Shown: positions 1 to 64,000 of the stretch, piece by piece
How positions within the stretch are numbered: position 1 is the stretch's first letter
Layout: each line of letters begins with the position of its first letter
Source of the DNA: Schmidtea nova
Taxonomy: Eukaryota
Reading direction: 5' to 3'
NCBI GenBank assembly: GCA_044892505.1
Contig: CM097882.1
Coordinates: forward strand, 293,632,001-293,696,000
DNA length: 64,000 nucleotides
Notes under the pieces: generated by a model
Seen by the model: the letters and a program-made list of their open reading frames with translations, nothing else
Told to the model about the DNA's origin: nothing
Database searches by the model: none
Position numbers and translations under genes: made by a program

Positions 1-807
1 TCCATCAACTTCTGAATTTCATCTTCCTTTACTGACATCGTTTCAAACGTCTCAACTACTTCCATCTTTTTATCCTCGTTTTCCGGTTCCTTTAGCATGT
101 CTCCTGCCAGACTGCTAACTTCGCTGTCGTCGTAATTCTGTCTATTTCCGCTGTTTGACCAACTTCTCTGTTGATTACACTCTCTTGACATGTGTCCCGT
201 TTTCCCACATGTATAACACGTTTTCACATAACATCGATTCTCTGAGTGACCCTTTTGTCCACACAGTTTGCAGGCTACATTCTGAAAACAATCTTGTTGC
301 CAATGTCCGTTTTTCCCACACGTCTGACATTGCCTATTCTGCCTGTCATTGTAACTATTTCCTCCACTCGTGTTTACTGTGATATATCCGTTATTCTTCC
401 TCGCTGGCGGTTCTTTGAACAATCTCTGTGAATGGGGAATACTTTGATTCATGTTTCTTTTTCCTTGTTCTTCATCTTCCGTCGCTTTTCCCATTACCGC
501 CGTAATTCTCATGTCGTTCATTGCCATATGCAATTCGAATAGGTTGGCTGCTTCCAACGCTTCATCTACTGTTTTACATCCTTTGCATCCCACTTGTGCT
601 CTGATGTCAGGTCTCCTGAGACCTCGTACGAATAACGCTGTCATCAATTCCTCATCTACTGGGCTTCCTCTGTTGAATGCCAGTTTCGCCAACTTTCTTA
701 ATTCGCTTGCGTACACCGCATTTGACTCATTTCTCCTCTGTTTTCTTGCGGAAAACTCATCGAACGCTTCGTTTAATACTTTATTTATCCCAAACGTCTG
801 TTGGAAG
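1..807 (-). pseudogene. Element A gag, 3' part (capsid C-terminus, three CCHC knuckles, start of post-gag region)
   Basis: Minus frame is open from 807 to base 1: FQQTFGINKVLNEAF...CQTCGKNGHWQQDC..CKLCGQKGHSENRC..CYTCGKTGHMSREC..DSEVSSLAGDML, colinear with the B polyprotein. Confidence 0.9.
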
Positions 808-1866
808 CAAGGATTCGGAGCGGAGCGGAGCCCGGAGCCCTGTGCGGCTCCGGAGCGGATAATTTGCTTGGAGTAAAGAGCGGAGCAGTGAGTAAAAAAA
901 TTAGAAGGAGCGGAGCGGTTCCGCTCCGCGGTTCCGTTCCGCTCCACATTTTTTTAAAATTTCTTTTCGAAAACGAATGTAGTGTCAGTTTTGGAAAATT
1001 AGTGTAAGTTTTGTTATTTAGGTATCAATTCAAAATTTTTCTTGCCGGGAAAATGAAAAGTTTGCATGTTGGGTCCAAGGTATATAGATTGTTGGGATCT
1101 AAGTTTGTGTTGATGTGTCAAATAACAGCTAATTATAATCTGAAAATTTAAATGTTTTGATTTATATATATTTTGTTTAATTCAGTTTGAGAATTTTAAA
1201 TTATTTACTGTTTGTCTTTTTAAATAATAATATCCTTGGGTAAGTAAGTTTATCATTATCCTCTTGATATTTAGTTTCATTATTCTTCACTTTTCTTTAT
1301 AGGAAAAATATATGAATAATATAAAACATAAAAGTTATTGATACATATATATTTACATGAATTTATATGTAATGTGTAATGTGAGACACAAAGTTTAAAT
1401 AAATTAAAATTAAGAAGTTAAAATAAAGGTAAATTTAAATTAGTTATTTATTTATACTTTTACTATATTTTCATAAGTTTTTATATTTTGTTGGGCCCGC
1501 CAAATCACCTAAAAACACAATAAAACGAACAAAAGCATGAAACAATAAAGAAATAATAAAAATAAAAATAGCAAGAAAAACAAATTAAAAATAACAATAA
1601 AACGACAAATAATAATTGATAAATTTTCAGTAAAAGGAAATTTTGAAAATAAACCGGTAAACAACCGCAAAAGGGGGCCTGAAATAAGAAAAAATAGAAT
1701 TAAATAAAATAATAGTACAAATAATTAATTAATTACTTGGAAAATCAGGACCACCCAGCGAGAAACCGGAAAAGGAAACAAAATAATGTTTAGATTAGAA
1801 TAAAATAATAAAAATACTTTGATGGACGGCCTGATCCTGATTGGTCAATCCAACCAGACGGATCAG

Positions 1867-1874
1867 TATAAATA
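1867..1874 (+). promoter_or_regulatory. Candidate LTR TATA box (TATAAATA), with a candidate splice donor at 2002 (GAA|GTAATT)
   Basis: The same TATAAATA lies ~400 nt into the A LTR (38890-38897, minus), followed ~100 nt later by AG|GTAAAT (38789). Confidence 0.55.
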
Positions 1875-2995
1875 CCGATCCAAAAATCACAGACAGAGAC
1901 GTTTTACATTTTCACTCACAATCAAGACTAAACTTTGATTTGAGTAATAATTTTTGAAAGAACCGAACTTCATACAAGGAACCACACATTCAAGTACGGA
2001 AGTAATTTTTTTATGTTATCTTATATGATGTACCATGATTTTTATTTAATTAAAAGTTTATATGTAAACGTTATTTTATTTTTTCATTGATTATTTTTAT
2101 TGACACTTTAATGCATATAGCTATACTTCCTATGCTGCTCACGCGGCGAGGGAGTCCGAGTCGTCGTCGTGGGGCCTCAGGGTCTCACATGGCGGTTCAA
2201 CCTTTTTATTGTTTCTGGTTTTCATATTTAATTTGGTAGTTGAAATAATTAAATTACATCATTCAAATTTAACTAGATATTTATCAGCGAGATTAGAGAA
2301 TTTTAATGCTTATTTAGTCGAGTAAAATTTTCAGTCACAGAATATCGATAATGCGAATACGTCCAGACAGTTTTCTGGCGATAAGTAAAAAGTCATCATT
2401 TAGTTGCACAGAGGACGAGTGTCGAGGGCTAAATAGGGAGAGTAGCTGGGTAATGGGAGACACCCCAGGGTAGGGTGTATTCAGCATCATAACGCATAGA
2501 AAAATGAGCCTAATTTGAACCTCCAGCATGGAGAATAATGATAAATAAATAAAACTAATTCATATAATTTCGATAAAATGGAAAATTTCAATGAAGGTTA
2601 AAGTCCGATTTCATTCGGAATTAGTATCTCACCTACAGCGTCACCCGATCGATAAATACCGATCGCATTGGAATGCGACGGAGAATCCACATCAAGTCAT
2701 GAAACTCTAAAAATAGACCGATCGTCGTACATGGCGCGGATATCTAATTTATCTTCCGATCGCTGTATATAGCGCGGAGAATTTTCGAATAAATTTTATA
2801 TTTTCCTTACTGCTGTACATAGCACAGGATTAATTATGAACTCTTTATTCCGACCATGGTAGATCACGGCGGAGAGAAAGAAAATTTACCTTATTATTTT
2901 TAAGTAACTTTTGTGATTATATACAGTATAATTAAATTATCAACGAATTTTCCCCCCTTAACTCAGATATTTTATATCCAATAAATGTAATATAG

Positions 2996-3475
2996 ATGTC
3001 GACAGCTGAACTTATAAATCGATTGACTCAACTACGGAATATGGAACAAGTGAATCTGCGAAATGGAAATATCTCGCAGCTCAAGGATCTACCAGCATCG
3101 ATATTGCGGACCCTCAACTGCCAAATGTATAAGTGGCGACAGGGGTTTGGCCGAAAATGCCCGTTCTCGATATGGACAGGAGGGCACGACCAAATATTCT
3201 ATCGAGGAGGACCGAACTGGCCGATTTCTCAAAGGCCGTACTCGAACAAATTTGGCCGCCTTGTCGTACTGATCAAGGACACCGATGGACGGACAAGCCG
3301 TGTAATTTATTGGGGGCATATCCCTCGTCGGGAACTATGCCAACTAGGCCTACACGAATTCCTGCCACGAAAACCGTTCGGCAAGGAGTGCCAGAAAGGA
3401 CAACCCTCATTCTCTTGGGCTCGTCTCCGTCAGAAACCGATTAACAGCGAACTGCATAGCCTGTTTCGGAGATAA
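2996..3475 (+). CDS. LTR-encoded ORF1, unknown function (159 aa)
   Basis: ATG directly after a TAG acceptor-like site. Segment IKDTDGRTSRVIYWGHIPRRELCQLG aligns with FLDEQNRPRWLLSTGMMSGRALHQLG in the A LTR ORF 37174-37806. Confidence 0.6.
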   Translation: MSTAELINRLTQLRNMEQVNLRNGNISQLKDLPASILRTLNCQMYKWRQGFGRKCPFSIWTGGHDQIFYRGGPNWPISQRPYSNKFGRLVVLIKDTDGRTSRVIYWGHIPRRELCQLGLHEFLPRKPFGKECQKGQPSFSWARLRQKPINSELHSLFRR

Positions 3476-3661
3476 GAACTGATTGTCAAATCTTTAAAAG
3501 TTGTGATTAAATATTAATATTCAGCAGTGTTTTTGTTTTGTTGTTTGGAGTTTTAGTATTGTGTTTTTAATAATTCATATTCGTGACCTAATAATCCTAT
3601 GATCAGATTTTAAATTTCATATAATTAAATCATAGAGTAAATATCCTAAATAAATTATAGA

Positions 3662-4258
3662 ATGAATCCCGATTTGATGCAGAGAGAATTAGAAAAGATG
3701 TGGCGGATTCGGAGGGCCCAGGACAAGGAAGTGGGTCTCCTCAAGGCACAATTGATCAAAGCAGAGGCACAGATTGCATATTTGCGCAAAAGCTGGTTTG
3801 CTCCGGCCCGAATGAAGGAGCAAATCAGTAAAACCGAGCGCGCCCAACAGACTGCAGCCGAGTACCAAATGGAATGGGAGGCTACAAAGATAGAACTCCG
3901 AAAATGCCTCCATTCCGTAACTGCCTCATATATTGAGAGGGAGCTCAGAGAGCAAATCCGTCCAGTTACGTACCAAGCTTGGACATCAGAGAAGAAGACT
4001 TTGAATTCCATTGGTACGGATGTCGCAGATCTAATCGAAAATCGGAATGAGACAGCTCCTGCAGTAAATTCAACCACCTCATCGGTAAATGCGCACCAGA
4101 AACGCAAGCGCATTGGGCAGAAACGGCGGAGACAGAGAAAATTATTTGCCCAGCAATTACAAAGCCAAGTCGATGGTCTACATCAGATGACTGAGGAGGC
4201 ATTATTGACAGAGATTTTTCCTCCGGCGGGAGTTTTTACCGAACTCATTAAAAATTAA
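3662..4258 (+). CDS. LTR-encoded ORF2, coiled-coil plus basic NLS-like motif (198 aa)
   Basis: Homologous to A LTR ORF 36422-36985 (WFAPARMK/WFNPERVK; KRKRIGQKRRRQR/KRRNRLGAKKRRERR). Confidence 0.75.
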   Translation: MNPDLMQRELEKMWRIRRAQDKEVGLLKAQLIKAEAQIAYLRKSWFAPARMKEQISKTERAQQTAAEYQMEWEATKIELRKCLHSVTASYIERELREQIRPVTYQAWTSEKKTLNSIGTDVADLIENRNETAPAVNSTTSSVNAHQKRKRIGQKRRRQRKLFAQQLQSQVDGLHQMTEEALLTEIFPPAGVFTELIKN

Positions 4259-4498
4259 ATAAATTGTTGTATTGGCTTAAGAATTTTATCGTTCATTTAA
4301 ATTGATTTAATTAGCTTTACCAATGATTAGGTAAAGATAGAACAAAAGTATAAATTCATTTTACAAAATATCGAATAGAGATAATTAAATAATTAAGCGA
4401 GCATTCGTTGAAACACTTCTCGCAGACTGAGCAATAATAAAATTAAATTTTCTGAAAGATTAACGCGGAATACATAAGTAGATGATTAAAGCATAAGT

Positions 4499-4640
4499 CC
4501 TTCTAACGGCAGCGATGAACCCGTGAACATAAATGGGGAGTAGTACTAGCGATAGTGCTCACCTGCCCATCATTGTTCAACCACCCTGCGCATCACCAAC
4601 TTGATTATATAGGGAAATAATCAAGGGCGCTTGAGTGTAG
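4499..4640 (+). other. Conserved structured RNA element near the LTR 3' end (U5-like)
   Basis: Blocks CCTTCTA(A/T)CGG, G(A/G)ACCC and GCTCAC, a GNRA hairpin and an AA-bulged hairpin with a TAGGGA loop recur with compensatory changes at 36127-36257(-) and 55565-55697(-), and partly at 55331-55460(+). Confidence 0.65.
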
Positions 4641-4732
4641 AATTGCAATTTTATGCATGATCATGGATGGGGGATCCCTAGTCATTGTTAGAGCATTTTT
4701 CATCTAACCCCTCCATGAACCCAGCATAAATT

Positions 4733-4750
4733 TGGGGGCTCAGCCGGGAT
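4733..4750 (+). other. Primer-binding site, tRNA-Pro type
   Basis: TGGGGGCTCAGCCGGGAT versus the canonical Pro PBS TGGGGGCTCGTCCGGGAT; 6-nt TAAATT spacer after the LTR. Confidence 0.85.
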
Positions 4751-5067
4751 CAACTTCGTTTTATCGGAAAAATGTAAATGTAAAATCTGCAGAGAAGTTT
4801 AAAATGCTCGTGTCAATTAATTTAATAAAAAAAAAAAAAAAACAGAAAGGTCATAATTAAATGTAAATTATTGTATAAAAATTAAATAAACAACACGGCA
4901 GTGAACAAAAGTGAAGTTAAAAATTAAATGCATGCATAGATAATTTGTCGGGACGACAATTTTCGGAAACACGGGGGGAGTTAAATATTAAAAGATACAA
5001 AACGAAACATATTACTACCTTAAAAACGATAAAAATAACAGAGTTAAAACGATTATTTATTCAGTAA

Positions 5068-5529
5068 ATGGAGGAAAAACTGAAAGAAATTGAAGAATTT
5101 CTCAACACAGAAAGCGAAACATTAGAAACGATTGGCAAGAAAATAAACCGATTTAGAGAGACTGAATTTCAGGAACCCACAACACAGACTGAAGAGACGG
5201 ATGAGTTAATAAAGATAACAGAAAGAACAGGTAAAATCGACATAAAGACCCGCTACAAATGGTACAGAGCACGATTAGAAAATGCAGAACTAAACATTAA
5301 GTGCAGGCAAATAGAACAACGATTAACCCCAACATACAATCGATGGAGGGCGCAGGGGGTAGAAGCAGCGAAAAAATACCGACAGTGCTATATATGTGAG
5401 GATAGGGAGATACAAATTATGTTTTTACCTTGCGGACATTTTCGTTTTTGTAAAATATGTGCCAGCAAGCGCGACCTATGTCCTATGTGCAACCTGATGA
5501 TAGACGATAAAATTATTGTATATTTATAG
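5068..5529 (+). CDS. Leader ORF with C-terminal C3HC4 RING of IAP-like type (153 aa)
   Basis: CYICEDREIQIMFLPCGHFRFCKICASKRDLCPMC...KIIVYL at the extreme C-terminus. No BIR domain seen. Homologue in A at 35025-35483. Confidence 0.85.
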   Translation: MEEKLKEIEEFLNTESETLETIGKKINRFRETEFQEPTTQTEETDELIKITERTGKIDIKTRYKWYRARLENAELNIKCRQIEQRLTPTYNRWRAQGVEAAKKYRQCYICEDREIQIMFLPCGHFRFCKICASKRDLCPMCNLMIDDKIIVYL

Positions 5530-6005
5530 TAAATAAAATTTGAATGGAATTTTATTGATTTATTAATAATGAAATCATGGGTACAATTGTAATATATAAA
5601 TAATTTTTGAGCTACTACAAAGTAGTCCGATAAGAATCCATTGGGAGGTACCGATTGATCAACCTAGTCAGGGTGTATAGAAAGGGGCCCATCGCAAATG
5701 TTGGAAAGTTTTTGTGATGTGATTGATCACCACATCCTGCATTAATGGACCAACGCGATCTTTTTGTATATTTTGGTTGGGGAGAGAGATAGGGAAATCT
5801 TGATGGAGTAAAGCGCGCATAAGAAAAATAAATAAAAAGTTGAAGCAGACTGATCAGAATTTAGTTAGGATAGAATAGAGAGATAAATGACATTTTTGAA
5901 AGAATAGAAAGGTGCATAGTCAGCTCGCATAGAAGTAGTTATAACTCAGCTGAGAAATTTTAATCGCTAGCGAAGTAGGGAATTGTGATTAACCGGTTAA
6001 GTAAA

Positions 6006-6240
6006 GTTAGGAGATTTGTCCCTTGAAACAAAGGGTTAGGAGATTTGTCCCTTGAAACAAAGGGTTAGGAGATTTGTCCCTTGAAACAAAGGGTTATGAG
6101 ATTTGTCCCTTGAAACAAAGGGTTAGGAGATTTGTCCCTTGAAACAAAGGGTTATGAGATTTGTCCCTTGAAACAAAGGGTTATGAGATTTGTCCCTTGA
6201 AACAAAGGGTTATTAGCGGTTTGTCCCTTGAAAAAAAGGG
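6006..6240 (+). repeat. Tandem array, 29-bp unit x8 (GTTAGGAGATTTGTCCCTTGAAACAAAGG)
   Basis: Read directly; each unit contains a CCCTT-GAAACA-AAGGG hairpin. Confidence 0.95.
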
Positions 6241-6293
6241 TTGAGGCCAATGAGCCTTATTGAATGACCTAGCTAGGCGTTATGGAGAGATTA

Positions 6294-6630
6294 AACTGAG
6301 GCCAATAGAGCCATTTGAGAGATTAAATTGAGGCCAATAGAGCCATTTGAGAGATTAAATTGAGGCCAAGAGAGCCATTTGAGAGATTAAATTGAGGCCA
6401 ATAGAGCCATTTGAGAGATTAAATTGAGGCCAAGAGAGCCATTTGAGAGATTAAATTGAGGCCAATAGAGCCATTTGAGAGATTAAATTGAGGCCAATAG
6501 AGCCATTTGAGAGATTAAATTGAGGCCAATAGAGCCATTTGAGAGATTAAATTGAGGCCAATAGAGCCATTTGAGAGATTAAATTGAGGCCAATAGAGCC
6601 ATGGGAGATATAAAATTGAGGCCAGAAGAG
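6294..6630 (+). repeat. Tandem array, 32-bp unit x~11 (AAATTGAGGCCAATAGAGCCATTTGAGAGATT)
   Basis: GAGGCCAA recurs every 32 nt from 6298 to 6618. Confidence 0.95.
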
Positions 6631-7245
6631 CCATAGTGAATTATAGAGATATCCGGATAAATAGTAACAGGGGGAATATAGACCCATAGTGTAATCGTCG
6701 ACGAGATTTAGAGTAGTGCGCACTAGTAGTTAAGAGAATGCGAGTAAAGCTGATTATGCAACCTTAAGTAAAGCATGCAAGGAGAATAGTAAAAATTTGG
6801 GCTGACCGGAGCAACCGGCAGAATGAGTAAAACGATTGCTAACAGGGAATAATGAGTAGAGATGATAAAATAATGATAAACGAGTCAGAAAGACTCAGGG
6901 AATTAGAGCGCTCGAGCGACCAATAATTTGGGAAACTGTGGGAAAAGTAATCGATTTGATAAAACATAGATAATTATTACGACGTAAATAGATAATTGTG
7001 ACCAGTCTATAGATAATTTAAATAGACTAAAAATAAAGGGGAATCTGGGAATTGGGAGATAATGAAAACCCAGTAATAAGTAATCCCGAAAGAAAGGGAA
7101 TAAAAGCGCGACGATAACAATAATGTATCGTTGAGGACCTTTGTATTTTAGATATACAAATCAATCAAAGCAATCAATCAAACAAGAAGAATCAGAACAC
7201 GATAATAGATAGGACAAGAAAATTGATAATATAAAAGTAATCCAG

Positions 7246-10200
7246 TTGAGAAAAGGAGCAAAGAGTGTCGTAATAAAGCCAACGGAAAAGAAAGTCGGTA
7301 GCAACATTAACAAAAAAGACAAAACTAGTACTACAACAAAAAAGCAGAAAGCCGGCAAAGATAACCCACAAGGGAGTAAAGCGAGAAAAATAATAAGAGA
7401 TAAATCGATTATCGAAAACGATAAATTGTCAGTAGTAAGCAACAGTTCAAGTAACAAAGAAAACCAAGCAGAACCCAAAGAGAGCCAAACAAGTGAAATA
7501 GAAGTAGACGAAACTAATAACGATAATATAGAAGAATTAGAGAGTGAGGTAGAACAAGAAGTAGAAATCAACGAGAGCGATAACGATAGTATAATATCAG
7601 ATCACGAAGTAATAAGAGAAACAGAAAGTGATTCAAGCTCGAGTGGAACAGAAGACGAACATAACAACGAGTTAGAAACAAGAGGAAACGAAAGTAAAAT
7701 AACTCAAGACAGCGGAATCGAAATGAGCGAACCAAGAGAAGAAATAAAGGATAAATTTTCGGGAGAACCGTTTAACGGAGATGCGAGTAAATTAGAAATT
7801 TTTCTCAAGGAATTTGGCATATTCGTGGAAGTATGCAAATGGAAAGCTGAGACAACAGCAAGTAGAATACAGTTATATTTGAAAGAATGCGCATTGGACC
7901 TATATTTGGAAGCAAAAAACGGTACCAATCCACCTGCAGACTGGCCAGCGATAAAGGACTTTTTCCAACAAACATTTGGAATAAATAGAGTGCTGAGCGA
8001 AGCATTCATAGAATTTTCAATGAGAAAACAAAAGATGAATGAATCTAACGCGGTATACGCGAGCGAATTGAAAAAATTAGCAAAATCGGTATTCAAGGAT
8101 GGGAGTCCAATAAACGAGGAATTAATGGCAGCTATCTTCATAGGAGGATTAAGAAGACCCGACATAAGAGCGCAAGTAGGATGCCAAGGATGCAAAACCA
8201 TAGATCAAGCGTTAGAAACAGCTAACCGATTTGAATTGCATATGATAGGAAGCGAAGGCAGAATTTATTTAGCCATGGACACAGCACAAACCGAACCAGA
8301 AGTGAATCTCAACAATCACATTCCAAATTCGCAACAATTAAACCGACCACCCCCTCAACGAAGGAATGAAGGAAATAAAGTGCAGAACTTTGAAAATCAA
8401 AACAATTACAACCCTCAAAGACAAACAAAACAATGTAAAACATGCGGGAAGTTGGGACACTGGCAGCAAGAATGCTATCAAAATTTGAATTGCGGAAAAT
8501 GTGGAGTCAAAGGACACTCGGAAAGCAGATGTTCTACAATAATCTGTTTTAATTGCGGACGACCTGGTCACTATTCAAGAAATTGCGGACAAAAAAGTAA
8601 TCAACGAGGAAACTGGCAGAGTAATGGGAACCGACCAAATTACGGAAATCAAGCAAATACCGTAAACCGACCAGATTATGGGAACCAACAAGTCAATAAT
8701 AACAATAATCAGAACAAAACCACCCCCAAAGAAATACATTTAATGCAAGAAGTCCAAAGATTGACGGAACTTATAAACAATACGACGAGAGGAAATCCGC
8801 AAACCAATCAACAGCAAATTAGCATGATGAGAAAAATAGAAAGCGAAAACGAACGATTGAATCGAGAAAGTCAAGCACGACACGCTCAGGAATGGGCAAG
8901 AATACAAAGAGAGGATGAGCAAAAACAGCAAGAAAGAGAACGACAACCTCTAAGAATTAACATGCTAAGAGCAACAAACCAAACAGACACTCGCGAGAAA
9001 GAAACCACACTGGAAATGAATTCGATAGACCCAAATCCAGCCGACAACGAAAGTCGAAAAGAGATAGTACAAAAAGATGAAGAAGTAGAAAAAGAAACAA
9101 AAAAGGAAGTGGAAACCGAGATAAACCAGGAAGGGGGAAAGGAGATTTGGAAAAAAGGAATGATGGTAATCATGCCCAACGACCATATGTTTCGATTCCA
9201 ATATAACGCAAAAGAAAAGGTGGAAATACTGTTCAATAAAGTAAACCAGATGATTCCAGGAGTGACAAAACTGCCCAGAGAAGCGTTCTTACAAATAGGA
9301 GATGCACCATCAGTAAAATTGAAATTAACGGATATATGGGAAAACGTGGGAGTAACAGAGACAAAAAGAAATGTGATGAGAATTAAAGAAATAGAACCAG
9401 AAGAAATTCCACCACCAATACGTCACGAAACCCGAATCCGGCGAATATTTGAAGGAAAAATGATAAGAAGACGTTTAAAAGAGATAGACGAGTTGGGAAA
9501 GAAAATGGAAAAAGTCGAAGTAATAGAGGACAAGAGTGAACCAACACAAGAAATTGACAAAAACGAACCAGAACCAACGGAGAATATACAAGGAGAAACG
9601 AACCAAACAGCACATATTAATATGTTAAGAAATACCACCAGAGAGTTCTCCGATGAAGAAGAAGACAGTGACATCAGTAGCCTAGCAGGAGACATATTAA
9701 ATGAATCCGAAGACGAAAATAAAGAGAGAGAAGTAATAAAGACCTCAGAACCTACACAGATAAAAGTAGATGAAATCCAGAAATTACTAGATAACTCACT
9801 AGAAGTAATATATAACGAAGAGTTCATGGACAAGAAACAATATCGGAAATTCATGAAAGCATTACTGCAAATGAACTACAAAGAATGGTTACAAGACCGG
9901 GAAGTAGACATGTTAAATCGATACGTAGGGAAATTAATAGAGGAACCACTTCTCAATTACACCATCTCAATAATAATAAATACATCAACACCAAGAATCT
10001 GGATCAAAACTCCATTCACAGATGATATCTACAGATGGGTAGAGGATAGACTAGGGAGCTCATATAAAAACAAATTCATCTATTCGCAGAATAGACTCGT
10101 AAAGAAAAGAACGCACTTAGTAGAAACAGGTATATGGCCAGGAGAAATAACTTTGTTATCAATATGTGATGAAAAGGAAGAAGAGAACCTACAAGAAGTT

Positions 10201-13200
10201 GCAAGGGAAGCAAACACGTGCTTCGAAAGGAGAATAAAACCTCGGTTAGAATACGAAAAAGAACGAGTCTTACGAAAGAATCTAAATTTCCTGATAGAAC
10301 AAATCATACCACAAGTCAAAAAACATAGAAAAGAATTAATGAGAAGCGAATACGAGAAATTGAAACGATGTATTGAGTGCATACGTGACACAAGCCACAC
10401 GAGATGGTCACAGATCTCACACGACAAATTAATCGCAAAAATGGGAAAAACAATGTTCAGGCAAGGGAAAATAACAGATCTAAAAATTTCAGTAGAATTA
10501 CCTAATGAGGACACCAAAGAAATTGAAGTGGTAGCGGATTGCACCATTAAAGAATTAATAAATGTCATCAACGAGACACTAGTGCAAAGAGAACCAGAAG
10601 ACGAATGGGAAGACGACATAATCATACAATACAACGAACACGTATTATGGGATCACGATGAGAGACGATTATATAAAATCGGTATATGGGATAATCACCA
10701 AACAATCCACGTTAGCAGAATGGACGATACACCCAGAGAAACTGCTAAAGATGAGAAAAGAGAACGGGAACGACGGAAAGAAGTTGTGCGTAAATTACAA
10801 CAAATAGTAGAAATTTATCGAAATTGGCGAATTTGGCCAGAGTGGGAAAATGTATTAGAACAACTCAACCTCAACAGACGAATACGAACACCCGTAGAGA
10901 AACAATGGAACGAGAAAGGAAAATGTTGGGAACCAAAAGAAGGGGAATATGAAGAAGAATATAAAAGAGGAATTGAAGATGACTGCGAACCAGAGATAGG
11001 AAGAGTTTGCATGGTAACAAGGAAAGCTACGCCAATAGACCTAGATGGACCAGAAACAGCGGCCATGTGGTTAGAAAGGGAAAAGCAAAAAACGGAAGAA
11101 TTTGTCGAAATATTAAAAACCAATGAGCACGGTAAGAGAAAATTAATAAAAGGCCTCGCAGATTTTTTCGTGGTAAATGGGGAAGATATAACATGCTTGC
11201 GTAAAGTAGCAAAAGCAATCGCGGAATATAAAAGAGTTAACGAGTGGTGTCCAGAACAACTAGACCACGTAATTAGGAAATGGAGAAATCAAGAATTCTC
11301 GCAAGAAATTCCACAGAAAGTACATTTAAGAATAATATATCCAAACAAGGATAAGGAAGAGCTTTGGGTAGGAATAGCAGAAAAAATTCGAGATATTAAA
11401 AAGAAATTGAGATACGAACCACCATTCCATTTACAACACCAAGGACGATCATTAGATAACAGTTTGGAAATCGGAATAACGCCAGCACAATTAGACCTCA
11501 TGAATACCTTGACAGTAGAAGCAATAGCGGGTCAACCATTGAAACGTAAAGAAGAAAACCATAAACCACACGGAAGTATAAGTACGCCAAGCCCGATGAA
11601 ATCAGTACTAACACCAGGGACAAGTTCAAGACGATCTGAGACAACACCCAGAGGAACCAGAGAAAGGACTCCACCACAACCATACGACGTGGACGAAATT
11701 TTAACGGATAGCGACGATATGATAGAAGAGTTAACCGAATTAACAAGGGAAAAGGACGATAACATTTTCGAAAGAATACAAGAACTACCTACGACAATAC
11801 AAGTAACCAACACCGGAGAAGCAGAAGTCGAAGAAGAAATAATAATAGAAGAAGTAAACGATCTAACAGAAGACGAAACGAGAGGAGCGAATGTCGAAAA
11901 TGTACAATTAACACAAGAAATGGAAAGATGGTTAGAAGAAAGAGCTAACGAACCAAGAGATGTCACCGAAGAAACCGGACGAGCAACAAGGTTTGTGGAA
12001 ATAGGTACAGGAATGGATAAACGACCTCGAGGTAGACCCAAGACAGACCCAGCAACAGTAGTTATCAGAAATAAGGACGAAAAGAGACAAGATCAATGGG
12101 AATTATGTTTAAAGAAATTAAACAAAATCGCAGAGATGAAAGAAAAAGAGACAACACCAATATGTCAAGGGGAGGAATGGATATCGAAAACAATAATGGA
12201 ACTATTGGCAATAATTGATCCGGAATTAAGAAAATACTGGCGTATAACGGAGATAAGCGAAAAGGCGAAGTCACTACACAGCGCAATCGCACCCATCTTA
12301 CCGGAATTCATAAAAGAGAAGACGAAATCAAATCACTTAGACTGGCAAGGAACCACTATGTTAATAAAGAAACTGACAGAAGGAGCGGAAACAGATAACA
12401 AATACGTAATAGCTATTGCATACACGATCTACAATCTGTTGACACTGAGTAGAGGTCGACCAAAACCCACTGCATTAGAGAGACATATAAAAAATACCGC
12501 AAAAATTATAGCGAGAGAAATAGAACCATACGTCATTAACAAAGGAGGATGGGAAACATTTATAAAAACTAACCAGAAGAAAACACAAGCCAAGAATATG
12601 AAAAAGAAATTCGAAAAAATATTGGAAGAGTTAGGAAAAGAACAAGCAGGAACAGGAAACGCAAAGTCATCAATGAATCTGAGTGCTATAATAATGATGA
12701 TGTTGATTTGGATGATTAGCACCGATAGCGCAACAGCATTCGAAGTGTTTGATTGCGACCAAATGAAGTTAGGAGAAAAGTATTCATTGAGAGGTACGGA
12801 GCAATGCAAAGATGCGACTCCAGTAGAGTTGCAAAAGATTAAAAAAGAACAATGGTACCACGTGTATCAAGAAGCAGAACTCATAAAGACAATGGTGAAT
12901 GAATGTAAAGTGCAGAAGACGAGATTCGCATTCTACTGCGGGAGAGGACATTATTCAGCAATTGTCATGCCAGGAACGGAAAGAGAACCAATCGTGTTAC
13001 AAGGAGAAGACTGCGAAGCACTGTTTAAACATGGAGAAGTAACAACAAGAGATAAAATCAAGATAAGAGGAAAGCCAGGAATGATGATGCAACAGACGTA
13101 CTATGTAGCAGGACGGATTACGGGAGGAGAAGGATATTGTCAAGGAGAAACCTACCCGATATTCGGAGTACCCGCAACCAACCTAGTAGTAATGGATACG

Positions 13201-16200
13201 TATATAGTCGAATTAAAAAGCTATGAAGCATTCTTCGAACCAACAACGGGAGAAATGAAAACGTTATCCATGTGTAAAATCGACAGGAGCATGTGTCAAA
13301 CGGGAATGTCAACATTGGTATACAAACCAAAGGTGAACGAATGTCAATTACAACTGCTACAAGGAGCACAGTTCGACGAAATCCAAGGAAAAACGTTTCA
13401 GGAAGAAGACGACGACGACAAAGCTAGAGCAAAGCATCTCAAGGAAGCTTTAGAGAATAAAAGACAACTGAAACCAGATCATAGAGAAAAACGAATAGAG
13501 ATGAGAGCCACACCAACAGTATTGATAACCACAAATCAAGATGTGGGAATGAGGTTCATAAAAGGAAAAGCAACCCTCAAGTGTAGTACAACGGTATACG
13601 AAACAAATTACCCAGGAATATATGTGTCAAAACAAGAAGTGCCAAACGCGAAACCCAAAATCGACACAATGGATATCAAACTACACCTATATGTGAATAA
13701 TAAAATGGATTTCCTATTCCATAGAGGACAAGCCTCATTACAAAAAGTGTACTACGATCTGATAAACAATGATTGTATACTGAATCGAGAAATATTAAAG
13801 ACGAAGTTGGCCGTAGCGATTACGAATCCAGATAGCGCGATGCCATTATTACCACTGAGAGAAGGACATTTCGGAAGAGTGGTCGGAGAAGCAATGTACG
13901 TATACATTTGCGAAAAAACACACGCGTCGCTAGCAGCAACAACACAGTTGAAACCTGGAACCTGTACAAATGAGTTGGAAATCGATTACAAAGGAAAAGT
14001 ACGATACGTTCAACCGGTGACGAGAATCATCAATCCACCAGGGTTTGAACCAAATCCATTCAACTGTAGTAATGCGTACGGACCGCTCTATCAGAAACCA
14101 GATGGTAAATGGGTTATGTTCCCAGGAAGATCCGAAGTGATAGCACCAAGAGAATTCGAGCTAATGCAATTGTCAAAGGATAGGCAATTCAGCGACGTAG
14201 ATGTCTCAAACAACGGAATATATAGTCCAAAGGATCTAGAAGCAGCAAGGCAGAATATATTATTCCCGGCAAGAAGAGAAGCATTACTGTCAAATATCGT
14301 AACGATAACGGGAGGAACGAATTATCAAGAAGGACCGAATTATGAACTGTTATTGTCACCAGCACATTTCAAGAAAGCCACAGAAAATATGATGAAAGCA
14401 ATGTGGGGAAGATTTCTGATATTCGGACAAATGATGGCTGGAATACTGGGGGTTATATTAATAATACAAATCGTCAGAGTGATAATAACGCAAATGTTAG
14501 CGTGTTTTGACATCTACAAGAGAGAAAAGAAAGTGAATTGGAAAATGGTAGTAGGGTTTTTACCATTCCTCGCGAAGACGATGGTGTTGCACGGACACTC
14601 AAAGGACATACATCGAATAAAGAGATTGTTGAAGATACTCGCAAAAATGAAGGGAACAGATGAAGAAGTAGGACGAAAATTTAAAAAGATAATGGATGAC
14701 GAACAAGCAAGACAACAGCTCAAGAGAGAAAGAAAAGGTTTATGGGAGAGGATGAAAGGATATAAAACCCAAAATGATTCGAGTGACGACGACGATGACG
14801 ATGACGACTATAAGGGAGGACAAGTGTATAAGAACCAAGCACCACAATACATCGAAAAGAATCCAGCCGACGCATGGAAATGTTACGCACCTCCACCAAC
14901 CATGTATCAAGAACCACTACAAGGAGGAAAAAATAGCACGATGCAAATGATGCCAATGACAAATGTATACCCCATGATACCAGAAGATTATAAAATGAGA
15001 AGATGTAGAAGCGTAGATCCACAAGGAGATACACACACGATCGCAGTAATGTCATCAAACACAGGTCCAGTGTTAACCACGACAATAGAAATTAACGGAA
15101 GAGAAATCGAAGCAATGATCGACACGGGAGCAAACATTTCCGCCATCGACATCAAATGGATACCACAAGAGCAAAGACGAGAAATAGAAAGGACAAACGT
15201 CCACGTAATTGCATGTAGCAAAGAAGTTGTAGAAGTAGCAGGAAGATGGTGGGTAAAAATACGCCACCTAAACACGGAAATCGATACATACGTAGCAGTT
15301 ATACCAGCATTAAGCGTACCTTGCATTATCGGAACAGATTTGATGCCAGCATTATTTAAAGAGATTGTAATCGACCTCGGAACAATGAGACTAAAGGATC
15401 GCACAGGACAAATATGCGCAATAGAAGCCAAAGTGACAAGTTCAAAGCAAATGATAATACCCGCAAGAAAGGAAAAAATATGTTACGTAAAAATAGATCC
15501 GACAATCCAAGGGGATATGATTTTCGAACCAAGTAAGAGATTCGAGAAAAGAAAAGCGTTGCCAATGGCAAGAGGACTAGTTAACATAAACGATGATGGA
15601 GAAATCCCAATAAACGTAGTAAACTTCGATGAAGAGGACAAAATAATATACGAAAACGAAAGATTAGGTAAATTAACCCCAATGATGGATATCGAACTAC
15701 CAATAGAAGGGGCAGAGAAAGATAAAGAACCAACCTGGAATATTGATAGTGAATTATTAAATGAGGATCAAAGGAAGCAGCTAGAAAAACTCCTGATAGA
15801 GTATAAGGATATATTTGCAGCATCCGATTTAGATCTAGGAACATGTGATGTCACACTACATACAATACCATTAACAGATGAAACACCAATTGCATTAAGG
15901 CCGTACAAATTAGCGGAAGCACAGAAAGCAGTAGCAGAAGCAGAAGTGAAGAAAATGTTGGATGCAGAAGTAATCGAACCAAGTTGTTCACCCTGGCAAT
16001 TTCCAGTGGTAATGGTAAAGAAAAAAGACGGAACACAGAGATTCTGCATAGACTATCGAAGATTGAATACAGTGACAAAAAGGGATACTTACCCATTACC
16101 AGACATTAATGAAATGCTATTAACATTACAAGGAGCAGCATATTTTACGTCGTTAGATCTGAAAAGCGGATATTGGCAAATAAAAATGAAGGAAGAAGAT

Positions 16201-19200
16201 AAGGAGAAAACTGCCTTTACCATCGGTAGAGACCTATATCAATTTCGAAAGATGCCATTTGGATTAACGAACGCACCAGCATCATTTCAGAGATGCATGA
16301 ATTTCGTCACCCACGGAATAAAGCAGTGCATGGTCTACATCGACGACTTATTGATTTACTCTAGTACATTCGAACAACACATACAGGATATTCGAGATGT
16401 ATTCGTTAGGCTTAGACAATGGAAGTTAAAACTCAAGCCATCAAAATGCGATTGGGCGAAAGAGAAAGTAACATTTTTAGGACATATAGTGTCAGCAAAA
16501 GGAAAAGAACCGGATCCTAGAAATATCGACAAAGTAAAGGAATGTCCAGTACCAAAAACAATAACCCAGATACAAGAATTTCTTGGACTATGTGGATATT
16601 ATAGAAAGTTTATAAAAGATTACGCCGGAATAGCAAAACCTATACAGGAACTAGTAAAGAAAGATGTATCCTTCATATGGGGAGATGAACAACAAACAGC
16701 ATTCGAGACATTAAGAGATAAACTGATAACCGCACCCATATTGGTACACCCAGACTTTAAGAAGCCATTCCTACTTGCAACGGATGCAAGTGGATATGCA
16801 GCAGGAGCAGTATTAGGGCAATACGATGATGAAGGAAAAGAACGCGTAATCGGATATTATAGCCGGACATTCAAAAAGCATGAGAAAAATTACTCAGTAA
16901 CAGAACGGGAAGCATTAGCAATTATATTAGCTATTAAACACTTTAAATATTTACTATGGGGTCACATCATCTGCATAACAACAGATCACCAACCGCTTGT
17001 ATGGTTAGGACAGCACAAGGAAACATCCAGTAGATTAATGCGATGGGCAATGCAGTTACAGGAGTACTCACCAGACATAAAATTTAAATCAGGACGAGCG
17101 AATGCGAATGCAGATTGTATGTCAAGACTGACATTTCCAGAACTAACCGATCCTGATGTACAACGAATTTGTGTATTAATAGCGGAGGATCTAGATTTTA
17201 GCGAGCTTAAGAAAGATCAACAAGAAGACAAAGAATTGGGACAGATCATAGAGTTCCTAACGTCTCGAAATATGGAGGTATTTAAGGATAATAAGGAATT
17301 AAAGGAACATATAGGAAAATATCAACATCGCTACATAATAAATAAAGGATGGTTATTAATACAAGACGGGGAAAAGAGATTGATGTGTTTACCGGAAAAC
17401 AGAAGGAAAGAGATAATGATCCAATACCATGATGGGAAATTGGGAGGTCATATGTCCGAGAAAAAGACCATAAACCGTATGAGACAAAAATATTATTGGC
17501 GAACAATGGAAGAAGATATAAAGGAATGGATTAAAAATTGTCTAACTTGCGCAACCAGAAAGGATAGTGGGAAGAAATGGAAGAACCCGCTACAACCAAT
17601 GCCGATACCAGCAGAGCCAATGACAACTATAGCAATGGACGTAATAGGACCATTACCAGAAAGTTTAAACGGAAATATTTATATATTGGTGATAACGGAT
17701 TATCTGACAAAATTCCCGGAAGCATTTGCCATGCAAGACCAAAAAGCAAAAACCGTAGCAAAGATTCTAGTAGAAGACATATGTTGCAGATACGGAACTC
17801 CAAAACAAATACTCACAGACCAAGGAACTAATTTTATGAGCGAGTTATTGAACGAGGTGACAAACTATTTCCGAATAGCAAAATTGAGAACTTCACCATA
17901 TCACCCGCAAACGAATGGACAAACGGAGCGATTCAACGGCACATTGATTAGAATGTTATCAAACTACGTCAGCAGACACCAAACTGACTGGGATGAATAC
18001 ATAAAATTATGTTTAATGGCATACCGAATGTCGATACATGCAGCAACAAAACTAAGCCCATTTCAACTTATGTATGGAAGAGAATGCAACATGCCCATAG
18101 ATTTAGAGTATCAGCCACCATTATCGCAATATATGGAAGATGACGACTACGTAACCAAATTCAAGGAAAGGATGCAGGAAATATGGAAAACGGCAGAACT
18201 CAACATTAAATTTTATCAGGAAAGTTATAAGGATTTACACGACCAGAAGAAAAATGTTAAAGCGAACGATCTAAAACCAGGAGATTGGGTGATAATAGAA
18301 ACTCCCGAAATAATACCCGGAACTGTTAAGAAACTCCAAAGACCTGGAAGAGGACCTTATGAAATTATATACAAGAAGGACAATAATGTCAAAGTTAAGC
18401 TAATAAATCGACCGTTAATACGACCCATATATGTAAACACCTGCAGATGTAAGAAGGTGCCTAAAACGATAACTACAACACCAGAAAATCGAATAATAAC
18501 TAGATCACAAACAGCCAGGATAAATATGCTCAGAGCTAACGCAACTAAAGGCGACAAAGCAGAAATAAGACAAAAGGAAATCAGAAATAAAGAAATCATA
18601 TTGAAGGCGAGAGAGATAATGGGAAGATGGCATGTTAGAGACGAAGCAGGCATATCAAGGGATATTAGACATATAATTAGCCGTTACGCACAAGGATTAC
18701 CAACCGAACCAATTATTTCTGAATTATTGGAAAAAATCCCTGAAATACTCTTATTGAAAGATGTAGGAGGACAACCAGCCTTACATAATGCGATAGAGTG
18801 TAAAAACATTGAAAGAGCAAAAGAATTCCTAAAAATCGCAAAAGAAACAAATCAAAACTTGGACGTAGGGAATCGGAAACAAGAAACTCCATTAATGACA
18901 GCCGCAATCCACCAAGCAGATAAAGAAATGATAGACCTATTGATAAAAGCTCATTTCAGTTGGACAGAACGAGATAGAGAGGACAAAACAGTGCTAAATC
19001 ACGTAATATGGAGTTCTCACCAACCAATGCTGAAATACATAATAGCTAACTCCACTTGGGAGATAGACGAACTAGTTAAAGGAGACATTATCAAAGAGGC
19101 AATCAAAATTGGTAAATGCAACACGATCCGTAAGTTAATCAAATGGAAACGACCAGAAGATGATACATGGGTCTTAGACATAAACGAAGTATACAGCGAA

Positions 19201-22200
19201 GGACAAAACGCACTGTTAAGATACCTTTTGAAATTTACTTGTGATCAAAAGACATTACTAACCTTATTAGACAGAGGAAACATAAACATCACAAAGAATG
19301 AAGAAGAATACAAATTCGATAAAGAGAAGGAAGCCTTATTCAATAAGATTAGGAAATGGTGTGCGAAACCACTTGATAAACTAATAACATACAAAGACAT
19401 AAGCAATTTTAACGAGAAATACCAGACGATAGTAAGCGAATATGAGGAATTAGTAAAAATCTTAAACCATCCCGAAAAATGCAAACAGGTTTTAGAGAAA
19501 AAAGAAAGAGAAAGTAACAAGAAACTCACACCACTCTTCAAAGCAGAAGCACCATACCAAGCTAGACTAGATGCGATACAAGAAAAAGCAAAAGAATTGT
19601 TACCGGAATTCGAGAATAGTAAACATGCACTGGAAATACTCGGCGCATTAGTTGAAAAAGTACACGCATACGCAAAAGGAACATACAATGGTAACGACAT
19701 AGTAATAATAAAAAAGGAGATGCCAGTAACATTCCTATTACCAAAAGACGGAATAATGCCCATACATAGAGCTCTACGAAATGGCAAAGATAGGAAAGTA
19801 ATGGAAATTGCAAGAGTAATGCTAAATTGCGGAAGCAATATGAATATGATAGACGAGAAAGGAGATACACTTATGGTATTTGCAGCAAGGGCCAAAACGA
19901 AAACAAAGGTATTAGAAGAACTATACAAAGCAGGTGCAGGACTTACAGGAAAGACAGATAAAGATAATTCGATATTGGATGTAGCATTATTAACACACAA
20001 TTGGGAAATGGTCAATTTCATTAAAACCGTCCCAAATCAGGAAGAAATAGATCACCTAACTGATACGGTCAAGAAACCCAGTGTACTAGCAATGATGAAC
20101 AACGTCGAACTAACAGAATCAATACTTACGTGGATAAATCCTAATACTAACGAACCAGCATTCAGGATTAATAAGTTTACAGAACATAACCAAAACTGGT
20201 GTATAAGAAGTGCCTTAATAACGTATAAATGGCCAGAGATATTGAAGATGTTTATGGAAAGAAAGGATCTAAGAATCACAACCAGCCCGAAAGAAGAAAA
20301 ATACACAGGCAAATGGAAAGAATTGATGAAGACATACATCAACAATTGGATCAAGGCCAAAAAGGAAATCTTGGAACATAAATCCACTAACAAAGTAATA
20401 CCGGAGCAGGTAGAAACACAAGAATTTGAGGCAAGTAATCTAACGACATTAGCGTATGCGAAACTAATAGAAGAAATCAATGTCGAGGACGACATTTTCG
20501 ACGAGCCAGGGGGAGATGACAACACAGATAGTGACGACGATAACAACTCAGAAAATTCAAGCGATCACGAACCACCCGATAAAGAGGATAACGAGAGAAA
20601 AGACAAGAAACGAGACAAAGAAGAAAAGAAAAATGAAGACGAAAAACAAAAAGATGAAGATGGAGAACAAGGAAAAAACGACCAAGGAAATAAAAATGAC
20701 ACCCAAAGAACAGGGTATAAGTCAACCATAAAACCATTCTTCAAACCAGAATTACTATTACTAACAATGATTATAACGTTAATTAATCCAAGTCAGGGAA
20801 TGACATGTGAAGAAAGGGCAATAATACAAATAAAAAACGCGAAAGGAATCGAACGAGTATGTTGGTCGAAAAAGGACAAAACTACGGAACAAAATAGCCC
20901 GATGGATTGCAGAATCTCAAAACACGAGCAAGAGATCATAGAGATCAACGACCTAGATCTAGATACCTGGTACAAAATATGCACCGTTAGGAAACAAAAG
21001 CATCCAAGATCACACAACACAATCGCATGTGCAAAATACCAAACACCTAAAGCAGCCATGACAATACAACAGTCACCCAAAGGAGATTACATCATCGGAA
21101 AATGTGGAAGAACAGAGACACAGGGAACAGAAAACAAAAAACCCCAGGCAATAGATAAGCAAACAACACCAACCCTACGAATTACAATAGAGAGGCCCGA
21201 AACAAGAATTGCCACAAACGAAACCGAAAGAGTGTCTTACCAAATGGAAGTATTATGCTTAGCACTCATACTAATAATGATAAAACGATTAAAGGAAGGA
21301 ATAGAAATTGAAACTATGACAATAACAGAAGTAGAAGATACACAGAATACTAACATAAAATGTTGGGCGAGGAATAACGAGGAAATCGGCGTAAATGAAA
21401 TAAGGAAAAGTCGAAAACCAACAACGAATAAAGTAATTAAAGTATCCAAAGTAAAAGCAGATAAGACGTACAAACTATGCCTACTAGAAAAAGAGACAAA
21501 CAAGAAAGGTACCACAAAATGTAAAACATTTCAACCCGGAGAAGTAATAAAGTTCAGAAGGAGAACGAGGAAGAGAAATAAACAAATCAAGCGGAAAGTA
21601 AACATAACATTAGAAATAAAAGAGATAGAACCAAATGTGAAAGGAGTATGCTGGAGGAAGTACGAAAAGGAAACAAATAAAAGAACGACACCACAATGTC
21701 AAACAAGCACAGGAGCAACAACGATACAAATAAAAGGTCTAGAAAGTAAACAAACCTACGAAATATGTTTGGTAAAGAAAAATGATCAGATAACGATAAA
21801 CGACCTAGAATGCGGAATACATACAACTTCATCCGGAACAAGAACCAAAACGTTAACACGGAAAAATAAAAGGAAACAACGAAACAAAGAAAAACCGAAG
21901 TACACCACTACCTTTAAAAACAATAAACAACCAATAAGCCAGGAAGCTACGACAAAACCCGAGGGAAAGACATCAGCAACTCTAACATTATGGAAAATAG
22001 AGAATAAAACATTAGAAATATGTTGGATAATAGTTCAGAAACATATAAGAAGACAATCAAGAGAGTGCAGAAAAACAAATAAAGAAATCAAGATCGAAAA
22101 ACTACAATTTAATAGCGAGTATGAAGTATGTACAATAGAAAAAACGGACGCACTAGGAAACCAACAAGAAAGATGCGAAACCTACTATACACCAGCGAAC

Positions 22201-24189
22201 GCAACATCAAAAGGAATAACAAGGAAACTCGAATTCAGGGAACTAAGCCAAACGAATGAACAAATGGACGTAGAAAAAACAATAACCGACCCTCAAGCAA
22301 AATGGACACCCGAAGAAGTTATCAAGGAAGTCAAAAGAAAGCAAGAGGAACGGGAACAATTAATGAGAAAACTAAAGGGACAATACGGAATAATGTTCAA
22401 CCAAAGCGAATCTATACAAACAGACGAGAATAAAGAAATTAAAGAACTAATTGGCTTAGGAATATTAACAGCGACCATACCAGTAATAATCGCGTTATCA
22501 GCTATATGGATACGCAAGATAAACCCAAAGAAATCGGTAACCCAAGGGACAAATAGAGACAGTACAAGCCATGGAGTGGAAATGCTAGAAGAAGAAGCAC
22601 GAGAAGAACCAAAAAAGAAAGAAGCAAAAAGCGGAAAACTAGGAATAAACAACAAAGACAAGGAAATAAAAGAGATTAAAGGAGAAGAGAAAAAATATGA
22701 AAGGCGAACCAGAAGCCTACCGCAGAGTTCAAAATGGTTGGGTCTAACAATAATATTGACATTAATCAATAGGGAAGAAGCAACAAACCTACAAGCAGGG
22801 ATAAAAATAGTAAATGTCCAGGAGGTCGAGAAAATATGCTGGAATAGAGAGGATGAACCAATTGGGAAAGATAACCCACTAAAATGCATAATCAGAAAAT
22901 CCGACCAGGATATAGTACGAATAGAAGGGATGGACAGAGGAATCATGCATCGGATATGTATAATAGGAAAGGAAAAGAAGTCAGGGCTACCTAAGACAGT
23001 CGTATGCCAGAAATATGAAACACCTAGACTTGAATGGTATAGAGTAAAACCAACAAAGAAAGAAATCAAAAACACAATAGATCAACCAGCAACTCAGATA
23101 AGAAACACAACGGATAAACCAGGAGAAGGAGAGAAAAGCACCAATAAAACGAGAGAAAGAATATCACCCCAACAGGAGTGCGTATGCATAGCATTAATAC
23201 TAGCAATGTCCAAACGTATCGATAAAGGAATAATAATAGAACAAATGGCCATAACAATAAGGAAAACAAGTAGCAACAAACTATGCTGGGGAACATACAA
23301 CGAACCAAGGAAGGAATACCAAGTTCAGACAAGCGACGAATCACGAACAAACAAGGAAATCGAAATACAAGAAATACAAATGAATGAAGAAGGAAGTATA
23401 TGTATCTGGGAGAAAGGAATCCAAGAGGGAATAGAGCATTGCAAGACATTCCAAAAAGGAGAGATACTGAAATTCGATGAAGAAGAATTAACAAGGACAG
23501 AAAGAACTCTGACATTAACAGGACTCGATCAGACAGTTAAAGGAATATGTTGGACAAAGCATAACCCAGAAGGGGAAGAAGACAACCTAACCCACTGTAG
23601 AGAAATAAAGAATAAAGAAAAAGTCGAATTAAAGAAAATGGAAGTAAATAGGACATACGCGATATGTACCTTCACCAGAAAAGGTTCAGAAAAACCAGAA
23701 TGCGGATTATATCAGATCTCAGAGAAACTACAACAACAGATCGAACCAGGAAACGTGGAAAACCGAACAAAAGAAAATAACGTCAAACAACTACTAAACC
23801 GCCATTGGTCTACACAAGAAGTAATGAACAAAGTTAAGAGTCAAATACAGAAAGAGAAGAAGCCAGAGGCTCAAACCCAAAATGAGATAAAAGCGAATCA
23901 GAAGAAAATCAAAGCAACAAACCGTGGAAAAACAGTAATAGGACTAATCAGTATAGGAATATTAATAGCATATGGGATAATGACGACAAGCATGATAATA
24001 TATTGGAGATACAGAAAGAAAAACAAAGCGACAGCCATACAATGGCCAGATATTAAAATTATGAAGCAAAGAATAGAAATACCAGAAGAGATACAGCAAG
24101 AATTCCAAAGAAGAACGAAAGGTAAAGAATTCTGGAAACAAATAGAAGATGAAGAACGATACGAGGAAAAGACGATAATGATGGTATAG
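7246..24189 (+). CDS. Element B polyprotein (~5650 aa): Gag-UBLs-Bcl2-like-Env-PR-RT-RH-IN-ANK-FN3/TM modules
   Basis: Single stop-free frame from 7213 to 24189; first ATG only at 7723. Domains are listed separately. Confidence 0.97.
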   Translation: MRKGAKSVVIKPTEKKVGSNINKKDKTSTTTKKQKAGKDNPQGSKARKIIRDKSIIENDKLSVVSNSSSNKENQAEPKESQTSEIEVDETNNDNIEELESEVEQEVEINESDNDSIISDHEVIRETESDSSSSGTEDEHNNELETRGNESKITQDSGIEMSEPREEIKDKFSGEPFNGDASKLEIFLKEFGIFVEVCKWKAETTASRIQLYLKECALDLYLEAKNGTNPPADWPAIKDFFQQTFGINRVLSEAFIEFSMRKQKMNESNAVYASELKKLAKSVFKDGSPINEELMAAIFIGGLRRPDIRAQVGCQGCKTIDQALETANRFELHMIGSEGRIYLAMDTAQTEPEVNLNNHIPNSQQLNRPPPQRRNEGNKVQNFENQNNYNPQRQTKQCKTCGKLGHWQQECYQNLNCGKCGVKGHSESRCSTIICFNCGRPGHYSRNCGQKSNQRGNWQSNGNRPNYGNQANTVNRPDYGNQQVNNNNNQNKTTPKEIHLMQEVQRLTELINNTTRGNPQTNQQQISMMRKIESENERLNRESQARHAQEWARIQREDEQKQQERERQPLRINMLRATNQTDTREKETTLEMNSIDPNPADNESRKEIVQKDEEVEKETKKEVETEINQEGGKEIWKKGMMVIMPNDHMFRFQYNAKEKVEILFNKVNQMIPGVTKLPREAFLQIGDAPSVKLKLTDIWENVGVTETKRNVMRIKEIEPEEIPPPIRHETRIRRIFEGKMIRRRLKEIDELGKKMEKVEVIEDKSEPTQEIDKNEPEPTENIQGETNQTAHINMLRNTTREFSDEEEDSDISSLAGDILNESEDENKEREVIKTSEPTQIKVDEIQKLLDNSLEVIYNEEFMDKKQYRKFMKALLQMNYKEWLQDREVDMLNRYVGKLIEEPLLNYTISIIINTSTPRIWIKTPFTDDIYRWVEDRLGSSYKNKFIYSQNRLVKKRTHLVETGIWPGEITLLSICDEKEEENLQEVAREANTCFERRIKPRLEYEKERVLRKNLNFLIEQIIPQVKKHRKELMRSEYEKLKRCIECIRDTSHTRWSQISHDKLIAKMGKTMFRQGKITDLKISVELPNEDTKEIEVVADCTIKELINVINETLVQREPEDEWEDDIIIQYNEHVLWDHDERRLYKIGIWDNHQTIHVSRMDDTPRETAKDEKRERERRKEVVRKLQQIVEIYRNWRIWPEWENVLEQLNLNRRIRTPVEKQWNEKGKCWEPKEGEYEEEYKRGIEDDCEPEIGRVCMVTRKATPIDLDGPETAAMWLEREKQKTEEFVEILKTNEHGKRKLIKGLADFFVVNGEDITCLRKVAKAIAEYKRVNEWCPEQLDHVIRKWRNQEFSQEIPQKVHLRIIYPNKDKEELWVGIAEKIRDIKKKLRYEPPFHLQHQGRSLDNSLEIGITPAQLDLMNTLTVEAIAGQPLKRKEENHKPHGSISTPSPMKSVLTPGTSSRRSETTPRGTRERTPPQPYDVDEILTDSDDMIEELTELTREKDDNIFERIQELPTTIQVTNTGEAEVEEEIIIEEVNDLTEDETRGANVENVQLTQEMERWLEERANEPRDVTEETGRATRFVEIGTGMDKRPRGRPKTDPATVVIRNKDEKRQDQWELCLKKLNKIAEMKEKETTPICQGEEWISKTIMELLAIIDPELRKYWRITEISEKAKSLHSAIAPILPEFIKEKTKSNHLDWQGTTMLIKKLTEGAETDNKYVIAIAYTIYNLLTLSRGRPKPTALERHIKNTAKIIAREIEPYVINKGGWETFIKTNQKKTQAKNMKKKFEKILEELGKEQAGTGNAKSSMNLSAIIMMMLIWMISTDSATAFEVFDCDQMKLGEKYSLRGTEQCKDATPVELQKIKKEQWYHVYQEAELIKTMVNECKVQKTRFAFYCGRGHYSAIVMPGTEREPIVLQGEDCEALFKHGEVTTRDKIKIRGKPGMMMQQTYYVAGRITGGEGYCQGETYPIFGVPATNLVVMDTYIVELKSYEAFFEPTTGEMKTLSMCKIDRSMCQTGMSTLVYKPKVNECQLQLLQGAQFDEIQGKTFQEEDDDDKARAKHLKEALENKRQLKPDHREKRIEMRATPTVLITTNQDVGMRFIKGKATLKCSTTVYETNYPGIYVSKQEVPNAKPKIDTMDIKLHLYVNNKMDFLFHRGQASLQKVYYDLINNDCILNREILKTKLAVAITNPDSAMPLLPLREGHFGRVVGEAMYVYICEKTHASLAATTQLKPGTCTNELEIDYKGKVRYVQPVTRIINPPGFEPNPFNCSNAYGPLYQKPDGKWVMFPGRSEVIAPREFELMQLSKDRQFSDVDVSNNGIYSPKDLEAARQNILFPARREALLSNIVTITGGTNYQEGPNYELLLSPAHFKKATENMMKAMWGRFLIFGQMMAGILGVILIIQIVRVIITQMLACFDIYKREKKVNWKMVVGFLPFLAKTMVLHGHSKDIHRIKRLLKILAKMKGTDEEVGRKFKKIMDDEQARQQLKRERKGLWERMKGYKTQNDSSDDDDDDDDYKGGQVYKNQAPQYIEKNPADAWKCYAPPPTMYQEPLQGGKNSTMQMMPMTNVYPMIPEDYKMRRCRSVDPQGDTHTIAVMSSNTGPVLTTTIEINGREIEAMIDTGANISAIDIKWIPQEQRREIERTNVHVIACSKEVVEVAGRWWVKIRHLNTEIDTYVAVIPALSVPCIIGTDLMPALFKEIVIDLGTMRLKDRTGQICAIEAKVTSSKQMIIPARKEKICYVKIDPTIQGDMIFEPSKRFEKRKALPMARGLVNINDDGEIPINVVNFDEEDKIIYENERLGKLTPMMDIELPIEGAEKDKEPTWNIDSELLNEDQRKQLEKLLIEYKDIFAASDLDLGTCDVTLHTIPLTDETPIALRPYKLAEAQKAVAEAEVKKMLDAEVIEPSCSPWQFPVVMVKKKDGTQRFCIDYRRLNTVTKRDTYPLPDINEMLLTLQGAAYFTSLDLKSGYWQIKMKEEDKEKTAFTIGRDLYQFRKMPFGLTNAPASFQRCMNFVTHGIKQCMVYIDDLLIYSSTFEQHIQDIRDVFVRLRQWKLKLKPSKCDWAKEKVTFLGHIVSAKGKEPDPRNIDKVKECPVPKTITQIQEFLGLCGYYRKFIKDYAGIAKPIQELVKKDVSFIWGDEQQTAFETLRDKLITAPILVHPDFKKPFLLATDASGYAAGAVLGQYDDEGKERVIGYYSRTFKKHEKNYSVTEREALAIILAIKHFKYLLWGHIICITTDHQPLVWLGQHKETSSRLMRWAMQLQEYSPDIKFKSGRANANADCMSRLTFPELTDPDVQRICVLIAEDLDFSELKKDQQEDKELGQIIEFLTSRNMEVFKDNKELKEHIGKYQHRYIINKGWLLIQDGEKRLMCLPENRRKEIMIQYHDGKLGGHMSEKKTINRMRQKYYWRTMEEDIKEWIKNCLTCATRKDSGKKWKNPLQPMPIPAEPMTTIAMDVIGPLPESLNGNIYILVITDYLTKFPEAFAMQDQKAKTVAKILVEDICCRYGTPKQILTDQGTNFMSELLNEVTNYFRIAKLRTSPYHPQTNGQTERFNGTLIRMLSNYVSRHQTDWDEYIKLCLMAYRMSIHAATKLSPFQLMYGRECNMPIDLEYQPPLSQYMEDDDYVTKFKERMQEIWKTAELNIKFYQESYKDLHDQKKNVKANDLKPGDWVIIETPEIIPGTVKKLQRPGRGPYEIIYKKDNNVKVKLINRPLIRPIYVNTCRCKKVPKTITTTPENRIITRSQTARINMLRANATKGDKAEIRQKEIRNKEIILKAREIMGRWHVRDEAGISRDIRHIISRYAQGLPTEPIISELLEKIPEILLLKDVGGQPALHNAIECKNIERAKEFLKIAKETNQNLDVGNRKQETPLMTAAIHQADKEMIDLLIKAHFSWTERDREDKTVLNHVIWSSHQPMLKYIIANSTWEIDELVKGDIIKEAIKIGKCNTIRKLIKWKRPEDDTWVLDINEVYSEGQNALLRYLLKFTCDQKTLLTLLDRGNINITKNEEEYKFDKEKEALFNKIRKWCAKPLDKLITYKDISNFNEKYQTIVSEYEELVKILNHPEKCKQVLEKKERESNKKLTPLFKAEAPYQARLDAIQEKAKELLPEFENSKHALEILGALVEKVHAYAKGTYNGNDIVIIKKEMPVTFLLPKDGIMPIHRALRNGKDRKVMEIARVMLNCGSNMNMIDEKGDTLMVFAARAKTKTKVLEELYKAGAGLTGKTDKDNSILDVALLTHNWEMVNFIKTVPNQEEIDHLTDTVKKPSVLAMMNNVELTESILTWINPNTNEPAFRINKFTEHNQNWCIRSALITYKWPEILKMFMERKDLRITTSPKEEKYTGKWKELMKTYINNWIKAKKEILEHKSTNKVIPEQVETQEFEASNLTTLAYAKLIEEINVEDDIFDEPGGDDNTDSDDDNNSENSSDHEPPDKEDNERKDKKRDKEEKKNEDEKQKDEDGEQGKNDQGNKNDTQRTGYKSTIKPFFKPELLLLTMIITLINPSQGMTCEERAIIQIKNAKGIERVCWSKKDKTTEQNSPMDCRISKHEQEIIEINDLDLDTWYKICTVRKQKHPRSHNTIACAKYQTPKAAMTIQQSPKGDYIIGKCGRTETQGTENKKPQAIDKQTTPTLRITIERPETRIATNETERVSYQMEVLCLALILIMIKRLKEGIEIETMTITEVEDTQNTNIKCWARNNEEIGVNEIRKSRKPTTNKVIKVSKVKADKTYKLCLLEKETNKKGTTKCKTFQPGEVIKFRRRTRKRNKQIKRKVNITLEIKEIEPNVKGVCWRKYEKETNKRTTPQCQTSTGATTIQIKGLESKQTYEICLVKKNDQITINDLECGIHTTSSGTRTKTLTRKNKRKQRNKEKPKYTTTFKNNKQPISQEATTKPEGKTSATLTLWKIENKTLEICWIIVQKHIRRQSRECRKTNKEIKIEKLQFNSEYEVCTIEKTDALGNQQERCETYYTPANATSKGITRKLEFRELSQTNEQMDVEKTITDPQAKWTPEEVIKEVKRKQEEREQLMRKLKGQYGIMFNQSESIQTDENKEIKELIGLGILTATIPVIIALSAIWIRKINPKKSVTQGTNRDSTSHGVEMLEEEAREEPKKKEAKSGKLGINNKDKEIKEIKGEEKKYERRTRSLPQSSKWLGLTIILTLINREEATNLQAGIKIVNVQEVEKICWNREDEPIGKDNPLKCIIRKSDQDIVRIEGMDRGIMHRICIIGKEKKSGLPKTVVCQKYETPRLEWYRVKPTKKEIKNTIDQPATQIRNTTDKPGEGEKSTNKTRERISPQQECVCIALILAMSKRIDKGIIIEQMAITIRKTSSNKLCWGTYNEPRKEYQVQTSDESRTNKEIEIQEIQMNEEGSICIWEKGIQEGIEHCKTFQKGEILKFDEEELTRTERTLTLTGLDQTVKGICWTKHNPEGEEDNLTHCREIKNKEKVELKKMEVNRTYAICTFTRKGSEKPECGLYQISEKLQQQIEPGNVENRTKENNVKQLLNRHWSTQEVMNKVKSQIQKEKKPEAQTQNEIKANQKKIKATNRGKTVIGLISIGILIAYGIMTTSMIIYWRYRKKNKATAIQWPDIKIMKQRIEIPEEIQQEFQRRTKGKEFWKQIEDEERYEEKTIMMV
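7744..8586 (+). other. Gag capsid-like region plus three CCHC zinc knuckles (8434-8586)
   Basis: EPFNGDASKLEIFLKEF...FSMRKQKMNESNAVYASELKKLA; CKTCGKLGHWQQEC, CGKCGVKGHSESRC, CFNCGRPGHYSRNC. Confidence 0.92.
9157..11525 (+). other. Up to four ubiquitin-like (beta-grasp) domains separated by helical segments
   Basis: LKISVELPNEDTKEIEVVADCTIKELIN..IIIQYNEHVL..RLYKIGI (10477-10715) and HLRIIYPNKDKEELWVGIAEKIRDIKKKL..HLQHQGRSL (11320-11525) follow the ubiquitin pattern. Copies at ~9157-9380 and ~9960-10165 are weaker. Confidence 0.55.
12100..12570 (+). other. Bcl-2-like domain
   Basis: BH2-like YVINKGGWETF (Bcl-xL: WIQENGGWDTF) preceded by BH1-like LTEGAETDNKYVIAIAYTIYNL in an all-helical segment. 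Confidence 0.7.
12673..14490 (+). other. Envelope glycoprotein, class III fusion (chuvirus/gB-like) type, with internal signal peptide and TM anchor
   Basis: Signal MNLSAIIMMMLIWMISTDSATA|FEVFDC..YSL...C, matching the (A/G)YDC..SL...C start of chuvirus-like glycoproteins. Cys-rich ~550-aa ectodomain. TM FLIFGQMMAGILGVILIIQIVRVII (14413-14487). Cysteines conserved in element C env. Confidence 0.75.
15050..15410 (+). other. Aspartic protease
   Basis: AMIDTGANISAI at 15121; CIIGTDL flap/C-terminal motif. Confidence 0.95.
15850..17135 (+). other. Reverse transcriptase plus RNase H (Ty3/gypsy type)
   Basis: RFCIDYRRLN, YWQI, MPFGLTNAPASFQR, YIDD (16336), LATDASG, YSVTEREALAI, TDHQPL. Confidence 0.98.
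17400..18450 (+). other. Integrase (HHCC plus D,D35E)
   Basis: H..GGH...CLTC; D at 17638, D at 17818, E at 17926 (35-residue spacing). Confidence 0.97.
18770..20260 (+). other. Two blocks of ankyrin repeats
   Basis: GQPALHNAIE, QETPLMTAAI, DKTVLNHVI; GIMPIHRALR, GDTLMVFAAR, DNSILDVALL. Confidence 0.85.
20750..24189 (+). other. Two tandem paralogous membrane modules with FN3-like repeats (4+3)
   Basis: Repeated I.(G/D)L...(T)Y.IC motifs (IEINDLDLDTWYKICTV, IQIKGLESKQTYEICLV, IKIEKLQFNSEYEVCTI, VELKKMEVNRTYAICTF). Signal-like LLLLTMIITLINP / LGLTIILTLINR. TMs at ~22450-22510 and ~23935-24005. Confidence 0.65.
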
Positions 24190-24314
24190 GGGCGGATTAT
24201 GACTGTAAATAATAGTGTAAATAACAAAGCATTACCGTAATAGTATGGGTATCGATATTATAAAAATTGTAAAAAGATAGAAAAACAAAGTAAATGATGT
24301 ATATAATTTAGAAA

Positions 24315-24671
24315 ATGACCGAACAGGACGAAACAACTGAAATAACTATGGCTATGAGATGGAAGGCACAATGTGATTTATTAGTACGAACAGTCAACTC
24401 ATTACAGAACCAATTAGCGGAAAGACAAATGTTATTATCAGAAAGTTATAACAATTGTTTCGAACAATTACACAGAATAGAGGAACAACAAAGAGCGATA
24501 ACTGAACTCACCAGAGAAAATCAAACGATAAACAACACCAATCAAAGACAAGCAATAGAAATAAACCATTTAACACGAGGAGAAAGAGAAGGATCCGAAG
24601 AAGGATGGATGAGTTGGGTAATAAATAGATTAAACAACGAAGCGGAACCAGATTCAACGAATGAGCCATAG
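24315..24671 (+). CDS. Accessory coiled-coil ORF (118 aa), unknown function
   Basis: ATG 3 nt after TTTAG; heptad-rich; same codon style as the polyprotein. Confidence 0.7.
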   Translation: MTEQDETTEITMAMRWKAQCDLLVRTVNSLQNQLAERQMLLSESYNNCFEQLHRIEEQQRAITELTRENQTINNTNQRQAIEINHLTRGEREGSEEGWMSWVINRLNNEAEPDSTNEP

Positions 24672-24763
24672 ATAAATAAAGCGGAAAATTGTAAATATGT
24701 AAAAATAAAAACAAGAAAAACCAAAAATAAATGACAAGTCGAATGTATATATTATTGTAGAAA

Positions 24764-26140
24764 ATGGACAGAGAAGAACGAATAATCGAAATTTTGAGAC
24801 TAGAAAACAGAAAATGGAGTAAGAGGCTCACATGCGGGAAGTGTAACAATTTATTACGAGAACCCAGACAAACGATATGTGGATGTAGAATATGTACAAA
24901 ATGTATACAAGAATTGGATGCAACAGGAATAACAACATGCCCAGAATGTAAAGAAGGAGGAATAGTGTTGGACGAAACCAGAACGGACAAAGCAACCCAA
25001 AGAGAAATTATGAGCACCACAACGGAGTGCGTAAATACACCTTGTACATGGCAAGGACAAATAAGTAATCTGGAAAACCATATGGAAAAATGCGAGGAAA
25101 AGAGAGCCGAATGCGAGAAATGCCAACAGACAATAACTCTAAAGAAGAGAGAACAACACAAGGAAGAATGTAAAGAAGAAGAAATCGCATGCGAGTATTG
25201 TGAAGCCCGAGAAACAAGGAGAAAAATCGAAGAAGAACACTTGAATATAACAGAGGAGAAAGTATGCGGACAATATGTAAGTAAATGTCCAAACAATTGT
25301 GAAATAACAGAAGAAATAAAATTACATGAACATTGGAAACTATGTACCGAAAGGCCAAGAGAATGCCCATATAACAAGCATGGATGCAAGGAAAAGCGGA
25401 CGCGAAAAACAATGCAACAACATCTAGAAGAAGCAGCACTAACGCATGTGGAAATGACAAACGAAACGACTAAAGAAACGGAACGGACAATTCAGAAATT
25501 AGAAAAAGAAGTAGAATCACATAAAATAATGATGAGTTTACTACTAGAAACAAGAGAGCAGTTTGAACTAACTCGCGAAAGAATGGAAAAGAAAATAATA
25601 GCCATAGAAGAATTAGGAAAAGGAATGAAAATACAATATAATCAATTAATACGAGAAATTGACGAAAGAATGGACTTACCAATCGCACCTTACCTATGGA
25701 AAGTAACAGATTTCAGAGACAAATTAGCAGAAGCCAGAAATATGACGAAAACAGCAGTAATAAGCCCACCATTTTATTTATGGAAAAACGGGGTTAAAAT
25801 AAGATTGAAAGTATACCCAAATGGAGACGGAAGAGGACAAGGAACACACGTGTCAATATTCTTCTCACTATGTAAAGGAGAATACGATGACCTAATAGAA
25901 TGGCCCTTGAAAATAGGAGTCATTATAAGAATCAAAAGTACGGGAGAACCAGTAGAAAAGTTCTTTGAAACAGACAAACATTCGAGTACGAGCGAAAAGC
26001 CAACGACAGAATGCGGACTAGCAGCAGGAGAACCAATGTTTATAAGGAAAGAAAACCTATGGGAGCAACTATATGCAGACACGCTATACATAGAGATGGA
26101 GAGGCATGAGAAAGCAGACAGAAAAGGATGGTTGGCGTAA
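24764..26140 (+). CDS. Full-length intronless TRAF-family protein (RING, TRAF zinc fingers, coiled coil, MATH)
   Basis: CGKCNNLLREPRQTICGCRICTKC..CPEC; CPYNKHGC..MQQHLEE; YLWKVTDF..SPPFY..LKVYPNGDGRGQGTHVSIFFSLCKGEYDDLIEWP. Confidence 0.95.
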   Translation: MDREERIIEILRLENRKWSKRLTCGKCNNLLREPRQTICGCRICTKCIQELDATGITTCPECKEGGIVLDETRTDKATQREIMSTTTECVNTPCTWQGQISNLENHMEKCEEKRAECEKCQQTITLKKREQHKEECKEEEIACEYCEARETRRKIEEEHLNITEEKVCGQYVSKCPNNCEITEEIKLHEHWKLCTERPRECPYNKHGCKEKRTRKTMQQHLEEAALTHVEMTNETTKETERTIQKLEKEVESHKIMMSLLLETREQFELTRERMEKKIIAIEELGKGMKIQYNQLIREIDERMDLPIAPYLWKVTDFRDKLAEARNMTKTAVISPPFYLWKNGVKIRLKVYPNGDGRGQGTHVSIFFSLCKGEYDDLIEWPLKIGVIIRIKSTGEPVEKFFETDKHSSTSEKPTTECGLAAGEPMFIRKENLWEQLYADTLYIEMERHEKADRKGWLA

Positions 26141-26253
26141 TGAAGGAAGTAACCATGTAAATAAAATGTATAGAAACAATATGAATTAACAAATAATCAA
26201 AAACAATAAAAAATAAAAAATGATTAAATATTCTTTTATCTGTAATTATAGAA

Positions 26254-27315
26254 ATGGGAAATATAGAAGTAACCTTACAAGAAGTAACAGTACATCAAGA
26301 CGAAATGATCAGAAATCACATGGAGCGGATTGGGATATGGATTCATGCCTATTATCGAAAACAGGAGGAATTGGAAAGACAAACCCAAGCACTAAGAGAA
26401 GCCGAGAAAACGAATCAAAGAAGTCGAGAAAAAATAGAAGAAGTCTACAAACTGCTAAGGCAACAAAATGAATACTACAAAGAGATGATGAAAGAGCGAC
26501 GAGAGGATAGAGATAGACAACAGATAAAAACCGACCATAAGATTCAGTCAATCACAGAACAAGCAAGATATTGGAAGAAAGAGGCAAAAGACTCTTACAA
26601 GGAAGCAAGGGAGATAATAGAACGAACAGCGTACAGCGATGATTGGAAACTGTTTAAAGAGATCGATGAATTAAAAGAGGAATTAGGGCAAAAGATCAGT
26701 CAAGAAGCGTCAAATAAAGTATGGAGTAAGAAAAGACAACAATTTATCAGAGAACAAGCCAAGAAAATAAAAGAATTAACTTATCAAGTACAAAGAATGG
26801 GAGAAGATTTAGCCAATCAAGAACAATTAAAAGGTATGCTGACCGGAATGTGGAATCACAAGGAAGAAAACATGAAAAGAGACATAAATGGATATCAAGG
26901 AGTGATCACCCAGAAGAAAATAGAATTAAAAAGAACTAAAGAAAGAATGGAAGAAACGAGGCAGAATTATGAAGAGAACATAACAAATTTGACAAAAGAA
27001 AACGAAGAACTGAGAAAGAAGTTGGCAGAAAAACCAACACCAATAAAAGAAACAAGTATCACAGCAGCAGTGACCGAAATGATGGAGAAGGAAGAGAGAG
27101 AGAGAAAATTGGCAGAACTAGAAAAACAAATTGAAACCCTAACAGAACAGGCGAACTATCTGGAATACTTATTAGATGAAGAGATCCAGATATCCCACAC
27201 ATACCGAGAAGAAGTCGAAATGTGGAGGAGCACGGTAATATGGATGCCACTCCCCATAAATCAGGTGGAACCTCAAGACGAAGGTTTTTACGAACCCAAC
27301 GAAACCCTTGTATAA
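26254..27315 (+). CDS. Accessory long coiled-coil ORF (353 aa), unknown function
   Basis: ATG after TATAG|AA; charged helical heptads throughout. Confidence 0.75.
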   Translation: MGNIEVTLQEVTVHQDEMIRNHMERIGIWIHAYYRKQEELERQTQALREAEKTNQRSREKIEEVYKLLRQQNEYYKEMMKERREDRDRQQIKTDHKIQSITEQARYWKKEAKDSYKEAREIIERTAYSDDWKLFKEIDELKEELGQKISQEASNKVWSKKRQQFIREQAKKIKELTYQVQRMGEDLANQEQLKGMLTGMWNHKEENMKRDINGYQGVITQKKIELKRTKERMEETRQNYEENITNLTKENEELRKKLAEKPTPIKETSITAAVTEMMEKEERERKLAELEKQIETLTEQANYLEYLLDEEIQISHTYREEVEMWRSTVIWMPLPINQVEPQDEGFYEPNETLV

Positions 27316-27390
27316 ATGTGCGAAAACCAAGTGTAAATAAATTATGTAAAATAAAAAGTGTCAAGCTGTATTGACCGATGTATAAAAGAA

Positions 27391-27960
27391 ATGAGAAAGC
27401 TCGCAATAGCAACACTCCTATGGTTAACAACCATTACCCTACAGAGAGAAGATCTACAACTAACCGAAACCCAATTACGAGTTCTACCCGACAAAACCTA
27501 TCAGAAAGTAGACAGCCTAATCGAAGAAGTAATTAAAGAAATCAACGAATTCCGACAGAAATTCCCCCACAATCAAGATCGTCAAATCCAACAAATCTTC
27601 GATAATCAACAACTGAAACTAGAAGAAACCCGAAAAATCCGGAAAGAAGGTAGAGAACCCATAAAAAGCCTATCCCAAGCTGAAATAGAATATCAAGAGA
27701 AATGGATCATAGCAATCATCATAATCCTAGCAGTCAGCACAACTATCATCGCAATCACAATCCTGCTTGCCTCATATAGAATAAAAATCCTAAAACAAAA
27801 GCAGAAAATCTACAACCAAACCTCCAGACGAGATAACCGAGCTCAAAGACGAATAAGGAGCCATCTCAACCATATTCAAACCCACTACGAGCTACAAATG
27901 ATCAACGAGAGGACCCGAACTCAACCCCAAGCGAGCCAGACGATCGAACAAATTGTATAA
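27391..27960 (+). CDS. Accessory type I membrane protein (signal, helical ectodomain, TM, basic tail)
   Basis: MRKLAIATLLWLTTITLQ signal-like start; TM WIIAIIIILAVSTTIIAITILLASY. The ORF track starts it at GTG 27358. Confidence 0.7.
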   Translation: MRKLAIATLLWLTTITLQREDLQLTETQLRVLPDKTYQKVDSLIEEVIKEINEFRQKFPHNQDRQIQQIFDNQQLKLEETRKIRKEGREPIKSLSQAEIEYQEKWIIAIIIILAVSTTIIAITILLASYRIKILKQKQKIYNQTSRRDNRAQRRIRSHLNHIQTHYELQMINERTRTQPQASQTIEQIV

Positions 27961-28148
27961 ACATTATGATAACTTATCGAACTATTGTGACAAATCATTA
28001 CATTTTGACTATTTAGTGACAAACTTTATGATATGTATAAATTCGATCACCTTATGTGATTTTTTTCTTTGCATGTATAACTTTATAAAACTTTTTATGG
28101 ATGATGAATATAAGTACTTATGTATAATTAATTGCGGGACGCAATTTT

Positions 28149-28164
28149 AGGGGTCCCCGGGTGA
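28149..28164 (+). other. Candidate polypurine-tract position (AGGGGTCCCCGGGTGA) before the 3' LTR
   Basis: G-rich stretch immediately 5' of the 3' LTR TG; not a pure purine run. Confidence 0.5.
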
Positions 28165-31100
28165 TGTTGGGCCCGCCAAATCACCTAAAAACACAATAAA
28201 ACGAACAAAAGCATGAAACAATAAAGAAATAATAAAAATAAAAATAGCAAGAAAAACAAATTAAAAATAACAATAAAACGACAAATAATAATTGATAAAT
28301 TTTCAGTAAAAGGAAATTTTGAAAATAAACCGGTAAACAACCGCAAAAGGGGGCCTGAAATAAGAAAAAATAGAATTAAATAAAATAATAGTACAAATAA
28401 TTAATTAATTACTTGGAAAATCAGGACCACCCAGCGAGAAACCGGAAAAGGAAACAAAATAATGTTTAGATTAGAATAAAATAATAAAAATACTTTGATG
28501 GACGGCCTGATCCTGATTGGTCAATCCAACCAGACGGATCAGTATAAATACCGATCCAAAAATCACAGACAGAGACGTTTTACATTTTCACTCACAATCA
28601 AGACTAAACTTTGATTTGAGTAATAATTTTTGAAAGAACCGAACTTCATACAAGGAACCACACATTCAAGTACGGAAGTAATTTTTTTATGTTATCTTAT
28701 ATGATGTACCCATGATTTTTATTTAATTAAAAGTTTATATGTAAACGTTATTTTATTTTTTCATTGATTATTTTTATTGACACTTTAATGCATATAGCTA
28801 TACTTCCTATGCTGCTCACGCGGCGAGGGAGTCCGAGTCGTCGTCGTGGGGCCTCAGGGTCTCACATGGCGGTTCAACCTTTTTATTGTTTCTGGTTTTC
28901 ATATTTAATTTGGTAGTTGAAATAATTAAATTACATCATTCAAATTTAACTAGATATTTATCAGCGAGATTAGAGAATTTTAATGCTTATTTAGTCGAGT
29001 AAAATTTTCAGTCACAGAATATCGATAATGCGAATACGTCCAGACAGTTTTCTGGCGATAAGTAAAAAGTCATCATTTAGTTGCACAGAGGACGAGTGTC
29101 GAGGGCTAAATAGGGAGAGTAGCTGGGTAATGGGAGACACCCCAGGGTAGGGTGTATTCAGCATCATAACGCATAGAAAAATGAGCCTAATTTGAACCTC
29201 CAGCATGGAGAATAATGATAAATAAATAAAACTAATTCATATAATTTCGATAAAATGGAAAATTTCAATGAAGGTTAAAGTCCGATTTCATTCGGAATTA
29301 GTATCTCACCTACAGCGTCACCCGATCGATAAATACCGATCGCATTGGAATGCGACGGAGAATCCACATCAAGTCATGAAACTCTAAAAATAGACCGATC
29401 GTCGTACATGGCGCGGATATCTAATTTATCTTCCGATCGCTGTATATAGCGCGGAGAATTTTCGAATAAATTTTATATTTTCCTGACTGCTGTACATAGC
29501 ACAGGATTAATTATGAACTCTTTATTCCGACCATGGTAGATCACGGCGGAGAGAAAGAAAATTTACCTTATTATTTTTAAGTAACTTTTGTGATTATATA
29601 CAGTATAATTAAATTATCAACGAATTTTCCCCCCTTAACTCAGATATTTTATATCCAATAAATGTAATATAGATGTCGACAGCTGAACTTATAAATCGAT
29701 TGACTCAACTACGGAATATGGAACAAGTGAATCTGCGAAATGGAAATATCTCGCAGCTCAAGGATCTACCAGCATCGATATTGCGGACCCTCAACTGCCA
29801 AATGTATAAGTGGCGACAGGGGTTTGGCCGAAAATGCCCGTTCTCGATATGGACAGGAGGGCACGACCAAATATTCTATCGAGGAGGACCGAACTGGCCG
29901 ATTTCTCAAAGGCCGTACTCGAACAAATTTGGCCGCCTTGTCGTACTGATCAAGGACACCGATGGACGGACAAGCCGTGTAATTTATTGGGGGCATATCC
30001 CTCGTCGGGAACTATGCCAACTAGGCCTACACGAATTCCTGCCACGAAAACCGTTCGGCAAGGAGTGCCAGAAAGGACAACCCTCATTCTCTTGGGCTCG
30101 TCTCCGTCAGAAACCGATTAACAGCGAACTGCATAGCCTGTTTCGGAGATAAGAACTGATTGTCAAATCTTTAAAAGTTGTGATTAAATATTAATATTCA
30201 GCAGTGTTTTTGTTTTGTTGTTTGGAGTTTTAGTATTGTGTTTTTAATAATTCATATTCGTGACCTAATAATCCTATGATCAGATTTTAAATTTCATATA
30301 ATTAAATCATAGAGTAAATATCCTAAATAAATTATAGAATGAATCCCGATTTGATGCAGAGAGAATTAGAAAAGATGTGGCGGATTCGGAGGGCCCAGGA
30401 CAAGGAAGTGGGTCTCCTCAAGGCACAATTGATCAAAGCAGAGGCACAGATTGCATATTTGCGCAAAAGCTGGTTTGCTCCGGCCCGAATGAAGGAGCAA
30501 ATCAGTAAAACCGAGCGCGCCCAACAGACTGCAGCCGAGTACCAAATGGAATGGGAGGCTACAAAGATAGAACTCCGAAAATGCCTCCATTCCGTAACTG
30601 CCTCATATATTGAGAGGGAGCTCAGAGAGCAAATCCGTCCAGTTACGTACCAAGCTTGGACATCAGAGAAGAAGACTGTGAATTCCATTGGTACGGATGT
30701 CGCAGATCTAATCGAAAATCGGAATGAGACAGCTCCTGCAGTAAATTCAACCACCTCATCGGTAAATGCGCACCAGAAACGCAAGCGCATTGGGCAGAAA
30801 CGGCGGAGACAGAGAAAATTATTTGCCCAGCAATTACAAAGCCAAGTCGATGGTCTACATCAGATGACCGAGGAGGCATTATTGACAGAGATTTTTCCTC
30901 CGGCGGGAGTTTTTACCGAACTCATTAAAAATTAAATAAATTGTTGTATTGGCTTAAGAATTTTATCGTTCATTTAAATTGATTTAATTAGCTTTACCAA
31001 TGATTAGGTAAAGATAGAACAAAAGTATAAATTCATTTTACAAAATATCGAATAGAGATAATTAAATAATTAAGCGAGCATTCGTTGAAACACTTCTCGC

Positions 31101-31403
31101 AGACTGAGCAATAATAAAATTAAATTTTCTGAAAGATTAACGCGGAATACATAAGTAGATGATTAAAGCATAAGTCCTTCTAACGGCAGCGATGAACCCG
31201 TGAACATAAATGGGGAGTAGTACTAGCGATAGTGCTCACCTGCCCATCATTGTTCAACCACCCTGCGCATCACCAACTTGATTATATAGGGAAATAATCA
31301 AGGGCGCTTGAGTGTAGAATTGCAATTTTATGCATGATCATGGATGGGGGATCCCTAGTCATTGTTAGAGCATTTTTCATCTAACCCCTCCATGAACCCA
31401 GCA
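28165..31403 (+). repeat. Element B 3' LTR (3239 bp), containing copies of ORF1 (29673-30152) and ORF2 (30339-30935)
   Basis: Direct repeat of 1489-4726, followed by the ATTT TSD. Confidence 0.97.
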
Positions 31404-31428
31404 ATTTAAATAATTTTCTTTACATAGA

Positions 31429-31600
31429 ATGGCAAAGGAAAAGAATCCAGTACGGAATTTTTTTTACTACGAAAAAATAAATGATAAGTTTACGTGCAAG
31501 ATAGATAATTGCAAGCAAGTACATGTGTCGAATTTGGAAAGGCACATACAAAGATTCCATAAAAAAGATTCACCTAAAAAAAACAGAAATTTAAATTTTT
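31429..31600 (+). pseudogene. hAT transposase N-terminal BED zinc-finger remnant
   Basis: NPVRNFFYY..KFTCKIDNCKQVHVSNLERHIQRFH; the rest of the transposase is deleted. Confidence 0.75.
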
Positions 31601-31757
31601 TTTATTTAATAAACCAGAGTGATTTTTTTTTAATGGAGCGGATCGGAGCATGAGCGGAGCGTTTTGTTCTGTTTAAAGGAGCGGAGCGGAGCAGGAGCGC
31701 TTACTAATGGAGCGGTGCTTGGAGCGGAGCGTTTTTAACCACCGCTCCGAATCCCTG

Positions 31758-32451
31758 GTTGGAAGAACTCCTTGATTGCTTCCCACGTTCTGGGTGGATT
31801 ACTTCCCGATCTCTTTTCGATATACAGATCCAATGCGCTATCTTTCAAGTATAGCGGGATTCGATTTGCCAACGTTTCCGGACTCCATCCGCATATATCC
31901 ACAAATATGCCAAATTCCTTCAGAAACGTGTCCAATCTACTGGCGTCTCCACTGAATGGTTCGCCCTTGAATTTTTCTCTTAGATCCTCTCTGTGATCAC
32001 TCATCCCGATTCCACTGTCTTGGAATACTGTACTAGTTTTCTTTGCTTCTATTTCACCACTTGTTTCTGGATTCAACTCCTCTTCTTCGCTACTCCCTGT
32101 TTCGTTATCTCTTGATTCGCTTCTTGTTCTGTTTTCACTGACTAGTTCACCGTCTATCGTTTCTACTTCGTTTCGTACTTCTGGATCCTCTGGGGTTTCT
32201 TCTTGGTTCTCTTTATTACTCGAATTATCGCTGATCTCTGCTGGTTTGTTCTTCTGTTGCGTTGCTTTATTTCCTGATCTTGTCTTCTTCGCTATTTTTC
32301 TTTCTTCTTCTGTTAGGATCGGTTCTGTGTCGCCCTTTTGTTGCGCTAATTTAGCTGCTGCTTTTGCCTTTTTTGCTGCTTTTCTTTCTGCTTCTGTTAG
32401 GACTGGTATTGTACCTGTTCTTGTCTCGCGTTCCGCAATTTTGTCTATTAC
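31758..32451 (-). pseudogene. Element A gag, 5' part
   Basis: DSGIGMSDHREDLREKFKGEPFSGDASRLDTFLKEF..WEAIKEFFQ; rejoins 1-807 in frame if the hAT and one TSD copy are removed. Confidence 0.9.
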
Positions 32452-32959
32452 TCAACTTCTTGTATTCTCAACTGATTTTTCTACTTCGCTTTTGCTTTGC
32501 TTCTTCTTCGATTTGTTTCCTTTGACTGCTCTGACTGCTAGATTGCCTGGAATTGCTTGATTGATTTGTTTCCTTAAAACAAATAATCACTTACACGATA
32601 CGTCCCCGTTATCGTGTTTCTCGTCCCTCTCACGGGTGTAGTCATAATTCATGAAGATCCCCATTTTTCCCATTTCCCTTGATTTTAAGTCTATTTAAAT
32701 TATCTATGCAGTCGTATCAATTATCTATTCTTTATCAAATACACCAATTACTTTTCCCCAGTTTCCCAATTACTTTGTCGCTCAGCGCTCTTATTATCCC
32801 CTTTACTTTTTCTCAGGCTTCTCTGGCTCTGAGTTCGAATTTCCCCTTATTTGTTGACTACTCTGTTTCTCGATTACTCACTTTATTTCCTATTCACACT
32901 ACGTTTACTACTTCGTTTCAATTCTCATCTCTACTCACCTTTAATTCAACGGACGTCTC

Positions 32960-33430
32960 TCGTTGGCCTGCTGGGTTTTCCAGTCAGCGCTTTTAATCTC
33001 ACCTTTTATCTCGAACTCTGTTTCTCTCAATTTCACTCATTATGTCATTAGCCTGCTGGGTTTTCCAGTCAGCGCTTTTAATCTCACCTTTTACTTCTGC
33101 TTCATTATTCTCGACCTCAATTGTCGTTTCATTAGCCTGCTGAGTTTTTCCAGTCGGTGCTCTTATTATCCACCCTTTATCTCTTCACTGTCGACTTTTA
33201 CCTGCTCTTTACTCCGATGATCATCACTTTTGACCTGCTGGGTCTTCCAGTCAGCGTCCTCAATTTTACCACTTTATTATTACTCACTTTTGTTCTCTCG
33301 ATCTTTCCTGATCGTTATCGTTGACCTGCTGGGTTTTCCAGCTAGCGTCTTTACCACTTTACCTGTCTTAACAAACCGGTTTCATTTTATTCCCATCGAA
33401 TCTGCTGGGTTTTCCAGTCAGCACCTTTCA
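32960..33430. repeat. Dispersed ~23-bp repeat CCTGCTGGGTTTTCCAGTCAGC (~6 copies) in the A leader
   Basis: Copies near 32968, 33052, 33137, 33234, 33325 and 33402. Confidence 0.8.
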
Positions 33431-33789
33431 CTTACCCACTTTACTTGGTTACTCCCCTCTGTATGCATACTTTGACGTCGTTAGGCCACATAATCAGCTT
33501 TACTCGCATTTATCAATACCCAGGTGCGCACCTTCAACTCTCTCGTTATTAATTCGGTTTCTTTCAACCTTTATTCCTCATTATTCGCTATTCATTTTCA
33601 CTATTCATCATTTATCCTCATTATCAATTATTCATCTTCATTATCGGTCATTTGTTTCTATTATCCTCTATTCATCTCCCTTATTGCTTGTTGATCTTCA
33701 CTATCCGGATAGTTTTATACTTTATTTAGTCCTCATCTGCCTCACTTCGTCGTCTTTCTCGTGGGCTTTTACTCGATATTTTATTTCGA

Positions 33790-34330
33790 ACGAGAACTAT
33801 GCTCACCGCTGAGAACTATGCTCACTAACGAGAACTATGCTCAATGACGAGAACTATGCTCAATGACGAGAACTATGCTCACTGACGAGAACTATGCTCA
33901 ATGACGAGAACTATGCTCAATGACGAGAACTATGCTCAATGACGAGAACTATGCTCACTGACGAGAACTATGCTCACTGGCAAAACATGGTTGTTATGAG
34001 GGTTTTGCCTACTGATGGAAACTCTTTGCTCCGGGGACTATGTTCCCTGATGAGAACTATGCTCACTGATGGTGACTACAGGAATTATGTTTCCTGATGA
34101 GAACTAAGCTCACTGTGGTGACTATGTTTGTTGATGAGAACTACGCTCACTGATGAGGACTGTGTTCACTGGTCTTGTGTTTATTAATGAGAACTCTGCT
34201 CACTACGAGATTTATATTTACGGACGAGAACTATGCTCACTATGATGTTGTGTTTTATGACGAGACCTATGCTCACTAGGATGTTATTTTTATGACGAGA
34301 CCTATGCTCACTATGAGACCTATGCTCACG
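33790..34330. repeat. Tandem array, 19-bp unit CGAGAACTATGCTCA(A/C)TGA, ~10 adjacent plus degenerate copies
   Basis: Read directly; same leader position as the B arrays. Confidence 0.92.
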
Positions 34331-35024
34331 AACGAAAACTCGAAATATCATCTCTCAGTGGTTGCATGTGTTGCTTCGAGATGTTCCTCTCATTGGTCAT
34401 TTATGCTTCTTCGGAGAATCTATTGTCGCGTTTCGTTAAGTTCTGTCTTTCAAGAACTATGGGCAAATCCTTTCTCTCTAGGACCTCTTTTATTATTTCC
34501 TTTCTTTCAAGGAATTCATTTACCCTCGAGTTTTCCCTTTCACTCGGTTCAGCTATTACACCCCTTTATTCTGTTATCTATTCATCGACTTCTCTACTTG
34601 ATTTTACTTTATGCGAGCTGATTACGTGCCTTTCCTCATATACCACATTTATCCACTTTTATTATTCATTTCCTCACTCTCTTTCTCTACTGATCAGTTC
34701 ATCATCCTATTTTTATAGTTTTTCTGCGCGCGCCTAAACCTCATTGAGTTGTCCTTACCTTTCACCCCAACCAAAATATATAAAAAGATCGCATTGGTCC
34801 ACTGATGCACGATGTGGTGATCAGTCACATCACAAGAGCTTTCCAATATCCGCGATTGGCCCCTTTCTACACATCTCGGGTAAGTTGATCAGTTGGTTCC
34901 CCCCAATGGGTGCTTACCGGACTACTCGTGAGTAGCTCATAATTACTTAGGTCATTTTTACCAAATCATTGTTAAACCGTCATAATTTCAATAACAACTG
35001 TACTTGTTCAAAACTTTATTTCCA

Positions 35025-35483
35025 TTACAAGTACACTGTTACTTTCTCGGATACGGGAAGGTTGCACATAGGACATCGTTCATTTATTTTACATTCATTA
35101 CAGAATCGAAAATGCCCACATGGCAACAACATTATCTGTATCTTATTCATTTCACAGATATAACACGTCAGATACTGTCTCGTATGTTCGGTTGTTGTTC
35201 TTATCCACTCATCGTGTTTTGTTGCTAACTGTTGTTCTAGCCTGTGGCATTCGATATTCATCTCAGGGTTGTTTAATCTTTCTCTGTACCATTGATATCG
35301 TGTTGCGGTATCCACTGTGTTCTTATTCTCGCTTATGTTCATTATCATTTCGGCTCTTTCTGTGTTGTTTGTCGGCTCGTGATATCCTCCTACCTCGAGT
35401 CGTTTTAGCTTTCTCATTATTATCTCCGTTGTCTCGTTGTTTGTTTCGAAAAACGTTTGCATTTCTTTTATTTTGTTCTCCAT
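35025..35483 (-). CDS. Element A leader RING ORF (IAP-like C3HC4)
   Basis: CYICEMNKIQIMLLPCGHFRFCNECKINERCPMC..KVTVYL; clearly homologous to 5068-5529. Confidence 0.85.
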   Translation of the reverse strand: MENKIKEMQTFFETNNETTEIIMRKLKRLEVGGYHEPTNNTERAEMIMNISENKNTVDTATRYQWYRERLNNPEMNIECHRLEQQLATKHDEWIRTTTEHTRQYLTCYICEMNKIQIMLLPCGHFRFCNECKINERCPMCNLPVSEKVTVYL

Positions 35484-36012
35484 CCCCTGAATGAATTCTC
35501 ATTAATTTTTGTTATCGATTTTTATTTATTATTTATTATTCCTATTCTATGGTAGCCCTACTGTTCGCTTTCTGTTGTTCTGTTTCGCGTCACTACTTGC
35601 GTATCCCCCCGTGTTCTTGAATGTCGTCCCGACATGATCATTGTTAGTTGCTCACACTCATATTATTTTCATGCACACTTTTCAGCTTACTTTTACCTTA
35701 CGTCATGCATACTTTTCATCACTTTTCATACTGTTACTCCACATACTATTCCTCATGCTTCATTCAGTCTCATATTTTCACATTCATACTTTCGTTCTCA
35801 TGCATACTTTTATCATGCTCATCATTCTCATTATTTTACACTCATACTTTTATTTATTATTTTTCAACCCGATTCATTCTTGCTTCAGGACCCTCAAACC
35901 CTCTGTTATTTCTTACTTTACTTTTCCTCGCTAAATTCAATTCCATCCCGGTTCAGGCGCTCTAAACTGTCCGCAGATATCGCATTCACTTTTTCCCACA
36001 AAGATCGATTTA

Positions 36013-36030
36013 ATCCCGGCTGAGCCCCCA
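36013..36030 (-). other. Element A PBS (tRNA-Pro type)
   Basis: Identical to the B PBS, including the TAAATT spacer. Confidence 0.85.
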
Positions 36031-36421
36031 AATTTATGCTGGTGTGTTGGTTTGATGGACAACTGAGATCATTAAGATTTTATATGTTAGGGTGATCTCG
36101 CCAACATAAAAACGTTCCCCCGCTGACACCCATGATGTATCCCTAACTACTCATCATGTTGGTGCTGTGTCAACGTTGTGAAATGACAAGGCAGGTGAGC
36201 AACCTTTCGGCTACTATTCCCTTGTTTATTCACGGGTCCACCACTACCGTTAGAAGGTGTCTGTGGATTTCTTTCGGTCCCACTTATGCTCTTTCCTTTT
36301 GTCTTAGGGTAATTTACTTTTTAGATATCTGCAGCTTTAAATGAACCAGGTTTTCATTACTTTTAATTCTCATACCTACTCCAAACAAACAAGACAAGTC
36401 AAATCATTCATTTATATACAT

Positions 36422-36985
36422 TTATTTATAATTCAATAACACTGATGGTCTAATTACATTCAGAAGTTCTTGTTCCGATAGACCACTGAGCAAGTCCACT
36501 TCTATGTCTAGGCGATCGGCATATGCACGTCGCTCTCTCCGCTTTTTCGCCCCGAGGCGATTCCTTCTCTTTGTTCGTTTTGAGCCTGCTGGAGTTCTCG
36601 TTGTCGACTCGATCGTCGTGATCGCGACTGCATCGGTTTCAGTTTGGGTACTCATAGTTACCGATATCGAGTCCACCCATCGGTTAAAAGTGCTCGCTCT
36701 GATCATTGGGCGCAATTGCTCGGTGATAAAGTCTTGGGTCGACACCCTTAAGTAATTTGCCAGCTCTAATTTCAGGGCGGCGACCTCTCTCGCTTGTTCG
36801 TCGACCGTTCGTTCAGCTCTGTATCGGGCTTGCAAGATGGCTTTAACCCTCTCAGGATTAAACCATGTCGTCTTGACCATCTGATGTTCGTCATTCAGCT
36901 GTCTTAAGCGATTTTCCAAAACTCGTGAACGCGCCTTATGTTCCCGCGCCTCTTGTTTATAATCTCGATCTTTGGTTTCGTTCAT
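36422..36985 (-). CDS. Element A LTR ORF2
   Basis: Homologous to 3662-4258; likely ATG at 36985, 2 nt after TTTACAG. Confidence 0.75.
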   Translation of the reverse strand: MNETKDRDYKQEAREHKARSRVLENRLRQLNDEHQMVKTTWFNPERVKAILQARYRAERTVDEQAREVAALKLELANYLRVSTQDFITEQLRPMIRASTFNRWVDSISVTMSTQTETDAVAITTIESTTRTPAGSKRTKRRNRLGAKKRRERRAYADRLDIEVDLLSGLSEQELLNVIRPSVLLNYK

Positions 36986-37173
36986 GTCTGTAAATATAAC
37001 CTCAATTATGATATAGGTCATGTGTCCGGTCTTTCAGTCATCATTTCGTTATTAAACAACTATACCTCATCATCAGGATATTCTCATACGCTCGAAACCA
37101 AAACAAGACCATTCTCACACAAATACATTTATTTTTATATTTACAACAAACATTCTTTCTCGGGCTGTGTCGA

Positions 37174-37806
37174 TCAACTGAATGCCCGCAAATCCTGATC
37201 GGCAGGATTCTCGTCGCGGCGAATTCCGTTTTCCAAATACATCTCTGGGGCTGGGTTCCAACTTAGTTTATCCCGGTAGATAAACACCTCCCAGAGACGA
37301 AGATCCTTGGGCTCCGGATAGGGTTCCGTGGAGACGCTTCCTGGAGCGTTCGAGTAGACGAAGACTTCCCCAGTGTAGCGACACCGAGGCCTGTCTAGCA
37401 GCACGTATCCTAATTGATGTAGAGCCCTTCCCGACATCATTCCAGTACTCAATAACCAACGGGGTCGATTCTGTTCATCGAGGAATTGGTAGAACCATTG
37501 GTCGGTTCTTGGCTCGACAGGATCCGAGGAGGACACCCAATCGGTATCGCCTTCCCACCTCAATTGTATTTTGAAGGCGCAGGCTGGAATATCGGCGGCT
37601 GCACTCATGTAGGTCCTCATCCATCGGCGCAGATGACGGCGCGCTAACTCGAGAATCCGGCGTGGAGCCTCTCTTTCTCCTTGAATTTCAAAATGCGCTT
37701 TGGGTCTGATGATGGAGCGGACGCGCCGTTTTCTCCGAAAGATATACTCTTCCGCCTTGACGGGTAAGGGAACTACCGGGTTCATTAGGTCTCTTTCAGT
37801 TTTCAT
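37174..37806 (-). CDS. Element A LTR ORF1 (210 aa)
   Basis: Same position as B ORF1, with a shared D..(G/N)R....G....R.L.QLG segment. Confidence 0.65.
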   Translation of the reverse strand: MKTERDLMNPVVPLPVKAEEYIFRRKRRVRSIIRPKAHFEIQGEREAPRRILELARRHLRRWMRTYMSAAADIPACAFKIQLRWEGDTDWVSSSDPVEPRTDQWFYQFLDEQNRPRWLLSTGMMSGRALHQLGYVLLDRPRCRYTGEVFVYSNAPGSVSTEPYPEPKDLRLWEVFIYRDKLSWNPAPEMYLENGIRRDENPADQDLRAFS

Positions 37807-39334
37807 TATATTGTTCTGAATAATATAACTGGATCAATTGACAGTCCTTATCAGTGAGCATCGCTATATATTTCAGTCGACCTACTCGACTTGTTGTCTA
37901 ATTTTCTGTAGGTCTCAGTAGGTAGTTCAGTGTTGTACCGGACAGATGTTCATGATACAATGTAGGTCGTGTTTCACTATTTTGTTGGTGAATGTATTTA
38001 CTCTACCGTTTTGCTCCGGCCGTTTAGCCACGCATAATTCATGGTGTCGATTTTGACGTTAAATTTTGTTTTTATCAACCGTATTCACTCAACCGTTTTC
38101 CATGTTTGAATGTCACTATTCACGATCAATTTTATATTTATATTTGCAGCGATCATGCTCAATCACTCATCAGGTTTTATTTCCAAACATCATCATTAAC
38201 CACCAATGATCATATTATCCGGGGAACGCGATCAATCCCTTACTCAGACTGGTCACACCGTCGTTTCTTGTTAGGGGTGCTTAACTCTCGTACCTTTCGA
38301 GAGTTGCAAACTGGTGTTGAAAAAACATTGTTATTTATTATTAACCTCCGACACTGGTATTATTCGCCTTTCAACTCGTGTTACTTATGGCTTGCATGAC
38401 CCTGCTCTCGTCGTCACCGATGTTCCTTGTTACATAGACCCACCCCTCATTACGGTATTACTACGACGCATGACATTTGTGCTCAATTATCTTTACTTTT
38501 CCAGCTACCCTATTATCGTGATGTATAGTGTTTGTACTAGACCGTCTTTACTTTGATTTAGTTCATGATCATTAGGTCTTACTCGATACCCTATGTGCAT
38601 CTAATCCCCTCCGCTTACCAGATATTTAATAAACCTATGGTCCCGCCGCATCAGCACCTCACAACAGAAAAATTGTGTTGCGCTGAGAGGCCCAAGAATC
38701 CGTCAGGCTGTTAGGCCTCCGGAAAACCTTATTGATTTTAACATGATTATAATTATGAGGGTTTAAAAGACTAATACAACATGATTTACCTTTTATTTCT
38801 TTTCCAAATTGGTTTCACAATGTTCTCAGTAGTCACAAACAGTTCACACTTGGTAAAGATAACATTGACAAATACTGATTTGACTCCAGTATTTATATTA
38901 AACCGGTGTTGTTGGTTAGCCAATCAGCATCGAGTTTGTGTGTATGTTTGATTCATTTTTTCATGTTGTCGGCTTTTTGCTGCCTAACTTAACTCACTGA
39001 TTTATTTGTTTAATCATGCGGTAAGTTTTCTTTGTCATCAATTTATTTTATTTTGTTTTTGTTTTAGGTCTTCGGTGACATCCGCCCACGCGCTGTCATA
39101 ATCAGATTTTATCTGCTTCGCATGAGTGAGTTTTGAAGATTTATTTTGTTTTGATTAATACTTTATTTCTTTTAGATGTTGCCGCTCATTTGCTACTTTT
39201 TATGCTGGTAATTTATTTTGTTGTTATTTTAAGTAGCTTTATTTTCTTAATTTATGTATTATCTTTCAGATGCTGCTCGATTTGGCTGGCCCAACAATAT
39301 TTTATAATGATTTTATTGGATGAAAAAATTTATT

Positions 39335-40620
39335 TTAATTTTTTTGTGCGAATTGAATGTTGATGGACGGTTTGTATTTTTTTATGTAAAAAGTCTCGGA
39401 AGCTAATCTTTGTAATGAATTTTTGAATCCCTCTTCTAGAATCTGGCATTTTGTTTATTCTATAGATGGAGTTGTTTTATGTACTTTCTCCCAGTGTTCG
39501 TAATAATTACTGGTTTTGTTTTTAGTGTGTTCATTAAGTCGGGTGCGAAAAGTTCTATGTGTTTCTCCTATGTAAGTAGCGTCACATTTTTGACAAGAAA
39601 GTTTATATACTATATTTTTGGAAAAGCAAAAGCATCGGGTTGTGGAACGGCAAAGACATTTATGTTTGGAGATGTTGGAAATTGGTGGCTTTCGTAGTTG
39701 TGATTTTAACGGTGCGGAGGTTATGAACGTTGGACGGATGTGGATAGGCAAATCTGTTTGATTAAAAATGTTGGTGATTTTGTTGGCTGTAGTGTCATTT
39801 AAGAAAGGTAATCTTAGATATGTTGTGTGTTTGTTATTGTTATTGTGTTTCTGGCGTTTCCTATTGTTGCGTTTATTGTAGTATGGTTCGTTAAGGAAGT
39901 GTTTCTTTACAAAGTCTTCAGGGTATCCATTTTGGAGGAATCGTATTTTGAAGTTTTCTAATGTTTCTTGTATTTTGTTTGAGTCTGAACAGTTTCTTAT
40001 GGCTCTTTTTCTTTCTCCTATTAGTAATGCGATTTTGCGTTGAAGTGGAACGTAGCTTTTCCATGGGAGGATATGACCACTATGTAAACTTTTAGAATAT
40101 AGCTCGGTGTTTGCATTTAGTGTATCTTGGCTTTTTGTGAAACTTACCATGGTATCTAAAAACGGTATTTTACCTTCTGTGTTCGGTGTTTCAAAAGTAA
40201 ATTGTATGTTGGTGTTAGTAGAATTTGCGTGTGATAGGATTTGATTGAGAGGGATTGTGGAGACTATGAAGATGTCGTCGATGTATCGTTTCCAGAAAAG
40301 TATTTTGTCCGAAATTACAAATACGTCTCTGCCGTTAAACGCAGGACAACAGTACTTCTGGGGATCTCTTGATGTTTCCAATCTTTACGGGTCTATTCCT
40401 CTTCACGGAGAGAATAACATTTTCGATATCGCAGCTTCTTTCTTTGAAACTCATAAAGCCAACACTGACCTCGCAGACTTAACTAAACAAGACTTTATAG
40501 AACTTCTAAAATTAGCAATAAATTCAGATACTGTCATAATTAAAGAAAAACCATTCAAACAAATTCATGGATTAGCCATGGGTAATAACCTTTCTCCCAT
40601 CTTAGCCATCTTCTACATAA
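39335..40620 (-). mobile_element. Penelope-like element fragment (RT plus GIY-YIG) with 5' inversion
   Basis: Minus: WKRYIDD, IPFLD, NGYP, VYKLSCQKCDATYIGETHRTFRTRLNEH, then after an in-frame stop ILE..R..E..YI..KPSINIQ. Plus (40320-40620): SLDVSNLY, KQIHGLAMGNNLSPILA. Confidence 0.9.
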
Positions 40621-41129
40621 CTAACCACATTTCCACCTCTGGTCTTCTTTCTACCTGTACACGTACCATCGGATACAATATTTCCTCCTCTAGTAATAGT
40701 TATGGCTAATGCCTTGCCTACTTCAGCAGTAATAGATACTTCGTTATCTCTTTTCAATTTACCAGTTCGAAACGCATCCTCACAATCTTCTGGTAGAACT
40801 CTTATTGTTCTGGGAATGAATTTAGCTTCCAAGAATGCTGAGTAACTACTTGATCCACAATAATATTCGAATTCGGCCCTTTGTAGGCGACATTCTTTTA
40901 TTCTCGTACGATAAAAATCGGTTTCTTGATAAATATGGTATTCAAGCTTTTCCCCTAACTGAACTTTGTCGGGATAAGCTTCGGCACATTCGATTGTGTC
41001 TACTAAAGAATAAATTCCTGCTAGAGTTGGATTCGTACAGTCGTATGCAATTAATGGATTCACTTGCTTGATGATTCCCATCATCATTAACAGTAAGAGC
41101 ATTATGTTTGCCATTCCATAAAAATTCAA
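40620..41129 (-). pseudogene. Element C env N-terminus
   Basis: MANIMLLLLMMMGIIKQVNP|LIAYDCTNPTLAGIYSLVDTIEC..ECRLQRAEFEYYCG..EDCEDAFRTG; aligns with B env; truncated by the Penelope insertion. Confidence 0.85.
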
Positions 41130-42339
41130 AATTATTATTATGTATTATTCCTTCGTTGAACGCGTATTGGGGTGGACTGTTATTAGACTTTTGCCAAAAA
41201 TCGTTCTCTTTAATCCATGACCCAAGATACCATTCGATCGTTGGTATGATGTGTTCTAATTCAGGTTCTAACCGTGATTGATCGTTTCCAACCTTTGTGA
41301 GCAACTTCTTAATAAACATTGCTAGTATTATTATGACTTTTCCTTTTGTAAATCCTTCAAAATAGAATTTTTCTATGGCATCTGATATCTCTTGTTCAGT
41401 TAATGTTTTTGGGAATTTCGACATAACCTTTCTAACTGATTGTGTAATCATTTCCACATTTATTCTTGGTTCTGATTCAATTTCTAAACTAGGTTTAATG
41501 ATTCTGATTATCTGTTTCAGGTTTTTCTTGATTTCGTCATCCTGACGGCCTTGATCAGGTACGTTTCCATCTATTTCTTTTACTAGTCTTTCTAATATTC
41601 CTCTTGTTAATCCTCTAGTCGTTTCGAGATTCAATCTTTCTTGTGGAGGAGGTACCATATTTACCTTCTTCCGTCTACCCCGATCATCCTTTTTACTTCG
41701 TTCTCCCGTAGGAGGTACTTGTGCTTCTCTTACGGTTTCTATATTTTGAGAAGTGCTAGCTCTTATGTTAGTTTCGTGGGAATTCATCTCGATTTCTCGA
41801 TCTTCGAGGAATCTTTCTAATTCCTCATCTAAATCTACTGGCAATCTTGTTGGCTCTATTTGTGCAATTATATGCTCCTGTTCAGCCTCGTTAGGCAACC
41901 TCAGTATAGACCACTGCTCCCTAGGTGGTGTTACTGGGATTATCGTTACTATCGTAATTTCGTGTGGCAAACATCCCACATCTACTAAATATTCGTCGTC
42001 ATCGACTTGACTGCCTTGAATCATTATCAAGAATAGGAAATCAACTATTTCCTCTACTTTCTTTCTTAGTTTCCATACCTTGTGGAAACAAGATTGTTGA
42101 CATAATTGAGGATCTTTACCCGGTATCCTGATCTCTATATTTAAAGGCCCTTGCTTGTCTACTTGATGTCGGATCGCTTGTCCGTATTTTGACATCAACA
42201 TTTTTACCTGTGCCCTATACGGTGTTACTTCCTTCATTAACGGAAGAATTATCGGCACAATATTGTTGGGTTTTTGTTGAAAGTCGGTTCTAATTTCTGA
42301 CTCCTGGTGTTCTTTTAACAAATAATTAACCCAACACAA
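40942..42339 (-). pseudogene. Element C UBL plus Bcl-2-like polyprotein segment
   Basis: UBL-like LNIEIRIPGKDP..IMIQGSQVDDDEYLVDVG; BH1-like FYFEGFTKGKVIIILAMF; BH2-like LGSWIKENDFW. Confidence 0.65.
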
Positions 42340-43060
42340 TAACCTTTATTTCAATATCACAGTTTATCACAATGATTGAACAATATAAGAACTGTCTTTT
42401 TACACTGAACTTGACTGCTTTCAAGTCACTTGCTGCGAGGGATAAGTCTCCCAACGGAAGATCCCCCTTTCTGGTCCACAAACAAATGAATTAAATTTTA
42501 CTCTACAACACTACCTTTTCGGACTCTTCTTCTAATTTTAATCGGTTAATTGAAATTTTATCTCTTCGACCTCTGGTCCCACATTGCAATTTGCTTCTGC
42601 TTTTATGGTGCTTCCTCCTTAATGCTTGATTGTTCTGTCTCCAAATTTTGACATTTTAATCTACGATTCAAATTAAACTGTCATATTGTAATTTAGTAGC
42701 TCTCGCCGTTTCCACATCCTTAGAGCAAATTGAACTGTCACTTCGCTTGAGCGGGTTTCTCTCCTCTCTCGGGCTCTTCATTAGCTCGGGTTTCCCATTG
42801 TCTCGGGCTTTCCATTAGCCAATTAATTCTTAATCAATATTTTAATTTCTTAATTATTTCTTTCTGGGAACCCCCCCCCATCGATTTTATTTTTCTTTAT
42901 TTGAATTCGTCTCATAATTTGGCACACACCCATACCAATTTCCCCCATGATATATTGATTTTAAATTTTATTAATTTTTTAATTAATGTTTTAATATTTT
43001 AAAACATTTGGTGATTTTTGCAATTTTACTAATTTTATTTAATTACTTTTAAATTTTGAG

Positions 43061-43972
43061 TCACTTTGACAAAACCCCAACAATATCATATAATATTTCA
43101 ACGGGTATATTCAAAGTAATTACCCAATCTAAGATCTGTCTAATATTCTCTCCATCTCTGGGAGTCTGCATTAATTCGCGTCTCAATCTCGCCGGGATTG
43201 TCCGCGTTTCTAATAACTGTTCCATGTCCACCTCCGTGAGTATGAATATATTATCTGCATCCACTACTGGGACTTCTATTTTGACTATTTTCACCTGCAC
43301 TATATTCGGTATCCCTGGTAGAATACCACTTTTTATTAATGTTTCTGTTTTCTTGAGCGGACGTCCACATAGGTATATTTCACACGTCAACCCTTTTAGT
43401 TTTTCGCTTAATTTCTGCGATAACTGTTCTACCCTCAATTTTGGGTTTATTTTGAATTCCCACTCTTGCTGAGTTGGCATTAAAGCGGATATATCAGCAT
43501 CTTCTGTTCTGTAATCATATCGCTGTTTGGCGCCTATTTTTCTCCTGATTGTAGATATCCATGGATGATGACATTCCTCTCCTTGGGTCAGTGTTATGAT
43601 CTGCAATGCATCATCTCTTTCTCTTTCTCGCATTTTACTGGATGCTAACTTTTCTAATTTTATTTTCAATTTTGTTAGGGACTCTTGACTAGAGTTCGCC
43701 AGTTCTATACATTTTTGTATGAGGTTTTCCTCACCTCTCTTTTTCGACCCCTTTTTAGGCGTCTCATCGAATTCATCTAGTATTTTTTCTATACTGAGTT
43801 CGGATTCACTATTATCGACAAAAACTTGTTCTGCATCTGTATCAACTTGATCATCATCAATACTCTCCTCGTCTGTATCTCTTGAAATTACGTATATGTT
43901 ATTCTCGTCATGTGAAGTTAACCGTGCTAACCGGTTTTTCTCCTTTCTCATTGCGAGTTCTAACTGTTGCAA
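43061..43972 (-). pseudogene. Element C post-nucleocapsid segment with UBL
   Basis: WEFKINPKLRVEQLSQKL..EIYLCGRPLKKTETLIKSGI. Confidence 0.6.
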
Positions 43973-44084
43973 ATAAGTTAATTCTGAATCTTGACTTACT
44001 AAACAAACGGATCGTTGTTGTCTATTATCGTTACTTTTAACGCTGTTATTATCATTATTATTATTGTTATTATTTAAAGGACAG

Positions 44085-45057
44085 GACCGCTGTATATGCC
44101 CAAATTTACCACAATTGTGACATTTTATCTTTCCTACTGAATTTACCTCATCTCTTTTTATTACATTAAATCCTGAATTTCTATTTCCCCCTCGATTATT
44201 ATTATTATTATTCTCATTATCTTTATTTCGGTTATTATTAATAAAATTAGCGGGCTACGCACTCTACAAACTGACGCAACGTGTCCTTTACGTTTACACT
44301 TTTCGCAATTTAAATCGGAACATCTGCAATCTCAAGCTACATGATTATTTCTTCCACATTTAGTGCACTGCGACCTATTATTATTATTATTATTTGAGTT
44401 TATTTTTCTACTTCTACAGTCTTTAGCGATGTGTCCCTTTCTATGACAATTAAAGCATTCCGTATCGTTTTTCCGCTCATTAACTAATAAACTAGTTGTT
44501 TTTTCAATACTGTTTTCAATTAAAATAGCTTTTTATACAAGCTCATCAAAATCATCGCCTATGTGTAAACTCAATGCGTTTCTCAATACTGAGGATAGAC
44601 CTGCCCATAATTGATCTTTAACCAGCGCTCTAGTTGCATCTTGCCATGCTAACCTAGGTCCAAATGCACGTTCTGCAAGCATAATAATTTGATAGGCATA
44701 TTCCCCTACATGTTCTCCTGGATTTTGTTTTCTATTATAAAATTGTTGTCTCAATATTCGTGTCACATCACCTGGTAATATACGGTTGGTCAAAGCAACC
44801 CTTAATTCATTCCATGTTCGTGGATTATTTGCAGCTATTATATCATTATATTGCTCTCTAGCTAACCCTTTCAAATATAAAGGTAATCTTAATATCATAA
44901 CGGCTTCTGGTAAACTTAAGGCTCGAGCTAATTGAAAATATTCCGACATAAATTCTGTTAAATCCCCAGGGTTCCCGTTATATGGTTGCATTGGTATTTT
45001 TGCATGTCTAAAAAATTCCCCTCCCGGTGCATCTGCTTGATTATTATTATTTGCCAT
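44085..45057 (-). pseudogene. Element C gag (capsid-like plus three CCHC), frameshifted
   Basis: QPYNGNPGDLTEF..FYNRKQNPGEHVGEYAYQI; CFNCHRKGHIAKDC, CEKCKRKGHVASVC, CHNCGKFGHIQRSC. Confidence 0.85.
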
Positions 45058-45161
45058 ATTTACTCTATTTACTCTATTTCTCCTATTTACGACCCCGTTT
45101 AAAATTATACCGTCTCTAAGCTCAATGTTTAAAAATTTTTCGCTTTATACCCTTTGATTTG

Positions 45162-45179
45162 ATCACATCGGGCTCACCA
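45162..45179 (-). other. Element C PBS, tRNA-Trp type
   Basis: TGGTGAGCCCGATGTGAT versus the canonical Trp PBS TGGTGACCCCGACGTGAT; 3-nt spacer. Confidence 0.75.
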
Positions 45180-45182
45180 AAA

Positions 45183-46131
45183 TGTTAAGACCTATACAAT
45201 ATAAATCAAATATCAAATATTTATAAATATTTATCAAACAAAAGTGTTGGGGATAAAAAAAGGTCTTAACACAAAATTGACTCCAAATAATATAATTAAT
45301 TAATTAAGGAAGTGTTCCAATCGAATAAACGAATAAGCAAAGTCTCTTCAAAAATACTTTTTATTTGTATAATTATGTTTATAAAAATTTAAATAAAGGT
45401 TTACAAATAATGGCATTAAATACCGCTGAAGTTATGGTCAATCAAGAGACCGGTGGTACTGATTGTTCACACCTTTTAAAAATAACAGAGGGGTAAGTCA
45501 GAAAGTGATTTTGGGGCTACCCAAGTAAGTACAATCTGTCCGACGATTGACTTACGGTGATTTTATAATATTTAACTTTAACAATGAACGGATTTGTCTA
45601 ATGCAAAATCCAAAGTTTGATTCAACTGATTAATAAAATCAACAATACTTGTTAGTAAAAGGTCTTCCAAATGCTGTAAAAGCTTGAGAATAGTCTTTCT
45701 GTTGTTTTTAATTAATTCGGTAACTTTGCTTCTTTCAGTTGACTTGTTCTGACAATCTTTCGTAGAATTTTTCTCTAATGATCTCGCTTTTTATTATTCT
45801 GGTATTCCTTTCCGTCCCTTAAATATTGTCTCGGTTTCGACAGCTGTAGTTATTGAACAACTCTATGATCAATCTCACAGCTGGTCTCTCAGCAATTAAT
45901 TCCCCTCAAATAAAATTGATTTTTTTTGACAGCAACTCACAACTACCAAACTCACACTTCATTCACCCACAACATTCAATAATCACTATTTATATATTTA
46001 TAATATTTATACTTATTAATTATTACTATTTATATATTTATACTTATTTATGACAAATAATAATTATTATTTATATCTACATTTATTTAATTATTTATTC
46101 TTTTTATAGGACATAAGGTCTATCCCTAACA
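45183..46131 (-). repeat. Element C 5' LTR (949 bp)
   Basis: TGTTA...TAACA termini; the right edge truncates the IS630/Tc1 ORF exactly (KPCV|TGTTAG). Confidence 0.8.
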
Positions 46132-46480
46132 TACGCAAGGCTTCACTTTTTTCATGGTAATTAAATGATTTTTTAGAAACCGACAAATCGTCGCTCTGGA
46201 AACATTGCGATTAAGTCCAACGAGATAATTTTGCATTTCTTCCAGTGTTGCATATACGTTTTCTTCGACGAAATTTAATAATTGATTTCCTTCTTCTTCT
46301 GATATTTTAAATGTAGAGCAACCTCTTTTTTTGTTTGCCAATCGGCCAAACTTTTTATATGTATAAATAAATGTCGTTATTGAGTTTTTTGGGATGCCTA
46401 ATAAATTTCCAAATTCGTAATAATCTCCGCCATTCTCCATGGCATTAATTATTCTTATTTTATCTTTTTCAGAAATCCTA
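46132..46480 (-). pseudogene. IS630/Tc1-like transposase N-terminal HTH region, truncated by element C
   Basis: ISEKDKIRIINAMENGGDYYEFGNLLGIPKNSI..YATLEEMQ..VSRATICRFLKNHLITMKKV. Confidence 0.7.
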
Positions 46481-47214
46481 ACAATATTATACTTTTAATA
46501 AAAATAAATAATAATTTAAGATTTTCTGGTTTTCTTTGCATTGAATTTCCCACATGAAGTTTCAGGAACTTCAGAATTATCAAAAGTACTATGAAAAAAT
46601 GTTTAATTAATCATAAATTACGAAGTTCTTACCATATAATGTCTTCACATTCACGAAATAGAAGAGTTTCTGTAGAAATTTCGGAAATATCGGAAATCCT
46701 ATGAAATATTGAATTAAATATAATTTTTAAAAAAATCTTACGACGTATTTTCTCTTTCTCGAAAACTAACAGTCGATTCATTTGAAGAGCATTCAAAATT
46801 CATATTTTTCACCAAAAAAAAATTTTATTATAAATTTTTTAATCACGAAATGAGATGTACCCTTAAAAGTTTGCATGCAATTTTTATTGTTCATTGTGTG
46901 TATATCTTAATTTTTCTTACAGAATGTCTATCACATATTAAAATTTTTAAACGACGAAATATCAAAATGCAACACCTACGTAAGTTTTCATTTACTATTG
47001 GTTATTTTTAATTTACATTATAGAAATTTTTAATGCTTGACACCTGGTGTAGGAGATGCTCCTCATCGTTATACGGTGTAATATTTGTAATACATAGAAG
47101 TATCTGTAGATGTATTAGAATAGAGCGTGATTATCTACCCCAATGTTGATTAGTTATGAAAAGTCGATGACGAATTAATTCATTTAAAAATATTTATATA
47201 TATATATATATATA

Positions 47215-48697
47215 CAGGGTGTTTTTTTTTAAATGCAATAGTAATTTTTTATTGATAATTTCCATATATAATAGTATTATGAATATCGTTTTTTTGAAAA
47301 TGCAATAGATAATTATAAATAGAAAAAATAGTCTATTTTATGTTTACGGTTGAGGAAAAGATTCAAATTGTAAAATGGAGGAGTGGCAATCTAAGCTTTT
47401 CGCAGATACAAAATGAATTCATGAGAAAATACAGGACGCCCCGTGCCAAATATTTCAACCATATCAAGAATACTTAATAAATTTACAACTGGGGGTTGCA
47501 TTAAAAGCGAGCACGCAACCCGAACTAGAATTGAAACTGTTTTGATACCTTCGAAACAAACAGAAATTATTGGATATATTAATTCGAATAACAGATTGTC
47601 GACACCGGCCATAGCAACGCTCTCGAACGTCAGTAAATCGTCTGTTTATAAGACCCTGACCAAAAATGGTTTCAAATCATACCACTTCACTAATCACCTG
47701 GAATTACTTGATCGAGATGAAGAGAAAAGAAAAATTTTCTGCCAGGATATGTTTTCTAAATTGGAGTCAGACAATAATTTTGCCAAAAATATTCTATTTA
47801 CCGACGAATCAACATTTACTTTAAACGGTGAAATAAATCATCAGAATTGTAGATATTGGAGCTCCGTAAATCTACATCGCTTTCTTCCTACAAACAATCA
47901 AAATCAAGCATAGTTAAATGTGTGGGCTGGGTTGATAAATGAATCGATAGTTGGACCGTTTTATATATTAATATAAAACGGTCCAACTATCGATTCATTT
48001 ATCAACCCAGCCCACACATTTAACTATGCTTGATTTTGATTGTTTGTAGGAAGAAAGCGATGTAGATTTACGGAGCTCCAATATCTACAATTCTGATGAT
48101 TTATTTCACCGTTTAAAGTAAATGTTGATTATAATTCCCATTAGGGAATTTAAATGGTGAAAAATATCTGCGTTTATTGGAAAATGATATTGTACCCGCA
48201 TTGCGTGAGATGAATTTATATGAAACAGTCTGGTTTCAACAAGATGGGGCGCCTCCACATTACGCAATTGATGTTAGGCGGTACTTAAATGAAAATTTTA
48301 GTGGCCGGTGGATTGGACGAGGAGGAACAATGAACTGGCCAGCAAGATCACCTGATCTTACCCCAATGAATTTCTTTTATTGGGGTTTTTTGAAAGATAA
48401 TGTATATTTTGAACGGTCTGAAAGTCTTGTTTCTCTAAGAAATAAAATCGATCAAGTTTCGTTGACTATAACTACAGGTATGGTGAGAAATGTTTTGGAA
48501 GGGTTTAAAAATCGAGTGCGAACATGTTTCGAACAAAATGGAGGTATTTTCGAAAACCTTTTGAGTAAATGAATAGTGATTGGGATTTTACTTTTTGGTA
48601 TTAATAAACTTACATATATAAACCAGTTGGATCTATTTAATTAATAAGTATTTAATTATATATTAAATTGAATATTGCGTGTTAAAAAAACACCCTA
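47215..48697 (+). mobile_element. Tc1/mariner-type DNA transposon, defective
   Basis: TIR CAGGGTGTTTTTTT..AA / ..AAAAAAACACCCTA in TA context. Transposase pieces ILFTDES, VWFQQDGAPPHY and WPARSPDLTPMNFFYWG, with a frameshift, a stop and an internal inverted duplication. Confidence 0.9.
47807..48130. repeat. 160-bp inverted repeat with 4-nt (ATTA) spacer
   Basis: 47807-47966 is the reverse complement of 47971-48130; no mismatch noticed by eye. Confidence 0.93.
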
Positions 48698-49055
48698 TAT
48701 ATATATTAAAATATTTATCATACAGTTAAAAACAATTAATCAACGGAGGTAGCTATTTTGAATAAAAATTGAAACTCTGAAATTAACTAAATAATCACTT
48801 TATAATTATGATTTACCATAGTATATAATTTTTATTTCATCTTAGATTAACAGTAATAAATGATTTAAAATCATTCGGCTCACGATAAATAACTAACCTA
48901 TTTTGATTAAAATGTAGATAATTTTATTGTGTGTTTGATCGAATTATTAGTTAACAACAAAAATTTCTACAGGTTATGATAAAACAGAAAAGTTTAAAAT
49001 ACGAAATTTATTTTCAGGACAAAAATATTTATTCCATATTACAAAAATAAAAAAC

Positions 49056-50782
49056 CTATCGCATACAATTGACAATGTCATCAATCTTCAGCAATGCACA
49101 AACCGTTTCAGTTGCTAAAGTAATAGCACTGTGATTGATAAGAAGTGGTTGCATAACGTCATCGGCCAAAATATCAGATACACATCCGCGTTTCATATTT
49201 ATTCCGGCATTCACTTCTCCTCTAGCGTGTCGATTTCTCAACTCAGTAACCGTTTGAATTGGACTTAATCCGGAATTTTCCGCCAAAGTATATGGAATAA
49301 TCTCCAATGCTTCCGCATAGGCTCTCAGACAATATTGCATTAGACCCCCCACTTGTACGGAATAATTTGCAATATATTGCGACATGGCAATTTCCGGTGC
49401 CCCACCACCGGCAATTAGAGCAGGTTTCTTCACTAGGCAGCGTATAACACACAAAGCATCATGAAGCGACCTTTCAGCCTCATGTAACACCATATGGTTA
49501 GACCCAAACATTAAAATCGACACAATTGGACCGGGATTAACAATTCCACTAACTTTAACAATTCTCGAAGTTCCAGCGCTTATTTCCTCCACCAAATCAG
49601 CTCTACCAAACATATCCGGAGTGAAATTATCTAAACTGGCAATCGGTTTGCAATTCAACGCTTTACAATAGATTTCAACATCATTTCTTTCGATATCTTT
49701 AATCACCATGATATTTAATTTAGAGAAAAAATGCAACGCCAAATCCGTAATAGCATCTCTTAGAATACTTTTCTGTATTAAAAGCACATTACAGCCGGAA
49801 CTTTTAATTGTTTTTGCAATATTTAAAATATATTTTCTTTCCTCGCTGATCACTCGATCCATTTGACTGTATTCCGATACGACAACGCTGTGATCCATAT
49901 TTGTTTTCGGTGGTGAAATGCAGAACTCAATCAAAGCTATTTTGGCTTTTTCTACTTTTTTCACATTGCAAATAGATTCCACATGTCGGTCGATAATTAA
50001 ACCATCAACCAAAACTGTGTCTTCAACTGTACCACCGAATTTCATTGTTATTTTTATATCATTCAAATTTACAGAATGATTCGATTTGTCAATTGCACGT
50101 AAAACTGCATCGACAGCTATTGGAGCTAGCACACTCGAGTATTGACCGACGACTTTAGAATTCAATGACGTCGATGCAATTTTCAATAGGATTTCTCGAT
50201 TGGACAGGTCCATTTCTTGGGAGTGGTTTTTGAGGACTTCACAAGCAATTTCTGCTGCTTTCTGAAAGGCTTCCGATATGACAGTTGGGTGAATACCCTT
50301 GTCTAGTAGTTTTGAACAGGCTGTCAATAAACTCCCAGCAATAACGACGACAGAAGTTGTACCGTCTCCTGCTTCAATATCTTGTGATTGAGACAATTGG
50401 ACCATCTAGGCACGAAAATATTAAATCAAGCTCGAAATTAATAATTTAATTTTTACCATTTGAGCAGCTGGATGTAATAATTTCATTCTCTTTAATATAG
50501 TCGCTCCATCATTAGTTACTGTTACATCGCCTTTGCTTTCCTGAATCTGTAGGGAAAATGATAATATAAATCTAATATATAATTATTAATGTATTACCAT
50601 CTTATCCATTCCACGGGGACCTAAGCTTGTTCTGACAGTATCGGCAACAGCTAAAATAATTAAATAAATATATATTACTGAGAAAATTAATAATAACCTT
50701 TAGCTGCAGCGATATTGCTACTTCTAACAGCACTTCCTTTGGATTTATCGTTAAACTCTGATTTGCTGTTCACTGCTAGCAT
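49056..50782 (-). CDS. CCT4: T-complex protein 1 subunit delta (4 exons: 50698-50782, 50598-50650, 50457-50546, 49056-50405; 525 aa)
   Basis: [50 protein letters not shown] introns of 47, 51 and 51 nt keep the frame. [10 protein letters not shown] and SKSQD-like MVQLSQSQD favour the delta subunit. Confidence 0.92.
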
Positions 50783-51974
50783 TTTGTTGGTGTACAGTTT
50801 CTGGAATATGCTATTATAATATTAAAACAACAATTATTGTTATTAAACAGTTACAACAAAATATTTAAAATTAATATTTGTTGAGAAATCCGAATTTTCT
50901 TATTAATTAAATTAATTAATAGTTAGATTTTTAAGGCTATATATTTTTGAAATAAATTTTATTTTAATTGAGATATAGCGGTATATTATATTTTAAACAT
51001 GAAATAATAATTTAAATTAATGTGAAAATTTAACTTGATTAATTAACGTATATGTATAGTGTATGGTTAAAATAAATATAAAATGAAATTACATAAATAT
51101 CGTTTATTTATAAGTTTTAATTAATCTTTTTTATATAACTAGATTTTTGTTTTAAAAACAATACACGATGGACTTTAATTGACATTTTGTTGGTTGGTAT
51201 GGGTGTTATAAATTTTTTAACGATATCCAGGCATTAATACAACCCACACTACAACATAAATATTGTTGGGCCAAAACCCAATTTGTTTTAATAAAACGAT
51301 AACCCCATAGGTAGAGAACGCGCAAGATTCCATTTTTAACCTTTGCTTCCATTAAAAATCCCACAATTAAGTGGAAAACGCCAAAAGGTGAAGATGAATC
51401 AAAACACAGCAACCGGTAGAATGCGCGCTAACTGCGAATTTATGAATATTTTCACTGAAATCTCGAGAAAAATTAAAAGCAGAATGTTTGGAAGCTAGAA
51501 TAGGCGGAAAACCCATTGAAAGTGCCCATAAAGAACAGAATTTTGTCATAAAATCTTCAGTGCAGAAAAATTAACAAAATTTTAGAAGAAAATTGTGAAT
51601 TTATCACAAAATTTCACATTTAACAATAGAAAGAATTAATATGGATCGAAAATCATAAATTAAATCAAATCGAACAAATTTCGATTCAAACATAAAAATT
51701 TTTAATTAAAATAAATTATTTATAGTTTATAAAAAATTATTATACAAAAATATGGAATTAATTTTCGGAAAATCATTAGAATTAATTTAGAAAAAATTAA
51801 GAGAAAATTCTAGAACAATTTGTTTTATTGCACTACCGGAGAGAGAGAAAATTTGATGGTATATATACCGCCATCAAAATGGCAGATCTCAGATTTTGTG
51901 GAAAAATTCTTATTTTTTCTTTTATTTTGCTAACTCAGAATTTGGTGAAAATTCGTGAAAATTTTTCCGAAAAG

Positions 51975-52080
51975 AAAATTTTCCTTTTGAAAGATTTTGC
52001 TGCCAAGAATTTAGAATCCTTTTGAAAAATTTTGCTGCCAAGAATTTAGAATTCCTTTTGAAAGATTTTGCTGCCAAGAG
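51975..52080. repeat. 35-bp tandem repeat x3 (CCTTTTGAAAGATTTTGCTGCCAAGAATTTAGAAT)
   Basis: Read directly. Confidence 0.85.
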
Positions 52081-53539
52081 TTTGTGGGAAAGAATTTCAA
52101 ATTTAAGAATTTTGCCAATTTGATTCGGGAAGATTTTTGAAGACACTACGAATCCGTTACGAACGTCTGGAAGCCGTATTGTTATAAATTTGAGAAAATT
52201 CGAACTTGGAATGTAAGGATTGTTTCATTTTTATTTTTTATTCTCTCTTTAAACTTGCCCGAGGGGTGTGGGATCGTCGGCAATCATGCCTGTCGATCAT
52301 CCCATTCCTCACGTTCGTGTTATTTTAAAACGTATTATTTTTGTTAATTTATATGATGTAATTATTTTATTTGGATATTATTAAATATTAAAAATTTATT
52401 TTTATTCAGTTTGAGTTCGAAAATATTTTTGTTTATTATACTCACAAGTTCCCAAAACACCTAAAATTACTACAAAAAATTGTCGAAATAAACTTATGAA
52501 ATTAAATAATTTTTTTTTATCTCCCATATCTTCTGACGATCCGTCCAGCCTTAGTTGTGCGGATCTGTTAGTAGCCTGGGTGGATCGTTGTCTGATTGGT
52601 AATCGGCCAGCCCATATTTCCACTTTAAGGTGAGGCTCATACATCCAAATTCGCGTCATCCCAACTGGGGAACCGCGGTTTGGCCAAGAGCAAGGTTTTG
52701 TTATACTAATGATTTTATTATAATAGAGTATCATATTTTTATTATCTACATAAGCAATTCCGTAATATAACATAGCAATTAACTCATATCTTGAAATCTA
52801 AAATAGGAAATATTACTAATTAAAAATCGACTCGTACTCGCCTTCACCTTCACACTCTCAACAACGTTCATCTCATGAAAAAATGCAAGAAAAATGGATG
52901 CTAATGATGAAAAGAAAATCGCTCGAAATAATGCTCAAAGCTAGAATAATGCTCACGAAATGAAATGAATTGTGAAACAAGTATTGATTTAATCTGAATT
53001 AAAACTCATTATGGTCTAAATAAGTTTTCCTGTGAATATTGTTTTTCGAGAGCCTGAAATTCCTAAGTGAAGTGTACCGAAAAAGTCGCGTACACTTTAA
53101 TTGGGAAATTCATGCTCAACAAAACCGAAATTTACTTTACTTGAGGTTAAAAATATTCGTTGAAAAATTTATAACTTATTTTTATTTTATTTTTATTTTA
53201 GCATATAAAAATTTTTTAGATTAAATGCTTATTTAGATTTCGAAAAATATGGATGGAAAATTTATTATTATGTGAATTTTGTTTCGATCAAAAAATAAAA
53301 ATTTACTTTTTATTATATTGGAAAAATTTTTATAATGTAAACCAAAAATTCTCCGAATATTGTTATGATATAAAAGATTTTGTCATTTTATAAAATTCCT
53401 AAGAATTTATAAATCAAAGCTTATATTGAAACCCATAAAAATTTCAAATCGAAAATATTATTAGTATATTGAAAATTTTATCATTTCAAAAAATCCAAAA
53501 TTTCAAAATTCTATAGGAAAATTTTTACTATACATATAT

Positions 53540-54160
53540 ACTTAAAATATAAGAATTCGACTATAAAAATTCATATTATAAAAATTAGAAATGGTATTAT
53601 TATATTATTAAACTTATAAAAAGTATTATAAAAATTTATAATATAAAAATTAGGAATTTTATTATTGTATTATTTCCATAAAATTATAAAACTAAAATTT
53701 ATAAAAAGTATTATAAAATTTATATTAGAAAAATTAAAAATTTTATTATTGTATTACTTTCATAAAATTACAAATTAAAAAATTTATAAAAAGTATTGTA
53801 AAAGTATATATTATGAAAATTATAAATTTTATTATTATATTCATAAAATTATAAATTAAAAATTTATAAAAAATTATTATAAAAATGTGTATTGTAAAAA
53901 AATTAGAAATTTTATTATTATATTACCTTCATGAAATTATAAATCTAAATCTTATAAAAAGTATTAGGAAAATGTGTATTGTAAAAATTAGAAATTTTAT
54001 TATCATAATTTTATAAAATTATAAATTTAAAATTTATGAAAAGTATTATAAAAATTTATAATATAAAAATTGGAAATTTTATTATTGTATTATTTTCGTA
54101 AAATTCTAAATCTAAAATTTATAAAAAGTATTATAAAAATTATTATTATTATTTTAATAT
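53540..54160. repeat. Degenerate AT-rich ~60-bp tandem repeats
   Basis: Recurring AAAATTAGAAATTTTATTATTGTATT..CATAAAATTATAAA..TTTATAAAAAGTATTAT. Confidence 0.7.
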
Positions 54161-55481
54161 AAAAATTATTATTATTATTTTAAATTTAAAAATATTTTAT
54201 ATAATTTATATATATATATATATATTATAAATACCCCCACGATATCTCAAAAATCATATTGCATCCCTATTTGCAAAAAATTACATCCATTTCATTCAAT
54301 AACATTTCCCATACCAATTCACAAGCAACATATATTTAAAATACAATATACACACATACACAGTATCATTTATTAGCATTCAATAGTTATATACACACAA
54401 GCAAACAATACTGAAAATTCTACACTGTTAAGTTAGTCGGCAACATACATCTAGAAAAACCATACAAAAATTTCTATCATTTAAACCTACCATATAAAAT
54501 TTAATATACCCAGCCAAATAGGCCATTTACTTTACAAATTATTTTTAATTTACAAAATTTTATAAAAATAATAAAAACTCAAACGAAAAAGAGTAAAGAC
54601 GAAAAAATTTTTTATCTAAAGATTTATTGATAAAAATTCAGTTTGTGGGATAAGAGTCCCCGGCAAGGATTTTTTTTTCGGTTTGTAGTACTTGAAGGGC
54701 CATTCCCCACATATTCTCTTCAAGAAATTTTCTAAAATTGATCAAAATAAATTATAATTCTGAAATAATAAAAATTTTACTTGGTTGGTAGAGCGGGCTA
54801 TTTTGCTTCATAGGAGCTCGAGTTTTGATCGGATTGACCCGTTTGGGGTGGGAGAATTTTCCTCTGGTATCGTAGTTTCTGGAAAGGTCCATTTCTTGTT
54901 GATCTGAACTATAGTAATAGTTAATTTATCAATTTAGCGAAAATTTCAGGAAATTACATTTAAAATTAATATAAGTTTTAAATTGAGTAAATTTGTCCTT
55001 TTGATTAAATTAGCAATTTTAAACAAACGGAAATTTTATTTTTATTATTTCTAAACTCGATAAAATTACGGTAATAATTAAAATTTTTCTTAAATTTCAA
55101 ATGTAGATTAAAAATTTTCTATAAAATTATAAAATTTTATGTATTAATTATCGTAAAATGCAATATTGGTAAAAATAGGGTTATATTAGTGTTTTTGATG
55201 CTCGGAATAATTTATTTGGATGCAATAATGAATTTATAGTTATGTAGAGTGTTTAGGTTGAATTTCCGATAAAATTTTGTTGAATGTTTATAGATAAATC
55301 GTTGAAGAAGGGACAAAAATGGGCAATAAACCTTCTATCGGTAGCCCTTGGACCCAGGAGATATTCGGTCAATCATAGTTTCGTATTGACGACGCTCACT
55401 GATTGCGAATACCCACCCACTTGTTACAGTACCAACGTTACATAGTGACGGGTAACAAGGTGGTTATTTCAATATTTTATG

Positions 55482-55700
55482 TGTTGGGTTGTTGATGAGA
55501 GCCATAGTAACGTCAAGGTCATATTGACGATCAACGACCCACCAATATGATCTACTTCACTCGTGTACCCATAGTTATTCCCTAACTAACTATGTTGGTA
55601 CTGTGCACGGTGGCAAGAATCTAGTGAGCATGTGAGCTTCATTGCCGAAACTACTCCTCCTCATATTCTCTTTCGGGTTCATGTTGCCGATAGAAGGACT
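55482..55700 (-). mobile_element. LTR 3'-end (U5-like) fragment 'D' of the giant-element family
   Basis: Minus strand CCTTCTATCGGCAACATGAACCCG..GCAA hairpin..GCTCAC and TAGGGA-loop hairpin; ends near CAACCCAACA. Confidence 0.6.
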
Positions 55701-56433
55701 TACGCATCTGCTTACATTTCAGTCCTGTCACATGATTACATCGTAATTATCTATTACACCCTGCTATTACACATCTACCTTTATTCATCCTAAAATATTA
55801 AATATCGATTATAAAATGTTTCACTATAATTATGAATGTATATGTTTAATCCCTTTTCTCCAGCCAGAATTTGGCTCAAAGTCACCGCATCGGCGCAAAT
55901 CCTTAAGGATCGCGACCGAGAGGCCAGTGACCTTGTGGTCAGAAACCACTAAGGCCCATCTTATTGAGTTTACTAGGTATATTATGAGAGTTTACCCGGA
56001 AATGAATAAAACAAAAATTTACTTCAAAAGTTTTATTGTAAATTACAAAAATGATAACAACAAACTATTACCATCAAATAAAATACAAAACCATATTTAT
56101 GAGTTTGACTGGCTGGTGAAATGCAAAATTTTACTTACTGCTTATTGACGCTCACATATGTTATTATTTAAATAATTATATAACTATTTAAACTTACTTA
56201 TTAGTTTTAATAAATGAGTATTTATTTATTTTTTGTAAATTTAATTTTATAATTCAATTTATTTATTTCGATTTATTGATTTATAATCCGTTAAATGATG
56301 TGTGTATCCATCATTTTTGTGCATTAATTGACTGATTTAAACAATCAAATTTTATTTTTTTTATTCTTATCTCTTATTTTTACAATATTTCATTGGGGAA
56401 TTTTTTTATAATTTTTAATAAATATTTTTTTAT

Positions 56434-57350
56434 TGTTGGGCCAAAACTGCAAATTGTTTAAATGAAGCGGTAACACAATACGTAGAGAGCGCGCAAGATT
56501 CTAATTTAACCAAAGCATCAAGTAAAATTGAAGTAGTTAAGTGGAAACACACCTAAATATTAAAGTGGACCAAAGTGCATTAACAAGTAGAGAGCGCGCA
56601 AGACTCTAATCTAAAGTCCCTTAATCAAAACATCAAGAAAAAATCAAAATGGTTAAAAGAAGCAAGTCTTAAAAGCTAGAATAGACAAAAAACACATCGA
56701 ATATGCACGTGGAGAACGCATTCATGATATAAAACCTCGGTTGTTGAAAATTAGCATGTTTGCAGAAGGAAGATTACGATTTTATCTTAAAAATTCGTAA
56801 AAATATAAAGGAAAATGATTTTGATCAAAATTGCAACAAATTAAATCAAATTAGAATAAACTTTAATTCAAAAGTAAAATTTTGGATTAAAAAGAAATTA
56901 TTTAAAGTTTTATGAAAATTTGATGTAAAATTATTAATTTAGTTTTGCGGAAAATTGTTGAAATTAATTTCAAGAAAATTAAAATCTCCTTCCAGAACGA
57001 TTTGTTTTAATACCTCAATGGAATTTAAAAATGCAGAAAATTTTATATAAATACCTCCAACCAAATGGAGAGAATCAGCATAAAGCATAATGCTATTTTG
57101 CAAAAGATTTGCGAAGAAATTTTGTTGCTAAAAGTTTTGAGGTTTTTAGCAGGGAAATTTTAACAAAGAATCTCTTACTACTAATATACCAGTGTGACTC
57201 TACCAGAATATTACGAAAGAAGATTATTTTTGATCGTGAATCGAATTATTCGTAAGAAACTTGATTTTGTTTCCTAATTATAAAGGCATGCGAAATCATG
57301 CCCTCGCTACCCGGCCTAGGTATTTTTCCTTATTTTAACTTTATTCTATA
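56434..57350 (+). mobile_element. LTR 5'-end (U3-like) fragment 'F', homologous to the start of E
   Basis: TGTTGGGCCAAAAC..GTAGAGA(A/G)CGCGCAAGATTC shared with 51264 onward; TATAAATACC at ~57045. Confidence 0.6.
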
Positions 57351-57630
57351 TGTGTACTAAAACCATAGGTTAACAAATAGAATGAAAAATTTACATATTA
57401 CCAACATATTAACCTATTTTTGTTGTTTTGTTTGTTTTGTTTTGTTTTTGTTTTGTTATGTTTTACAACAATTTAACACAATAATTTACATATTTACAAA
57501 AAGATAAAAAACTGTACAATAAACTTTGTTTGTGCAATGTTTTGTTTGTGTATGTTTGTGGTTTTTTTATTTGAAGCAGTCGCTAAATCGTTTTTGTTCT
57601 GGTGTGATTGCTGTGTTTTGTCGAATGTTT

Positions 57631-60600
57631 TTATTGTGTTTTTTCGCTGAATGTTATGTGTTTTTGTTTTGTTGGGGTTTTGTCTGGAGGGTTTTGGTTG
57701 AGGTCATTGTTGGGTGGTGGTAGTTTGTTTTCATAAAATGGTTTTAATCGGCGTATGTTTATTTTAACTGCCTTGTTGTCTTTTACGATAGTGCCGACGT
57801 TTTTGTACAAATTTAGTAATTTGTATGGACCTTCGTATTTTGCTTCGAAGCCACTGGTGAAAGGTTTCTTTATTAGGACTTTGTTTATTATTAGCCTGGT
57901 TTGGTTTTGTGTTTGGTTTTGTGTTTGTTGATTGTTTTTGTTTTTCAGAAGGCTTTTTAGTTTGATTATTTGTGGTTCGTTGATTTTGTTGTTTGTCTTT
58001 AGTTTGTTTTCTGTTTCGTCGTTTAGGTTTGGAAGGTTTGTGTTGTGTCCAAATACCGATTGGCTAGGACTTTTATCGTTAGAACTTGAAGGGTTGTTGC
58101 TCAATCCTATCAAGATTTCATGTAATTTTTCCAGCCAGTTATTGTTATTGTTCGTTTTTGTTCTGATTGCTTGTTTTATCGATCGGTGCAATCTTTCCAC
58201 TTTTCCGTTTGATTGGGAGTTGTACGCTGTTGTTCTGCTTTTTGCAATGTTATATTTCTTGCAAAGACCTTTGAAAATGTCGAATTCAAATTGTCCACCT
58301 TGATCGCTGATTATTGTCTTTGGGCAACCATACCGTGCGAACCAATTTAGTTCTAATTTGTTTGCAAATCTTTGCTGCAGATATTTCCTTTATGGATATG
58401 GCTTCAAACCAGTTTGTTTTGCAATCTATTATTGTTAACAAATACTTGTGTTTGTTATTGGGTGGTAGAGGTCCGACTATGTCGATGTGTATTGTTTCGA
58501 ACGGCTCCGAACTTGGAAATTGTACCATTGCTGTTTTAAATTGTTTTTTTGTTTTTTTGTTTTTTTGACATTGTGGACCGTTTCTAACGAATGTTTTTAC
58601 GTCCCTTCTCATGTAAGGCCAGATTACTTTGGGGTGCAATAGTTCATATGTAGCTTTGTTTCCTGGGTGGTAAACGCTGTGGTATTTCTGCAGGTATTGT
58701 TCGCGGAATTCGGGTGGTACGATGATTCTTTTGTTATTGTCGTTAGCCGTGTCGTACCAGACTCCGTCTATTTCTTCCAATTTGAGCGAGTTCAACCTCG
58801 GGTACTCTGTTATTCTTTGCTTTTGTTTGGTTTTTAACTTTTCTAGCTCAATGATTGGTAGTATGTTTAGTGCGTTGATATCAGTTTCGATTCTTGATAA
58901 GGCGTCTGCACTTATATTAGCTGATCCTTCAATGTATTTTATTTTGCAATTAAATTGGGAGATATAATTCAATTGTCGTATTTGTCTCGGCGACGGGTTT
59001 CTCATATTCATTGCGTTTATAAAGGGTCTCTGATCAATATACACTTCGAATTCTTTACCTTCTAGTAGGTATTGGAAATGTCTGATCGTGTCGTGTAACG
59101 CTAATAACTCCCTGTCAAAAGTAGAGTATCTCATTTGATGCGTTTTCAATTTCTTTGAAAAGAATGCTATGGGTCGTTTTTCATTATTTTCCTCTTGAAA
59201 TATAGTTCCACCCATTGCTAGTCCTGAACAATCTGTGTTGACTATGTGTGGTAATTCCTGCTAGGGTAGCTTAGGATGCTTGCATTTTCCCGATTTTCCT
59301 TTGCTTGTTCAAATGCCGTTATTAAATTTTCGTTCCAATTTATTTTAATATTTCTCTTTATTTTGTTTAATTCGTTGAGAGGGCTAACATTTCGCTACAT
59401 TTTGGGATGTATTTGTGATAAAAGTTGATCATTCCTAGGAATCGTCTTAGTTATTTTGCTGTTTTGGGTAATGGATAGTTTTTTATTGCTTTTATCTTGT
59501 CATCTAGTGGTTTTGTTCCCGATTCATTCAACAAATGACCTAAAAATTGTATTTCAGTTTTTAAAAATTGGCATTTTTTTGTATTAATTTTTAGTTCATG
59601 CTTGTTGCGTATTTCCAACACGTTTTTTATGTTTTCGATGTGTTCCGATTTGGTTGTGAACGCAATAAGTATGTCGTCTAGGTAAGCGACTGTATTTCGT
59701 TGGTTTCGCAGGATTTGGTCCATAAAACGTTGAAACGTTGCCGCTGCGTTTTTCAAACCAAAAGGCATTCTGTTGTACTCAAAGAGGCCTAAGGGTGTGA
59801 TGATCGCTGTTTTTTATGTCTTCCGCTCTGACGGGAATTTGATGGTAGGCTTTTTCCAAGTCGATTTTGCTGAAGAGTTTGGGTTTGTTGAATCGGTTAA
59901 TTATATCATTTATGATAGGAATTGGATATTTGTCAGGTGTTGTGATGCTGTTTAGTGCTCTGTAGTCTCCACAAGCACGCCATTCACCATTTGCTTTTTC
60001 TTTAAGCATGAGAGCTGAGGACCAATTTAAATTAGAATGTTTGACGATTTGATTTTCTAATAGTTCGTCAAATATTTTCTTTCTTATTTCGAGTTTATTT
60101 TTGTCCAACTGCCTGATTTTTGCATGAACTGGATTGCCATTGCTTATTATTGCGTGTTCCGTTATTCATTTTGTTTCGATATTAGTTTGTAGTTTGTTTG
60201 TTATGTTTGGCATTGTTTGAATCAGTTTCATGATTTCGTTAGGTATATGCCCGTCTTTATTTTCTGATTTTAGTTTCTGTTCATACGTTTTTATTTCACC
60301 GTGTTGAGCTGCTATCACTCCAATGTCGCAGTTGCTTTGTTTTGTTGGATGGCTACTTTTGTTAATTGAGTTATTTGAATTGTTATGTATAATTTTCCCA
60401 TTTTTACAATCGACTAGTAGGTTGTATCTTGCGAGGAAATCTGCTCCTAATATGGCTTGTTTCACTTCTGCGATGGTGAAATGCCAATTGTATTTTATAT
60501 TATTGACGGAAATGTTGATGTTTTGTTTTCCGAATGTTTTGATAGGGCTGCTGTTTGCTGCGCATAAACTTGTGGTTTCTGTTTTTGTGTTTTTGTAAAG

Positions 60601-61771
60601 GTAGTTCGGCAATAAGGAAATTATTGAAACGGTATCAACGAAAAAGTTAATACCGTTGCTGTGCACCGTGAATGTTTGGCTGTCACCAATGGTCGGTGCG
60701 ATCATTGGTGACTTTATATGTTTTCCGGCTTTTAATTGTTGAAAGTACAAGTTGCGTTGCACTTGTACGCCTTGTCTCCAAATCTATTGTGAAAATAACA
60801 CCAATTTTCATTTTGTATGTAGTTTTGTTTGGGTTATTATATCGGTTAAAATTTGGTTTTTGCTCTGTGGGGTTGTTATGGTTATTTTGGTAACGGTTAA
60901 AGTTAGGGTTTTGTTCTGAACGGTTGTTTTGATTGATTTGGTTTCTTTTCGCTTCTCTCGCTTGTGCTTCTTGTAAGTCATTCCTGAGGTTCTTGTTTTC
61001 TGTTAAGACCTCGTCAACTTTCTTTATTAACGAGTTCATCAGTAGATTGGTATCATTGTTGGGGTTATCTCGTTCTTGACGGTTTTCTTGCTTGTTTTCC
61101 CACAGGTGTTGTTTTCGGTATGTTCTGCACACTGTTGGGAATATTTCGTCATTAATTTTGTCCGCGATATCGGCTTTTTTGTCGAGGTCTGTGCAGTCGT
61201 TTGCCACTAAGATGCGTCTTATTTCTTGCGGCATTGCCCTCATGAATAGGTTTTTCACGAAATCATTTTGACCCGCGCTTGTGATTTTGGGTTGCAAAAA
61301 TTCTAGTTTGCTTTTCAGATTTCGCTGAAATTCTCTTGGTTTGTCATTTACAAGCTGTATATCTGTTAGACAAGACTCCAAAACTTCCCTCCTGTTCACC
61401 TTATTTCAATTTACTAAGGTTGTGTATAGTAGGTTAAATGGGTCGTCGCTTTTCGCTATATCGTCGATTCGATCTGCAATTTCATTTAGAATATTGCTAG
61501 GTAGAGCGGTTAATATGTGGGAGCATAAGCTTTTTGTCGATTTGATTCCTGAAAGTGTCAATGTTAGTTTTGAGAACTCTAGCCATTTTTGGGGTGTGCC
61601 GTTCTCATCTGTAAAGTAATTTGGAGTGTTTGCCTTGGGGTTTATTATCGAATTTATGGTGTGGTGGTTTTCAGGGGTGTAATAATAGCTAGTATTCTCT
61701 TGTTGATTGGGTGTGGTTTCGTTGTTGTGTGTTTGGGGATTGTTTGTTAGGTTTTGTTGGTTCGATGCCAT
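57631..61771 (-). mobile_element. Degraded ordinary Ty3/gypsy element (gag-PR-RT-RH-IN, many frameshifts)
   Basis: gag 60683-61771, PR FFVDT..AILGADFL, RT WRACGDYRALN / MPFGLKNAAATFQR / YLDD, RH YSTFDRELLA, IN IHIDIVGPLP / ERLHRSIK. Confidence 0.9.
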
Positions 61772-61999
61772 TTGTCTTTATGTGTAGTGTTGTTTTGTTT
61801 TATTTTCTAAAATATGAAAAAAATGAGATTAACTGAAGGATATAGCCTACTGTGTTCGGCTAACAGAGTCAACTATCCTTTATAGTTCTATCAGTAATGT
61901 AATGATTATTAAAAAACAAGTTGTTTAAATAATCAACAAGAAGGAGTTGTTTTTAAAAATAAATATTAAGTTTTTCAATTGTTCAATTGTTTATTTTTG

Positions 62000-63196
62000 A
62001 TGTCAGATATTAAGATAGTTACTGGCGACCACGCCGAAATTAACGCAGTTAAAACACGTAGCCAAGATAAGAAATCAGCAAGAGATGTTTTACCAAAGAA
62101 GGCTCAAGAAATCTTAGACGTTGAAATTCGTAGATACGATGGAAGATGCGCTAAGGAAGCAGAAAAATGGATTAAAGCGATCGATGAGTGGATTATAAGA
62201 AATGATCTAAAACGGACGGAAGCTTTTGATTTGTTGTTATCGGAAGAAGCGTCAATCTTGTGGAAGAATTTCAAAACCGAAGACACATCAGAGGATGATG
62301 CTAGAGAATGGTTTATAGAAACATTCACTATAAAAAAGTCAATATTAGATAAAATCAAGGATCTTTCAACTATCAGACAAGATGACAACGAACGTTTTGC
62401 TACTTTCGAGATTCGAGTTCTCAAAATCGTGGAAGAAGTTTTATATTCAGGATTGTCAAAGGAAGAAATCGTAAGTGAGATTATTATGCACAGAGTGAGA
62501 GATAAAAGATTAAAAGAGGTACTTACGACGAAACCTAAGATGGATCACAAAGAGAGAAATGATTTAGCAAAAATTTATGAGAAAACAGAGGACAGATCTG
62601 AAGAAATTTTGGCAGTGAAACCAATGTCATATGCGGAAAAATTCAAAGAGGGTCTAAGAAATCGAGAGGAATTGGAGAGAGGAAAGCAAAGACCATATAT
62701 ACGGAAAGAACCCAGAAGTTTCGAAAACAAAGTGGAATACGGAAGATATGAACAACCAGAGTCCCAAAGATGGAAAGGACAGCAGACGGGTGAAAAGAAG
62801 ATGCCAACTGTATCTCTGAAACATATAGCCAAACGGTTATACAACAGAAATATGGGGTTACCAGAACCAAGGCCATGCGAACTCAAATCAGGTCAATGTT
62901 TTTGTTGCGGAGAAGAAGGACATAGGCGTTTTGAATGCCCTTTAAAGGATAAATGTTTGATTTGCGGGAAGAACGGACACAATTTTAGAAATTGTAACCT
63001 TCTGAATGAACGACGAGGTTACAACACCAACGTCAAGAAGATATCATGTATACACGAAGAAATGGAGGATCAGCAGATAAATAGTTATGATTTTAGAGAT
63101 GAATACGGAAGTGAGTGTCAACCACATGAAGTAGAAGTAAGAAAAAATGCCAACGATCCCATCGCACACATTTCGTCAATGGGATCGCAGATATAA
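62000..63196 (+). CDS. Ty3/gypsy gag with two CCHC knuckles
   Basis: IRQDDNERFATFEIRV; CFCCGEEGHRRFEC, CLICGKNGHNFRNC; PBS-like TGGCGACC at 62023. Confidence 0.8.
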   Translation: MSDIKIVTGDHAEINAVKTRSQDKKSARDVLPKKAQEILDVEIRRYDGRCAKEAEKWIKAIDEWIIRNDLKRTEAFDLLLSEEASILWKNFKTEDTSEDDAREWFIETFTIKKSILDKIKDLSTIRQDDNERFATFEIRVLKIVEEVLYSGLSKEEIVSEIIMHRVRDKRLKEVLTTKPKMDHKERNDLAKIYEKTEDRSEEILAVKPMSYAEKFKEGLRNREELERGKQRPYIRKEPRSFENKVEYGRYEQPESQRWKGQQTGEKKMPTVSLKHIAKRLYNRNMGLPEPRPCELKSGQCFCCGEEGHRRFECPLKDKCLICGKNGHNFRNCNLLNERRGYNTNVKKISCIHEEMEDQQINSYDFRDEYGSECQPHEVEVRKNANDPIAHISSMGSQI

Positions 63197-63214
63197 ATGA
63201 AGAAAATCGAAATG
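63142..63214 (+). promoter_or_regulatory. -1 ribosomal frameshift signal (A AAA AAU plus H-type pseudoknot)
   Basis: Heptamer 63142-63148 in the gag frame; stem 1 GATCCCAT/ATGGGATC; stem 2 CATTTCG/CGAAATG. Confidence 0.75.
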
Positions 63215-64000
63215 AAAGGAGAAGAAGCATGAAGTATCAGACGAGCGATGGAAGAGAATGGAGTAAAATGGTTATTAATACGGTTGAAGTAGAAATGTTA
63301 TGGGATTCGGGGGCATCAATATCAGTGATGAATGAAGAAACATGGATAAACATCGGAAAACCGAGGTTAGATGCAAGCGATTTGACGATTTGTGGCGTTT
63401 TTCCAGGAAGTAAAAGACCACTGGGACGTACTATGGTAGAGGCGAAATGGAACCAAAAACAGAGGAACATATGTATTGTTGTTATGAGGGATATTCGACC
63501 AGGATTTATTGGTGGAGTAGATACAATGAAAGCGTTCGGCATACAACTGGTGGAAGTGAAAAGTATTGAAGACAATGAGATCAAGACAAACATCAACGAC
63601 AAAGACCGACTATTAAAAGCGAAAACAGACTTGCTGAAAGAGGAAAATATCGAGCTCGAGAAATTAATCACGGATTTTGCTTCAATATTTATGGCAACCA
63701 AATTCGATTTAGGATATACCACGACAGTAGTACATAAAATTAAAACGACTGGTAATCCTGTGATGCAATATCCACGACGACAACCGATGCATCTGGAACG
63801 GAAGGTAGATGACTTAATACAAAAGTTAGTAGAAGCAAGGGTGATCAGGCGATGTCAGAGCCCATGGAACGCACCATTAGTCATAGTAGGAAAGAAAGAC
63901 GGATCGATCAGAATGTGTGCGGATTATCGGAGTCTAAATAGTCTGACAGAGAAGGAATCTTTTCCGATGCCGAATATCACACAGCTACTGGATTGCTTGG
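63142..64000 (+). CDS. Ty3/gypsy pol (PR and start of RT), -1 frame to gag, runs off the window
   Basis: Open frame: MLWDSGASISV, FIGGVD, SPWNAPLVIVGKKDGSIRMCADYRSLN. Confidence 0.88.

Follow-up and report, generated by a model that had tools for sequence, protein, structure and literature searches.

The window analysed here (64,000 nt of Schmidtea nova DNA) contains a Ty3/gypsy element of almost 30 kb, hereafter A, which carries, besides gag, env and pol, ankyrin repeats, a TRAF, an IAP-type RING and a series of further open reading frames (ORFs). This raises the question of whether such a large copy belongs to a living family, whether its cargo is maintained by selection, and what this cargo does for the element.

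Anatomy, insertion site and age of the element

The features of A and of its surroundings are collected in Table 1. The preliminary description had considered A as complete and very recently inserted, and this is borne out by the primer binding site (PBS), by the target site duplication (TSD) and by the LTRs, which are 99.877% identical over 3,239 nt (3 substitutions and 1 indel in the alignment). Indeed, the genome contains 21 uninterrupted copies of the host MITE with a single ATTT (1 mismatch each, with 0 for the reversed-pattern control), and a 4-bp TSD was also observed in all nine testable sister copies. No classical polypurine tract was found directly upstream of the 3′ LTR. Intact coding capacity, also claimed earlier, was confirmed, since the 5,488-aa polyprotein ORF has no stop and the seven accessory ORFs (159, 198, 153, 118, 458, 353 and 189 aa) are open. 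Beyond the right part of the MITE lies a sister element, B, which resumes at positions 807-1 and runs past the window edge; its two parts thus flank the MITE and A, which means that both are nested within the gag of B.

Table 1. Features of element A, its insertion target and sister element B (positions in the window; aa positions refer to the polyprotein or, where so named, to the ORF itself)
Feature	Position	Strand	Remarks
A, whole element	1489-31403	+	29,915 bp, Ty3/gypsy, multi-kb LTRs
MITE, left part	808-1488	+	hAT-like, ~1 kb, 8-bp TSD; insertion target of A
MITE, right part	31404-31757	+	hAT-like; insertion target of A
TSD of A	1485-1488 and 31404-31407	+	4 bp, ATTT/ATTT; empty-site comparison
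5′ LTR	1489-4726	+	3,238 bp, TG...CA
3′ LTR	28165-31403	+	3,239 bp, TG...CA
LTR ORF1	2996-3475; 3′ LTR copy 29673-30152	+	159 aa, no family; omega 0.28
LTR ORF2	3662-4258; 3′ LTR copy 30339-30935	+	198 aa, no family; omega 0.19
PBS	4733-4751	+	6 nt past 5′ LTR; complementary to 3′ end of host tRNA-Pro(TGG) genes
153-aa ORF	5068-5529	+	C-terminal IAP-type RING, Pfam E 5e-12; omega 0.25
Tandem repeats, 5′ leader	6006-6634	+	29-nt x8, 32-nt x11
Polyprotein	7723-24189	+	single ORF, 5,488 aa, no stop
Gag-like N-terminus	7723-8586	+	three CCHC knuckles aa 238-288; zf-CCHC (Pfam); weak Retrotran_gag_2, E 0.1
Putative UBL 1	10468-10722	+	aa ~916-1000; Ubiquitin_4 E 0.068; omega 0.05
Putative UBL 2	11308-11547	+	aa ~1196-1275; omega 0.11
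Eight-helix region, Bcl-2-like	12130-12642	+	by position and weak fold match; omega 0.07
Env	12670-14592	+	in frame before PR; mononegavirus-type fusion ectodomain; omega 0.03
PR, weak dUTPase-like remnant, RT, RNase H, integrase	15079-17907	+	Pfam, except the dUTPase-like remnant
Ankyrin repeats	18781-20300	+	two clusters; Pfam; omega 0.15
FN3 block I	20800-22506	+	upstream signal-like segment, four FN3-like units, TM aa 4910-4928; omega 0.26
FN3 block II	22783-24000	+	three units, TM aa 5408-5426; omega 0.44
Coiled-coil-like ORF	24315-24671	+	118 aa; 53% identity in B; omega 0.15
TRAF	24764-26140	+	full-length, intronless, 458 aa; RING, zinc fingers, coiled coil, MATH (Pfam); omega 0.21
Coiled-coil ORF	26254-27315	+	353 aa; 54% identity in B; omega 0.13
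189-aa ORF	27391-27960	+	hydrophobic N-terminus and one TM (aa 106-124 of the ORF); omega 0.51
B, 5′ part	31758-39296	-	RING ORF, leader, gag start; LTR 36037-39296

Polyprotein domains and accessory ORFs

Matches above the Pfam cut-off were obtained in A for env, PR, RT, RNase H, integrase, the CCHC knuckle, ankyrin, RING and TRAF, and the ankyrin, full-length TRAF and env assignments of the preliminary description therefore hold. Env belongs to PF24664 (E 1.2e-71, best stretch aa 1926-2266), with a signal-like segment at aa ~1651-1672 and a TM at aa 2237-2255 according to hydrophobicity, and PR starts at aa 2453 (Pfam). Within the PR-RT stretch, the dCTP deaminase/dUTPase match is weak (E 0.4-0.75, without a Pfam match).

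Among the accessory ORFs, the RING of the 153-aa ORF is nearest to XIAP/cIAP RINGs (XIAP E 2e-10), and the ORF shows 45% identity to its counterpart in B. The earlier IAP call thus stands for an IAP-type RING without BIR, the latter being found neither in the eight ORFs by Pfam nor in a six-frame motif scan. Note that a separate, multi-copy frame of ~399 aa containing a BIR occurs elsewhere in this genome. The TRAF has 92 full-length matches in the genome, 89 of them stop-free. LTR ORF1 has no Pfam match and weakly matches its B counterpart (E 0.016), and LTR ORF2 is 31% identical to the LTR ORF of B (E 3e-19); overall, B has counterparts of all seven accessory ORFs (LTR ORF1 weakly), despite near-saturated synonymous sites.

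The Bcl-2-like and ubiquitin-like (UBL) calls fared less well, as weak fold or profile matches were recovered that all stay below threshold, and both identities are weakly supported candidates. On a low-confidence model (pLDDT 36.6), the helical region (aa 1470-1640) aligns with Bcl-xL at Z 4.6 and rmsd 2.9 over 65 residues in the expected place, and the Bcl-2 family makes up 17 of the 47 Foldseek matches listed, each with E>=0.59; Foldseek gave nothing at E 0.001 or better for this region, and no Bcl-2 match by sequence was obtained in Pfam, the PDB sequence search or Atlas. Putative UBL 1 reaches z 3.4 against the Pfam-positive UBL of a relative. Putative UBL 2, which matched no ubiquitin family in Pfam, reaches z 6.3 to the UBL of another element, C, which itself scores z 23.9 against the UBL that Pfam detects in the metagenome polyprotein P0016.

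For the polyprotein C-terminus, structure search on a low-confidence model of block I (mean pLDDT 45) and predicted TMs uphold the earlier FN3-TM call, and the units are supported as FN3 folds, i.e., predicted seven-stranded beta-sandwiches. Foldseek gave 109 matches at E<=0.001 (best E 3e-8), and units 1, 4 and 3 reached Z 7.8, 7.5 and 7.0 by VIA (rmsd 2.1-2.9, 70-73 residues), the best of these being, according to the tool, a level that may come from a common arrangement. FN3-clan Pfam matches are weak (E 0.09-0.12), in four of the seven units of A and none of the four of B. All seven units of A have conserved cysteines and are of the extracellular type, and block II, missing in B, is a duplicate of block I. 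Two additional short hydrophobic segments within the blocks make their membrane topology uncertain.

Selection, recombination and exchange of env

The family to which this copy, A, belongs is large, young and recombining. LTR pairs are 99.87-100% identical in nine of ten sampled copies (the tenth was not measurable), while the copies are just 96-98% identical to A, which suggests that many lineages were inserted recently. Four-gamete incompatibility rises from 0.23 at <100 nt to 0.58-0.61 at >300 nt (765 sites), and mosaic copies are present. In the RT tree, from which the named Burro elements are absent, A and B group (100/100) with eight other env-in-frame polyproteins.

The cargo is under purifying selection throughout. 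The preliminary description had named a dN/dS near 1 in accessory regions as an argument against its own reading; instead, omega, estimated on 11 sequences, lies between 0.05 and 0.51, below 1 in every accessory region tested, against 0.89-1.20 for three non-coding control frames. The weakest signal comes from the 189-aa ORF (p 0.02, and p 0.10 at kappa 6). Such selection indicates usefulness to the element and does not thereby identify the host pathway touched.

Env was swapped between A and the distant sister family B: the two copies share 97% aa identity with dS 0.32, whereas synonymous sites in the remaining domains are at or near saturation. The Bcl2-env stretch of B was also found at 39 other places (96-97%). 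Being as constrained as RT (omega 0.03) and having moved between deeply diverged families, Env fits selection on an entry protein.

Proposed mechanism and alternative explanations

Taken together, A is rather probably a recent Burro-like Ty3/gypsy copy from a replicating and recombining population with enveloped budding and cell-protecting cargo. An RNA of ~27 kb would start from the 5′ LTR, its reverse transcription would be primed by tRNA-Pro, and integration would generate the 4-bp duplication. The single polyprotein would thread the ER as RNA-virus polyproteins do, so that the Gag-UBL-Bcl2-like part would stay cytosolic, Env would be translocated by its internal signal peptide, the Env TM would bring PR-RT-IN-ANK back to the cytosol, and the later signal-like segments would export the FN3 arrays, anchored by their own TMs. 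The hydrophobic segments of the polyprotein agree with this topology. Should signal peptidase cleave the chain between its Gag half and Env, Pol would enter the particle tethered to the Env tail and not as Gag-Pol. The most likely outcome would be budding as an enveloped particle and movement between cells of the animal, with the TRAF, IAP-type RING, ankyrins and Bcl-2-like region keeping the producer cell alive or damping stress and immune signalling. The FN3 proteins would function in adhesion at the surface or as decoys. Only tentatively do we extend this to A and B forming a currently infectious, enveloped giant flatworm metavirus, with a threaded polyprotein, Pol on the Env tail, a TRAF/RING/Bcl-2-like kit used as in large DNA viruses, and env swaps between long-diverged families as entry proteins sweep.

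Recombination and purifying selection do not require an extracellular step, and A could instead be a purely intracellular stem-cell retrotransposon, whose Env would serve budding or fusion at internal membranes and whose cargo would favour the survival of carrier cells when cells compete or tissue regenerates. The work of Lee et al. on Burro1, as summarised in PMC13465017, and the PIWI control of Burro1 RNA in somatic tissues fit this explanation, under which cargo favouring its carrier cells may also benefit the host, as that summary reports for Burro1. We consider it unlikely, however, given an Env that is constrained to the same degree as RT and was exchanged across a deep family divergence, seven extracellular-type FN3 units with conserved cysteines, which suggest action at the cell surface, and the lack of a BIR in A.

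The cargo might also serve the element's own cycle (assembly, trafficking, protein turnover or competitor exclusion) with little role in apoptosis or NF-kB signalling. The Bcl-2 and UBL matches are indeed weak, the motif at the BH1 groove position looks unlike the canonical one in the alignment, no pathway is assigned to the ORFs with a RING alone or a coiled coil, and evolution is fastest in the FN3 and TM regions (omega 0.26-0.51). Yet a complete TRAF (RING, zinc fingers, coiled coil and MATH) and a XIAP-like RING are of the signalling type, and the same set is repeated across Burro families (PMC6431247), which makes this explanation quite improbable. As for an assembly artefact, or a dead element with neutral captured host sequence, uncompensated frame-breaking indels occur in four of ten sampled copies (in the regions read), as do single stops. 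This reading is nevertheless refuted, and its probability negligible, because the TSD is confirmed at empty sites, the TRAF has its 92 full-length matches, the LTR pairs are young and omega lies far under the controls; moreover, contigs of four public runs (from one study, perhaps the assembly's own source) cover 30 of 30 bins over 11500-31400.

Significance

Among described LTR retrotransposons, the Burro-type elements are the largest. That they are proviruses interfering with apoptosis and ubiquitination has already been proposed, and whether they are infectious and manipulate host survival was put forward in 2019 as an idea yet to be tested (PMC6431247). Planarians are reported to have an expanded TRAF set (PMC6109357); these elements carry at least 92 intronless, full-length TRAF copies, so that part of the expansion may be transposon cargo. 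The A family brings population-level support that selection maintains all cargo ORFs, the LTR-internal ones among them, it adds a captured array of FN3 surface proteins, and its env, selected as strongly as RT and moved between families, hints at virus-like behaviour. Should particles exist, the family would offer, in a host amenable to RNAi, an animal retroelement whose accessory set resembles that of large DNA viruses.

Comparison with known systems

Errantiviruses, such as Drosophila gypsy and its relatives, carry a baculovirus F-related env as a separate ORF downstream of pol. A shares with them a Ty3/gypsy RT and an env, which in A lies in frame upstream of PR and belongs to PF24664. Membership in this group was rejected, as A has no separate downstream env ORF and another env family, and so was an errantivirus-like Env, since that of A matches mononegavirus-type fusion proteins and sits before pol. 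A mosquito retrotransposon with a chuvirus glycoprotein has a BEL/Pao backbone and is not known to carry the accessory cargo of A. This LTR element is reported to have captured the glycoprotein (PMC7642597, PMC10084718), resembling A in having an env from a negative-strand RNA virus, in another host.

Eight metagenome polyproteins (P0009-P0012 and P0014-P0017) carry, as A does, a PF24664 env upstream of PR-RT-IN within a single ORF, with a UBL in P0016 (E 4e-5) and P0015 (E 0.018) and ankyrins in P0016. They differ from A by their size (3,000-4,000 aa), and their RTs are 50-57% identical. Seven of the eight end in two hydrophobic segments around an ectodomain, and homology of their C-terminal repeat units to the FN3 units of A was not demonstrable.

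The closest likeness, to which the preliminary description had correctly pointed, is with Burro elements, compared here by published description. These carry gag, MATH_TRAF, Ubi2/SUMO-like and BCL2-like domains, an in-frame env between gag and pol, a dUTPase-like domain, ankyrins and BIR (PMC6431247, section 7); the core layout of A matches theirs, so its architecture is largely in print (PMC6431247), which the preliminary description had named as an argument against its own reading. Like Burro-1 to -4/GYPSM1 of Schmidtea mediterranea and the Burro-like element of Dugesia tigrina, A has ~30 kb, long LTRs and a polyprotein of ~5,000 aa. In addition, it shares with Burro three Gag CCHC knuckles, an in-frame env between gag and pol matching mononegavirus fusion proteins, ankyrins, MATH/TRAF, coiled-coil ORFs and tandem repeats. 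Weak matches further point to a candidate UBL and BCL2-like region before env and to a candidate dUTPase-like one after PR, at the places known from Burro. In the literature searched, we found no seven-FN3 polyprotein end in two membrane-anchored blocks, no conserved LTR-internal ORFs and no nearly shared env.

The B-IAP of Burro1, on a giant planarian gypsy element, combines BIR and RING and, according to Lee et al. (2026 Dev Cell, as given in PMC13465017), shields stem cells against apoptosis, whereas the IAP-related ORF of A has a RING without BIR. A is therefore not Burro1/GYPSM1 proper, its eight ORFs and the six-frame motif scan being free of BIR, and the anti-apoptotic mechanism of Burro1 is not simply transferable to it. 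Whereas the published MATH forms part of ORF1 or of an ORF upstream, the TRAF of A is a separate, full-length downstream ORF, and neither its seven FN3 units with two TMs nor its two LTR ORFs are mentioned for Burro in PMC6431247, section 7. Altogether, A is a Burro-like giant gypsy element that adds FN3 surface proteins and an exchanged env.

Insertion, anatomy and age of element A

Element A, the intact ~30-kb LTR retroelement whose polyprotein provides all aa numbers used here, occupies the position given in the preliminary description, with LTRs ending in TG...CA, a flanking 4-bp duplication, and an LTR pair that is 99.877% identical over 3,239 aligned nt (three substitutions and one indel). 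Its insertion target is a ~1-kb hAT-like MITE (16-nt inverted ends, 8-bp TSD), of which 21 uninterrupted copies elsewhere carry the 4-mer once (genome pattern search, each with one mismatch; reversed control 0), and the duplication is therefore not a chance product of AT-rich DNA. The PBS starts 6 nt past the 5' LTR, its sequence corresponding to the 3' end of tRNA-Pro(TGG) genes of the host, and the coding part comprises one open 5,488-codon ORF and seven open accessory ORFs.

The window holds a nest of three levels, in which element B, of a sister family, came first, the MITE entered the gag of B, and A entered the MITE. B extends from position 39296 to ~20 kb ahead of the window, where it continues in the genomic stretches L001-L003, and its gag is split by the MITE and A. 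The LTRs of B are 99.65% identical (11 mismatches), and the 3' one is interrupted near its end by other sequence. Note that the sequence preceding the 3' LTR of A is G/C-rich, unlike a classical polypurine tract, and invariant in 10/10 copies, with a near-identical counterpart in B. In addition, a short motif repeated between the polyprotein domains could represent candidate protease cleavage sites. The primer tRNA of A, tRNA-Pro(TGG), is found in a tandem tRNA array of 308-bp period (host contig G000:C1, about 459.61-459.65 Mb), whose part in the outside stretch L048 holds 4 tRNA-Pro(TGG) and 1 called tRNA-Ile; the pattern recurs at 1,195 places in the genome with ≤1 mismatch.

Features of the window and of the polyprotein of A (empty cells, no entry)
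Feature	Position	Strand	Remark
Element B	31758-39296 and 1-807	-	continues in L001-L003
hAT-like MITE	808-1488 and 31404-31757		interrupted by A
Element A	1489-31403	+	LTRs 1489-4726 and 28165-31403
Sequence before 3' LTR of A	28147-28164		
Penelope-like fragment	39458-40709	-	between B and C; RT-like and GIY-YIG parts
Element C	40605-45144	-	decayed, another Burro-like family
Transposase-like frames	47425-48569		split by perfect 160-bp inverted repeat (47807-47966 / 47971-48130)
TCP-1/CCT chaperonin frame	49059-50405	-	449 aa, no interruption, E 3e-128
Small gypsy-type element	57634-61405	-	ordinary, broken
Small gypsy-type element	61970-63999	+	ordinary
Repeated inter-domain motif	aa 338, 366, 412, 632, 3600		
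Signal-like segment	aa ~1651-1672		predicted
Env TM	aa 2237-2255		predicted
TM closing tail block I	aa 4910-4928		
TM closing tail block II	aa 5408-5426		

The family, its recombination and selection

A genome search with the LTR gave at least 59 matches (40 scored of 4,211 candidates), and the TRAF search at least 92 full-length matches (92/92 scored) at 94-100% identity, 89 of them without a stop, in a set biased toward the best copies. Ten copies, picked by LTR pairing and read in four stretches each, showed 4-bp TSDs (9/9 testable) and LTR pairs 99.87-100% identical (9/9 testable), yet they are just 96-98% identical to A, which indicates that many lineages inserted recently. The youth proposed for A is borne out by its own LTR pair. 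Uncompensated frame-breaking indels affected 4/10 copies, and four single stops were found in the regions read. The copies are mosaics, since the nearest copy shifts along the element (7 different copies across 27 windows) and four-gamete incompatibility, tested on 765 sites, rises with spacing, being 0.23 for sites less than 100 nt apart and about 0.6 for those more than 300 nt apart; recurrent mutation inflates these figures, but it would not produce the increase with distance.

Omega was estimated from variants counted over 11 sequences, outside Gag and aa 300-790, with a transition correction from the non-coding LTR (kappa 2.07), and three non-coding control frames gave 1.20, 0.89 and 1.06. 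Values were 0.03 for env and RT and 0.06 for IN; 0.05 for UBL1, 0.11 for UBL2 (ubiquitin-like domains) and 0.07 for the Bcl2-like region; 0.15 for ANK, 0.21 for TRAF and 0.25 for RING; 0.28 and 0.19 for the ORFs within the LTR; 0.15, 0.13 and 0.51 for ORF118, ORF353 and ORF189; 0.26 and 0.44 for the FN3 blocks; and 0.47 and 0.35 for the TM/tail regions. Every coding region reached p≤0.02 at kappa 2.07, and ORF189 lost significance at kappa 6 (p 0.10). The accessory regions, for which a dN/dS near 1 would have spoken against the proposed toolkit, lie at 0.05-0.51 against 0.89-1.20 in the controls.

Probable exchange of env between families

Gene order is common to A and B, and all seven accessory ORFs of A are matched in B, LTR ORF1 weakly. 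In 18 of 19 domains, RT included, synonymous divergence between both elements has reached or nearly reached saturation (pS 0.62-0.82), and the exception is env, with 97% aa identity, pS 0.26 and dS 0.32, in a sharply bounded block that starts near aa 1700 and reaches aa 2260 or beyond. Synonymous constraint is a disfavoured explanation, since the synonymous variation of env is ordinary within family A (137 changes over 621 codons, compared to 87 over 501 for ANK and 118 over 361 for RT). Local conversion of B by the adjoining A can be rejected, since the env of B is equally near all 11 A-family sequences (93-94%; 70-72% in the Bcl2-like stretch) and its entire Bcl2-env stretch recurs at 96-97% identity at 39 other places. 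The simplest reading of these sequences is that one env recombined into both families after their divergence.

Domains of the cargo

Above the cut-off, Pfam recognized a CCHC knuckle, aspartic protease, RT, RNase H, integrase and ankyrin in the polyprotein, and env as a Monjiviricetes fusion glycoprotein (E 1.2e-71), for which PDB sequences gave nothing meaningful and viral contigs 3 pattern matches, 0 confirmed. The 153-aa ORF carries a RING above the cut-off, closest among solved structures to the XIAP and cIAP RINGs (E 2e-10), and no BIR was found in 8/8 ORFs of A by Pfam or by a six-frame motif scan. The 458-aa ORF holds zf-TRAF and MATH above the cut-off and resembles the MATH domains of TRAF3/5/2 as well as the RING-zinc region of TRAF6/2, with a mollusc TRAF2-like protein as top database match (25%); its predicted product is a complete TRAF, encoded without introns.

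The Bcl-2-like region has no match in Pfam, PDB sequences or the ESM Atlas, the Bcl-2 alignment being shallow and built without further divergent families of the host genome. A poor 951-aa model (pLDDT 36.6) predicts eight helices there; the Bcl-2 family accounts for 17 of the 47 Foldseek matches listed, every one at E≥0.59, and Bcl-xL superposes on aa 1514-1580 with Z 4.6 and rmsd 2.9 over 65 residues. A Bcl-2-like nature of this helical region is plausible from the model, and the published Burro position directly upstream of env also fits. The quality of this model does not permit a fold to be assigned, VIA-wide yielded generic helical hairpins only, a result compatible with Bcl-2 and ubiquitin folds, and aa 900-1660 gave 0 matches to shorter proteins (8,000 scored). 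The UBL match to Pfam is below threshold (E 0.068), and a chain of pairwise scores leads from the UBLs to the Pfam-positive ubiquitin domain of a relative. A putative dUTPase-like remnant downstream of PR scores only E 0.4-0.75.

The C-terminal tail is made up of two blocks, each closed by a TM segment, with seven related units of ~80 aa in all, and units 1-3 of block II are duplicates of units 1-3 of block I (z 28, 27, 11); the tail of B is a single block of four units. The low-confidence AlphaFold2 model of block I (pLDDT 45 overall) contains beta-sandwiches in three units, and Foldseek gave 109 matches at E≤0.001 with fibronectin FN3 arrays on top (3e-8). VIA-align to FN3 domains reached Z 7.8, 7.5 and 7.0 for units 1, 4 and 3 (rmsd 2.1-2.9, 70-73 residues), where Z <8 may reflect a common arrangement. 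Weak FN3-clan Pfam matches occur in 4/7 A units and 0/4 B units, ESM Atlas FN3 clusters at 0.75-0.79 are under the trust level and a lead only, no sequence homologue of the tail exists among 1.84 billion representatives, and the FN3 alignment profile gave one unrelated match against PDB sequences (E 0.047). The models suggest, with moderate confidence, that the tail units adopt the FN3 fold. Overall, of the toolkit read in the preliminary description, env, ankyrin, RING (IAP-type by its solved relatives) and TRAF stand by Pfam and the FN3-TM proteins by model, while Bcl-2 and UBLs reach sub-threshold scores only.

Other elements in the window and genome

What survives of element C is gag, CCHC, a UBL-like part, a helical region and the start of env (PF24664, E 5e-20); a search with its UBL-helical protein leads to another family of many copies, about 44% identical, whose open frames reach ~3,450 aa. 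Genome-wide, other multi-copy families show near-cut-off Pfam Bcl-2 matches inside open frames as long as ~3,080 aa. Most of 150 scored matches contain a ~399-aa frame with a BIR, which may represent the Burro1-like family of B-IAP. The transposase-like frames have HTH matches only, their Tc1/mariner likeness being judged by eye, and the chaperonin frame amid the elements is a host gene or large exon.

Proposed life cycle and comparison with Burro elements

The data themselves provide the anatomy, the order of the domains, the youth of the copies, selection, mosaicism and env sharing, and the steps that follow are those that established retroelement and membrane-protein biology would predict. 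tRNA-Pro would prime reverse transcription, followed by integration. The polyprotein would be threaded co-translationally through the signal-like segment and the Env TM, Pol and ankyrins being cytosolic and followed by signal-like segments and anchored FN3 arrays, with processing by signal peptidase and the protease of A itself; if the Env signal is cleaved, Pol would be severed from Gag and tethered to Env. ORFs outside the polyprotein would likely use subgenomic RNAs, and TRAF/IAP biology and the Burro1 report suggest that the cargo may block cell death or damp signalling. Altogether, we rather favour the view that A is enveloped, moves from cell to cell and carries cargo of the survival type. 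That A is an intracellular element benefiting stem cells is less probable, a reading to be set beside the stem-cell protection reported for B-IAP, the BIR and RING protein of Burro1 (Lee et al. 2026 as cited in PMC13465017); compared with that protein, the IAP-like ORF of A is RING-only, and A, having no BIR, is not Burro1. A cargo serving assembly or exclusion only appears quite improbable.

Eight metagenome-assembly polyproteins (3,036-4,057 aa) share the env-before-pol layout of A, and a tree of 24 rows joins their RTs to those of A and B with 100/100 support (midpoint root for drawing only; sequence P0025 excluded as too short). Two hydrophobic segments flank an ectodomain at the C-terminus in 7/8 relatives; hhalign of the FN3 units of A to their C-terminal units scored 12.7 (shuffled maximum 13.3), and FN3 Pfam matches occur in 0/3 of their C-terminal segments. 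Several of these relatives have two or three aspartic-protease-like domains together with a C-terminal membrane protein of repeated beta-rich units, and the clade may thus exceed the described Burro elements.

PMC6431247 describes Burro elements that exceed 30 kb and carry Gag, MATH_TRAF, Ubi2/SUMO-like, BCL2-like, dUTPase-like, ankyrin and BIR domains and an in-frame env with mononegavirus matches, and proposes them as proviruses interfering with apoptosis and ubiquitination; the headline toolkit is known. PIWI control of Burro1 RNA is reported in PMC8532177, Burro is mentioned in PMC11410931, and PMC6109357 describes a planarian TRAF expansion in passages that make no link to transposons. 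FN3 domains and env exchange in Burro elements are absent from the titles and abstract openings of the literature searched, and Grohme 2018 and Lee 2026 may describe FN3 tails, LTR ORFs or the family of A. Compared by published description, A very probably belongs among the Burro-type giant gypsy elements, and it would work like them. To the known toolkit it adds arrays of FN3 units with TM anchors, a TRAF of full length downstream of the polyprotein, an IAP-like ORF that has a RING only, ORFs under selection within the LTR, and a probable exchange of env with another family.

Follow-up and report, generated by a model that had tools for sequence, protein, structure and literature searches.

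Element B, a retrotransposon at positions 1489-31403 of the 64,000-nucleotide window that we analysed, appears to be organised like a complex retrovirus, and we consider the whole scheme, in which one leader is cis-spliced to eight acceptors, fairly probable. It is a Ty3/gypsy element of the Burro type in a planarian-like genome (29.9 kb in total, 23.4 kb internal) and a young insertion, with LTRs that are 99.88% identical to each other (three substitutions and one indel). All features of B given below lie on the plus strand. The 5′ LTR (1489..4726; 3238 bp, TG...CA) and the 3′ LTR (28165..31403), which repeats the promoter, the donor (28678), LTR1 (29673) and LTR2 (30339), are enclosed by an ATTT target-site duplication (1485-1488 and 31404-31407). 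An 18-mer resembling a primer-binding site, which may correspond to tRNA-Pro, is located at 4733..4750, and the same motif is found past the LTR in the related families A and W. One gag-env-pol polyprotein (frame 7213..24189, first ATG at 7723) and seven accessory ORFs make up the coding content. The polyprotein contains a CCHC knuckle, a Monjiviricetes fusion protein, protease, RT, RNase H, integrase and ankyrin repeats, with the mononegavirus-type fusion protein (PF24664, E 1e-71) in frame between the CCHC knuckle and RVP.

The domain order PR-RT-RH-IN, together with the TG...CA LTRs, target-site duplication and primer-binding site, agrees with the definition of Burro, as does the size (about 30 kb or above, internal part at most 25 kb), although B is marginally shorter than 30 kb; ankyrin, MATH/TRAF and RING domains, also expected of Burro, were all found in B using Pfam. 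Burro/GYPSM1 elements are giant Ty3/gypsy elements of Schmidtea mediterranea and Dugesia tigrina which, like B, are about 30 kb long and combine a fusion glycoprotein in frame between gag and pol with ankyrin repeats, MATH/TRAF and RING; their accessory ORFs may be fused or separate, TRAF being a separate downstream ORF in B (PMC6431247). Unlike the elements described there, B has two ORFs within the LTR, and BIR occurs in the sister family W only. Pfam found a BIR domain in none of the ORFs of B, which, having no BIR-RING (B-IAP) gene, is therefore counted as Burro and not Burro1. Before env, no BCL2-like domain was detected by Pfam, and a PDB sequence search of 12100-12600 gave no relevant match. 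An Rfam search returned no matches.

The preliminary description had noted acceptor-like sites just ahead of almost every accessory ATG. The six that it listed in B are all present, with YAG-to-ATG distances of 0, 1, 3, 3, 3 and 2 nt in order, and so are the three listed on the minus strand in element A; the seventh ORF of B (27391) has AAG at 2 nt, the distance at which its homologue in family A reads CAG. Element A represents a related Burro family whose 5′ part (31744..38990, minus strand) is interrupted in gag, which continues at 1-810; on the same strand are its TATA box (~38897), donor (~38789) and acceptors (~37816, 36988, 35487 and 32573). One of the listed sites, TACAG|ACATG, belongs to the second in-frame ATG of A's LTR2 ORF (36985, not 37021), and the Met at 36985 aligns with the LTR2 start of B in the protein alignment.

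This proximity is far greater than in shuffled sequence. Using 1000 dinucleotide shuffles per 60-nt upstream window and a 7-nt cut-off that was set after the contexts had been inspected, we found that, of 25 accessory ORFs in five related families, 21 have a YAG ahead of their first ATG, against 3.98 expected; a pooled P value would be overstated because the families are homologous. Taken separately, the counts were 6/7 in B (expected 1.18, P 5e-5), 7/7 in A (1.41, P 8e-6), 6/9 in W (1.11, P 1e-4) and 2/2 in X/Y (0.29, P 0.018), with one of the A matches, at the first ATG of LTR2 in L042, being a poor acceptor (score -9.2). The background in B is 12/88 for other non-coding ATGs and 110/484 for coding ATGs. 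For the W exceptions LTR-ORF and TRAF, the YAG precedes the Met that aligns with the start of homologues. Seven acceptors of B score 3.0-5.7 (host interquartile range 3.0-8.0) and rank 17-112 among 2368 AGs. Homologues interchange TAG and CAG, and the AG-to-ATG distance changes out of frame, which fits acceptors behind a non-coding leader.

The putative promoter of B (1840..1874) consists of ATTGG (a CCAAT box in reverse, 1840-1844) and TATAAATA (1867-1874), and family A has the same ATTGG and TATA arrangement. A non-coding, ATG-free leader exon 1 would span 1897..2001, its start placed about 30 nt past the TATA, and would end at the splice donor D1 (2002..2007; GAA|GTAATT, with a T-rich tract behind it). 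Families A, B and W all have a donor downstream of the LTR TATA box; its distance, initially put at 100-130 nt, measures 135 nt in B and 108 nt in A, close to that claim. Scored with a matrix from 33 host introns, which an in-house script called with GT-AG forced, D1 reaches 6.1, the host median, and is the top-scoring GT within 1880-2400; the donors of A score 8.2-9.2 and those of W 4.2-5.4. GTAA directly follows exon 1 in 16 of 17 variant copies of the exon. With a median of 50 nt, the 33 host introns are short, whereas a splice from D1 to the genes at the 3′ end of B would span 22-25 kb and bypass several poly(A)-like sites.

Direct evidence for splicing from the LTR donor comes from a genomic copy of family W (G000:C2:138.22 Mb), whose 1973-bp LTRs form a 100% identical pair with a CTAC duplication on either side. 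An unspliced W LTR is 100% identical to bases 1-948, as far as its GT; the base after these is the one behind the AG of the LTR-ORF acceptor, with a 97% match onward. Both LTRs of the copy carry this exact donor-to-acceptor join, which uses the homologue of B's LTR2 acceptor; the copy is a reverse-transcribed spliced RNA, in which the W homologue of B's exon 1 is observed in its spliced state. An identity of 7 nt located 7-8 nt before both breakpoints is a caveat on this reading, and the unspliced parent LTR with this exon 1 and ORF was not among the loci compared. The third W match to the pattern (L110) is unrelated. The copy thus demonstrates cis-splicing from the leader for one junction, in the sister family W, and homology suggests that the 5′ donor of B would also be used in cis. 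Of the earlier proposal that one short LTR exon is cis-spliced to many acceptors, this single junction inside the LTR is established; we infer the use of the remaining acceptors.

Searches with the exon-1 pattern gave no spliced copy among 17 matches in B (16 continue with CGTAA and one is a point variant) or 26 in A, where the GT is intact in 22. Three of the four other A matches proved on inspection not to be junctions, and the matched text of L072 is that of L071; an acceptor-side pattern for A LTR2 had no match. Since junctions to RING, gag or the 3′ genes would remove the primer-binding site, genomic copies of them are not expected. Internal deletions were rejected as splice records: the nine breakpoints (five in A, with 12-21 nt overlaps, three in B and one in W) all fall within ORFs or the LTR and coincide with no mapped acceptor, and two further candidate loci stop short of the breakpoint. 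Four contig runs of unspecified type over 14000-31450 reach all 30 bins; of 36 joints, the 15 listed all miss the donor and the acceptors, as do the loose ends listed, which counts neither for nor against splicing.

Three accessory ORFs precede gag in B. The LTR1 acceptor (2974..2995; TAG, rank 67 of 2368 AGs) directly abuts the ATG of LTR1 (2996..3475; 159 aa, no Pfam match), downstream of which ATTAAA and a GT-rich tract are found at ~3507-3545. LTR2 (3662..4258; 198 aa) starts 1 nt past its acceptor (3639..3660; TATAG, rank 38) and has an AATAAA overlapping its stop. Homologue searches with LTR2 found none; as to a Rev-like export factor, an arginine-rich motif is present near the C-terminus and is conserved. 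The RING-finger ORF (5068..5529; 153 aa, PF13920, E 5e-12) begins 3 nt after its acceptor (5043..5064; TTCAG, rank 44), with an in-frame TAA between the two, and AATAAA follows immediately 3′ of its stop.

The polyprotein also has an acceptor, absent from the preliminary list, at 7130..7151 (TTTTAG, rank 81), and the homologous site is conserved as TTTTAAG in A and TTTAG in W. No ATG occurs in any frame from 7152 to 7722, and the polyprotein frame has 170 open codons before its first ATG, neither of which was reproduced in 5000 shuffles. The ATT of AAA ATT G at 7222..7224, three codons past an in-frame stop, is a candidate non-AUG start, and an ATT G a few codons past a stop likewise precedes gag in A, X and Y; Gag probably initiates at AUU. 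In X and Y, small relatives that are ORF-free before gag and have a single accessory ORF, more than 630 nt before gag are ATG-free in 6/7 copies. An AUG supplied by a spliced leader (SL) at TAG|GAC (7212) was rejected, being in frame in B and out of frame in A. Tandem repeats of 29- and 32-nt units (6006..6634) in the putative intron before gag are a candidate packaging region.

Altogether, these features lead us to propose that a single promoter near the LTR start would yield a long pre-mRNA, from which a non-coding exon of about 100 nt, ending at D1, would be cis-spliced to one of eight acceptors. Each ORF, gag-env-pol included, would thereby become the first ORF on its own mRNA, presumably polyadenylated separately just past the stop of that ORF, while unspliced RNA would retain the primer-binding site and serve as the genome. 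In that unspliced RNA, 93 ATGs precede the gag acceptor, and ribosomes are unlikely to scan it. Judged from sequence, D1 is very probably joined to the LTR1, RING and gag acceptors; for the 3′ cassette, across 22-25 kb, the chance is about even or slightly better.

The 3′ array comprises four genes in A and B and six or seven in W. In B, the first spacer (24190..24314), with TGTAAATA twice (+15 and +27) and no AATAAA, ends in the c1 acceptor (TTTAG to 24311, rank 112 of 2368 AGs) before ORF c1 (24315..24671; 118 aa, 33% identical to its W homologue). The second (24672..24763; TGTAAA at +19 and +27, AATAAA present) leads through TGTAG (to 24760, rank 17) to a TRAF-like ORF with zf-TRAF and MATH (24764..26140; 458 aa), and the third (26141..26253; TGTAAATA at +16, TGTATA at +27, AATAAA) through TATAG (to 26251, rank 109) to the coiled-coil-like ORF cc (26254..27315; 353 aa, with a W homologue). 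The last (27316..27390; TGTAAA at +17 and +30) ends in a weak AAG (to 27388, rank 882), followed by an ORF with two hydrophobic stretches and no Pfam match (27391..27960; 189 aa). These spacers measure 125, 92, 113 and 75 nt, as first described (75-125 nt). All 15 spacers measure 46-263 nt, within the 300 nt allowed for an operon, between same-strand ORFs with acceptors. Twin TGTA(A/T)A motifs occur in 14/15, the first copy 15-21 nt past the stop, and AATAAA is not enriched in them (22 seen, 17.9 expected, p 0.18). TGTAAATA was judged weak as a local donor, scoring 2.8-4.8, with T before GT in just 2/33 host introns. Nor does UGUA appear to be a generic host poly(A) element, any TGTA being present in 3/11 host CCT 3′ ends; UGUA upstream of planarian poly(A) signals is reported absent (PMC5068929).

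The main alternative is a mixed scheme, in which D1 serves the LTR ORFs, RING and gag, and the 3′ cassette is an operon that is cut after each ORF and re-capped by the host SL, trans-spliced at the same YAGs. We regard this as possible, with perhaps one chance in a few, and give similarly tentative credence to its full form, in which the twin TGTA(A/T)A would guide resolution of the operon and the AUU-initiated Gag would come from spliced RNA and not from the packaged genome. The A and B spacers of 73-125 nt match flatworm operons, with a median of 99 nt in S. mansoni (PMC12582326) and a peak near 100 nt in Macrostomum (PMC8629364). Compact terminal exons predict equal spacer lengths, so the match also fits cis-splicing. 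SL trans-splicing is reported for Schmidtea mediterranea, acceptors are often common to cis and trans (PMC12582326), and the gypsy element Cer1 of C. elegans bears an SL1 site (PMC3315495). The 3′ spacers are also built unlike the 5′ ORF ends, none of the three 5′ ORFs of B being followed by the twin motif. On the other hand, a functional upstream cis donor exists, as the W copy demonstrates, and the spacers, rich in A, lack the U-rich element that nematode SL2 operons have in theirs. The flatworm SL ends in AUG and can supply a start codon, yet an ATG of its own is present in every accessory ORF examined, and no frame is preferred in the AG-to-ATG spacing. An alternative start codon is mentioned for the SL in PMC12582326.

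It is improbable that an internal promoter past the polyprotein stop drives the 3′ cassette, with local splicing or none. X and Y have a local ATTGG and TATA-like box, a GTAAT donor and an acceptor, all between pol and the accessory ORF, A and B keep a TATAAAA 53-56 nt before c1, and the env of Oikopleura Tor3b/4b is expressed from an internal promoter (PMC4402516). From the A/B box, however, transcription would begin some 25 nt short of the ATG of c1, where an exon plus an intron could not fit, and ATGs occur upstream; the box leaves the TRAF, cc and last acceptors unexplained and can also be read as a weak poly(A) signal. A search for a CCAAT box found none within 300 nt in B or within 900 nt in W. 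Least credible of all is the absence of splicing, the sites being stop-restart or ribosome-entry signals or AT-rich chance: TAG doubles as a stop codon, the RING context is TAAATG and ATGATGTATATAAT(T/C)TAG before c1 forms a 5-codon ORF in A and B, but homologues exchange TAG with CAG and never with TAA or TGA, the 5-codon ORF is not retained before TRAF in A, and both the YAG enrichment far above shuffles and the splice recorded in the W LTR ORF speak against it.

In HIV-1, HTLV and foamy viruses, one 5′ leader with a major donor is spliced to many acceptors and the unspliced RNA is the genome; in the adenovirus major late unit, one leader serves many acceptors, each paired with a separate poly(A) site. 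The cis-splicing scheme resembles these in working, not in membership, B being Ty3/gypsy. Unlike complex retroviruses, B has its donor inside the LTR, upstream of the primer-binding site, and an acceptor for gag itself, and its ORFs seem to end at separate 3′ sites. Cer1 is likewise a gypsy element with spliced mRNA, with and without host SL1, but makes a single spliced product, leaves its gag-pol mRNA unspliced and lacks an accessory gene array (PMC3315495). Oikopleura Tor elements express env by splicing of the LTR transcript or from an internal promoter, resembling the contrast between A/B/W and X/Y, but carry a single downstream gene (PMC4402516). SL operons of flatworms and nematodes share with B same-strand ORFs about 100 nt apart and an acceptor by each ATG (PMC12582326, PMC8629364); unlike them, the Burro family W has an upstream cis donor shown to work, and SL addition to B is hypothetical.

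The Burro class is already known, and we did not find its leader-splicing expression scheme, or any Burro splicing, described in the literature searched; Grohme et al. 2018 and Lee et al. 2026 may already report such transcripts. Section 7 of PMC6431247 does not mention accessory-ORF expression. Planarian genomes are rich in Burro elements, and one of their accessory genes, the B-IAP of Burro1, reportedly has a protective role for stem cells in regeneration (Lee et al. 2026, via PMC13465017). What is gained here are exact donor and acceptor coordinates and a genomic record of the LTR donor working, which suggests that a gypsy lineage reached the gene regulation of complex retroviruses independently. 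A reusable module of acceptor, ORF and short 3′ end would ease the addition of genes, and if gag mRNA and genome RNA are separate, this would benefit non-autonomous families that carry genes, W among them. If the operon reading is true, B would be a retrotransposon with a genuine operon of apoptosis and ubiquitin regulators, resolved by host SL trans-splicing.

Element B occupies window 1489-31403; its two 3238-bp LTRs differ from each other at four positions, the target duplication is ATTT, and its polyprotein frame is open throughout from 7213 to 24189, encoding in order a CCHC knuckle, a Monjiviricetes fusion protein, protease, RT, RNase H, integrase and ankyrin repeats. Seven accessory ORFs accompany it: LTR1 and LTR2 within the LTR, RING upstream of gag, and c1, TRAF, cc and a last ORF downstream of pol. 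This class of element is already known, and B fits the consulted portion of the published description of planarian Burro elements (PMC6431247). Near-identical copies are numerous in the genome (best 40 scored out of 434-1194 candidates); at L001 (G000:C3:133.83 Mb) tandem B elements have one common LTR, so that every donor and acceptor site falls inside 10 kb. The host of B is a small inverted-repeat element with GGAGC repeats (window 811-1488 and 31404-31743), which itself interrupts the gag of A, a related Burro element on the minus strand, making the nesting three levels deep.

The acceptor-like sites that the preliminary description had placed just ahead of accessory start codons were all found in the sequence, and their closeness to the ATG exceeds that in shuffled sequence. 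The sample comprised B plus four families from the same genome: full-length A, W (which carries a BIR gene), and two small relatives bearing env, X and Y. With each ORF represented by its first ATG and gag ORFs excluded, 21 of 25 accessory ORFs had a YAG no farther than 7 nt away, where dinucleotide shuffles predict 3.98; the cut-off was picked after the data were viewed, and the families share homology. The enrichment was significant separately in B, in A and in W. Two of the four misses, the W LTR-ORF and W TRAF, have a YAG 1-2 nt upstream of a second in-frame Met that aligns with the start of their homologues. The B last ORF has AAG instead, a type present in 5/33 host introns, and W o264 has a CAG at 17 nt. 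A scoring matrix was built from those 33 introns (nine chaperonin loci, spliced alignment with GT-AG forced; median length 50 nt). Seven B acceptor sites scored 3.0-5.7, against host leave-one-out quartiles of 3.0 and 8.0, and ranked 17-112 among 2368 AGs; the last-ORF site ranked 882, and scores were low at several of the sites in A and W. The host CCT4 (TCP-1 delta) gene at window 49056-50720, minus strand, has three introns of 47-51 nt. Copies differ in whether T or C precedes the AG, and their AG-to-ATG distances span 0 to 9 without favouring any frame, which fits an upstream non-coding exon and is evidence against stop-restart and in-frame fusion.

The candidate splice donor, a GT trailed by a T-rich stretch, lies downstream of the TATA box of the LTR; it is present in B (at 2002), in A and in W. 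Searching W for the end of the inferred leader exon followed by any base except G gave three matches, two of which were both LTRs of one element (G000:C2:138.22 Mb). These LTRs are 1973 bp each, 100% identical and flanked by CTAC; bases 1-948 equal an unspliced W LTR as far as its GT, and the following base is the first past the AG of the acceptor of the LTR-ORF, the homologue of LTR2 in B. Precise removal of a GT-AG segment from both LTRs is the trace that reverse transcription of spliced RNA leaves. The two sides of the copy match different LTR variants of those sampled, the parent LTR lying outside the sample, and a 7-nt identity occurs shortly upstream of both breakpoints; a crossover there would retain the intron's last bases, and their absence counts against it. 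Similar pattern searches for B and A in the same genome yielded no spliced copy. The earlier proposal of one short 5' exon spliced to many acceptors gains direct support at one junction, in W. The LTR2-type ORF, product of the single splice with a direct record, carries an arginine-rich motif (window 4100-4150) conserved across the LTR ORFs of A, B and W; a search for LTR2 homologues found none, and LTR2 is a candidate Rev-like export factor.

Between the inferred transcript start and 7151, B contains 93 ATGs. A conserved acceptor lies at 7151, upstream of gag, with homologous sites in A and W, and beyond it B is ATG-free in all frames until 7723 despite 170 codons of open frame; 5000 mononucleotide shuffles produced neither property. 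The sequence AAA or ATA, then ATT G, occurs no more than a few codons past an in-frame stop in B, A, X and Y; no such frame is kept in W. We infer that Gag would start at AUU, from a spliced gag-env-pol mRNA separate from the genome RNA; an AUU-initiated N-terminal extension (window 7213-7722; L023, L035, L042) is probable and conserved in the four families. X and Y have no ORFs upstream of gag and, in 6/7 copies, no upstream ATG for >630 nt, so a gag splice would be unnecessary there.

In the 3' spacers of A, B and W, TGTA(A/T)A begins 15-21 nt past the stop in 14/15 cases, with a second copy at 22-30 nt in 12 of those 14 (43 in total, against 3.4 in shuffles); AATAAA was not enriched in these spacers (p 0.18). 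The motif matches the Pumilio element, UGUAHAUA (19 observed, 0.5 expected), and its placement just past the terminating ribosome would suit a cytoplasmic 3' UTR site; alternatively, it may be a twin-UGUA 3' processing signal. Either way, each spacer would be the 3' UTR of a separate mRNA. In the consulted part of PMC5068929, planarian poly(A) signals were not preceded by UGUA, so the motif is not a generic host signal.

Family W is a high-copy Burro relative (L085, L086, L089; G000:C1:253.26-253.29 Mb), most of the best 150 scored of 1295 BIR candidates having its BIR ORF length. It combines a gag-protease-ankyrin ORF with up to nine accessory ORFs, TRAF and BIR-RING among them, and since no RT, integrase or fusion protein matched in the 10 ORFs scanned, it is probably non-autonomous. 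A W solo LTR with an ATAT duplication occupies window 51264-55541, and a transposase-like remnant contains a perfect 160-bp inverted repeat (47807-48130). X and Y (L023/L024, L035/L036), possibly simple Burro relatives, are gypsy elements of 15-16 kb with 860-bp LTRs, env between gag and pol, and a single accessory ORF of 470-480 aa that belongs to no Pfam family and has a promoter-like site and a leader intron to itself. Host MATH/TRAF-domain genes are densely clustered at G000:C2:405-455 Mb, near the C2 end, and the captured TRAF ORF may derive from them. A partial chaperonin domain (profile positions ~347-488) is present in dozens of copies at many loci of this genome, often 4.6 or 5.4 kb apart, which suggests a captured CCT fragment within a mobile element.

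SL trans-splicing, also raised in the preliminary description, is a serious rival for the 3' cassette, one we hold to be rather unlikely: according to the parts of PMC12582326 and PMC8629364 consulted, the spacer lengths agree with flatworm operons, an SL is present in the host lineage, and flatworm cis- and trans-splicing frequently use common acceptors. At L101 and L103, each of two CCT paralogues has, ~45 nt past its stop, the ATG of a similar reading frame on the same strand, and a TAG lies 7 nt upstream of that ATG; this possible host operon would be a useful control for SL tests. An internal promoter for the accessory ORFs downstream of pol accounts for X and Y and fits A, B and W poorly.

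Splicing to multiple acceptors is known in complex retroviruses. Cer1 and Tor elements make single products, spliced or SL-spliced, according to the consulted parts of PMC3315495 and PMC4402516; no description of Burro splicing was found in the literature searched, which excluded the two main Burro papers. The acceptor-like sites just upstream of the accessory ORFs are a real feature. Their best reading overall, which we consider reasonably probable and hold with greater confidence for the 5' genes, is that a single leader would be joined to any of eight acceptors, giving each ORF its own mRNA, while unspliced RNA would serve as the genome.

Follow-up and report, generated by a model that had tools for sequence, protein, structure and literature searches.

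Two putative genes within the long terminal repeat of a Burro-like gypsy element of Schmidtea nova

Genomic context and structure of the element

The window analyzed, a stretch of 64,000 nt from Schmidtea nova (GCA_044892505.1, CM097882.1:293632001-293696000), contains an intact Burro-like gypsy element of 29,915 nt (element B; window 1489-31403, plus strand) whose long terminal repeats (LTRs) carry two open reading frames, ORF1 and ORF2, and on the minus strand a diverged relative (element A) whose 5' LTR carries the same pair (Table 1). The LTRs of element B (3238 and 3239 nt) show 4 differences between them, begin with TG and end with CA, and the element is flanked at both sides by a 4-bp target duplication, ATTT. 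Element A shares its primer site with B and retains a RING ORF and the start of gag. The 18-mer at the primer site is one that we take to resemble a tRNA-Pro primer-binding site, and in both families a 6-nt gap separates it from the LTR end (4727-4732 in B). A plain polypurine tract is absent before the 3' LTR of B, where just a short G/C-rich stretch was seen (28125-28164).

Table 1. Features of elements A and B, in window coordinates (LTR positions, marked +, are counted from the LTR start)
Feature	Position	Strand	Description
Element B 5' LTR	1489..4726	+	3238 nt, TG...CA
Candidate promoter	1840..1874	+	inverted CCAAT box and TATAAATA, 27 nt apart (LTR +352, +379)
Candidate splice donor(s), weak	1994..2007	+	LTR +506/+514 (A: +508)
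ORF1 (B)	2996..3475	+	159 aa, orphan; TAG immediately before ATG
Candidate poly(A) signal with GU-rich downstream element	3506..3560	+	past ORF1; rank 1/177
ORF2 (B)	3662..4258	+	198 aa; predicted coiled coil, linker, basic helix, short hydrophobic helix
Candidate poly(A) signals at ORF2 stop	4247..4300	+	best hexamer rank 3/177; stop-overlapping AATAAA scores lower
Putative conserved structured RNA, LTR 3' end	4495..4660	+	GNRA-capped hairpin
Primer-binding-site-like 18-mer	4733..4750	+	identical in A; 6 nt past LTR
RING-finger accessory ORF, 5' leader	5068..5529	+	45% identity to A copy (35483-35025, -)
Conserved candidate splice acceptor	7122..7151	+	571 nt (A: 568 nt) before gag ATG; 0/500 shuffles
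Polyprotein	7723..24189	+	5488 aa; CCHC knuckles, fusion glycoprotein (env), protease, RT, RNase H, integrase, ankyrin repeats
Four 3' accessory ORFs	24315..27960	+	118, 458 (TRAF/MATH), 353 and 189 aa; spacers 75-125 nt
Element B 3' LTR	28165..31403	+	second copies: ORF1 29673-30152, ORF2 30339-30935
Element A 5' LTR	39296-36037	-	3260 nt; A is a diverged relative of B
ORF1 (A)	37806-37174	-	210 aa; CAG 9 nt before ATG; AATAAA 40 nt past stop
ORF2 (A)	36985-36422	-	187 aa from homologous ATG; CAG 2 nt before ATG; AATAAA at stop

Element B very probably represents a new Burro-like family. Burro/GYPSM1 elements, giant gypsy-like elements of planarians, are described as ~30 kb long with an internal region of up to 25 kb and long LTRs (PMC6431247), and the corresponding values in element B are 29.9 kb, 23.4 kb and 3.2 kb. 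Planarian Burro elements carry env between gag and pol, within a single polyprotein of ~5000 aa in which env precedes PR-RT-RH-IN (PMC6431247), and in the 5488-aa polyprotein of B the fusion glycoprotein likewise precedes the protease. Further points of likeness are the ankyrin repeats, the RING and TRAF/MATH cargo, the presence of tandem repeats and a flatworm host (PMC6431247). Pfam identified Ank_2 in the polyprotein of B (E=6.5e-12) and MATH_2 (E=6.1e-21) in an ORF separate from it, and this separate 3' TRAF/MATH ORF differs from the published Burro arrangement (PMC6431247). BIR, Bcl-2-like, ubiquitin-like and dUTPase-like domains had no Pfam match in B, and some of the published Burro calls were made with HHpred (PMC6431247).

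Several further observations concern the internal regions. According to Pfam the RING ORF, located between the primer site and gag, encodes a RING alone, without a BIR; in B and A it is possibly related to the B-IAP reported for Burro1, and a homologue search accepted 0 of 22 candidates. Downstream of the RING ORF and ahead of gag, the leader contains tandem arrays at the same position in both families, built from unrelated units of 29 and 32 nt in B (6006-6634) and of 19, 36 and 85 nt in A (32966-34316). The gag frame is open without an ATG for ~170 codons in B (7212-7722, +) and ~150 in A (32451-32005, -) upstream of the first ATG, which suggests an N-terminal extension from a non-AUG or spliced-in start. 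For the ~1700 residues past the ankyrin repeats (window ~19000-24189) Pfam gave only a weak Fn3-like match (E=0.097), and several hydrophobic segments and cysteine-spaced repeats were noted there by eye.

Two open reading frames within the LTR

Relative to the LTR start, ORF1 and ORF2 begin at +1508 and +2174 in B and at +1491 and +2312 in A, the start codon of A ORF2 having been chosen by homology, and the spacers between them are nearly equal in the two families (186 vs 188 nt). A first-pass annotation had placed ORF1 and then ORF2 in both B LTRs and in the A LTR, and this order and the coordinates in B were confirmed. All three LTRs carry both ORFs; the two B LTRs are one recent duplication, their copies of ORF2 differing by one amino acid and one silent change, so the conservation claimed across three LTRs amounts to a comparison of two independent sequences. 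The length of the ORFs is not attributable to chance, because dinucleotide shuffling of the whole LTR produced even one ORF this long in only 1/2000 (B) and 0/2000 (A) cases, and two such ORFs in 0/2000.

The conserved motifs that had been attributed to both ORFs proved firm for ORF2 and marginal for ORF1. Comparison of ORF2 between B and A by BLASTP yielded 46/150 identical residues (31%, E=2e-19), with a score of 184 in the coding frame pair vs at most 42 in the other 17 pairs, 0/1000 shuffles as good and an hhalign figure of 97.8%. The corresponding values for ORF1 were E=0.014 with 20/95 identical residues (9/1000 shuffles as good) and an hhalign figure of 19% with E=0.0012 (0/100 shuffles). 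The two ORF1 copies were reciprocal best matches among 116 window segments by a small margin (48 vs 45 and 41), tblastn at E<=0.05 missed the similarity, and the global identity of 0.23 was no better than that of codon-shuffled controls (mean 0.24). Equal position and equal flanking signals favor homology of ORF1, making it likely, short of proof.

The DNA between the ORFs had been described as diverged, which agrees with our comparison of 16 LTR chunks of 200 nt, where strong alignment was found only at the LTR end (z=18), the most conserved segment of the LTR. Aligning the two LTRs globally at the DNA level broke down, and that alignment was discarded. Synonymous sites are saturated (pS 0.76-0.83), so selection is not measurable from the A/B pair and the pN/pS values of 0.63 and 0.76 (control means 0.71 and 0.70) are uninformative. 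ORF1 and ORF2 have diverged faster between the families (21-31% identity) than RING (45%) or Gag (63%). Base composition differs as well, with 47-53% GC and 26-34% adenine in the LTR ORFs vs 36-40% GC and 41-47% adenine in the internal genes; the adenine bias ends at the promoter and reappears in the interior of the element. An overlapping 95-aa frame (3157-3444) had no counterpart in A and no Pfam match and was set aside.

Database searches were conducted for both proteins. An ORF2 alignment compared with a set of 5.8 billion sequences, at lengths of 102-347 only, returned 0/1718 candidates at E<=0.01, and an ORF1 profile compared with 1.84 billion representatives returned two matches, both long tandem-repeat proteins (8 and 11 stretches) that were rejected as summed noise. 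Exact look-ups found 0/10, Pfam offered no credible family for whole ORF1 or whole ORF2, and a PDB sequence search gave no match for ORF2; the match of ORF1 to DOT1L in that search (E about 0.6) was rejected. The sequence comparisons support the view that both ORFs behave like genes.

Candidate promoter and layout of the LTR

The candidate TATA box that had been suggested near +380 was found as TATAAATA at +379 in B and at +400 in A, where it is preceded by an inverted CCAAT box (+373) at the same spacing as in B. In windows chosen by the analysts, conservation of this block was equaled in 0/500 shuffles vs 259/500 for a rival TATA region near +2860, where TATA-like motifs occur at +2861 in B and from +2867 to +2881 in A. 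Furthermore, the AT skew drops in both LTRs from 0.36-0.53 to ~0 past +400. The promoter is thus most likely the block at +380/+400, which would place both genes downstream of it, in R/U5, and would give R and U5 together a length of about 2.8 kb; the very long R/U5 implied by the first-pass annotation is supported to this extent. Such a length is far beyond the 15-250 nt given for retroviral R (PMC12789967). The LTR comparison found no conserved enhancer repeats 5' of ORF1, and an internal promoter therefore lacks support. If the promoter call is right, it follows logically that solo LTRs would leave functional genes behind.

Candidate RNA processing signals

A YAG (CAG or TAG) resembling a splice acceptor lies within 3 nt of the ATG in 8/10 accessory ORFs, compared with 14/178 control ORFs and 10/172 AT-matched ATGs, the A and B signals being homologous so that the ten ORFs represent about seven independent cases. 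For the four LTR ORFs the distances are 0, 1, 9 and 2 nt. Candidate acceptors in B end at window positions 2995, 3660, 5064 and 7151, and others precede the 3' ORFs. No ATG lies between the candidate acceptor upstream of gag and the gag ATG. Donor-like sites number 5 and 8 per LTR by the pattern used, and conservation of the candidate donor block was not beyond chance (474/500 shuffles). After the inferred start, 22-24 ATGs precede ORF1, 31-43 precede ORF2 and 93-151 precede gag, which makes scanning of an unspliced RNA implausible.

All 177 sense AATAAA/ATTAAA hexamers were ranked by GU-rich downstream content, a score devised after the sequence had been read, and the top five were, in order, those at the ends of B ORF1, A ORF2, B ORF2, A ORF1 and A RING. 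In B the hexamers past ORF1 and at the ORF2 stop lie at LTR +2018 and +2759/2770. The score of the LTR ORF ends was reached by 0/108 internal hexamers of B; the end of B RING ranked 51/177 and that of TRAF 96, and two ORFs were without a hexamer. Plain hexamer presence at ORF ends was not significant relative to AT-rich windows (p=0.06).

Predicted structures of ORF1 and ORF2

The first-pass annotation had described a coiled coil and a KR-rich patch in ORF2, and both were recovered. In the single-chain model (pLDDT 70, pTM 0.25) long helices lead into a flexible linker (127-145) and then a basic helix (147-160), with K/R at 10/14 and 9/14 residues of the basic patch in the two copies. In the two-copy model of ORF2, residues 3-89 of the chains pair in register as a coiled coil (score 0.57, compared with 0.00 for the best of 3 controls), and homodimer runs agreed in at least 86% of contacts with a partner pLDDT of at least 61, a mark for dimers that was reached by 21/30 microbial and 7/16 animal homodimers and by 0/23 and 0/30 single chains. 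ORF2 is accordingly described as a predicted coiled-coil homodimer, for which binding is supported, short of demonstration. Its C-terminal helix appeared amphipathic by eye. Fold searches with ORF2 returned generic helices only (best Z 7.6). An arginine-rich basic motif combined with self-association, as in Rev/Rex/CERV-type proteins, is present in ORF2 by prediction, and the searches found no sequence or fold link to CERV or Rev. From its predicted anatomy ORF2 may be a regulator, as had been proposed; the basic patch may also be only a nuclear localization signal (NLS).

ORF1 is basic and was modeled poorly (pLDDT 41), with a core of one helix, three strands and a second helix. Its fold searches reached a best Z of 4.3 with none at E<=0.001, and a double-stranded RNA-binding domain, which the topology might suggest, had no match among the listed folds.

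A structured RNA at the LTR end

Near the LTR 3' end the two families appear to share a folded RNA, located between the candidate ORF2 poly(A) site and the primer site, a position that would confine it to long unspliced RNA. Its two-sequence fold energy was reached by 0/300 column shuffles and compensatory changes occur at 7/30 pairs (5/300 shuffles), three of these pairs lying in a hairpin that is capped in both families by a GNRA loop; folding of the opposite strand was less favorable. Rfam gave no match at the gathering threshold, only three sub-threshold rows. Ribozyme topologies were weighed by eye and dropped. Judging by position, the RNA would suit a response element and, equally, a packaging or priming structure.

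Proposed mechanism and alternatives

We propose that the LTR carries an early-gene cassette, comprising intact ORFs, a start near +410, short RNAs and the need for a switch, and that ORF2 regulates the element's own expression by one route or another. Taken as a whole, this proposal has in our estimation an even chance of being right; the LTR architecture within it is probable, and the specific Rev- or CERV-like route, the likeliest for ORF2, is tentative, its main rivals being binding to DNA and action on the host.

Each of the ORFs has stayed intact in two families between which the DNA can no longer be aligned, with ORF2 conserved as a protein and ORF1 probably so. Transcription would, with rather good probability, begin near LTR +410, with both genes downstream of the start. 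The 22-43 upstream ATGs would probably block scanning, each gene being read instead from a processed mRNA in which the leader is spliced to the acceptor just 5' of the ATG and the RNA ends at the poly(A) site after the stop. Such short RNAs would be the default output of any LTR, whether 5', 3' or solo. Genomic RNA would have to pass both poly(A) sites and retain all introns, and so would need a switch. Much more tentatively, that switch may be ORF2, a presumed nuclear coiled-coil dimer whose arginine-rich helix would bind the folded LTR-end RNA, which would be missing from the short RNAs, and promote read-through or export in the manner of Rev or Cer1 CERV. ORF1 would most likely be a fast-evolving partner or host-interaction protein. 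In its fullest form the model comprises a two-gene LTR unit in a 2.8-kb R/U5, an orphan switch acting on LTR-end RNA to yield full-length RNA, and eight or so genes expressed from one transcript via alternative acceptors, possibly with the host spliced leader; this entire combination is rather unlikely. If it is true, each solo LTR would be an expressed mini-operon, activating or interfering with full-length copies in trans.

The cassette and the accessory ORFs could instead be operon-like and resolved by spliced-leader (SL) trans-splicing rather than in cis, which we hold to be possible rather than probable and which is compatible with the explanation preferred here. Same-strand ORF gaps of 186/188 nt in the LTRs and of 75-125 nt elsewhere are shorter than the 300 nt taken as an operon threshold in flatworms, and Schmidtea is reported to carry out SL trans-splicing (PMC12582326). 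A Cer1 mRNA is SL1 trans-spliced (PMC3315495), host CCT4 groups with flatworms, acceptors occur 0-3 nt from the ATG, and the donor is poorly conserved. Donor-like sites do exist, however, at +506 to +514 in both LTRs, and cis and trans acceptors are often shared and inseparable by sequence alone (PMC12582326). Both cis-splicing from the LTR leader and SL trans-splicing would fit the signals found.

With the same genes in the same position, ORF2 may alternatively be a DNA-binding, bZIP-like transactivator or a mimic of a host transcription factor, of the Tax, Tas or HBZ kind, with no RNA switch. The C-terminal 60 aa of A ORF2, a segment excised and picked by eye, matched Pfam bZIP_1 (PF00170) with E=0.0028 and 18.2 bits, which is below the cut-off of 27.6. 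In both copies, as in bZIP proteins, a basic helix is followed by spaced hydrophobic residues, and the protein is a predicted dimer. The B segment and the whole proteins had no bZIP_1 match, however, the zipper would be short, and the predicted dimer interface is the separate N-terminal coiled coil (residues 3-89) rather than the helix after the basic region. A DNA-binding role may be about as open as a regulator role, and we consider this particular alternative rather unlikely.

Equally unlikely in our judgment is a host-directed action of the ORF1 and ORF2 proteins, whether in anti-silencing, in apoptosis or in immune control, in place of one on the element's own RNA. Their divergence, faster than that of RING and Gag, resembles that of conflict genes, apoptosis and ubiquitin domains are frequent in Burro cargo (PMC6431247), and RNAi against smedwi-2 de-represses BURRO1 (PMC8532177); in neither ORF, however, was a host-derived domain or fold detected, in contrast to the RING and TRAF cargo.

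A further alternative places the genes in a long U3 like that of MMTV sag, with the promoter near +2860-2880 and the folded RNA in an ordinary 350-nt R/U5. This layout would follow the TATA-like motifs of that region in B and A, would agree with known LTR genes, which sit in U3 (PMC12789967), and would need no 2.8-kb strong-stop DNA. It is nonetheless improbable, as the rival block is not conserved beyond shuffles and has no CCAAT partner at equal spacing, and it would leave no R, because the best poly(A) sites lie upstream of the rival TATA and those downstream score 0-4 and are not shared.

That the ORFs are untranslated by-products or decaying captured genes, as the absence of homologues found outside the window, the marginal similarity of ORF1 and the differing GC content of LTR ORFs and internal genes might suggest, is highly improbable given ORFs intact in both families although synonymous sites are saturated, similarity confined to the coding frame and processing signals at both ends.

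Comparison with known systems

The proposed early-gene cassette resembles several known systems in part. The regulator bel of foamy viruses overlaps the LTR, and the first-pass annotation had drawn an analogy to it and to sag (MMTV) and nef (HIV-1). The analogy stands in that all are LTR-overlapping genes, and sag and nef, like the ORFs as proposed here, are expressed from spliced RNA (PMC12789967). It does not extend to position, since sag and nef occupy U3, ahead of the transcription start, and it is their 3' LTR copy that is expressed (PMC12789967), whereas here two whole genes, with their own candidate poly(A) sites, are apparently downstream of the start and would be read first from the 5' LTR. 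Foamy virus LTRs are also similar in having a splice donor in R upstream of the poly(A) site, with 5' polyadenylation to be suppressed, but their R is short, without genes, and has one poly(A) site (PMC3694450), compared with two or three over 2.4 kb here.

For ORF2 the closest parallel is CERV of Cer1, a gypsy element of C. elegans. CERV is made from a spliced mRNA, export of the genomic RNA depends on it, and it is predicted to contain a leucine zipper and an NLS (PMC10309623). Like CERV and Rev, ORF2 would be an accessory nuclear protein from a processed RNA, with a predicted dimerization helix and a basic NLS, facing the problem of exporting unspliced RNA; CERV differs in sharing exons with Gag and in not being LTR-encoded (PMC10309623).

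Protein coding within LTRs is already known for U3 (PMC12789967). No report of two entire genes situated in R/U5 and accompanied by processing signals of their own was found in the literature covered on Burro and on genes in LTRs, outside which lie the main Burro papers (Grohme 2018, Lee 2026), so that prior annotation is possible. The text of PMC6431247, Fig. 2A aside, describes Burro with no mention of genes inside the LTR in the part drawn on, and the corresponding parts of PMC8532177, PMC11410931, PMC10899757 and PMC13309565 contain nothing on LTR ORFs.

If the genes lie downstream of the start, the ~2.8-kb R/U5, a strong-stop DNA of equal length and poly(A) sites to override would all be unusual for retroelements. 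The early-gene cassette could explain how Gag and numerous accessory proteins are produced by a 30-kb element whose 6-kb leader contains 93 ATGs. Planarian genomes are rich in Burro elements (PMC6431247), and for one of these a protective effect on stem cells is reported (Lee 2026, via PMC13465017); the planarian proteome could therefore include an overlooked contribution from high-copy genes carried in LTRs.

Other elements and genes in the window

The elements are nested threefold (1-1488 and 31404-32004): a small element, which we take to be hAT-like (GGAGC-rich ends, 8-bp duplication), interrupts the gag of A (32004-31759, resuming at 806 downward), and element B is inserted into it. A third, decayed element (40600-45280, -) contains gag, a Bcl-2-like stretch noted by eye and a fusion-glycoprotein fragment and has a different primer site, before which lies an 89-nt block (45271-45183) whose ends are inverted 10-mers. 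Two repeats (51264-51827 and 56434-57009), 69% identical to each other, share their first 9-mer with the LTRs of A and B and are possibly LTR remnants of another family. Fragments in 39330-40709, 46126-48572 and 57600-64000 resemble, by eye, a Penelope-type RT/GIY-YIG element, Tc1/mariner transposases and two more gypsy elements, and pol similarity was seen as well. The host gene CCT4 (49056-50830, -) has three short introns of 47-51 nt and at most 66% identity to any database protein. Among 28 named references of 120 matches, a set with no triclads, it groups on a long branch with 8 parasitic flatworms (support 100/99).

Follow-up and report, generated by a model that had tools for sequence, protein, structure and literature searches.

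A conserved, covarying RNA domain across the U5-primer binding site junction of giant Ty3/gypsy-like elements in Schmidtea nova

The window considered here, a 64,000-nucleotide stretch of Schmidtea nova contig CM097882.1, contains an intact LTR element of 29.9 kb, termed element B, whose two LTRs (1489-4726 and 28165-31403) are 99.9% identical. Its polyprotein comprises a zinc knuckle, an env-like Monjiviricetes-type fusion protein (PF24664; residues 2096-2436) lying in frame between gag and protease, and then protease, RT, RNase H and integrase in that order, followed by ankyrin repeats; RING and TRAF/MATH domains are encoded in frames of their own. This architecture, with its long LTRs, length of ~30 kb, single polyprotein of the above domain order, in-frame env and ankyrin and TRAF/MATH cargo, matches the Burro layout described for planarians (PMC6431247), the size, in-frame env, ankyrin, TRAF/MATH and RING all being shared with the giant gypsy-like Burro/GYPSM1 elements. 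As such, element B is assigned, by layout, as a Burro-like giant Ty3/gypsy element, while no named Burro sequence appeared among the 120 RT relatives listed. In its accessible part, the Burro/GYPSM1 description deals with proteins alone, and LTR RNA structure is absent there (PMC6431247). Two open frames within the LTR of element B (2996-3475 and 3650-4258) gave no Pfam match; a frame of similar length is found at the corresponding place in the LTR of the copy termed A (36422-37033).

Table 1. Coordinates of element B, of its U5-primer binding site domain and of related copies in the window.
Feature	Position	Strand	Basis or remark
5' LTR of element B	1489-4726	+	TG...CA, 3.2 kb, 4-base target duplication
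Entire conserved U5-PBS domain, ~260 bases	4488-4750	+	Alignment and folds
Variable short helix P0	4491-4513	+	B: 4491-4492/4512-4513; A and E: 4-5 pairs
PAS-like box	4517-4523	+	Complementary to tRNA-Pro 50-56, T arm 5' strand; predicted pairing
Hairpin H1	4524-4579	+	Covariation of P3 and GNRA stem; outer stem from single folds
Hairpin H2	4582-4637	+	Covariation
Terminal hairpin H3	4650-4730	+	Single folds of 5'-LTR copies
D-arm box, loop region of H3	4674-4681	+	Complementary to tRNA-Pro 12-19, also to H2 loop
Primer binding site (PBS) for tRNA-Pro	4733-4750	+	18/18 complement
Polyprotein frame, 5,658 codons	7213-24189	+	Domain matches
3' LTR of element B	28165-31403	+	Identical motif copy at 31165-31403, without spacer or PBS
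Copy A, diverged family	36013-36270	-	Complete, with spacer and tRNA-Pro PBS at 36030-36013
Copy E, a variant in which the GNRA and G-rich H2 loops are missing	55315-55544	+	Most abundant type
Copy D	55545-55712	-	H1 and H2 retained; H3 truncated by E

The final ~230 bases of the LTR, together with the spacer and the PBS that follow, constitute a conserved domain (Table 1). A sequence-only reading of the window had proposed a structured RNA at 4499-4640, shared by the LTR of element B and by three diverged LTRs, namely A, D and, more loosely, E. That span indeed lies within the domain, yet misses ~12 bases upstream and ~110 bases downstream. The GNRA-capped stems quoted for B, A and D were found where described, at 4543-4558 and 31220-31235 (+) in the two LTRs of element B, at 36214-36199 (-) in A and at 55651-55636 (-) in D. 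The looser likeness of E also held, with a profile of B, A and D matching E at 55329-55448 (+; E=4e-5), where the loops are of variant form. D is without CCCUA because the LTR end of E truncates it at 55545.

When patterns describing the motif core were sought across the genome, 6,292 matches to the B/A/D pattern and 9,098 to the E pattern were obtained, with no match to the reversed control of either. Conversely, each of the first 30 loci presenting a perfect PBS carried the motif upstream (9 B-type, 21 E-type), as did 29 of the 30 loci in a second PBS-anchored set (24 strict matches and 5 mutated copies, with 1 locus being without the motif). Upstream of the motif, the sequences of the various families appear, by eye, to be unrelated, and no start or poly(A) signal was conserved over 22 such regions. 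Identity to the polyprotein of element B among motif-bearing elements was 83-87%, 71-78%, ~53% and 30-63% over the stretches compared. DNA contigs aligned at 80% likeness pile up from 4487 to ~4750, with this summed depth, from two DNA runs of one study, lending weak and not independent support. Judging from its position, the motif would lie within the genomic RNA leader. Elsewhere in the genome, five D-type copies of the motif are spaced ~30 kb apart (G000:C1:92193544-92309905), and 10 kb of the sequence separating two such copies (L284) gave no polyprotein match. In some L042-like elements (L267, L268 and L271), extra PBS-like copies, each preceded by an LTR-end-like stretch, are found 200-330 bases downstream of the true PBS.

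For comparative analysis, 146 distinct copies were grouped into 38 clusters, from which 29 family representatives were aligned, with nine single-copy clusters that looked decayed or redundant being left out. Blind folding of the 29 representatives with RNAalifold yielded 26 pairs, 21 of which show changes on both sides. In a curated structure of 32 pairs, 88.2% of the cells are paired and 24 pairs change on both sides; the score of this structure was 0.483, as compared to 0.218 upon shuffling (0 of 500 shuffles reaching the observed value) and 0.06-0.15 when the structure was slid. As relatives share changes, compensatory changes were also counted in 14 disjoint sequence pairs. Here, 4, 2, 5 and 6 such changes were seen in four helices, against 0.25-0.7 expected, together with 10, 9, 21 and 12 broken pairs, the latter being common because many of the copies are old. 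The disjoint contrasts confirm these four helices. The covariation noted earlier for the GNRA stem and the AA-bulged hairpin persisted in the larger alignment, and the RNA structure is real and larger than first described. Some 50 columns are at least 85% conserved among the representatives, many of these in loops. The GNRA loop, which was not part of the search pattern, is present in 37 of 37 PBS-anchored B-type copies, in 34 of which the stem below shows 5 of 5 pairs. Since, in addition, G-U pairs are frequent on the sense strand (e.g., U-G in 28 of 29 representatives at one pair), the sense RNA is taken to be the folding strand.

From 5' to 3', the domain begins with P0, which closes a loop holding an invariant block (4499-4511) and in which own-family pairing is better than permuted pairing (p=0.0007, the families not being independent). 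The strand of the loop that follows P0 (4491-4498) resembles a 5' splice site in the majority of B- and D-type families, a likeness not seen in A or E; in element B of the window, this strand bears a change. H1 consists of an outer stem, a 3x3 loop, P3 (4533-4537/4566-4570), an invariant internal loop and a six-pair stem with its GNRA cap at 4549-4552. The GNRA stem, which covaries across the 29 representatives, is accordingly the tip of a long hairpin. The internal loop is termed C-loop-like by virtue of sequence likeness. In the C-loop pattern, a 5-base long strand of the form N-C-A-(A/C)-U faces a short strand with 0-2 bulged bases; the E-type loop fits, with five bases in its long strand and a single bulged base in its short strand, whereas the examples listed close with U-A, where the B-type loop has C-G and the A-type loop a mismatch (PMC4551918). 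It had also been proposed that, in A and B, the GNRA stem is enclosed by GG(C/U)AG/CUGCC. Although 89.7% of the cells are compatible with this pairing, it presents no both-side changes, its covariation score is reached by 500 of 500 shuffles, and the 14 disjoint contrasts contain no compensatory changes and 11 broken pairs. The CUGCC bases belong instead to the covarying stem P3, with the enclosure being possible as an alternative conformation.

H2 comprises basal stems, a 5-base bulge, an invariant CC/GG, an AA bulge (4598-4599), a stem of 7-8 pairs and a G-rich loop (4609-4616). The AA-bulged hairpin with covarying stems described earlier was confirmed, with 8 of 8 and 7 of 10 pairs showing both-side changes. 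In the disjoint contrasts, 5 and 6 compensatory changes were counted where 0.7 and 0.4 would be expected. Within H2, the two E rows of the alignment are misaligned. The UAGGGA loop assigned to this hairpin in A, B and D is not universal, the loop of E being 3 bases long and GGG being absent from several D-like families. A pseudoknot between this loop and the upstream UUCUA did not hold up, as pairing was 75% with no both-side changes. Thus, two of the three long-range pairings originally proposed, the enclosure and this pseudoknot, show no covariation.

The base of H3 (4650-4656/4724-4730) is formed by an invariant U-rich block paired with the last LTR bases and the spacer, and so crosses the LTR end, stopping 2 bases before the PBS in B. 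All 15 of the 5'-LTR copies that were folded show this junction helix, its end lying 1-3 bases short of the PBS, while in E, with its 10-base spacer, the register of H3 is shifted. As the base of H3 needs the spacer, the hairpin is complete only beside the PBS, at the 5' LTR. The spacer that separates the terminal CA of the LTR from the PBS is 6 bases long in element B (4727-4732), sits within the junction helix and extends to 10 bases in E-type elements (L065 and other loci). The corresponding gap in retroviruses is typically 2 bases. Given a spacer of 6-10 bases, the linear DNA end would bear a long extension for integrase to trim.

The PBS complements exactly the 3'-terminal 18 bases, CCA included, of a tRNA-Pro(UGG) encoded in this genome. 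Nine conserved blocks of the domain were tested against tRNA-Pro 1-57, namely, the part free after priming. Two of the nine exceeded shuffled tRNA, mapping to the T and D arms; the other seven did not. With G-U pairs admitted, 22 of 29 representatives could form seven contiguous pairs between the PAS-like box and the T arm (p=0.0085 and p=0.012 in two tests against shuffled tRNA, before correction), while p=0.002 was obtained for the D-arm box. Both boxes had been noticed before the statistical test, and Bonferroni correction over the nine blocks gives ~0.11 for the T-arm box and ~0.018 for the D-arm box. As the T arm is similar in all tRNAs, the T-arm box pairs almost as well with tRNA-Lys as with tRNA-Pro (-9.6 vs. 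-10.4 kcal/mol). For the D-arm box, the mean energy is -10.2 kcal/mol with tRNA-Pro, -7.6 with tRNA-Lys and -4.9 with tRNA-Arg. Alignment of the D-arm box used its own core as anchor. Three positions next to that anchor, which played no part in placing it, pair in 25, 20 and 18 families out of 28, as compared to 5 and 6 out of 28 for those just outside. The D arm is less well matched by A (CCCUAA) and by E (CCAUAG). In A, 7 pairs can be drawn between the box and the H2 loop, while several D-like families retain the box though the complementary H2 loop is lost. Opening of the T-arm box upon PBS occupancy was predicted in only 7 of the 11 families examined, and nested co-folding with the tRNA, a method that cannot show crossing pairs, returned the PBS helix only.

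Single folds had suggested that the invariant 5' block serves as an anti-PBS, a candidate that was rejected as the real PBS pairs no better with it than do shuffled versions (p=0.24); another window of the motif pairs better with the PBS. Nor did the block display significant complementarity to tRNA (p=0.78). Pairing with tRNA does not explain this block, the C-loop-like loop or the CC-AA-C/GGG core. Families having switched primer were also sought, and the 18 candidates, compared with tRNA-Lys and tRNA-Arg, were judged by eye to be mutated Pro sites or chance matches.

Retention of the motif was next considered in terms of coding capacity. In four of six E-type stretches (L279, L285, L286 and L288) and two of three L042-type stretches (L280 and L290), all containing long open frames, protease is joined to ankyrin without RT, RNase H or integrase. 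These E-type loci are without env as well. One E-type element does encode RT, RNase H and integrase, and three stretches (one E-type, one L042-type and one D-type) gave no polyprotein match. That the motif is kept by elements borrowing RT points to a cis-acting replication signal, as does the confinement of conservation to the U5-PBS region and the presence of a helix that needs the spacer. Such a cis-acting role in replication is very probable. Of the possibilities raised in the sequence-only reading (packaging, dimerization, RT initiation or a ribozyme-like RNA), RT initiation is the most specifically supported, given the 18/18 match of the PBS to tRNA-Pro and the T- and D-arm boxes, whereas the ribozyme is without positive support.

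The explanation accorded slightly better than an even chance is that the domain is a cis-acting platform for tRNA-Pro primer loading and RT initiation, comparable to the HIV PAS and the Ty1 boxes. In this scheme, the Gag nucleocapsid would anneal the 3' 18 bases of tRNA-Pro to the PBS, freeing the 5' strand of the T arm, which would then pair with the PAS-like box, while the D arm would pair with the box in H3. Until the primer arrives, the D-arm box may be masked by the G-rich loop of H2. The GNRA/C-loop-like and AA-bulged hairpins could offer a scaffold or protein-binding surface, and the basal helix of H3 would be the first barrier met by RT.

PAS function in HIV is reportedly contested, to go by the title of one paper. 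In retroviruses, the PAS is described as pairing with the T arm of the primer (PMC11181671), and the HIV-1 PBS segment, with its PAS, tRNA-like element and A-rich loop, resembles the present domain in having a structured U5 closed beside an 18-base PBS and a box for the 5' strand of the T arm (PMC11181671; PMC11251516). An 18-base cognate PBS and a conserved U5 box complementary to that strand are likewise found here. The present domain differs in spanning ~260 bases with three long hairpins, in placing this box ~210 bases upstream of the PBS, in presenting a second box that faces the D arm and in using tRNA-Pro as primer, and the Rfam HIV models give nothing above noise. Ty1 and Ty3 segments complementary to the T and D arms of the primer aid primer packaging and initiation (PMC4974528). 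Segments complementary to both arms are common to the extended sites of Ty1 and Ty3 and to the elements considered here, if weaker in A and E. However, the boxes of Ty1 are located within GAG, 3' of the PBS, and the Ty3 segments at opposite genomic termini (PMC4974528), whereas here both boxes are 5' of the PBS inside U5, and both the primer and the fold are other. The domain would thus work in a retroviral-PBS- or Ty1-like manner, while belonging to neither group by sequence or layout.

This fold is apparently undescribed. No description was found in the open-access literature, at the level of listings and the openings of abstracts. The window gave no Rfam match at gathering score, and allowing E up to 10 with B, A, D and E returned only matches far below threshold. 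Viral contigs held no match to two patterns, and seven metagenome matches, which were without the complementary stem and flanking blocks, were taken as chance. New here are the finding that the GNRA stem caps a C-loop-like hairpin, the extension of H3 across the LTR end, the 18/18 match of the PBS to tRNA-Pro, the boxes complementary to the tRNA arms and the retention of the motif by RT-less elements.

A packaging or dimerization signal, with Gag binding H1 and H2 and the H2 loop kissing the CCCUA loop of a second genome, is considered rather unlikely, even though retention by RT-less subfamilies fits packaging and primer loading equally well. Retroviral Gag-binding elements include GNRA-capped and bulged hairpins, which H1 and H2 resemble. 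For pairing of the H2 loop with CCCUA, the third long-range contact proposed earlier, family-specific matches were seen in each of A, L042 and L096, with both partners jointly lost from E. Nonetheless, own-family pairing was not significantly above permuted pairing (p=0.07), such that this contact is suggestive at most. E, the most abundant type, is moreover without the GNRA and G-rich loops, the T-arm box is left unexplained by packaging, and retroviral packaging signals lie mostly downstream of the PBS.

Quite unlikely is a leader element that serves translation, export or stability or is bound by a host protein, e.g., prolyl-tRNA synthetase. The compact fold and its many invariant loop bases would suit such a role, and the H2 loop resembles the anticodon loop of tRNA-Pro, fitting YU-NGG-G in 10 of 29 representatives and U-NGG-G in 4 more; a tRNA-like element of HIV that binds its synthetase provides precedent (PMC11181671). 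Yet 15 of 29 representatives, E included, misfit the anticodon-like pattern, the first downstream frame begins ~320 bases past the PBS, and it is to the primer that both boxes and the junction helix point. Binding of the synthetase would, moreover, be part of primer loading rather than a separate role.

A bolder and distinctly doubtful proposal has the domain acting as an active RNA device, in which a tertiary-folded U5 RNA would capture tRNA-Pro at three points and release a decoy loop, or else in which a new class of ribozyme would mature the element RNA only at the 5' LTR. Taken alone, a new-class ribozyme that would cleave or cap the element RNA close to the motif's 5' boundary, with activity only at the 5' LTR, where the junction helix is complete, is very unlikely. 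The numerous conserved columns in loops, the abrupt 5' boundary of conservation, helices that may cross at the 5' end and the absence of a conserved TATA or poly(A) signal upstream could all be read in its favor, as could the hammerheads borne by the LTRs of plant retrozymes (PMC6765202). Retrozymes share with the present elements a conserved structured RNA in both LTRs and non-autonomous Ty3/gypsy-like members (PMC6765202), but here the hammerhead core is missing from 29 of 29 representatives, autonomous members exist and the fold is tied to the PBS. Indeed, the failure to fit known ribozymes, already noted from the sequence, was upheld, since B, A, D and E matched no Rfam ribozyme model at any threshold tried. 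With core descriptors, and hatchet judged by Rfam only, the hammerhead (CUGANGA plus GAAA), twister, twister-sister, hairpin and glmS cores were each found in 0 of 29 representatives and pistol in 1 of 29. HDV-like ribozymes have a 7-pair P1, an L3 with a P1.1 partner and a conserved catalytic C before P2; here, P0 has 2-5 pairs, the L3 descriptor occurs in 6 of 29 representatives anywhere in the sequence, and a conserved C before the UUUAUG block was not seen by eye. From the standard mechanism, moreover, a cut inside U5 would be expected to shorten the strong-stop template, and cuts in both LTRs to remove the terminal repeat needed for strand transfer. Least probable of all is a DNA-level element (promoter, integrase attachment site or single-stranded DNA fold), as, despite the location of the motif inside the LTR and adjoining the integrase end, the GNRA loop in 37 of 37 copies and the sense-strand G-U pairs, which are mismatches on the other strand, are features of RNA.

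Primer-activation structures are known from the probing of a few retroviruses and of yeast Ty elements. Here, such a structure would be visible by covariation in dozens of families of one animal genome, with over 15,000 pattern matches, making the use of extended tRNA contacts by metazoan Ty3/gypsy elements readily testable. A platform for primer loading may also explain the copying in trans of the RT-less giant elements, and the motif provides a marker by which the whole clade can be retrieved in one search. The abundance of invariant bases in the loops suggests an RNA tertiary fold not yet described, which would be worth solving whatever its function.

The tRNA-Pro genes themselves (loci L111-L122 and L273-L278) are organized in long tandem arrays, with a spacing of 308 bases and 1,111 pattern matches. 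A second array, with 713-base spacing and 211 matches, bears the CGG anticodon, and the one copy examined is without the tRNA 5' end; the first 100 of the 211 matches listed were all CGG, with no tRNA-Pro(AGG) gene among them. Finally, other features of the window include frames at 39455-45144 (-) with retrotransposon gag, a zinc knuckle, a weak GIY-YIG match and a piece resembling the pre-env region of element B, representing another decayed or mixed element; a perfect 160-base inverted repeat with a 4-base gap at 47807-48130; and, amid repeats, an uninterrupted 449-codon TCP-1/cpn60 chaperonin frame at 49056-50405 (-).

Follow-up and report, generated by a model that had tools for sequence, protein, structure and literature searches.

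Does a giant retroelement of Schmidtea nova encode a genuine member of the Bcl-2 family, and could the signal sequence of its envelope (env) glycoprotein double as the membrane anchor of that domain? The question arises from a stretch of 64,000 nucleotides, hereafter called the window, in which an earlier note, made from the sequence alone, recognized Bcl-2-like peptides in two elements (here B and C) and proposed that cleavage of the adjoining env signal would leave a tail-anchored anti-apoptotic protein.

The arrangement itself has precedents. According to the available text of a published account (PMC6431247), planarian Burro elements of more than 30 kb carry a ubiquitin-like domain, a BCL2-like motif, ankyrins and MATH/TRAF domains, together with a mononegavirus-like env located in frame between BCL2 and the protease; the same text credits the BCL2-like motif of Burro-2, -3 and -4 to Grohme et al. 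2018 and suggests that Burro elements meddle with apoptosis. We have therefore rejected the idea that the arrangement is categorically new on the basis of this description: a BCL2-like domain before env in Burro-type elements is already published, and the observation is mostly known. What is added here, on the basis of sequence comparison, is evidence that the unrecognizable versions of the domain in B and C are true Bcl-2 homologues, and that nine families share the layout with relatives outside the genome, protein P0008 being the one exception; a predicted membrane topology is proposed as well. Element B provides a new and highly diverged instance of an arrangement already described.

Element B and Its Likeness to Burro Elements

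Element B lies on the forward strand and measures 29.9 kb in total, including two LTRs of 3.24 kb each (5' LTR, 1489..4726; 3' LTR, 28165..31403). It is a young insertion: the LTRs are 99.88% identical to each other and have TG...CA ends, and a target-site duplication of 4 bp is present. A single frame open from stop to stop (7213..24189; 5,658 aa) encodes the gag-env-pol polyprotein in the order gag, UBL-like, Bcl-2-like, signal, env, TM, PR, RT, RNase H, IN and ankyrin, with further signal/FN3-like/TM modules at the C-terminal end. The better of two stretches of Gag CCHC zinc knuckles is located at 8542..8586 (Pfam zf-CCHC, E = 1.1e-7), about 1,150 residues from the Bcl-2-like domain. One of the three candidate stretches ahead of this domain gives a weak ubiquitin-like match (10483..10695; Ubiquitin_4, E = 0.058, below the Pfam cut-off). 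The Bcl-2-like core, delimited by profile searches and structural alignment, occupies 12169..12564 and is followed by the internal signal sequence of env (12673..12738), which might anchor the Bcl-2-like product at its C-terminus. Next come the ectodomain and transmembrane helix of a Monjiviricetes-type fusion glycoprotein (12739..14487; PF24664, E = 3.2e-72; transmembrane helix at 14431-14487), the protease, RT, RNase H and integrase in gypsy order (15079..17907; Pfam) and ankyrin repeats (18781..19050; Ank_2, E = 8.9e-13). An accessory TRAF-like ORF, with weak RING, zf-TRAF (E = 5e-7) and MATH (MATH_2, E = 6.1e-21) domains, lies downstream and separate from the polyprotein (24761..26140, forward strand).

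These features resemble those published for Burro elements (Burro1/GYPSM1 and Burro-2 to -4), to which B is likened by architecture rather than by comparison with a reference Burro sequence. The shared traits are a size of about 30 kb with LTRs and gypsy order, a very high copy number (the B domain used as query gave 1130 candidates in the 1.25-Gb genome, of which the 150 scored were all 93-100% identical), one huge polyprotein with env in frame between gag and pol directly after the BCL2-like domain, a mononegavirus-type env, the PR-RT-RH-IN series, ankyrins and MATH/TRAF cargo; the weak ubiquitin-like match above is a candidate for a further one. There are also differences, for the TRAF-like gene of B is a separate downstream ORF whereas it has been published inside ORF1 or upstream, the C-terminus of B has the extra signal/FN3-like/TM modules, its Bcl-2 domain has diverged beyond recognition by Pfam, and no BIR domain was found in the ORFs of B scanned with Pfam. 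The interval between PR and RT, where a dUTPase-like domain has been published for Burro, gave no match in a Pfam scan of B. Across the genome there are 1295 BIR candidates, and most of the 150 scored sit in ORFs of about 399 aa.

Sequence Homology to Bcl-2

The BH2-like peptide of B quoted in the earlier note is present in the polyprotein frame at 12514-12564, and both peptides quoted for C were found on the minus strand (BH1-like, 41376-41320; BH2-like, 41232-41191) inside ORF 40942-42345, where they mark the BH1 and BH2 regions of a Bcl-2-like domain at 41140..41607. The env signal and N-terminal env of C (40602..41144, minus strand; PF24664, E = 4.8e-20) are in another frame, this copy being frameshifted or broken between the domain and the signal, whereas relatives such as locus L062 have both in one frame. 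The statement that the domains lie directly before the env signal was thus correct in part: that of B is upstream of the signal but separated from it by a linker of about 40 residues, and that of the C copy stands in a different frame.

Homology of B and C to Bcl-2 rises beyond chance only with profiles, since B alone and the direct comparison of B with C gave no significant match. A Pfam scan of the B domain alone found no family, phmmer against the PDB reached Bcl-xL with an E value of no better than 1.6 (in an alignment that covers BH2), and direct BLASTP between B and C gave a nonsignificant E value of 1.4. We then distinguished nine element families, labeled here B, G, C, D1, D2, E, F, H1 and H2. 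Of the homologue searches made with the domain alone, one retrieved a single fragment of 106 aa (P0004) among 1.84 billion representatives; those for B among longer proteins and for D1 retrieved none. The profile PF00452 matched eight of the 11 proteins tested at E < 0.04, and one of the 11, sibling D1, passed the Pfam cut-off; B, C and F had no match.

A profile built from an alignment of 22 rows (A1), all of them retroelement sequences, matches Bcl-xL with an E value of 1.3e-8 over the BH1-BH2 region, and the 60 matches listed out of 182 are all Bcl-xL or Bcl-2. A leave-out profile made of seven sibling families, with B and G excluded, scores B at 33.8 bits, a value reached by none of 500 shuffles (maximum 7.2), while the reversed sequence scores below 0; along the whole 5,658-aa ORF, the sole positive-scoring match of this profile is to residues 1633-1800. 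The window copy of C likewise scores 39-47 bits against profiles constructed without C, E and F. With a profile derived from 11 host Bcl-2-family exons and no element sequence, the scores are 20.7 bits for B and 13.3 bits for C, neither of which is reached in 1000 shuffles; family F is marginal (7.0 bits, reached by one shuffle of 1000). The behavior of the leave-out and host-only profiles against shuffles led us to reject a reading of the peptides as chance motifs, and the domains of B and C are almost certainly homologues of Bcl-2. The claim that both elements carry a Bcl-2-like domain is borne out by these profiles and by the structural ranking presented below, and its presence in two families has now been extended to nine.

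Predicted Fold and the Upstream Helix

A single-sequence AlphaFold model of the B domain (pLDDT 49) gave no match with Foldseek and was uninformative, and the ESM Atlas returned unrelated clusters with a best feature score of 0.83. The model based on A1 has low confidence (pLDDT 53.5, pTM 0.57); the matches listed in its Foldseek top 50 are all Mcl-1, none of them at E <= 0.001. Exhaustive structural alignment places Bcl-2-family chains at ranks 1-23 of 48,161, with Z scores from 7.4 to 5.3. The best match (Z = 7.4, rmsd 3.7, 127 residues aligned) spans about residues 35-175 of the model; the first unrelated chain has a Z score of 5.2, and a value of 7.4 is within the range that the tool considers common for helical proteins. 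In a library of viral structures, the top two ranks are held by viral Bcl-2 proteins. Of these structural results, the ranking and the Mcl-1 matches point to the Bcl-2 fold; model confidence, Foldseek significance and the single-sequence model lend it no support. The ranking agrees with a helical bundle of alpha1-alpha8 around a central hydrophobic helix, weakly in absolute terms, and these modest scores are valuable for their consistency with the sequence tests.

From the aligned structural range (about 35-175), the helix at 12169-12216 would be alpha1 (BH4-like), and the helix at 12097..12138, which shows a BH3-like pattern, would be an addition upstream of the core. The alpha2/BH3-like helix would lie at 12238-12273, the BH1 region, devoid of NWGR, at 12364-12420 and BH2 at 12514-12564. 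The register of alpha1 and alpha2, deduced from the structural range together with the Pfam matches of siblings, is uncertain, for the upstream helix falls opposite a host BH3 once host rows are aligned with it. This helix (residues 7-30 of the model) lies outside the range aligned to Bcl-2 structures, contains the only invariant column of A1 (Leu22), and is found also in P0005, an outside relative discussed below. Such conservation might suggest that the helix acts in trans as a sensitizer, or that the whole domain is a Bax/Bak-like permeabilizer aiding particle exit. We consider this highly improbable, because neither the acidic residue nor the last hydrophobic position typical of a genuine BH3 is consistently kept, and because pro-survival proteins give the best sequence matches, Bax coming far below them (E = 0.057, for D2).

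Families, Origin and Selection

A search of the genome with the Pfam Bcl-2 model gave 1679 candidates, of which 150 were scored and 30 loci fetched; 16 of the latter have env directly downstream and the other 14, without env, resemble host exons. In all nine element families the helical domain precedes env and is followed first by a linker and then by a hydrophobic stretch; this position is fixed while other cargo differs. Seven of the nine were found through the domain, a related fragment or the Pfam Bcl-2 query, so that the presence of the domain is partly by construction; H1 and H2, which were found through an env search alone, both carry it. Outside the genome, a search with the env region found four proteins, three of which (P0005-P0007) have the same layout, with scores of 45-50 bits, whereas P0008 is without the domain (4.3 bits) but retains env and a similar signal. 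On this sequence evidence, the Bcl-2 domain is dispensable in some relatives.

In a phylogenetic tree, 13 element-type domains lie on one side of a branch and 11 host exons on the other, with support of 92/94; several host rows are partial and long-branched, and loci L042, L056 and L059 were left out. This topology is consistent with a single capture of a host gene, although no donor subfamily stands out in the tree among the 11 host exons. A pattern scan of 18 loci around L035/L037 found no convincing host Bak-like BH3 exon.

For the Bcl-2 domain, the comparison of B with G gives a dN/dS ratio of 0.09, and pN/pS among 44 copies of B is likewise 0.09. Other resolvable pairs of families have dN/dS values of 0.17-0.22, dS being saturated for E-F and C-E. 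The domain is thus maintained as a protein, though no more than neighboring regions: the low ratio is not specific to it, since the upstream acidic linker (0.14) and env (0.05-0.07) also have low values between B and G.

Degenerate BH Motifs and Possible Functions

The motif argument of the earlier note, that BH1 NWGR and BH2 define the fold, is weak as it was put. B has a good BH2 but has lost Asn, Trp and Gly of NWGR, keeping just a basic residue at the Arg position. In C, E and F the BH1 region preserves the Gly and the basic residue (that of C being otherwise lost), and BH2 keeps its first Trp within an altered signature; C lacks the usual BH2 signature. Family D2 is the nearest to canonical sequences and retains most of BH1. 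Lacking the NWGR that characterizes the canonical pro-survival Bcl-2 subfamily, B is not assigned to it. A published account (PMC5691656) indicates that the consequences of such a loss can differ: M11L and F1 are inhibitors of apoptosis that share no significant sequence identity with Bcl-2, mouse Boo, with an altered NWGR motif, binds no pro-death protein, and vaccinia A52, B14 and K7 keep the fold, bind no pro-death proteins and inhibit NF-kB/IRF3.

The domain could accordingly have been repurposed in the manner of A52, B14 and K7, blocking innate immune or stress signaling of the NF-kB/TRAF type rather than apoptosis, possibly jointly with the TRAF-like and ankyrin proteins of the element itself. 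The loss of NWGR despite strong purifying selection and the presence of a TRAF-like ORF and ankyrins within the same element speak in favor of this alternative, as does the precedent of the vaccinia proteins. We nevertheless regard it as unlikely, given that BH2 and the alpha5-alpha6 region of the element domains still have Bcl-xL as their closest sequence match, that sibling D2 retains most of BH1, and that A52 ranks only 28th in the structural alignment, under 24 other Bcl-2-family chains, even if Z differences of less than 1 amount to ties. The likeness to vaccinia A52, B14, K7 and A49, which are not anti-apoptotic, consists in the retention of the fold without NWGR; the element domains differ from them in their BH2 and detectable similarity to Bcl-xL.

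The element domain is also comparable to myxoma M11L, vaccinia F1, KSHV Bcl-2 and ASFV A179L, which likewise combine a host-derived Bcl-2 fold on a mobile element with weak or absent BH motifs, and are among its structural neighbors. These viral proteins are products of stand-alone genes of DNA viruses and have their own anchors, whereas in B the domain, known here from sequence, sits within the polyprotein of a retroelement and has the signal of a glycoprotein at its end. A prediction of the complex between the B core and a host Bok-like BH3 segment (locus L032), in which the alignment was not used, scored 0.02 and is evidence neither way. Taken as a single step, pro-survival function appears to us evenly balanced between yes and no.

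The Env Signal as a Candidate Anchor

With cleavage sites placed by hydropathy and aligned env starts, the BH2-like peptide of B lies 62 residues ahead of the predicted env cleavage site at nt 12739. All 10 representatives have a signal-like stretch before env, with a hydrophobic run of 9-14 residues (11 in B) and a distance of 46-67 residues from BH2 to the cleavage site; a small residue occupies -3 in 10 of 10 and -1 in 9 of 10 (Ala at both positions in B). The stretch looks like the cleavable signal of env itself, and its predicted cleavage is very probable. We rejected its origin as the tail of the captured gene on two grounds, namely its alignment to the beginning of the viral-fusion Pfam model and its occurrence in P0008; since P0008 keeps the same signal without the Bcl-2 domain, env alone explains the conservation of the signal. 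Its best 19-residue mean hydropathy in B is 1.51, as compared with 2.55 for the env transmembrane helix, and there is no basic residue in its last eight positions. With its short length, a hydrophobicity below that of a genuine transmembrane helix and no C-terminal basic residues, the signal of B argues against a canonical tail anchor. Later hydrophobic segments of the polyprotein (residues 4506-4524, 5080-5098 and 5578-5596) would fit an alternating layout of signals and stop-transfer segments. The predicted topology leaves the Bcl-2 domain in the cytosol at the ER, not at mitochondria, ending in the signal with the orientation of a tail anchor.

This geometry has parallels in flavivirus anchored capsid and HCV core, unrelated proteins that are also cytosolic and end in the internal signal of the next glycoprotein within a polytopic polyprotein. 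Their anchor is cleaved further, and such processing is the main rival to lasting anchoring in B. The anchoring segment belongs to env and may be removed again; a lasting anchor derived from the signal could as readily be right as wrong. The tail-anchored anti-apoptotic protein proposed in the earlier note consequently survives in its predicted topology, cytosolic and ending in the env signal, while the loss of NWGR, the weak hydrophobicity of the signal and the existence of a signal without domain in P0008 weigh against it.

A related alternative is that the element protease, or signal peptide peptidase, strips the signal to produce a soluble, perhaps nuclear, effector with the Bcl-2 fold. 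The hydrophobic stretch is indeed short and signal-like, the linker between BH2 and the signal is poorly conserved, and just upstream of the domain there is a basic stretch (12019..12042 in B, labeled by eye) which we take to be AT-hook-like and which has similar counterparts in G, D1, C, E, F and P0005, that is, in six families plus P0005. The motif is however absent from D2, H1 and H2, and the distance from BH2 to the cleavage site, constrained in all 10 representatives, is near that of Bcl-xL, which has roughly 45 residues from BH2 to its C-terminus. We deem this alternative quite improbable. We are similarly doubtful of a purely structural role, in which an uncut Gag-UBL-Bcl-2-signal product would tether Gag to the ER membrane beside env, with the fold serving as a matrix-like spacer for assembly. 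Gag and the domain do share one cytosolic stretch ending in the signal, and the position of the domain is fixed in nine of nine families with other cargo variable; yet in P0008, which has no Bcl-2 domain, the upstream region leads into the same signal, so that a tether would need no such fold, and the distance between the Gag knuckles and the domain is long.

A Putative ER-Side Survival Factor and Its Implications

We propose that a host Bcl-2-family gene was acquired, presumably once, by an ancestor of these giant gypsy elements and was joined in frame to the Gag/ubiquitin-like region on one side and to the env signal on the other. Judging from hydropathy, signals and stop-transfer helices would alternate along the polyprotein and thread it into the ER membrane, and a cut by signal peptidase after the first signal would leave the Bcl-2-fold domain at the ER, facing the cytosol, where the left-over signal would hold it, at least temporarily, oriented as by a tail anchor. 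The protease of the element probably releases the domain from Gag. Like divergent viral Bcl-2 proteins of the M11L/F1 type, the domain may then sequester pro-death Bcl-2-family proteins of the host without NWGR, keeping the host cell alive during expression of the element. As a whole, this account of an ER-side, viral-Bcl-2-like pro-survival factor is our best explanation, held with a little less than even confidence.

A bolder version would be that an entire clade of enveloped retroelements makes a functional death regulator with the Bcl-2 fold, its anchor borrowed from the env signal, such that the synthesis of env deposits a pro-survival protein on the ER; the upstream BH3-like helix would be a lid of the groove removed by processing, and the families would have diversified, losing NWGR in various ways, while tracking host partners. 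We consider this combination fairly unlikely.

The literature searched contains no functional test of the Burro BCL2-like domain, though Grohme et al. 2018 and Lee et al. 2026 may treat it. BURRO1 is under PIWI control according to PMC8532177, and PMC13465017 states, at second hand from Lee et al. 2026, that Burro1 protects stem cells from apoptosis via a captured RING-BIR protein (IAP). Were the domain described here pro-survival, these elements would have a second anti-death module, of the mitochondrial pathway or the ER, besides the reported IAP, a situation that would bear on the tolerance of high-copy elements in regenerating animals. Use of one signal sequence both for env and as the tail anchor of a Bcl-2 protein would be topologically economical, and the nine diverged families offer a natural series on how a Bcl-2 groove may work without NWGR.

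Organization and apparent insertion site of element B

Element B, the 29.9-kb Burro-like LTR retroelement of the window (1489-31403, plus strand), appears to sit within the gag of a related minus-strand element, since both of its flanks (window positions 1-953 and 31735-32451, minus) match the gag of B itself at 71-76% in inverted orientation. Its leader carries a candidate primer-binding site after the 5' LTR (4727-4750), which we take to resemble tRNA-Pro, and 3' of this site lie tandem arrays of 29-bp and 32-bp units (5977-6700).

The end of the B polyprotein (20728-24000) is composed of repeated signal, FN3-like and transmembrane modules, the FN3 matches being weak (E values of 0.024 and 0.69). 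These C-terminal modules may represent captured cell-surface receptor-like cargo. Further along B there is an intronless TRAF-like accessory ORF (24761-26140). Two more reading frames come after it, first one encoding a coiled coil (26224-27315), then a small one with weak matches to membrane proteins (27355-27960).

Related copies and neighboring features

Two loci of the same genome, L122 (1156-2115) and L123 (1722-2681), combine a B-like Bcl-2 region with an env that is only 74-75% identical to that of B, a divergence like that of family G, another of the nine element families. Such copies are possibly inter-family recombinants. The database annotation of P0008, the outside relative having env and signal without the Bcl-2 domain, assigns it to a bacterial MAG as a hypothetical protein; it is nevertheless a retroelement polyprotein of the order env-PR-RT-IN related to B, and we infer that eukaryotic sequence within a bacterial MAG bin likely accounts for it.

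Outside B, a GIY-YIG-containing ORF (39455-40384, minus) lies just downstream of the truncated env frame of element C, which also bears a Bcl-2-like domain, and is possibly a secondary insertion. Elsewhere in the window, coding sequence of the host gene CCT4 (TCP-1 delta) runs for 449 codons with no stop (49056-50405, minus), and a perfect inverted repeat of 160 bp with a 4-nt gap occupies 47807-48130.

Host Bcl-2-family exons and BIR candidates in the genome

Host Bcl-2-family exons are found at L031-L039, L050 and L052, and include two Bok-like and two Bak/Bax-like forms (labels assigned by eye); a small expanded group among host exons of this family comprises L036, L038, L042, L050, L056 and L059. 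BIR candidates number 1295 genome-wide, L179-L184 included, with ORFs mostly of about 399 aa in the 150 that were scored, and the ORFs of this length probably constitute a multicopy, element-borne IAP.

What the first reader, a model, noticed from the sequence alone, without database searches (positions are those of the whole stretch)
24764..26140. Captured full-length intronless TRAF gene
Seen: RING, zinc fingers, coiled coil and MATH all intact inside the element. Host TRAFs usually have introns, so capture via RNA is likely (inference). It could act as an E3 adaptor or as a dominant modulator of TNFR/TLR signalling. Retro-mobilisation might also contribute to the TRAF/MATH expansions known in some invertebrates such as planarians.
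Basis: partly seen in the sequence, partly recalled or inferred. Interest (0 to 1): 0.72.

Follow-up and report, generated by a model that had tools for sequence, protein, structure and literature searches.

The report
Planarian retrotransposon carries selected TRAF gene
A giant planarian retrotransposon of a known type carries a complete, long-conserved copy of a host cell-signalling gene (TRAF) that it probably expresses as its own mRNA to influence host cell survival, but the gene's lack of introns does not show how it was captured.

Summary
The ORF is real: a 458-aa TRAF2/3-like protein (all-cysteine RING, five zinc fingers, coiled coil, MATH) inside a young, 29.9-kb Burro-type gypsy LTR element of a triclad planarian.

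It is a fixed accessory gene, not a passenger. This family has 117 exact-marker copies, four related families carry it in the same 3' cassette (lower bound about 320 copies), and dN/dS is about 0.15. The element TRAFs form one clade within the triclad TRAF radiation, which suggests one old capture.

The closest host TRAFs are also intron-free from RING to MATH. None of 19 host TRAF/MATH loci nests in the element clade; the host expansion is a separate, intron-bearing tandem subfamily.

New here: 16 of 17 accessory ORFs have a splice-acceptor-like YAG just before the ATG, behind ~100-nt spacers that all carry TGTAHATA. This suggests operon-like (trans- or cis-) splicing; no RNA data were available. 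One family pairs TRAF with a BIR-RING IAP.

MATH/TRAF-C, BIR and BCL2 cargo in Burro is published, and a Burro1 IAP reportedly protects stem cells; I could not read two key papers. Verdict: new variant of a known kind; function inferred.

The parts
1485..1488 (+). Target-site duplication ATTT, left
1489..4726 (+). 5' LTR (TG...CA); holds two ORFs, 2996-3475 and 3662-4258, of no Pfam family
4733..4750 (+). Primer-binding-site-like sequence (tRNA-Pro-like; assignment recalled, not tested)
   Evidence: recall
5068..5529 (+). Upstream accessory ORF, 153 aa: helical part plus IAP-type C-terminal RING, no BIR
   Evidence: zf-C3HC4_3 E 5e-12; 40% identical to the RING of the family-E IAP
5977..6700 (+). 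Tandem repeat arrays (29- and 32-nt units) in the leader
7723..24189 (+). 5488-aa polyprotein: gag-like N-terminus with CCHC knuckle, fusion glycoprotein (env) before protease, RT, RNase H, integrase, ankyrin repeats, C-terminal hydrophobic segments
24315..24671 (+). Accessory ORF118 (coiled-coil-like); precedes TRAF in all five families
   Evidence: dN/dS A-D 0.15
24672..24763 (+). 92-nt spacer: TGTAAATA at 24690, AATAAA signals, T-rich tract and acceptor-like TAG at 24758-24760, 3 nt before the TRAF ATG
   Evidence: TAG kept in 30 of 30 copies
24764..26140 (+). Full-length TRAF gene, 458 aa: RING 24833-24949, five zinc fingers 25028-25447, coiled coil 25436-25669, MATH 25691-26104
26254..27315 (+). 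Accessory ORF353, long coiled coil; follows TRAF in families A-D
   Evidence: dN/dS A-D 0.10
27391..27960 (+). Accessory ORF189, with hydrophobic N-terminus and one membrane-like segment (read by eye)
   Evidence: no Pfam family; dN/dS A-D 0.27
28165..31403 (+). 3' LTR
31404..31407 (+). Target-site duplication ATTT, right

Best explanation
SHOWN: the TRAF is a fixed accessory gene of a clade of Burro-type giant LTR elements. It groups with triclad host TRAFs, has fully taken on the element's base composition, has been inherited through at least five families, and is under purifying selection in all four domain regions. INFERRED (1): it was captured once, long ago, from an already intron-poor host TRAF2/3-like gene. 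INFERRED (2): it is translated from its own processed mRNA. The long element transcript is cut into single-gene messages by splicing to an acceptor 1-6 nt before each accessory ATG, either spliced-leader trans-splicing as in flatworm operons or cis-splicing from an upstream donor. INFERRED (3): the protein is a trimeric adaptor and RING E3 with a retuned peptide pocket. It enters host TRAF-dependent stress, innate and death signalling (TAK1-p38/JNK, TBK1) and, with the element's IAP-type cargo, keeps element-expressing cells alive. Rough odds: functional accessory gene 0.9; own spliced mRNA 0.7; survival or immune-damping role 0.55.
For: Copy number: 117 exact 22-mer matches, 0 for the reversed control. 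Context: 30 of 30 fetched copies in element context; 36 of 40 integrase-selected copies have a listed TRAF downstream, 33 of them at 6.8-8.4 kb. Selection: in 30 copies chosen by the flank, 27 are intact; shared variants 52 N / 83 S, pN/pS 0.16; singletons 0.35. A vs D: dN 0.128, dS 0.83, ratio 0.155; RING 0.22, zinc fingers 0.15, MATH 0.19, coiled-coil dS saturated. Same cassette in families D, B, C, E at 77, 52, 46 and 37% identity. Tree: triclad plus element TRAFs 100/99; element clade 96/91. Third-position A/T is 0.56/0.13, like the polyprotein (0.50/0.15) and unlike six host TRAFs (about 0.3/0.3). Acceptor-like YAG at 16 of 17 accessory ATGs vs 104 of 372 polyprotein ATGs; at most 10 of 17 in 5000 shuffles. 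TGTAHATA in 16 of 16 spacers, 0 in 16.5 kb of polyprotein; spacers 75-222 nt. Operon spacers of about 100 bp in Macrostomum (PMC8629364). Family E has a BIR+RING ORF directly behind TRAF. Host TRAF RNAi causes cell death (PMC7586133), and traf2-1 damps infection-driven degeneration (PMC4993586). A Burro1 IAP protects stem cells (second-hand, PMC13465017).
Against: There are no expression or protein data. The five families are related, so the 17 ATGs are not independent, and the 0-8 nt window and T threshold were set after seeing the sequences. ORF189 of family A lacks the YAG. No GT[AG]AGT donor was found in the LTR or leader, which argues only against the simplest cis model. Internal poly(A) signals would conflict with making full-length genomic RNA. 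All copy sets were ranked by similarity, which favours young intact copies. The window's family has no BIR domain. The BCL2-like region could not be confirmed. The donor subfamily is unresolved: AU p 0.28 and 0.37 for the two alternative placements. Element rows have biased composition.
Confidence: 0.6

Rival explanations
1. Dominant-negative decoy: the protein trimerises with host TRAFs or occupies their partners but cannot engage normal receptor tails, so it blocks signalling without relaying it.
For: Against the TRAF2 hot spots (PMC6125299), positions F456 and C469 are Ser410 and Glu423, fixed in 30 of 30 copies and shared with family D. 11 of 12 triclad host rows keep an aromatic residue at 456 and none has Glu at 469.
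Against: Y395, D399, F410 and F447 equivalents are kept. The RING and zinc fingers are under selection, which a pure decoy would not need. The host planarian TRAFs have also lost the serine triad, so the vertebrate pocket is a weak yardstick.
Confidence: 0.2
2. The TRAF serves the element's own cycle: it binds cytoplasmic tails of the element's membrane proteins (polyprotein C-terminus, ORF189) or ubiquitinates particle proteins or a restriction factor, with little effect on host signalling.
For: It travels in a fixed cassette with unknown coiled-coil and membrane ORFs. The pocket differs among families. The element encodes an env-like fusion protein.
Against: It is retained in family E, where the one copy read upstream lacks RT, RNase H and integrase and TRAF sits beside an IAP. 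Binding was not tested.
Confidence: 0.12
3. Reverse direction: an ancestral element-borne or retro-processed TRAF gave rise to the intron-free triclad host TRAF2/3-like genes.
For: The closest host genes are intron-free from RING to MATH. A tree with elements sister to all sampled triclad host TRAFs is not rejected (AU p 0.37).
Against: No host row nests within the element clade. Host genes lack the element composition and cassette. The all-Cys RING also occurs in the intron-bearing subfamily.
Confidence: 0.07
4. Neutral passenger that looks intact only because the insertion is young.
For: The LTRs differ at only 4 places. Copy sets are similarity-ranked.
Against: The frame is kept across families whose synonymous sites are near saturation; dN/dS is 0.155.
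Confidence: 0.01

Closest known systems
Burro1-4 / GYPSM1 of Schmidtea mediterranea and the Burro-like element of Dugesia tigrina (PMC6431247, section 7 read in full)
   Same: About 30 kb, giant polyprotein with env between gag and protease, ankyrin repeats, accessory ORFs; MATH_TRAF_C, BIR and BCL2-like motifs reported.
   Different: The paper names only the MATH_TRAF_C domain, in the polyprotein (Burro1) or an upstream accessory ORF (D. tigrina). Here a whole RING-to-MATH TRAF lies downstream of the polyprotein in a four-gene cassette. Selection, origin and acceptor signals are not treated in that section.
Burro1 B-IAP (Lee et al. 2026, Dev Cell; seen only through PMC13465017)
   Same: Captured cell-death regulator on a Burro element, reported to protect stem cells; family E here carries a BIR+RING ORF.
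   Different: The cargo here is a TRAF, and the window's family has only a RING ORF without BIR. I could not read the paper, so it may already describe the TRAF.
Triclad host TRAF2/3-like genes (Smed-TRAF-2A/B; D. japonica TRAF2-like A = P0010; Dendrocoelum TRAF-2/4/5 = P0104, P0014, P0110)
   Same: Same domain order, all-Cys RING, one clade at 100/99.
   Different: About 30% identity; A-rich codons; altered pocket; hundreds of mobile copies.
Viral TRAFs: megalocytivirus ORF111L (PMC3352826, abstract) and giant-virus TRAF-like proteins
   Same: A mobile genome carrying a host TRAF to act on death signalling.
   Different: These are DNA viruses at 11-25% identity; ORF111L promotes apoptosis.
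Spliced-leader operons of flatworms (PMC8629364, passages)
   Same: Co-oriented genes about 100 bp apart, each with an acceptor before the start.
   Different: Here the genes lie inside a retroelement; no SL-bearing read has been seen.

Membership tests
TRAF family (TRAF2/3/5 type) | C-terminal MATH/TRAF-C domain | tested here: met
TRAF family (TRAF2/3/5 type) | TRAF-N coiled coil before MATH | tested here: met
   helix 225-302 in the model
TRAF family (TRAF2/3/5 type) | Tandem TRAF zinc fingers | tested here: met
   zf-TRAF above cut-off; five ligand sets
TRAF family (TRAF2/3/5 type) | N-terminal RING | tested here: met
   PDB matches; all-Cys variant shared with triclad hosts; no Pfam RING hit
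TRAF family (TRAF2/3/5 type) | Canonical Px(Q/E)E-binding hot spots | tested here: not met
   F456 is Ser, C469 is Glu, R393 is Lys; host triclad TRAFs also deviate, so this lowers the ligand claim, not family membership
TRAF family (TRAF2/3/5 type) | Trimer formation and E3 activity | not tested
   no complex prediction or assay
Burro-type giant gypsy LTR elements | About 30 kb with long LTRs and a target duplication | tested here: met
   29,915 bp, 3.2-kb LTRs
Burro-type giant gypsy LTR elements | Single ~5000-aa ORF: gag, env, PR-RT-RH-IN, ankyrin | tested here: met
Burro-type giant gypsy LTR elements | BCL2-like motif before env | tested here: inconclusive
   BH2-like motif by eye at residue ~1603; no hit; model pLDDT 46
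Burro-type giant gypsy LTR elements | Sequence identity to a named Burro1-4 reference | not testable with these tools
   reference sequences not held
Retrocopy (intron loss at capture) | Parent gene has introns that the copy lacks | tested here: not met
   closest host genes are intron-free RING to MATH; the donor is unresolved
SL-trans-spliced operon | Short spacers with an acceptor before each downstream ORF | tested here: met
SL-trans-spliced operon | SL sequence on the mature mRNAs | not testable with these tools
   no RNA holder listed

The most novel reading that the evidence does not exclude
Burro-type elements carry a small eukaryotic operon: they use the host's spliced-leader trans-splicing to cut their own transcript into single-gene messages for a captured survival module (TRAF, in one family with an IAP). 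Several hundred dispersed TRAF copies then take part in planarian stress, immune or stem-cell signalling, as reported for the Burro1 IAP.
Probability: 0.3. Interest if true: 0.8.

Novelty: new variant of a known kind. Interest (0 to 1): 0.55.

Why it matters
Burro cargo was known as a list of domain names, and one cargo (an IAP) is reported to support regeneration. This shows that a second cargo is a whole TRAF kept under selection through five families, which makes it the obvious next gene to test. It separates two things hidden in the 'planarian TRAF expansion': a tandem, intron-bearing host subfamily and at least about 320 element-borne copies that can confound transcript counts and RNAi design. 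The conserved acceptor-and-spacer design gives a cheap, sharp test of how a 30-kb retroelement expresses genes lying behind a 16-kb ORF.

Tried and rejected
Expression: no RNA holder listed. Four contig runs of unknown kind (one study) covered all 30 bins; the listed rows showed no joint or loose end at the acceptors, but 900 loose ends were not shown, so the result is uninformative.

BCL2-like region: PDB sequence search, ESM Atlas and a single-sequence model gave nothing usable. ORF353: only unnamed or coiled-coil look-alikes. Rfam on 1-46000: 0 hits. tRNA scan: 0. Phage collection: no match.

The TAG stop listed inside 90 of 91 family-E matches is the natural end of the gene, not a break, in the 12 loci read. 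The RING His-to-Cys change as decay: rejected. dN/dS for A vs B, C and E (0.16, 0.27, 0.46) is unreliable because synonymous sites are saturated.

No complex prediction was sent: the pairs are textbook and would pass by likeness. Family E was read upstream in one copy only. Earlier scan notes: none.

Grohme 2018 and Lee 2026 are not held. Literature searches listed no paper whose title or abstract start describes a full-length element TRAF or spliced Burro accessory genes; that is not proof of absence.

Full report
OBSERVATION. The ORF at 24764-26140 encodes 458 aa without stops. MATH and TRAF zinc-finger families pass their Pfam cut-offs; no RING family reaches E 0.01. The N-terminus matches solved TRAF6 and TRAF2 RING-zinc finger chains at E 1e-13 and 1e-10. 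The RING has Cys in place of the usual His in 30 of 30 copies, and so do triclad host TRAFs. The model shows RING, fingers, a 78-residue helix and a MATH sandwich, with TRAF domains as the top fold matches.

THE ELEMENT. LTRs lie at 1489-4726 and 28165-31403 and differ by 3 substitutions and 1 indel; the target duplication is ATTT. A 5488-aa ORF holds a CCHC knuckle, fusion glycoprotein, protease, RT, RNase H, integrase and ankyrin repeats in that order. This is the Burro layout, with env in frame between gag and pol, described in PMC6431247 (section 7 read). The host is a triclad planarian by homology: a host TRAF of this genome is 70% identical to Dugesia japonica TRAF2-like A. Behind the polyprotein come ORF118, TRAF, ORF353 and ORF189; an IAP-type RING ORF lies upstream.

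IS IT A FAMILY GENE? A protein search scored 92 of 3822 candidates, all 94-100% identical, 89 without an in-frame stop; this set is biased to intact copies. All 30 fetched lie in element context. An invariant 22-mer occurs 117 times, the reversed control 0 times. Of 40 copies chosen by integrase DNA, 36 have a listed TRAF downstream on the same strand: 33 at 6.8-8.4 kb, one at 4 kb, two at 22-25 kb. Four have none listed; the TRAF lists were incomplete.

Four more families carry a TRAF behind an ORF118 homologue. D: 26 rows, 2 opened, 77% identity. B: 76 rows with a 476-aa frame, 7 opened plus one longer stretch, 52%. C: 10 rows, all opened, 46%. E: 91 rows, 12 fetched, 3 read in full, 37%. 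The lower bound is about 320 copies. For D, B and C, TRAF identity falls in the same order as polyprotein identity. In E the TRAF is followed by a BIR+RING ORF, and the one copy read upstream lacks RT, RNase H and integrase.

SELECTION. In 30 copies picked by the upstream flank (the window copy included), 27 are intact, 2 have a stop and 1 a frameshift. Shared variants give pN/pS 0.16 (52 N, 83 S) and singletons 0.35. Between A and D, dN is 0.128 and dS 0.83 (ratio 0.155), similar in RING, fingers and MATH. Neighbouring ORFs give 0.10-0.27, env 0.07 and RNase H-integrase 0.02. These are simple counting estimates on biased base composition.

ORIGIN AND THE INTRON ARGUMENT. Eight host loci (L061, L063, L096, L097, L108, L132, L134, L173) hold RING to MATH in one open frame, with host-like composition and no adjacent cassette gene. 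Two of them show no Met before the RING and may have a short first exon. Scattered Burro remnants lie 5-9 kb from some of them. My protein searches favour single-exon genes, so not all host TRAFs are intron-free. A larger subfamily clustered at C2:405-455 Mb has separate RING and MATH frames in 8 of the 12 loci examined; in the other 4 no RING frame fell within the 1.5-kb flank.

In the careful tree (39 rows), triclad and element TRAFs form one clade (100/99) and the five element families plus unnamed P0087 form another (96/91); unnamed P0105 joins them on a long branch. Which host subgroup is the sister is open: AU p 0.28 and 0.37 for the two alternatives. Both host subgroups contain Dendrocoelum proteins, which hints at an old capture (inference). 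In the MATH-only quick tree, 0 of 19 host rows fall inside the element clade (98), and 11 MATH-exon loci form their own clade (97). So the lack of introns says nothing about the route of capture, and the sampled host expansion does not descend from element copies. A larger first tree of 70 rows agreed; rows were dropped afterwards for run time, and three long-branched rows were among them.

HOW IS IT EXPRESSED? A gene 17 kb behind the first ORF needs its own message. One natural copy per family gave 17 accessory ATGs; 16 have YAG 0-8 nt upstream and 14 also a T-rich tract. Among 372 polyprotein ATGs the counts are 104 and 10; shuffled leaders never exceeded 10 and 7 of 17 in 5000 rounds. All 16 spacers measured (75-222 nt) have TGTAHATA within 45 nt of the previous stop, against 0 in the polyprotein. 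The families are related and the thresholds were post hoc, but the signals persist where synonymous sites are near saturation. The layout resembles flatworm SL operons with spacers near 100 bp (PMC8629364, passages). Cis-splicing from an upstream donor is the alternative. TGTAHATA equals the Pumilio element and contains the CFIm UGUA motif (both recalled). None of this is tested on RNA.

WHAT DOES IT DO? All domains are conserved, so an adaptor and E3 role is likelier than a bare decoy. Against the TRAF2 hot spots (PMC6125299, passages), Y395, D399, F410 and F447 are kept, while F456 and C469 are Ser and Glu in 30 of 30 copies; host triclad TRAFs also lack the serine triad. Planarian TRAF knockdown raises cell death (PMC7586133, first fifth read; PMC8807557, passages). 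traf2-1 restrains infection-driven degeneration in a screen that implicates TAK1-p38 (PMC4993586, passages). TBK1 limits foreign nucleic acid expression and induces TRAF genes, and no clear NF-kB homolog was found (PMC13563047, passages). Burro is silenced by PIWI and appears in the intestine on derepression (PMC8532177, passages; PMC10558129, one passage). A Burro1 IAP is reported to guard stem cells from apoptosis (second-hand via PMC13465017). I therefore infer a pro-survival, immune-damping role.

NOVELTY. MATH_TRAF_C, BIR and BCL2-like cargo in Burro, including a MATH-encoding accessory ORF in D. tigrina, is in print. The host expansion is in print (PMC6109357, passages). Viral TRAFs exist (PMC3352826, abstract). 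In what I could read I did not find the full-length downstream TRAF, its selection, its single origin or the acceptor architecture. Grohme 2018, Lee 2026 and Jurka 2007 were not seen, and they or their supplements may hold some of it. Verdict: new variant of a known kind; interest 0.55.

Noticed in passing
window 1-807 and 31758-39317 (-): The element sits inside a short inverted-repeat DNA element (about 808-1488 and 31404-31757; hAT-like by recall), which itself splits the gag of a family-B Burro copy, 83-96% identical to L147/L150: a three-level nest.
   Followed up: partly
window 40602-45057 (-): Fragments of a more distant Burro-like element: gag (Pfam), a BH2-like motif by eye and an env-like start.
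   Followed up: no
L190:3049-4215; L193: Family E (91 rows) puts a BIR+RING IAP directly behind TRAF; the one copy read upstream lacks RT, RNase H and integrase, so this may be a non-autonomous family that kept the survival cargo.
   Followed up: partly
L194:527-4438: A natural internal deletion in a family-B copy fuses the polyprotein in frame to the MATH domain. It shows how MATH can enter a polyprotein, as in Burro1.
   Followed up: partly
window 25691-26104 vs L139: Synonymous divergence between families A and D is 0.37 in MATH against 0.9-1.1 in RING and fingers: possible recombination between families or an RNA-level constraint.
   Followed up: no
window 2996-3475, 3662-4258: Both ORFs inside the LTR also have an AG just before the ATG and have homologues in families C and D.
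   Followed up: no
G000 C2:405-455 Mb (L154-L180): Large tandem cluster of host TRAF genes with one zinc finger and an intron before MATH; probably the bulk of the host expansion.
   Followed up: partly
P0087, P0099, P0109, P0105, P0122: Unnamed database proteins. P0087, P0109, P0105 and P0122 group with the element TRAFs in the trees; P0087, P0099 and P0109 have element-like composition. They are probably element TRAFs of other planarians.
   Followed up: partly
window 49056-50405 (-): Host chaperonin CCT subunit gene (Pfam Cpn60_TCP1) with short introns upstream of this frame.
   Followed up: no
window 47807-48130: Perfect 160-nt inverted repeat with a 4-nt loop beside a transposase-like ORF at 48210-48572.
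   Followed up: no
window 58286-63196: Two further, conventional gypsy-like remnants in opposite orientations.
   Followed up: no
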